Part shown: piece by piece, positions 1-15,498 of the stretch
How positions within the stretch are numbered: the stretch's first letter is position 1
Layout of the letters: the number at the start of each line of letters is the position of its first letter
NCBI GenBank assembly: GCA_048772705.1
Contig: JBLWGC010000166.1
Coordinates: forward strand, 1-15,498
Length of the DNA: 15,498 bases
Direction of reading: 5' to 3'
DNA from: Leidyana gryllorum EB-2025a
Lineage: Eukaryota; Protista; Apicomplexa
Position numbers and translations under genes: made by a program
Notes under the pieces: model-generated
Databases searched by the model: none
What the model saw: the letters and a program-made list of their open reading frames with translations, nothing else
What the model was told of the DNA's origin: nothing

Positions 1-68
1 TCGGTCTAGTGGTATGATCCTTCCTTAGGGGGTGGAAGGAGTCCTGGGTTCGATTCCTAAAACAGCCT
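1..68 (+). pseudogene. tRNA-Pro(AGG)-like, cut by window edge, expanded anticodon loop
   Basis: Matches Pro body at 14375-14446; loop reads TTAGGGGGT; T-stem mismatch. Confidence 0.75.
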
Positions 69-156
69 TTTTGCTAGCCGCTGACGAGGGTCTGGGAGAG
101 TTGATACACGCATCCCCTGTCTCAAATACGATAACGAGTCCGCCTACCACGTCACT

Positions 157-191
157 CGACAGCTGCTAGATTCGAACCAGTGGGGCCAGGC
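157..191 (-). pseudogene. tRNA-Ser 3'-half remnant
   Basis: cgacagctgctagattcgaaccag resembles Ser copies (4845, 10126), including the flank. Confidence 0.55.
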
Positions 192-236
192 GATACTGAC
201 GACTCAGGTGTTTAAGACAGTGAGGCTGTGGGTTGT

Positions 237-309
237 GCGGTGGTGGCGCAATGGATAGCGTGTTGCCCTCCGGAGGCAAAGGTTGTGGGTTCGAGTCCCG
301 CCCACCGTT
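237..309 (+). tRNA. trnR: tRNA-Arg(CCG)
   Basis: Full cloverleaf GCGGTGG/CCACCGT; anticodon arm TTGCC-CTCCGGA-GGCAA; GGTTCGAGTCC. Confidence 0.93.
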
Positions 310-344
310 CTCGTAGTCCCGCTCAACCGTGGAATCGAGAAGAG

Positions 345-420
345 TGGCTGCCATTCGGAGCCGTGCAGACTTGCGCCATCCAAACTCAAGTTTGGCACCG
401 CAGGCCACCGCGATCTGTGC
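345..420 (-). pseudogene. tRNA-Leu remnant (body of 12489-12572)
   Basis: Shares tgcagacttgcgcc and atctgtgc with the reverse complement of Leu(CAA) at 12489. Confidence 0.6.
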
Positions 421-627
421 CGCAGTGTTGAGCTTGAGGGCTCGAAGTGCCACTGTTGAGGAACCGAGGCTGGAAAAGTTCACTTGGGTTTAGCGGATAG
501 GCGGCTATCCCAAGTGCCAGAGAGGTGACTTTGCAGGCCAAATGTGCGGGGGTCGATACCAGGTCGGGGAGCTCTCGAAAAAAGACGCCTGTGAATCATT
601 TCTATAAGTGTGTCCCCCTGCGGGCGC

Positions 628-710
628 TCACCAGTGCGTCGTTTCGATCGACGGAACTTTGGGTCATGAGCCCAACACTCTCCTCGTGTCTCTCTGAGTG
701 CTACAGCCTC
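628..710 (-). pseudogene. initiator tRNA-Met pseudogene
   Basis: GATCGAAA T-loop and TGGG-CTCATGA-CCCA arm; D-arm/acceptor disrupted; homologous to 12859-12930. Confidence 0.75.
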
Positions 711-726
711 TGTCGATCTTTCGACT

Positions 727-796
727 GCACTTGTGGTCTGACGGCAAAATGCGACCGTGCTGAGGTCGTAACGCGGACTGAGTTCCCGCAGGTGCA
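727..796 (+). pseudogene. tRNA-Gly(TCC)-derived pseudogene
   Basis: Acceptor and downstream flank match 3509-3579; anticodon and T loops degenerate. Confidence 0.7.
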
Positions 797-1005
797 GCCG
801 TATGCAAGTCGGACGACCTGTCTATCGATCTCATCTGGCATGTCAATGAGCACTCTACTCTTTGAGCTAGGGGTCTCCAGCTTAGAAGAGCTATTGCATG
901 CCCTGCTTGATGAGTGGACGATTGCCCGTTGAGAATCTGCGGAACGCTGCTGGCAAGCTCGGGTCGCACGGCTGTGAGGGATGACACCAAATGTCACAAC
1001 CTCTC

Positions 1006-1078
1006 TGCCTCGGCCGTGGATCGAACACGGGACTTCCAGATCTTCAGTCTGGCGCTCTCCCAACTGAGCTACCGAGGC
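1006..1078 (-). tRNA. trnF: tRNA-Phe(GAA)
   Basis: GCCTCGGTAGCTCAGTTGGGAGAGCGCCAGACTGAAGATCTGG...CCGAGGCA; intact cloverleaf. Confidence 0.96.
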
Positions 1079-1193
1079 GGTAGGTAGTCACGGAAGGCGG
1101 TGAGGATGAGCACCTCCCGCGGCCGTATGTGGGGCCACTGCCCGCTCAAAATGCGAGGACTTCTGGGGTTGGAGGCGGGCGTGTTTACTAGCG

Positions 1194-1264
1194 TCCGAGA
1201 TAGTATAGTGGTCAGTATTCCGCCTGTCACGCGGAAGACCCGGGTTCGATTCCCGGTCTCGAAA
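1194..1264 (+). tRNA. trnD: tRNA-Asp(GTC), damaged copy
   Basis: 1-nt deletion and acceptor mismatch relative to 14166-14237. Confidence 0.7.
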
Positions 1265-1319
1265 CGCAGGTGGTTTCGCTTAAGATTCTCTGCTTCGGTT
1301 CTCGCTGAAAGTTGCGAGC

Positions 1320-1391
1320 TACAGCCACCGAGGATCGAATTCGGGACTTCTGCGTGCGAAGCAGACGTCGTAACCACTAGACCATTGCTGC
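1320..1391 (-). pseudogene. tRNA-Val body with CGC anticodon
   Basis: Val body as in 5830-5902; loop TT-CGC-AC; 1-nt deletion and stem mismatches. Confidence 0.75.
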
Positions 1392-1454
1392 ACGGATGGT
1401 CCCCGCAGCCCAAGACATGGTCGAAGTTTCAGGGAGTAGTGAGGACCAGTTCCA

Positions 1455-1525
1455 AGGTCGCGCCGCGAATCGAACCCAGGTCGGGAGATTCAGAGTCTCC
1501 AGTGCTAACCACTCACCACGCAACC
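1455..1525 (-). tRNA. trnQ: tRNA-Gln(CTG), damaged copy
   Basis: GGAGA-CTCTGAA-TCTCC; 1-nt D-arm deletion and T-stem mismatch. Confidence 0.7.
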
Positions 1526-1710
1526 GCTTCAGCCCATCCCAGAAGAGTCGGTAGAACTATCCGGACTAGCCCTTTCTCAAATGAACACACGCAACACGAG
1601 TCTCTCTACTGACCGCTGAAATAATTAACTGGCTCCTGTACATAGCGCCCAGCGTAGAGCGCTCTATTTGAGTCGGACAATCATTGAAGCACGCTCTCCG
1701 CGAATGCTAC

Positions 1711-1792
1711 CGACAAGGGTGAGATTCGAACTCACGCGGGTGAAACCCAACGGCTTAGCAGGCCGCCGCCTTAACCGCTCGGCCACCTTGCC
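1711..1792 (-). tRNA. trnS: tRNA-Ser(GCT)
   Basis: 82 nt with long variable arm GGGTTTCACCC; GCGGC-CTGCTAA-GCCGT; discriminator G. Confidence 0.95.
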
Positions 1793-1825
1793 GAGAGTGT
1801 AACTGATTACATCTTCCCTCGGGAA

Positions 1826-1883
1826 GGAAACGAATCGGCGACCTTTCGCTTACTAAGCGAATGGTCCCCTAAGCTAAGAAGGC
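1826..1883 (-). pseudogene. tRNA-Thr(AGT) pseudogene
   Basis: Matches 12980-13051 but with D-arm deletion and lost 3' acceptor strand. Confidence 0.75.
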
Positions 1884-1951
1884 AATACAGGCCGAAGATC
1901 ACGAATCAGTCACTGTTGACGGGGATTACTGGAGCACTTCGCTCAAGTAGC

Positions 1952-2024
1952 TTCCACTGCCGGGACTTGAACCCGGATCATGCGGGTGAGAGCCGCATAT
2001 CCTAGCCACTTAGACTACAGTGGA
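1952..2024 (-). tRNA. trnE: tRNA-Glu(CTC)
   Basis: TCCACTG/CAGTGGA; TGCGG-CTCTCAC-CCGCA; intact. Confidence 0.93.
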
Positions 2025-2120
2025 CAAGTCACTGAGCCGCAGCTTTGGCCGAGAGCCGTACCCTCTTCGAAGCACCTCATAGTATGTCAGGGCCCCTGAA
2101 CGCTAGCGGGTCTGCGCAAC

Positions 2121-2193
2121 GGGCGGCTAGCTCAAATGGTAGAGCGCTCGCTTCGCATGCGAGAGGTACTGGGATCGATACCCAGGTCGTCCA
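2121..2193 (+). tRNA. trnA: tRNA-Ala(CGC)
   Basis: G3:T70; CTCGC-TTCGCAT-GCGAG; GGATCGATACC T-arm. Confidence 0.93.
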
Positions 2194-2338
2194 AACTTCG
2201 TACGGGTGCACCCACCGTATTTAAATACTCGAAGTTACGACCTTTGAAGGGCCCAAGACCACATATCACGCAGCGTGTTTGTCATGCGCGAGAGCCGTAT
2301 ACGTAGCCACTGTCTGCGGCATACCGAGTTCGACAGGT

Positions 2339-2420
2339 GGCAACTTGCCCGAGTGGTTAAGGGGGTAGACTCGAAATCTACTGGGCCTGGCCCGCGCTGG
2401 TTCAAATCCAAGAGTTGTCG
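2339..2420 (+). tRNA. trnS: tRNA-Ser(CGA)
   Basis: GTAGA-CTCGAAA-TCTAC; long variable arm; T-stem mismatches. Confidence 0.8.
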
Positions 2421-2496
2421 TGCGACGTGGTTGGAGGGGTGAACACCAACTGAAGCATGTATTTCTGAAATGATGGGAAAACAACAATGTGTCCTC

Positions 2497-2566
2497 TGCA
2501 TCTGCCGGAATCGAACCCGGGTCGTCTCGATGGCAACGAGACATTCTACCACTAGACCACAGATGC
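2497..2566 (-). tRNA. trnG: tRNA-Gly(GCC), 1-nt T-stem deletion
   Basis: Same as 4708-4778 except one missing base in the T-stem. Confidence 0.75.
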
Positions 2567-2621
2567 GTGAGACCTCCATTCCTGACCACCAAGTAATGAG
2601 TCTGGAGCGGGGGATGGTTTT

Positions 2622-2691
2622 GGGCCTATGGCCAACGTACCGCGTCTGACTCCAGATCAGAAGGTTGGGTTTTCGAATCACTATGGGCTCA
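2622..2691 (+). pseudogene. tRNA-Trp(CCA), degenerate D and T arms
   Basis: TCTGA-CTCCAGA-TCAGA intact; D-arm deletions relative to 6978-7049. Confidence 0.75.
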
Positions 2692-2729
2692 ATCAGACTC
2701 TTTTGTTTTTTCCCGTGTGAGGCTCAACC

Positions 2730-2808
2730 TGAAAAGAGTGGGATTTGGACCCACGCCCTTTCGAACTGCGACTTGAATACAGCGCCTAGACCCCTCAGCC
2801 ATCTTATC
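2730..2808 (-). pseudogene. tRNA-Leu (CAA anticodon on CUN-type body), degenerate
   Basis: Homologous to 3359-3438; T-loop TCCAAAT; several mismatches. Confidence 0.7.
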
Positions 2809-3006
2809 AGCTCGGTTCCTGTCCCGCTACTCCAAGCGTTCCCTGTCTGTTGAAGCGAGAATGGAAAAGCTGGGCTCTGAGGTTAGGGCGTGCCTCCGAC
2901 ATGGTATCAAAGTTATATTTCCGCCTGCCACGCCAACGATCGGGTGGGTACCAGCTCTGAACGCATTCATTTCCAATCCCAATGGCTTCATACACTCTTT
3001 TATTTC

Positions 3007-3074
3007 TTGGTCGTGAATGGTTAGCACTGGAGGCTTTGAATCTCCCGAGCTGGGTTCGATTCCCGGCGCGACCT
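3007..3074 (+). pseudogene. tRNA-Gln(TTG), 5' degenerate
   Basis: 3' two-thirds match 5966-6037; 5' acceptor strand lost. Confidence 0.75.
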
Positions 3075-3133
3075 CGCAACTAGTTCTACTTCTTGAAACT
3101 TCGCAACTTCTCTTGTTTCCGCAAAGCTTTCGT

Positions 3134-3206
3134 GAAGTCATGGTCTAGTGGTCACGACGTCTGCTTCACACACAGAAGGTCCCGAGTTCGATCCCAGGTG
3201 GCTGTA
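3134..3206 (+). pseudogene. tRNA-Val(CAC), degenerate
   Basis: Val body; mismatches in acceptor, anticodon and T stems. Confidence 0.7.
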
Positions 3207-3253
3207 GCTCGAATCTTTGAAGTGAGTCCCACCAAAGCGAGGAAACAGGCTCT

Positions 3254-3289
3254 CTCCAAAACAGGGCATCGAACCCGCGTCTTCCGCGT
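3254..3289 (-). pseudogene. tRNA-Asp 3'-half remnant
   Basis: atcgaacccgcgtcttccgcgt matches Asp 3' half, at the Asp position of the Asp-Val-Gln module. Confidence 0.6.
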
Positions 3290-3358
3290 CTTCAACCCTA
3301 AAAGTCTTCCTTCTCGAGAACTTCACGGACAGAAAACCTGTAAAGTGGCGAACGCTCC

Positions 3359-3438
3359 GGCAAGATGGCCGAGTGGTTTAAGGCGCTGTGTTCAGCCCGC
3401 AGTCCGAAAGGGCGTGGGTTCGAATCCCACTCTTGTGA
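3359..3438 (+). tRNA. trnL: tRNA-Leu(CAG)
   Basis: GGCAAGATGGCCGAGTGG; CTGTG-TTCAGCC-CGCAG; variable arm; 1:72 mismatch. Confidence 0.8.
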
Positions 3439-3508
3439 GCCGTTGTATTGTATTGGCACTCAGTCCCCTCACTTCACTGATATACAGGTCGTTCGACCTA
3501 TATACAGC

Positions 3509-3579
3509 TGCACCTGCCGGGACTCGAACCCGGGTTACGACCTTGGAAGGGCCGCATCTTACCCTTAGACCACAAGTGC
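3509..3579 (-). tRNA. trnG: tRNA-Gly(TCC)
   Basis: GCACTTG/CAGGTGC; CGGCC-CTTCCAA-GGTCG; intact T-arm. Confidence 0.92.
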
Positions 3580-3656
3580 AATTGCGAAAAATTTGCAGCA
3601 CCCCGAGAGACTCGGGCGATTTCTGCGTCGAGCTGTCTGCACCCTACTAAAAAAAC

Positions 3657-3712
3657 GGACTGTTCGGGAATCGAATTGAGCACTTCTCCAACTGGAGGAA
3701 TATTATATCACG
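3657..3712 (-). pseudogene. tRNA-Pro remnant
   Basis: ggactgttcgggaatcgaa resembles the Pro 3' end. Confidence 0.45.
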
Positions 3713-3805
3713 AGCACTTCAACTCGACATGCGCAGCAGTGGCCCCCATACAGCTAGCAAGCTTGCCACACGCGTCTCTCTACTGACCTTTGAAATATTG
3801 TAACT

Positions 3806-3878
3806 GACTCTGGTATCTTAGTCGGCAGAGTGTGTGATTGTAAAATGCAAACTCGGAAATCCGGGCTCTGAGGCAACC
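3806..3878 (+). pseudogene. tRNA-Asn-like remnant
   Basis: AGTCGGCAGAGTGTGTG matches the body at 14722-14794; flanks match 6136-6208. Confidence 0.5.
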
Positions 3879-3979
3879 TTCACACATACTGCGGTGCCCG
3901 AGTCTAGCCAAAGGTAAAGGGCACACTTGAAAGCTTTCAACTCTGTAGTAAAAAAGCGGCACTTGCAGACTACGAAGTT

Positions 3980-4052
3980 TGGACGACCTGGGCATTGATC
4001 CCAGTACCTCTCGCATGCTAAGCGAGCGCTCTACCATTTGAGCTAGTCGCCC
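3980..4052 (-). tRNA. trnA: tRNA-Ala(AGC)
   Basis: Intact stems; one T-loop substitution relative to 14534-14606. Confidence 0.88.
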
Positions 4053-4141
4053 TTTGTGCAGACCCCGTCGCATTTTGTTGATTCTCAACATCGTATGACC
4101 ACTCTCGCGACTGTGCTCACCGCGTTGCACGACCGACAGGC

Positions 4142-4169
4142 GGCTGTTTGGTCTAGTGGTATGATTCTT
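4142..4169 (+). pseudogene. tRNA-Pro 5' fragment at a rearrangement junction
   Basis: GGCTGTTTGGTCTAGTGGTATGATTCTT, then switches to the Asp downstream flank. Confidence 0.8.
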
Positions 4170-4186
4170 AAGCGAGATCAACTGTG

Positions 4187-4258
4187 CTCCGAGACCGGGA
4201 ATCGAACCCGGGTCTTCCGCGTGACAGGCGGAAATACTAACCACTATACTATCTCGGA
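4187..4258 (-). tRNA. trnD: tRNA-Asp(GTC)
   Basis: TCCGAGA/TCTCGGA; TCCGC-CTGTCAC-GCGGA; intact. Confidence 0.95.
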
Positions 4259-4351
4259 CGCTCCGAACACACCGGCCTGAAACCCCAAAAGTCCTTCATC
4301 TTGAGATTCCAGGGATAGAAAACGCGTGGAGCGGCGAGCCAACAACATCCC

Positions 4352-4431
4352 GGCAAGGTGACCGAGTGGTCTGAGGCGCTGTGCTCAGACCGGAGTCCGA
4401 AAGGTCGTGGGTTCGAATCCCACTTTTGTCA
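4352..4431 (+). tRNA. trnL: tRNA-Leu(CAG), damaged copy
   Basis: Leu body; D-stem and anticodon-stem mismatches. Confidence 0.65.
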
Positions 4432-4467
4432 GGTTGCGCCCCAAACGGGAAAAACATAGAGTCCGGT

Positions 4468-4535
4468 TGAGCCCACAGTGATTCGAACACCCAACCTTCT
4501 GGGAGTCAGACGCGCTACCGTTGCGCCATAGGCCC
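4468..4535 (-). pseudogene. tRNA-Trp with 4-nt anticodon-arm deletion
   Basis: 68 nt versus 72 nt in intact copies 6978 and 13884. Confidence 0.8.
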
Positions 4536-4564
4536 AAAACCATCCCCCGTTCCAGACTCATTTA

Positions 4565-4627
4565 CCGGCAATCGGCCCGCTTCTTAGGCGTGACATTCGA
4601 AAATAGTAATAACTATGCTATCTCGGA
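4565..4627 (-). pseudogene. tRNA-Asp(GTC) remnant
   Basis: TCCGAGATAGCATAG...GTCACGCC; T-arm and acceptor decayed. Confidence 0.7.
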
Positions 4628-4707
4628 CGCTTTGAACACGCCACGGACATTCCATTCGTTCAGAAAACGGCCGTTACCGTGTACGAGCTTCAACAACAAG
4701 GTGTGAC

Positions 4708-4778
4708 GCATCTGTGGTCTAGTGGTAGAATGTCTCGTTGCCATCGAGACGACCCGGGTTCGATTCCCGGCAGATGCA
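4708..4778 (+). tRNA. trnG: tRNA-Gly(GCC)
   Basis: GCATCTG/CAGATGC; TCTCG-TTGCCAT-CGAGA; intact. Confidence 0.95.
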
Positions 4779-4844
4779 GAGGACACATGGTTGCTTTTCC
4801 ACATTCAGAAATGAGTTGGTGTTTAACCCTCCAACCACATCGCA

Positions 4845-4926
4845 CGACAACTGCTGGATTTGAACCAGCGCGGGCCCGGCCCAGTAGATTTCTAGTCTAC
4901 CCCCTCAACCACTCGGGCAAGTTGCC
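4845..4926 (-). tRNA. trnS: tRNA-Ser(AGA)
   Basis: GTAGA-CTAGAAA-TCTAC; long variable arm. Confidence 0.9.
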
Positions 4927-4974
4927 GCTATCGAGCTTGGCATTTTGCAGCCAGTGGCTTCACATACGGTTCAG

Positions 4975-5048
4975 CACTGCTCGCGCCGGCACGAACCCGC
5001 GGTTCTCCCATCAAACGTCTTGCGCGCCACCGACGGAGTTGGGGCGGC
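4975..5048 (-). pseudogene. tRNA-Lys-derived pseudogene, copy 1
   Basis: 5' half matches Lys 15044-15116; 3' half decayed. Confidence 0.7.
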
Positions 5049-5131
5049 AAGGAACCTCGCGCCGGCACGAACCCGTGGTTCTCCCATCAAACGTCTTGCG
5101 CGCCACCGACGGAGTTGGGGCGGCAAGGAAG
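4980..5131. repeat. 76-bp tandem duplication (2 copies) of the Lys pseudogene
   Basis: 4980-5055 and 5056-5131 are nearly identical; CTCGC occurs at each boundary. Confidence 0.92.
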
Positions 5132-5294
5132 CTCGCCCTGTACCTGAAGAAGGCCCAAGATCCCACGATCAATACAAATGGAATTGGTTACTAAGTCCAA
5201 ATCTGTATGAGAGATCCACTCACTTGATCACGCCGACATTCCATATTTTCCAAGACGGTACGGCTCTCGGGCGAAGCCCCAACTCAACCACTCG

Positions 5295-5365
5295 TCCACT
5301 GTAGTCTAAGTGGCTAGGATATGCGGCCTCACCCGCAAGCTCCGGGCTCAAGTCCGGCAGTGGAA
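5295..5365 (+). pseudogene. tRNA-Glu, degenerate
   Basis: 6-nt anticodon loop; T-loop CTCAAGT; T-stem deletion. Confidence 0.75.
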
Positions 5366-5453
5366 GTCAGTGGTTGAGGTCAGTGGAATACTCGAGCAAA
5401 GTGCCCAGCAATCTCCGTCAATAGTGTCTGATTCGTGATCTTCGGCCTGCATT

Positions 5454-5525
5454 GCCTTCTTAGCTTAGAGGCAGAGCATTCGCTTAGTAATCGAAAGGTC
5501 GACGGTTCGATTCCGGCAGGAGGCT
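5454..5525 (+). tRNA. trnT: tRNA-Thr(AGT), damaged copy
   Basis: Several substitutions relative to 12980-13051. Confidence 0.7.
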
Positions 5526-5702
5526 TCAGTCAGGAGCCCAAACATGGTTGGGATCTCCGCCCGCATTTTCGGACGGCGGCTTGCAGACAGCACTCGACCA
5601 TCTCGCCGAAGTGTTGTTGGCTCGCCGTTCCACCCGTTTCCCGTCCGTGTAATCTCAAAATGCGAGGACTTCTGGGGTTGGAGGCCGGCGTGTTTACTAG
5701 CG

Positions 5703-5774
5703 TCCGAGATAGTATAGTGGTCAGTATTTCCGCCTGTCACGCTGAAAACCCGGGTTCGATTCCCGGTCTCGGAG
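5703..5774 (+). tRNA. trnD: tRNA-Asp(GTC)
   Basis: Full length; one anticodon-stem mismatch. Confidence 0.82.
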
Positions 5775-5829
5775 CACAGTTGGTTTCGCTTAAGATTCTG
5801 TCCTTTGGTTCTCGCTGAAAGTTGCGAGC

Positions 5830-5902
5830 TACAGCCACCGAGGATCGAACTCGGGACCTTCTGCGTGTAAAGCAGACGTCGTAACCACTAGACCATGGCT
5901 GC
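5830..5902 (-). tRNA. trnV: tRNA-Val(TAC)
   Basis: GCAGCCA/TGGCTGT; TCTGC-TTTACAC-GCAGA; intact. Confidence 0.94.
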
Positions 5903-5965
5903 ACGGCAGGTCCCGCAGACCAAAGCAAGTGGGGAGGTTTCACGAAGTAGTGAGGACTAGTTTCA

Positions 5966-6037
5966 AGGTCGCGCCGGGAATCGAACCCAGGTCGGGAGAT
6001 TCAAAGTCTCCAGTGCTCACCACTACACCACGCAACC
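5966..6037 (-). tRNA. trnQ: tRNA-Gln(TTG)
   Basis: GGTTGCG/CGCGACC; GGAGA-CTTTGAA-TCTCC. Confidence 0.92.
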
Positions 6038-6135
6038 GATTTAGCCCTTCTCAAAGAGTTGATAGAGCCATCCGGACTAGAGCTTCCCCACACATGCAAA
6101 ACGGGTTTTTCTACTAACCTCCAAAATATTCAACT

Positions 6136-6208
6136 GGCTCTTGTAGCGCAGTGGGCAAAGCGTGTGATTGTTAAATACTAAGTCGCAGGTCCGCGGTCTC
6201 AGGCACCC
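6136..6208 (+). pseudogene. tRNA-Asn(GTT)-like remnant
   Basis: GCGTGTGATTGTTAAATACTAAGTCGCAGGT resembles 14722-14794 and retains GTT. Confidence 0.6.
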
Positions 6209-6310
6209 TAGACCGTATTGCGATGCCAAAGTCTATCCAAGGGCTACAGGGCACAATCAAAGGCTCTCAACTCGGTAAATACATAGCGGCAGGTGCGGCC
6301 GTACGAAGTT

Positions 6311-6382
6311 TGGACGATCTGGACATCGATCCCATACCTTTCGCATGCTAAGCGAGCGCTCTACCATCTGAGCCAGTCGCCC
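6311..6382 (-). pseudogene. tRNA-Ala(AGC), degenerate
   Basis: 1-nt deletion and multiple mismatches. Confidence 0.75.
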
Positions 6383-6470
6383 GACGTGCAGTCCCCATCG
6401 CATTTATCGGTTGCCAACATAGCATGACCACTCTCTCGACTCTACCCGCGGATTGCACCACCGACCAGTC

Positions 6471-6541
6471 AGCTGTTTGGTCTAGTGGTATATCCTTCCT
6501 TAGGGTGGATTGAGTGCTGGGTTCGATTCCCAGAACAGCCC
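6471..6541 (+). pseudogene. tRNA-Pro(AGG), degenerate
   Basis: Pro body; D-stem and anticodon-stem lesions. Confidence 0.72.
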
Positions 6542-6616
6542 GCTTTGTTGTATCTTGACCCAACCTGCCTGGCAGCATGGTTCTGGGTTCGGGTGATTCT
6601 TCGGAGACAGTCGGGG

Positions 6617-6689
6617 GGGAGTGTAGCGCAGTCGGTAGCGCGTAGGTCTCATAATCCTGAAGTCGAGAGTTCGATCCTCTCCACTCCCA
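6617..6689 (+). tRNA. trnM: elongator tRNA-Met(CAT)
   Basis: GGGAGTG/CACTCCC; TAGGT-CTCATAA-TCCTG (T31:T39); TTCGATC loop. Confidence 0.95.
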
Positions 6690-6733
6690 GGGTCGGAATC
6701 GCAATCGCCGACAAACTCATCATGCTATCGTTT

Positions 6734-6804
6734 TGCATCTGTCGGGAATCGCACACGGGCTGTCTTGATGGCAGCGAGAGACTCTTCCACTAGACCACAG
6801 ATGC
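6734..6804 (-). pseudogene. tRNA-Gly(GCC), degenerate
   Basis: T-loop TGCGATT; related to 10727-10794. Confidence 0.75.
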
Positions 6805-6884
6805 GTGACACCTTGTTGTTGAAGCTCGTACACGGTAACGGCCGTTTTCTGAACGAATGGAATGTCCGTGGCGTGTTCAGAGCG

Positions 6885-6949
6885 TCCGAGATCGCATAGT
6901 GGTTACTATTTTCGCATGTCACGCCTAAGAAGCGGGCCCGATTGCCGGT
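6885..6949 (+). pseudogene. tRNA-Asp remnant
   Basis: Same decayed allele as 4565-4627 and 13791-13855. Confidence 0.7.
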
Positions 6950-6977
6950 AAATGAGTCTGGAACGGGGGATGCTTTT

Positions 6978-7049
6978 GGGCCTATGGCGCAACGGTAGCG
7001 CGTCTGACTCCAGATCAGAAGGTTGGGTGTTCGAATCACTCTGGGCTCA
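6978..7049 (+). tRNA. trnW: tRNA-Trp(CCA)
   Basis: GGGCCTA/TGGGCTC; TCTGA-CTCCAGA-TCAGA; intact. Confidence 0.94.
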
Positions 7050-7054
7050 ACCGG

Positions 7055-7115
7055 GGGAATCGCAAACGGGTTATCTCGATGCCAGCGAGTGAGTTTTCCA
7101 CTAGACCACAGATGC
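7055..7115 (-). pseudogene. tRNA-Gly remnant, 3' truncated
   Basis: GCATCTGTGGTCTAGTGGAA start; upstream flank matches 10661-10726. Confidence 0.7.
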
Positions 7116-7181
7116 AGAACACCACCTGTTCAATCTTGTACGTGATGACAGCCATTCCTTATAAGCCTATCGATGCATCAA

Positions 7182-7253
7182 AGCCTTCTGCCGGAATCGA
7201 TCCGGCGACTTCTCGCTTACGAAGCGAACGCTTTGCCCCTAAGCTACGAAGGC
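7182..7253 (-). tRNA. trnT: tRNA-Thr(CGT), damaged copy
   Basis: TTCGC-TTCGTAA-GCGAG; T54>A and stem mismatches. Confidence 0.72.
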
Positions 7254-7327
7254 AATGTGAGCCGGAGATAACGAAGCAATCGCTATTGACGGAGATTAGT
7301 GGCACTTTGCTCGAGTAGTCCAATAAC

Positions 7328-7400
7328 TTCCACTGCCGGGACTTGAACCCGGATCGTGCGGGTGAAAGCCGCATATCCTAGCCACTTAGACTACAGTGGA
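7328..7400 (-). tRNA. trnE: tRNA-Glu(TTC)
   Basis: Intact; loop CT-TTC-AC. Confidence 0.94.
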
Positions 7401-7466
7401 CAACATTCCACAGCGAAGGCAGCTAGAGTCAGCCACATAATCGAAGTAAACTGCTGATCATTTGGC

Positions 7467-7539
7467 TACCTACGTCGAGACGCGAACTCGCAACCTTTGG
7501 ATTTGAAGTCCAACGCGCTTTCCATCGCGCCACGTAGGC
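7467..7539 (-). tRNA. Arg-like tRNA body with TCA (opal suppressor-type) anticodon
   Basis: GCCTACG/CGTAGGT; TTGGA-CTTCAAA-TCCAA; A14>G, A58>C and one T-stem mismatch. Confidence 0.7.
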
Positions 7540-7628
7540 AAGCGCTTCTCGATTGGATCGAAAGAAGAACACTCACAGTTTTGAACCACGCCCCAGGCGT
7601 TTCTCTGCACCCAAGGTTGCATGTAGTT

Positions 7629-7701
7629 TGGACGACCTGGGTATCAATCCCAGTACCTCTCGCATGCAAAGCGAGCGCTCAACCATTTGAGCTCGTCGCC
7701 A
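7629..7701 (-). pseudogene. tRNA-Ala(TGC), damaged
   Basis: Ala body; position 1, position 8 and T-loop substitutions. Confidence 0.7.
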
Positions 7702-7788
7702 CTTGTGCACACCCACCACATTTGTTGGTTCTGAACATAGTATGACCACTATCTCAAGTGTCCTCAGCGGTTTGCACGACCGACAGGC

Positions 7789-7860
7789 GGCTGTTTGGTC
7801 TAGTGGTATGATTCTTCCTTCGGGTGGAAGAAGTCCTGGGTTCGGTTCCCAGAACAGCCC
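7789..7860 (+). tRNA. trnP: tRNA-Pro(CGG)
   Basis: CTTCC-TTCGGGT-GGAAG; A58>G only. Confidence 0.85.
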
Positions 7861-7941
7861 CGTTGGTTGTCGGTTAACCCGACGCTCCACCTCATCTCAA
7901 CATGGTACGGCTCTCGTCCGAAGCCTCAACTCGGGGATTCG

Positions 7942-8014
7942 TCCACTGTAGTCTATGTGGCTTGGATATGAGGCTTTCACCCGCTCGATCCTGGTTCAAG
8001 TCACGGCAGGGGAA
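7942..8014 (+). pseudogene. tRNA-Glu(TTC), degenerate
   Basis: Multiple stem mismatches relative to 7328-7400. Confidence 0.72.
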
Positions 8015-8078
8015 ATTCAGCTCAGTGTGCTTGCAAGCAAAATATTTCTTTTATACTCCTACCAGAGACATTGATCCG

Positions 8079-8151
8079 CACCGCCCACCGGGCTGGAACC
8101 CGCGACTGCAAGATTAAGAGTCTTGCGCTCTACCGACTGAGCTAGGGCGGG
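8079..8151 (-). pseudogene. tRNA-Lys(CTT), damaged T-arm
   Basis: CAAGA-CTCTTAA-TCTTG intact; T-arm and position 1 altered relative to 15044. Confidence 0.7.
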
Positions 8152-8254
8152 AAGAAAGCTCTAAACTTAGTTACACCCTATTTGCCGTTGGGTGGACAGT
8201 GGAAGTCAATTCATGTCTTCGTGTGTATATCCCGTCGCATGCACCCAAATATTC

Positions 8255-8326
8255 GGCTGTTTGGTCTAGTGATATGATCGTTGCTTTGGGTGGAAGAAGT
8301 CCTGGGTTCGATTCCCAGAACAGCCA
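8255..8326 (+). pseudogene. tRNA-Pro(TGG), damaged
   Basis: Loop TT-TGG-GT; anticodon-stem mismatches; D-loop GG>GA. Confidence 0.7.
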
Positions 8327-8510
8327 GTCTGGTACTTGTTGACTCAAAACGTCAGTCTATCCAAGGTCGGATGAGATATGCTGCTCAGCTAAGACAACAT
8401 TTGAGTTATATATGCATGGAATCTTCGCCAGATTAACTCCAGTTGGCCCATCAACGCTTTTTGCCAAAGTCCATCAGGTTGAGTAGTAGTTTGCACAGCA
8501 CCTCGCTACT

Positions 8511-8590
8511 TCCGGTGGGACGGAATCGAACCGCCGACTATCTGATGCCAGTACTACAGTCAGATGCTCTACCAACTGAGCTACCCCCGG
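8511..8590 (-). tRNA. trnY: tRNA-Tyr(GTA) with 7-nt intron (8547-8553)
   Basis: C1:G72; TCTGA-CTGTAG[TACTGGC]A-TCAGA; 80 nt = 73 + 7; G5:A68 mismatch. Confidence 0.9.
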
Positions 8591-8750
8591 CCGCCCAACG
8601 GCGTCGAGGTTCGCAGACTCAACCTCAGAACCTCAAAAGTGACACTTCAAGTTCTCAAGTGCGGCACAGATTACGGGCGTGTTGCGTGTGTTCATTTGAG
8701 AAAGCGCTAGTCCGGATAATTCTACCGACTCTTCTGGGATGGGCTGAAGC

Positions 8751-8810
8751 GGTTGCGTGGTGTAGTGGTTAGCACTGGAGACTCTGAATCTCCCGACCTC
8801 GGTTCGATTC
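8751..8810 (+). pseudogene. tRNA-Gln(CTG), 3' end deleted
   Basis: Recognisable through the T-loop, then joins the flank seen at 1431-1447 (reverse complement). Confidence 0.8.
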
Positions 8811-8865
8811 GGTCCTCACTACTCCCTGAATTTTCGCCATCTCTTGGGCTGCGGGGACCATTCGT

Positions 8866-8938
8866 GCTGCCACGGTCTAGTGGTCACGACGTCTGCTTCA
8901 CACGCAGAAGGTCCCGAGTTCGATCCTCGGTGGCTGTA
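8866..8938 (+). tRNA. trnV: tRNA-Val(CAC)
   Basis: Full cloverleaf; T8>C and one acceptor mismatch. Confidence 0.78.
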
Positions 8939-8993
8939 GCTCGCAACTTTCAGCGGGAACCAAAGGGGAGAGTTTTAAGCGAAATCAACTGTG

Positions 8994-9065
8994 CTCCGAG
9001 AGCGGAAATCGAACGCGGGTCTTCCGCGTGACAGGCGGAAATACTAACCACTATACTATCTCGGA
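8994..9065 (-). pseudogene. tRNA-Asp(GTC), broken T-stem
   Basis: Three T-stem substitutions relative to 4187-4258. Confidence 0.7.
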
Positions 9066-9136
9066 CGCTCGCAAACACGCCGGCCTTCAGCCTCAGACGT
9101 CTTACCAGTTTCGAGATTCCACGGACAAAAACTGCG

Positions 9137-9185
9137 TCGGACTGCGGCCTTAACACAGCGCCTTAGACCACTCGGCCATCTTGCC
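9137..9185 (-). pseudogene. tRNA-Leu(AAG) 5' part, truncated in the variable arm
   Basis: GGCAAGATGGCCGAGTGGTCTAAGGCGCTGTG-TTAAGGC-CGCAGTCCGA, then a break. Confidence 0.8.
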
Positions 9186-9254
9186 GGAGCGTTCGCCACT
9201 TTACAGGTTTTCTGTCCGTGTAGTTCTCGAGAAGGAAGACTTTTAGGGTTGAAG

Positions 9255-9290
9255 ACGCGGAAGACGCGGGTTCGATGCCCTGTTTTGGAG
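9255..9290 (+). pseudogene. tRNA-Asp 3'-half remnant
   Basis: Inverted copy of 3254-3289. Confidence 0.6.
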
Positions 9291-9337
9291 AGAGCCTGTT
9301 TCCTCGCTTTGGTGGCACTCACTTCAAAGATTCGAGC

Positions 9338-9410
9338 TACAGCCACCTGGGATCGTACTCGGGACCTTCTGCGTGTTAAGCAGACGTAGTAACCACTAGA
9401 CCATGACTGC
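9338..9410 (-). pseudogene. tRNA-Val(AAC), damaged T-arm
   Basis: Loop TT-AAC-AC; T-loop TACGATC. Confidence 0.7.
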
Positions 9411-9469
9411 ACGAAAGCTTTGCGGAAACCAAGAGAAGTTGCGAAGTTTCAAGAAGTAGAACTAGTTGC

Positions 9470-9536
9470 GAGTCGCGCCGGGAATCGAACCCAGCTCGGG
9501 AGATTCAAAACCTGCAGTGCTAACCATTCACGACCA
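9470..9536 (-). pseudogene. tRNA-Gln(TTG) remnant
   Basis: Inverted copy of 3007-3074. Confidence 0.72.
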
Positions 9537-9737
9537 AGAATTAAAAGAGTGTATGAAGCCATTGGGATTGGAAATGAATGCGTTCAGAGCTGGTACCCAC
9601 CCGATCGTTGGCGTGGCAGGCGGAGATATAACTTTGATACCATGTCGGAGGCACGGCCCAACCTCAGAGCCCAGCTTTTCCATTCTCTAGCTTCAACAGA
9701 CAGGGAACGCTTGGAGTAGCGGGACAGGAACCGAGCT

Positions 9738-9816
9738 GATAAGATGGCTGAGGGTCTAAGGCGCTGTATTCAAGTCGCAGTTTGAAAGGGCGTGGGTCCA
9801 AATCCCACTCTTTTCA
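9738..9816 (+). pseudogene. tRNA-Leu (CAA on CUN-type body), degenerate
   Basis: Inverted copy of 2730-2808. Confidence 0.7.
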
Positions 9817-9853
9817 GGTTGAGCCTCACACGGGAAAAACAAAAGAGTCTGAT

Positions 9854-9923
9854 TGAGCCCATAGTGATTCGAAAACCCAACCTTCTGATCTGGAGTCAGA
9901 CGCGGTACGTTGGCCATAGGCCC
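9854..9923 (-). pseudogene. tRNA-Trp(CCA), degenerate
   Basis: Inverted copy of 2622-2691 with the same lesions. Confidence 0.75.
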
Positions 9924-9978
9924 AAAACCATCCCCCGCTCCAGACTCATTACTTGGTGGTCAGGAATGGAGGTGTCAC

Positions 9979-10049
9979 GCATCTGTGGTCTAGTGGTAGA
10001 ATGTCTCATTGCCATCGAGACGACCCGGGTTCGATTCCCGGCAGATGCA
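9979..10049 (+). tRNA. trnG: tRNA-Gly(GCC)
   Basis: Full length; one anticodon-stem mismatch. Confidence 0.87.
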
Positions 10050-10125
10050 GAGGACACATTGTTGTTTTTCCATCATTCCAGAAATTCATGCGTCAGGTGG
10101 TGTTTAACCCTCCAACCACATCGCA

Positions 10126-10207
10126 CGACAACTGCTGGATTTGAACCAGCGCGGGCCCGGCCCAGTAGATTTCTAGTCTACCCCGTTAACCACTCGGGCA
10201 AGTTGCC
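10126..10207 (-). tRNA. trnS: tRNA-Ser(AGA)
   Basis: Full length; one D-stem substitution. Confidence 0.87.
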
Positions 10208-10268
10208 GCTGTCGAACTTGGCATTTTGCGGCCAGTGGCTTCACATACGGTTCAGCAAGCTTTACTAG

Positions 10269-10341
10269 GACTGCTCGCGCCGCCCGAACCCGCGGTTCTC
10301 CCTTCAAAAGTCTTGCGCTCTACCGACGGAGTTGGGGCGGC
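10269..10341 (-). pseudogene. tRNA-Lys-derived pseudogene (TTT-like loop)
   Basis: GTCGGTAGAGCGCAAGACTTTTGA; 3' half decayed. Confidence 0.7.
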
Positions 10342-10439
10342 AAGAAAGCTCGGACTTGGTAACAAATTCCAGTCGTATTGATGGTGGAATCTTTCCGAGT
10401 CGGTTCGGCTCTCGGCCGAAGCCTAAACTCGACCACTTG

Positions 10440-10512
10440 TCCACTGTAGTCTAAGTGGCTAGGATATGCGGCTCTCACCCGCACGATCCGGGTTCAAGTC
10501 CCGGCAGTGGAA
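10440..10512 (+). tRNA. trnE: tRNA-Glu(CTC)
   Basis: Intact cloverleaf. Confidence 0.94.
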
Positions 10513-10588
10513 GTCATTGAAGTACTCGAGCAAAGTGCTCCACTAATCTCCGTCAGTAGCCATCGTTTCGTTATCTCCAACTTACATT

Positions 10589-10660
10589 GCCTTCTTAGCT
10601 TAGGGGCAGAGCGTTTGCTTCGTAAGCGAGAAGTCGCCGGTTCGATTCCGGCAGAAGGCT
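10589..10660 (+). tRNA. trnT: tRNA-Thr(CGT)
   Basis: GCCTTCT/AGAAGGC; loop TT-CGT-AA. Confidence 0.88.
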
Positions 10661-10726
10661 TTGTTGCATCGATAGGCTTAAGAGGAATGGCTGTCGCCAC
10701 GTACAAGATTCACAAGATCGTGTTCT

Positions 10727-10794
10727 GCATCTGTGGTCTAGTGGAAGAGTCCCTCGCTGCCATCGAGATAACCTGTGTGCGATTCCCGACTGCA
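10727..10794 (+). pseudogene. tRNA-Gly(GCC), degenerate
   Basis: T-loop TGCGATT; acceptor deletion. Confidence 0.72.
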
Positions 10795-10838
10795 AAATGG
10801 TAGCATGATGAGTTTGTCGGCGGTTTCGATTCTGACCG

Positions 10839-10911
10839 TGGGAGTGGAGAGGATCGAACTCTCGACTTCAGGATTATGAGACCTACGCGCTACCGACTGC
10901 GCTACACTCCC
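10839..10911 (-). tRNA. trnM: elongator tRNA-Met(CAT)
   Basis: Inverted copy of 6617-6689, identical by eye. Confidence 0.95.
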
Positions 10912-10987
10912 CCTCCGACTTTCTCCGAGGAATCACCTGAACCCAGAACCATGCTGCCAGGCAGGTTGGGTCAAGATACAACAAAGC

Positions 10988-11059
10988 TGGCTGTTCTGGG
11001 AATGGAACCTAGGACTTCTTCCACCCGACGGAAGTATCATACCACTACACCAAACAGCC
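10988..11059 (-). pseudogene. tRNA-Pro(CGG), damaged
   Basis: Pro body with T-loop, D-stem and anticodon-loop substitutions. Confidence 0.7.
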
Positions 11060-11147
11060 GCCTGTCGTTCGTGCAACCCGCTGAAGACAGTTTAAAAAGT
11101 GGTCATCCTATGTTGAGAACCAACAAATGCGATGGGGTCTGCACCAC

Positions 11148-11220
11148 GGGCGACTAGCTCAAATGGTAGAGCGCTCGCTTAGCATGCGAGAGGTACTGGG
11201 ATCGATGCCCAGGTCGTCCA
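11148..11220 (+). tRNA. trnA: tRNA-Ala(AGC)
   Basis: Intact; G3:T70. Confidence 0.94.
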
Positions 11221-11338
11221 AAGTACGTACGGCTGCACGTGGCCGCATTCAGACCCATCGTTACCATCTTTGAAGAGTCGCGAACCACAAGTGCCATTGG
11301 GAGAGCACCGCACTCAATGTCTAGGGTGCATCGGAAGC

Positions 11339-11411
11339 CGGTTCTGTTAGGTTCCGGACCTCCGAGTTTGTCATCAAAAGCCACACGCTCTGCCGACTGA
11401 GCTACAAGACC
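11339..11411 (-). pseudogene. tRNA-Asn-like body, degenerate
   Basis: 5' half GGTCTTGTAGCTCAGTCGGCAGAGCGTGTGGC matches 14722-14794; 3' half decayed. Confidence 0.7.
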
Positions 11412-11445
11412 CATGCGAAAATAGTAACCACTATGTTATCTCGGA
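11412..11445 (-). pseudogene. 5' half of Asp remnant fused directly to the Asn-like copy
   Basis: catgcgaaaatagtaaccactatgttatctcgga matches 13791-13823 (reverse complement). Confidence 0.7.
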
Positions 11446-11525
11446 CGCTCTGAACACGCCACGGACATTCCATTCGTTCAGAAAACGGCCGTTACCGTGT
11501 ACGAGCTTCAACAACAAGGTGTCAC

Positions 11526-11596
11526 GCATCTGTGGTCTAGTGGTAGAATGTCTGGTTGCCATCGAGACGACCCGGGTTCGATTCCCGGCAGATGCA
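11526..11596 (+). tRNA. trnG: tRNA-Gly(GCC)
   Basis: Full length; one anticodon-stem mismatch. Confidence 0.87.
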
Positions 11597-11671
11597 GAGG
11601 ACACATGGTTGTTTTTCCACCATCCAGAAATTCATGCGGGAGTTGGTGTTTAACCCTCCAACCACATCGCA

Positions 11672-11753
11672 CGACAACTGCTGGATTTGAACCAGCGCGG
11701 GCCCGCCCCAGTAGATTTCTAGTCTACCCCCTTAACCACTCGGGCAAGTTGCC
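11672..11753 (-). tRNA. trnS: tRNA-Ser(AGA)
   Basis: Full length with long variable arm. Confidence 0.9.
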
Positions 11754-11801
11754 GCTGTCGAACTTGGCATTTTGCAGCCAGTGGCTTCGCATACGGTTCA
11801 G

Positions 11802-11875
11802 CACTGCTCGCGCCCCCCCGAACCCGCGGTTCTCCCATCAAAAGTCTTGCGCTCTACGGACTGAGCTAGGGCGGC
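11802..11875 (-). pseudogene. tRNA-Lys-derived pseudogene (TTT-like loop)
   Basis: GCCGCCCTAGCTCAGTCCGTAGAGCGCAAGACTTTTGA; 3' half decayed. Confidence 0.75.
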
Positions 11876-11976
11876 AACGAAGCTCTACACTGAGTTACAC
11901 CCTATTTGCCGTTGGGTGGAGCCCTGGATCCGTTCGACCGGTGGAACAATGAGCTTCAGTAACTTCCGTTAACATT

Positions 11977-12047
11977 GCCTTCTTAGCTGGTGGCAGAGCA
12001 TTCGCTTTGTAAGCGAAAGGTCGCCGGTTCGATTCCGGCAGAAGGCT
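11977..12047 (+). tRNA. trnT: tRNA-Thr(TGT)
   Basis: TTCGC-TTTGTAA-GCGAA; 1-nt D-arm deletion. Confidence 0.78.
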
Positions 12048-12140
12048 TTGCTCACGCACTTAAGCTTTTCTGAGTGGTCTCTCAGTCTCGATAAGGATCT
12101 GAGAGGTTTGGAGGGGAATTGCAATGCACTTTAGATTGGT

Positions 12141-12212
12141 TGTCCGAGCCAGGAATCGAGCCGGGGTTTCCACGGCCACAACCTGCTGTCCTAACCACTA
12201 GACGACTCGGAC
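12141..12212 (-). tRNA. trnH: tRNA-His(GTG), possibly damaged
   Basis: GTCCGAG/CTCGGAC; loop TT-GTG-GC; two anticodon-stem mismatches; T54>C. Confidence 0.7.
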
Positions 12213-12313
12213 AAATCTTTGAGCGAGGCTGTAGAGGTAGCGAAGCATCTATCAGGATGGGATGGAACAGGAGCGTCAGACGAACTGCGTTGCAAGAAGT
12301 CCACTGCTCAACT

Positions 12314-12392
12314 TCGGGTGGGACGGAATTTACTCGTGGAATATCTGATGCCACCACTACAGTCAGATACGTTACCATCTAAGCACCCCGGG
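12314..12392 (-). pseudogene. tRNA-Tyr(GTA) pseudogene retaining a 7-nt intron
   Basis: TCTGACTGTAG[TGGTGGC]ATCAGATA; D and T arms decayed. Confidence 0.75.
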
Positions 12393-12488
12393 CCGTGAGA
12401 GTACTTCGGGGCGGCACACCGCAGCCAGAACGACATCGGCGGTCGCAACGGAAGCCATTAACACTTTGGAACTCAGAAGGAAAGTAAT

Positions 12489-12572
12489 GCACAGATGCCC
12501 GAGTGGTCTAAGGGGCCAGACTCAAGTTCTGGTAGGCGCAAGTCTGCATGGGTTCCAATCCCATTCTGTGCA
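12489..12572 (+). tRNA. trnL: tRNA-Leu(CAA), distinct UUR-type body
   Basis: GCACAGA/TCTGTGC; CCAGA-CTCAAGT-TCTGG; variable arm; T-loop TTCCAAT. Confidence 0.88.
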
Positions 12573-12660
12573 ACGGCGATCATCCCGAAAAAAAGCTGGA
12601 AAAGGTCACAGTAGATTCGAATCTCCATTTGTATATCCGGTTGCATGCACCCAAGTATTC

Positions 12661-12717
12661 GGCTGTTGCTCTGCTGGTATAATCCTTCCTCAGAGTGGAA
12701 GGAGTCCTGAACAGCCC
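12661..12717 (+). pseudogene. tRNA-Pro remnant lacking the T-arm
   Basis: GGCTGTT...GAACAGCCC; upstream flank matches 8225-8254. Confidence 0.65.
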
Positions 12718-12858
12718 TATTGGTCGTCGTTTGACTTGACCGGACATGTTGCCCTCAGAACCAACAAAGCCACCTCGTTAGCCCGCTTCGGTAGGGCAGT
12801 CAGGGCAACTAACATCTCGAGGATCACATTTCGGCTACCTCTTCCATGTTGCAGACTG

Positions 12859-12930
12859 AGCAGTGTAGCTCAGTGGAAGAGTGTTAGTCTCATAACGCAA
12901 AGGTCCGTCGATCGAAACGACGCACTGCTA
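12859..12930 (+). tRNA. trnMi: initiator tRNA-Met(CAT), damaged anticodon stem
   Basis: A1:T72; GATCGAAAC T-loop; the three G:C anticodon-stem pairs are lost. Confidence 0.72.
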
Positions 12931-12979
12931 ACTGTGCGCAGAAGGGAAACAGCTATAGAATTGATTGGGTCGTGACCAA

Positions 12980-13051
12980 AGCCTTCTGCCGGAATCGAAC
13001 CGGCGACCTTTCGCTTACTAAGCGAATGCTCTGCCCCTAAGCTAAGAAGGC
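12980..13051 (-). tRNA. trnT: tRNA-Thr(AGT)
   Basis: Intact; TTCGC-TTAGTAA-GCGAA. Confidence 0.94.
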
Positions 13052-13127
13052 AATGCAAGCCAAAGATCACGAGTCAGTCACTATTGACGGAGGTTACTGG
13101 AGCACTTTGCTCGAATGGTCCAATGAC

Positions 13128-13199
13128 TTCCACTGCCGGGACTTGAACCGGATCATGCGGGTGAAAGCCGCATATCCTAGTCACTTAGACTACAGTGGA
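13128..13199 (-). tRNA. trnE: tRNA-Glu(TTC), damaged copy
   Basis: 1-nt T-stem deletion; D-loop GG>GA. Confidence 0.68.
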
Positions 13200-13361
13200 C
13201 GAGTGGTTGAGTTGGGGCTTCGGCCGAGAGCCGTACCGTCTTGGAAAATATGGAATGTCGGCGTGATCAAGTGAGTGGATCTCTGATACAGATTTGGACT
13301 TAGTAACCAATTCCATTTGTATTGATCTTGGGCCTTCCCCAAGTACAGGGCGAGCTTCCTT

Positions 13362-13434
13362 GCCGCCCCAACTCCGTCGGTGGCGCGCAAGACGTTTGAT
13401 GGGAGAACGCGGGTTCGTGCCGGCGCGAGCAGTG
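13362..13434 (+). pseudogene. tRNA-Lys-derived pseudogene
   Basis: Single-copy inverted counterpart of 4975-5131. Confidence 0.7.
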
Positions 13435-13482
13435 CTGAACCGTATGTGAAGCCACTGGCTGCAAAATGCCAAGCTCGACAGC

Positions 13483-13564
13483 GGCAACTTGCCCGAGTGG
13501 TTGAGGGGGTAGACTAGAAATCTACTGGGCCTGGCCCGCTTTGGTTCAAATCCAGCAGTTGTCG
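13483..13564 (+). tRNA. trnS: tRNA-Ser(AGA)
   Basis: Full length; T-stem substitutions. Confidence 0.8.
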
Positions 13565-13639
13565 TGCGATGTGGTTGGAGGGTTAAACATCAACTCACGC
13601 ATGAATTTCTGAATGGTGGAAACGCAACCATGTGTCCTC

Positions 13640-13710
13640 TGCATCTGCCGGGAATCGAACCCGGGCCGTCTCGATGGCAACGAGACATTCTACCATTAGA
13701 CCACAGATGC
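13640..13710 (-). tRNA. trnG: tRNA-Gly(GCC)
   Basis: Intact stems. Confidence 0.9.
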
Positions 13711-13790
13711 GTGACACCTTGTTGTTGAAGCTCGTACACGGTAACGGCCGTTTTCTGAACGAATGGAATGTCCGTGGCGTGTTCAGAGCG

Positions 13791-13855
13791 TCCGAGATAG
13801 CATAGTGGTTACTATTTTCGCATGTCACGCCTAAGAAGCGGGCCCGATTGCCGGT
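13791..13855 (+). pseudogene. tRNA-Asp remnant
   Basis: Same decayed allele as 6885-6949. Confidence 0.7.
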
Positions 13856-13883
13856 AAATGAGTCTGGAACGGGGGATGGTTTT

Positions 13884-13955
13884 GGGCCTATGGCGCAACG
13901 GTAGCGCGTCTGACTCCAGATCAGAAAGTTGGGTGTTCGAATCACTCTGGGCTCA
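13884..13955 (+). tRNA. trnW: tRNA-Trp(CCA)
   Basis: Intact cloverleaf. Confidence 0.93.
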
Positions 13956-13991
13956 ACCGGACTCTATGTTTTTCCCGTTTGGGGCGCAACC

Positions 13992-14071
13992 TGACAAAAG
14001 TGGGATTCGAACCCACGACCTTTCGGACTGCGGTCTGAGCACAGCGCCTCAGACCACTCGGTCATCTTGCC
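13992..14071 (-). tRNA. trnL: tRNA-Leu(CAG)
   Basis: CTGTG-CTCAGAC-CGCAG; inverted copy of 4352-4431; some mismatches. Confidence 0.75.
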
Positions 14072-14165
14072 GGGATGTTGTTGGCTCGCCGCCCCAAGCG
14101 TTTTCTATCCCTTGAATCTCAAGATGGAAGGACTTTTGGGGTTTCAGGCCGGTGTGTTCGGAGCG

Positions 14166-14237
14166 TCCGAGATAGTATAGTGGTTAGTATTTCCGCCTGT
14201 CACGCGGAAGACCCGGGTTCGATTCCCGGTCTCGGAG
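14166..14237 (+). tRNA. trnD: tRNA-Asp(GTC)
   Basis: Intact; matches 4187-4258. Confidence 0.95.
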
Positions 14238-14374
14238 CAGTTCCAGCCCTCACAACTGGTGCAACTCAGATTTTGTCGCAGCTGGTCTGGACTTCATTCG
14301 GGATTGTACGAGTGGGAGCCGCGTATAGAAGCCGACCTTGGAGGGACGTGGCATTGAGTCAACAACTATCAGAC

Positions 14375-14446
14375 GGGCTGTTCTGGGAATCGAACCCAGG
14401 ACTTCTTCCACCCGAAGGAAGAATCATACCACTAGACCAAACAGCC
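14375..14446 (-). tRNA. trnP: tRNA-Pro(CGG)
   Basis: GGCTGTT/AACAGCC; intact. Confidence 0.95.
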
Positions 14447-14533
14447 GGCTGTCGGTCGAGCAACCCGCTGAGTACAGTCGAGAGAGTGGTCATACGATGT
14501 TGAGAACAAAAAAATCGATGGGGTCTGCGCAAC

Positions 14534-14606
14534 GGGCGACTAGCTCAAATGGTAGAGCGCTCGCTTAGCATGCGAGAGGTACTGGGATCGATGCCCAGGT
14601 CGTCCA
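14534..14606 (+). tRNA. trnA: tRNA-Ala(AGC)
   Basis: Intact; matches 11148-11220. Confidence 0.94.
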
Positions 14607-14721
14607 AAGTTCGTACGGCTGCACGTGGCGGGATCCAAACAAACTTCCATCTTTGAAGAGTCGCAGACCACAAGTGCCATTGGCACACCAGCGCACTCAG
14701 TGTTTAGTGTGCCTCTGAAAC

Positions 14722-14794
14722 CGGTCCTGGAAGGTTTCGAACCTGCGACTTTGTGGTTAGCAGCCACACGCTCTGCCGACTGAGCTACGAGACC
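14722..14794 (-). tRNA. Asn-like short-variable-loop tRNA with GCT anticodon
   Basis: TGTGG-CTGCTAA-CCACA; G73; no long variable arm; two stem mismatches. Confidence 0.72.
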
Positions 14795-14910
14795 CAGCTA
14801 CAATGGTTCAGAGGTTAGTATAGAGATCCTTCTTTTTCTACCACAGGATTCTGCAACCACGTCTTGTCAAGAGGTACGGCTCTCGGCTAAAGCTGCAGCT
14901 GAGGAAGTTG

Positions 14911-14983
14911 TCCACTTTAGTCTAAGTGGCTAGGATATGCGGCTTTCACCCGCACGATCCGGGTTCAAGTCCCGGCAGTGGAA
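14911..14983 (+). tRNA. trnE: tRNA-Glu(TTC)
   Basis: Full length; 7:66 mismatch. Confidence 0.87.
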
Positions 14984-15043
14984 ATCCAGCTGAGTGTGCT
15001 TGTAGGCAACAGTTCCATTCTTACTCCCAGGGAAACAGATGCA

Positions 15044-15116
15044 CACCGCCCGCGGGGCTCGAACCCGCGACTGCAAGATTAAGAGTCTTGCGCTCTACCG
15101 ACTGAGCTAGGGCGGC
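15044..15116 (-). tRNA. trnK: tRNA-Lys(CTT)
   Basis: GCCGCCC/GGGCGGT; CAAGA-CTCTTAA-TCTTG; intact. Confidence 0.95.
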
Positions 15117-15384
15117 AGGAATGCAAGGACAAAAAACCCGATAGCCCGACATCTTAAGTGGCTTTGGTACCCACCAGCCTCACTTGAAGATTGTCCGGGT
15201 CGTCTAGGTGCTTACAACAGCAAGTTGTGGCCGTGCATACCCAGCCCCGAATCCTGGCTTGGATAGTATGTCCCCGATGTCTGAATGGGAGATGTGGGCG
15301 AAGTCTGTCCACACCCACCATCGGGCGTAGCTGCCCATGTCCTGTCTTGATCGCTACACACTCCCATTTGACGGCTCCGCTGGT

Positions 15385-15457
15385 GGCGCCATGGCCTAAT
15401 GGATATGGCATCGGTCTTCGGAACCGGGAGTTGTGGGTTCGAGTCCCATCCGCATCA
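15385..15457 (+). pseudogene. tRNA-Arg(TCG) with poorly paired acceptor stem
   Basis: TCGGT-CTTCGGA-ACCGG; good T-arm; acceptor GGCGCCA/CCGCATC has three mismatches. Confidence 0.65.
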
Positions 15458-15498
15458 TAGCCTCGCACGCGGAAGACGTTCCGTTTCGACCGAGTTGC

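Follow-up and report, generated by a model that had tools for sequence, protein, structure and literature searches.

The DNA analysed here (the window, a whole contig of 15,498 nucleotides) is one small piece of a roughly 2.3-Mb region, about 15% of the 15.5-Mb genome assembly, of a gregarine-like apicomplexan. The region is filled with some 15,000 intact and broken tRNA genes, looks like the main tRNA source of the cell although its genes lack the usual nearby terminator, and is reshuffled by DNA exchange through the tRNA genes themselves. The host is probably a gregarine, as judged from an HSP70 tree.

To count the tRNA-derived loci of the window, three approaches were compared. ARAGORN called 62 tRNAs, whereas the Rfam model RF00005 gave 67 hits at the gathering score (with scores up to 68 bits) and about 75 at E<10. 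Mapping the organism's own modal tRNA sequences back onto the window yielded 105 loci, which cover 46% of the bases, represent 18 amino-acid families (no Cys or Ile in this window) and lie on both strands (50 on + and 55 on -). Five shuffled versions of the window gave no hits. Of the 105 loci, 36 were full-length with ≤2 differences from the modal gene, 50 were full-length with ≥3 differences, and 19 were fragments. The first-pass annotation had described about 100 tRNA loci of 18 families on both strands, about half of them damaged, in an array running beyond the left edge and reaching to within about 40 nt of the right edge. This observation is confirmed, and the estimate of the damaged share is if anything too low. 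The window is the complete contig, so both of its edges are assembly breaks inside the array. Four ARAGORN labels proved to be anticodon mutants or miscalls of other families, for instance "SeC" at 7463-7540, which is a mutated Arg-TCT, and "Ser-GCT" at 14722-14794, which is a mutated Asn. Selenocysteine and pyrrolysine tRNAs were rejected in this way as miscalls of mutated Arg and Gln copies. The open reading frames of the window are read-throughs of tRNA DNA, thus a protein-coding content was also rejected. The organization of the window is summarized in the table.

Organization of the window (+ and - after a tRNA name denote its strand)
Positions	Content	Duplication and remarks
1-15498	Whole contig, one fragment of the genome-wide tRNA field	99.8% of bases have a paralogue elsewhere in the field
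3-870	Pro+, Ser fragment, intact Arg-CCG (237-310), dead Leu, Ala, Met, Gly, Ala	Mostly decayed block; Pro+ (3-67) cut by the left edge
1006-2193	Phe- (modal, 1006-1078), Asp+ Val- Gln- module (1194-1525), Ser- Thr- Glu- Ala+	
2292-3436	Module Ser+ Gly- Trp+ Leu- Asp+ Gln+ Val+ Asp- Leu+	2292-3407 is the inverted copy (95%, 1121 nt) of 9137-10253
3507-4169	Gly-TCC- (near-intact), Pro and Asn fragments, Ala-AGC-, Pro 5' fragment	
4185-5060	Module Asp- Leu+ Trp- Asp- Gly+ Ser- Lys-	Inverted copy (96%, 891 nt) of 13350-14239
4980-5136	Dead Lys copies	The only tandem duplication in the window (76 bp, 2.1 copies)
5295-6193	Glu+ Thr+, then Asp+ Val-TAC- Gln-TTG- module (5703-6037, Val modal) and Asn fragment	4834-5620 is 99.4% identical to another contig (C217)
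6311-7115	Ala- Pro+ Met+ (modal, 6617-6689) Gly- Asp+ Trp+ (modal, 6977-7052) Gly-	
7170-9131	Twelve-gene block Thr- Glu- Arg- Ala- Pro+ Glu+ Lys- Pro+ Tyr- Gln+ Val+ Asp-	Collinear with another contig (C113; 1967 nt, 95%); includes Arg-TCT mutated to TCA at 7467-7539
9137-10253	Module Leu- Asp+ Val- Gln- Leu+ Trp- Gly+ Ser-	Inverted partner of 2292-3407
10270-11411	Lys- Glu+ Thr+ Gly+ Met- Pro- Ala+ Asn-	9970-11241 matches two other contigs (C174 and C5) at 96.6%; 11152-11210 left out of later searches
11412-11885	Asp- Gly+ Ser- Lys- module	Third copy (93-94% to 4594-5058 and 13352-13824)
11977-13199	Thr+ His- Tyr- Leu-CAA+ Pro+ Met+ Thr- Glu-	Tyr dead, 16 differences from modal but 1 from a copy on another contig
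13350-14239	Module Lys+ Ser+ Gly- Asp+ Trp+ Leu- Asp+	Inverted partner of 4185-5060
14375-15458	Pro- Ala+ Asn- Glu+ Lys- His+ Arg-TCG+	Last locus 15384-15458, 40 nt from the contig end

It had been set as a test beforehand that the mosaic might be a misassembled or inaccurate consensus of a simple tandem unit. Tandem Repeats Finder detected a single 76-bp duplication in the window, hence there is neither a regular unit nor short tandem repeats in the spacers. The lesions are inherited and are not consensus errors: 48 of the 69 damaged loci are closer to a copy on another contig than to the intact gene, and in 33 kb of young duplicates substitutions outnumber indels 237:30, with only 5 homopolymer slips. 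It could still be argued that the mosaic order or the size of the field is largely an assembly artefact, created by chimeric paths through identical tRNA bodies or by separate assembly of the haplotypes of pooled parasites. The field is broken into many contigs, a graph with tRNA nodes is what a short-read assembler could wander on, and the sample may be a population. However, minor flank combinations (see below) mostly recur on several contigs, 4-kb duplicates occur within single contigs and none longer between contigs, and gene contigs reach 1.7 Mb. We consider this possibility very unlikely.

To estimate the extent of the field, exact 12-mers of the B-box were counted in the whole assembly. 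There were 2,292 matches, against 2 in the control, and as 225 of them were found in 228 kb of sampled array, the field amounts to about 2.3 Mb. Estimates based on the Trp and Ser arms were 2.8 and 3.0 Mb, on small counts. The same DNA fills dozens of contigs, and contigs up to 90 kb were tRNA-filled in every stretch sampled, although only about 10% of the field was read. In the sample 923 of 1,545 loci (about 60%) were damaged or fragmentary. At a density of 6.4 loci per kb the field holds roughly 15,000 loci, of which about 9,400 are ARAGORN-callable. The array is joined to gene-rich arms on two contigs, C2 (first ~4 kb of 295 kb) and C43 (to at least 135 kb of >351 kb).

The field is built from a small vocabulary. 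About 90 spacer families, each tied to fixed tRNA ends, join about 45 tRNA bodies, and 1,524 neighbour junctions fall into 216 end-pair types, against 761 for random order. Neighbours are of mixed type, with median gaps of 59-95 nt. Blocks of 0.3-4 kb were copied in both orientations, with direct and inverted duplications at 36:37. A tRNA-derived SINE, with one tRNA head, body, tail and target duplication dispersed among genes, does not fit these data, because there are about 45 different bodies with fixed neighbours, which are copied in multi-gene blocks and are nearly absent from gene arms. To test whether flanks are exchanged at the tRNA bodies, a four-gamete test was performed. All four flank combinations were found in 8 tRNA families, with the flank families at 52-71% identity against a background of 54%. 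Bodies diverge at 0.39-0.49 of the rate of the flanks, 25% of the bodies but only 4% of the flanks equal the mode, and isoacceptors mostly differ by 1-4 nt. In the youngest duplicates, however, bodies diverge at 0.92 of the spacers.

To see whether functional sites are spared in decaying copies, mutations were counted in copies with up to 8 differences. The B-box invariant sites (0.032 per site) and G18/G19 (0.034) were mutated as often as unconstrained sites (0.032), and the surviving mutations show almost no sparing of anticodon or B-box sites. Together with the divergence of the youngest duplicates, these values suggest that direct selection on single copies is weak or absent. Methylation-driven or RIP-like decay was rejected, as CpG observed/expected was 0.91 and the mutation spectrum was balanced. 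The interpretation offered in the first-pass annotation is partly supported by these results. A dedicated tRNA domain that grows and turns over by segmental duplication, inversion and decay, unlike either Entamoeba arrays or trypanosomatid clusters, was borne out, whereas the suggestion that dead copies are kept for TFIIIC or condensin loading is not supported. It did not recognize the scale of the domain, its gregarine-like host, the exchange at the tRNA bodies, the signs that it is the working tRNA supply and the lack of terminators.

It was also suggested there, as has been proposed elsewhere for Entamoeba, that such a domain may have a chromosome-structural role (boundary, centromere- or telomere-associated), which in the stronger form would mean that the size of the field is selected for that job. 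Arrays sit at contig ends of gene arms (C2 and C43), a pattern search detected no TTAGG-type telomere array in the assembly, and chromodomain retroelements land in the arrays. On the other hand, dead copies do not keep B-boxes or A-box residues, assemblies break in any long repeat so that a contig-end position says nothing about the position on the chromosome, a telomerase family search was uninformative, and telomere repeats are often missing from assemblies. On present evidence such a role appears unlikely.

Intact genes of the field have internal A and B boxes in a cloverleaf, but lack T-run terminators. Of 463 intact copies 3% had a T4 within 15 nt (background 3%) and 9.5% within 30 nt (background 6.4%), and the first T4 was found at a median distance of 333 nt. 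In contrast, two solitary genes on gene arms, a Cys gene on contig C104 and a Gln-CTG gene on contig C202, have T5 terminators, showing that T-run termination survives in this lineage. These two were the only confirmed solitary T5 genes, with a few unresolved candidates, in a near-complete genome list; further solitary genes with variant sequence or T4 ends could have been missed. A T8-ended candidate on C104 did not match a tRNA pattern, and no Leu-TAA gene was found.

Several lines of evidence suggest that the field supplies the cell with tRNA. Complete lists of exact anticodon-arm matches for Ser-TGA (66), Gln-TTG (80) and Leu-TAG (14) contain none on the large gene arms. Copy number follows codon use (rho 0.70 over 45 anticodons), with only 14 copies of Leu-TAG for the rare CTA codon, although the codon sample was small (4,590 codons, partly from unverified ORFs). 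An independent metagenome contig (L060) carries six bodies that are 93-100% identical, with unrelated spacers, mixed strands and no immediate T-run in 5 of 6, which indicates that bodies are conserved across species while spacers are not. A search of sequencing runs returned one DNA run with a 5% share and no RNA run containing the stretch. It is conceivable that the field is a mostly silent, tRNA-derived heterochromatic satellite, which arose from the functional cluster and is homogenized by unbiased conversion, and that only a small open subset or a set of solitary genes supplies tRNA. The missing terminators, the site-blind decay, the near-neutral divergence of young duplicates, a chromodomain LTR element and solo LTRs inside the arrays, and the terminated solitary Cys and Gln genes would be compatible with this view. 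Taking into account the three complete lists, the scarcity of solitary genes, the correlation with codon use and the conservation of bodies, we regard it as unlikely.

The most likely explanation, to which we assign a probability of about 0.6, is that the window belongs to a chromosomal, mixed tRNA gene field which is the cell's main source of tRNA and is in birth-and-death turnover. The small vocabulary, the copying of blocks in both orientations, the exchange of flanks at shared tRNA bodies and the decay of single copies without regard to functional sites were demonstrated by the analysis, while the remainder of the model is inferred. We infer that a compact ancestral cluster (in the order of 10-15 kb) was amplified some 150-200-fold, and that ectopic recombination or template switching between near-identical, oppositely oriented bodies, probably triggered by replication-fork trouble at dense Pol III genes, both scrambles the order and resets bodies to the majority sequence. 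In this view selection acts on the summed dose of each working tRNA and not on single copies, thus dead copies would be tolerated rather than kept. Transcription is likewise inferred from sequence alone: intact genes would be read by Pol III from their internal A/B boxes, run on to a distant or weak T-run, and be cut out by RNase P and RNase Z. A more far-reaching possibility, which we regard as unlikely but not excluded, is that nearly the whole tRNA supply of a gregarine lineage has moved into a megabase, self-shuffling field of terminator-less genes that are made as long, two-strand read-through precursors cut up by processing enzymes, a mode of tRNA expression not described in eukaryotes, and that the field may double as centromeric or chromosome-end chromatin.

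Apicomplexans are known for minimal tRNA gene sets; about 15,000 loci in a compact relative represent a 40- to 300-fold departure. The field appears to be a second, independent origin of genome-scale tRNA arrays besides Entamoeba, with a different build; no paper on gregarine tRNA arrays was found in the library searched. It offers a natural test of why such arrays exist (dose, chromatin or chromosome structure), whether tRNA dose can track codon use through copy number when single copies are not selected, whether tRNA genes serve as recombination nodes, and how Pol III genes work without a nearby terminator.

Of the systems compared, the tRNA gene arrays of Entamoeba (PMC2652664) are similar in scale: almost all tRNA genes are in arrays, which make up more than 10% of a small parasite genome, a few genes are dispersed, and the function and possible telomere role are unresolved. 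However, Entamoeba has 25 regular tandem units of up to 5 genes with STR spacers (in E. histolytica and E. dispar), no clear pseudogenes and no link to codon usage, whereas here there is no repeating unit, all 20 amino acids are mixed in one field, both orientations are equal, most copies are damaged, and copy number tracks codon use. The large heterogeneous tDNA clusters of Nematostella and teleosts (PMC2888827) comprise more than 17,000 tRNA genes and pseudogenes, mostly clustered and of mixed type, with fast turnover, and the field described here shares with them neighbouring tDNAs of different type within 1,000 nt. Those genomes measure hundreds of megabases, of which the clusters are a tiny fraction, whereas here a similar count fills about 15% of the assembly without terminators. 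Other apicomplexans (PMC9250747, Table 1) share the ordinary eukaryotic anticodon set with A34 isoacceptors, but have 14-231 tRNA genes: 45 in Plasmodium and Cryptosporidium, 14 in Porospora, 150 in Toxoplasma and 231 in Gregarina niphandrodes. In human, a subset of tRNA genes lacks a proximal T4 terminator, and Pol III can read through to distant or degenerate terminators to give long 3' trailers (PMC3141230), whereas in the field the lack of a proximal T4 is the rule. Compact mixed-strand tRNA clusters of other protists, such as those of trypanosomatids and of two metagenome contigs (L065 and L067), are also dense, of mixed type and on both strands, with near-identical isoacceptor bodies, but their genes are intact, nearly all have an immediate T-run, and there is little internal duplication; this is probably the kind of cluster from which the field grew.

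The counts of the first-pass annotation, which had described about 100 tRNA loci of 18 amino-acid families on both strands, covering about half of the DNA and with about half of the copies damaged, were confirmed. ARAGORN found 62 tRNA genes in the window, and an Rfam search found 67 at the curated score. To obtain a more complete map, the commonest sequence of each tRNA family in 240 kb of this DNA was taken as a reference set and mapped back. This yielded 105 loci in the window, covering 46% of its bases and representing 18 amino acids, with 50 loci on the + and 55 on the - strand, whereas no hit was obtained in shuffled sequence. Of these loci, 36 are full length and within 2 differences of the modal gene, 50 are full length with 3 or more differences, and 19 are fragments. 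There is no regular unit: TRF reported a single 76-bp duplication, and the largest internal repeats are two pairs of inverted blocks. The coordinates of these blocks and of features on other contigs are listed in the table.

Coordinates of repeats, inserts, solitary tRNA genes and La-motif proteins (L numbers, sequence stretches; C numbers, contigs of the assembly)
Location	Feature	Details
Window 2292-3407 and 9137-10253	Inverted blocks	95% identity
Window 4185-5060 and 13350-14239	Inverted blocks	96% identity
L036:2981-4000 (contig C13)	3' end of a chromodomain-bearing LTR retroelement ORF (Pfam Chromo)	Abuts the array directly; B-box hits resume only near C13:10,200, so about 7 kb of foreign DNA sits inside the array
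L027:1-851 (contig C3)	LTR-like piece	97% to the start of contig C6, which encodes reverse transcriptase; joins a Gly-GCC gene right at its anticodon
L015:5068-5369 (contig C113)	302-bp solo LTR (TG...CA)	5-bp target duplication; in the Leu-Ala spacer
L028:1852-2180	Non-array insert	Interrupts an Asn gene at the anticodon loop
L026:434-1238	Non-array insert	Near the array end of contig C2
C104:807061-807133	Solitary Cys-GCA gene	On a gene arm; T5 terminator, unlike its array counterparts
C202:192629-192696	Solitary Gln-CTG gene	On a gene arm; T5 terminator, unlike its array counterparts
C185:101530	La-motif protein	
C109:205345	La-motif protein	

To test whether the lesions could be consensus errors, the damaged loci were compared with the rest of the sampled domain. 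A paralogue elsewhere was found for 99.8% of the window. Of 69 damaged loci, 48 are closer to a copy on another contig than to the intact gene, and 16 have an exact twin, although only a tenth of the domain was sampled. A Tyr pseudogene with 16 changes differs by one base from a copy elsewhere. In 33 kb of young duplicates there are 237 substitutions, 30 indels and 5 homopolymer slips. These observations, which rest on assembled sequence and not on reads, show that the lesions are real, and we consider a largely artefactual mosaic very unlikely.

The window is the whole contig C166 of a 15.5-Mb, 237-contig assembly. An Rfam search of the genome raised about 11,600 rough candidates, and every stretch examined from six other contigs was filled with tRNAs at about 4 ARAGORN calls per kb. 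An exact B-box 12-mer occurs 2,292 times, against 2 for the control. At the sampled density this corresponds to 2.3 Mb, and two rarer patterns give 2.8 and 3.0 Mb. Extrapolated from a 10% sample, and including an undetermined share of haplotype duplication or collapse, the domain makes up about 15% of the assembly and contains about 15,000 loci, of which 9,400 are ARAGORN-callable and 2,800 are identical to the mode. The array is chromosomal, as it fills the first 4 kb of the 295-kb gene contig C2 and at least the first 135 kb of contig C43, which exceeds 351 kb. Cytosolic HSP70 is closest to Gregarina niphandrodes and Protomagalhaensia (77%) and groups with them at 94/92 support, thus the host is probably a gregarine, although this placement rests on one gene. 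Tandem families of divergent HSP70-like genes are present on contigs C230, C104 and C2 (about 40 matches). Published counts for relatives are 14 to 231 tRNA genes (PMC9250747).

The order of the tRNA loci is not random. The 1,524 neighbour junctions fall into 216 end-pair types (761 expected at random), 91% of them into 109 types, and the spacers fall into about 93 families totalling 8.7 kb, each tied mostly to one pair of tRNA ends. The field reads like a walk on a small graph with tRNA bodies as nodes and spacers as edges. For Ala, Pro, Glu, Thr, Ser, Gly, Val and Asn all four combinations of two upstream and two downstream flank families were found, mostly on several contigs, which points to exchange inside the body. 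Ends of long alignments pile up at tRNA edges (30-36% against 14%) and avoid the inside (9-12% against 36%), though more than half still fall in spacers. Duplicated blocks are 0.3-4.4 kb long, and direct and inverted copies are equally common. LTR elements, one of them with a chromodomain, have inserted into the field.

To see whether the copies are under constraint, the divergence of bodies and flanks was compared. Bodies diverge at 0.39-0.49 of their flanks, a quarter of the bodies equal the mode against 4% of the flanks, intact bodies sit in flanks as diverged as those of dead ones, and most isoacceptors differ by only 1-4 bases. In contrast, in the youngest duplicates the ratio is 0.92, and mutations hit B-box, G18/G19 and anticodon sites as often as free sites. 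So single copies decay freely, while bodies are reset or replaced over longer times. This fits conversion between bodies plus selection on total dose, and it argues against the suggestion of the first-pass annotation that dead copies are kept for their TFIIIC sites. The interpretation given there was supported only in part: block duplication was found, but retention of dead copies for TFIIIC was not supported, and a mainly structural role of the field appears unlikely.

Copy number follows codon use (rho 0.70 over 45 anticodons, with a small codon sample), and Leu-TAG has 14 copies for the rare CTA codon. No Leu-TAA gene was found in the genome although TTA codons occur (10 of 376 Leu codons sampled); such a gene may be intron-containing, divergent, unassembled or replaced by wobble. 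Complete lists of exact anticodon-arm matches for Ser-TGA, Gln-TTG and Leu-TAG contain none on the large gene arms, leaving aside a few small contigs that could not be classified and variant solitary genes, which exact-match searches miss. In a near-complete list of B-box-plus-T5 sites there are two confirmed solitary genes, Cys and Gln-CTG, and a few unresolved candidates. An independent 1.2-kb metagenome contig of a close relative (L060, Ga0116230_10329219) holds six intact tRNAs whose bodies are 93-100% identical to those studied here, with unrelated spacers and order, mixed strands and no immediate T-run in five, showing that bodies in terminator-less clusters have been conserved between species. 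The alternative that the field is a mostly silent satellite is regarded as unlikely.

Of 463 intact copies, 3% have four T within 15 nt, which is the background rate, and the first T4 lies a median 333 nt away. In contrast, most single Asp genes of the same type in metagenomes have an immediate T-run, as do nearly all genes in L065 and L067, two dense mixed-strand tRNA clusters of other, more distant eukaryotes (24 in 3.3 kb and 13 in 4 kb, respectively). The likeliest reading, which is an inference from sequence alone, is read-through to distant or weak terminators with trimming by RNase P and Z, for which human genes give a precedent (PMC3141230). Two La-motif proteins are present, so the U-tail-binding factor may be retained despite the terminator-less array genes.

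Taken together, the small vocabulary, block duplication in both orientations, flank exchange at bodies, site-blind decay, homogenised bodies and a dose matching codon use are shown by the sequences analysed. Growth from a compact 10-15 kb cluster by recombination or template switching among oppositely oriented tRNA genes, selection on dose and read-through transcription are, on the other hand, deduced from these observations. We assign this reading a probability of roughly 0.62.

The field is real and genome-wide, and literature searches found no paper on such arrays in gregarines. It matches the tRNA arrays of Entamoeba in scale and in holding most tRNA genes, but it lacks their defining features, which are regular tandem units, STR spacers, no pseudogenes and no link to codon usage (PMC2652664). 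It is a heterogeneous tDNA cluster in the sense of PMC2888827, at an extreme share of the genome.
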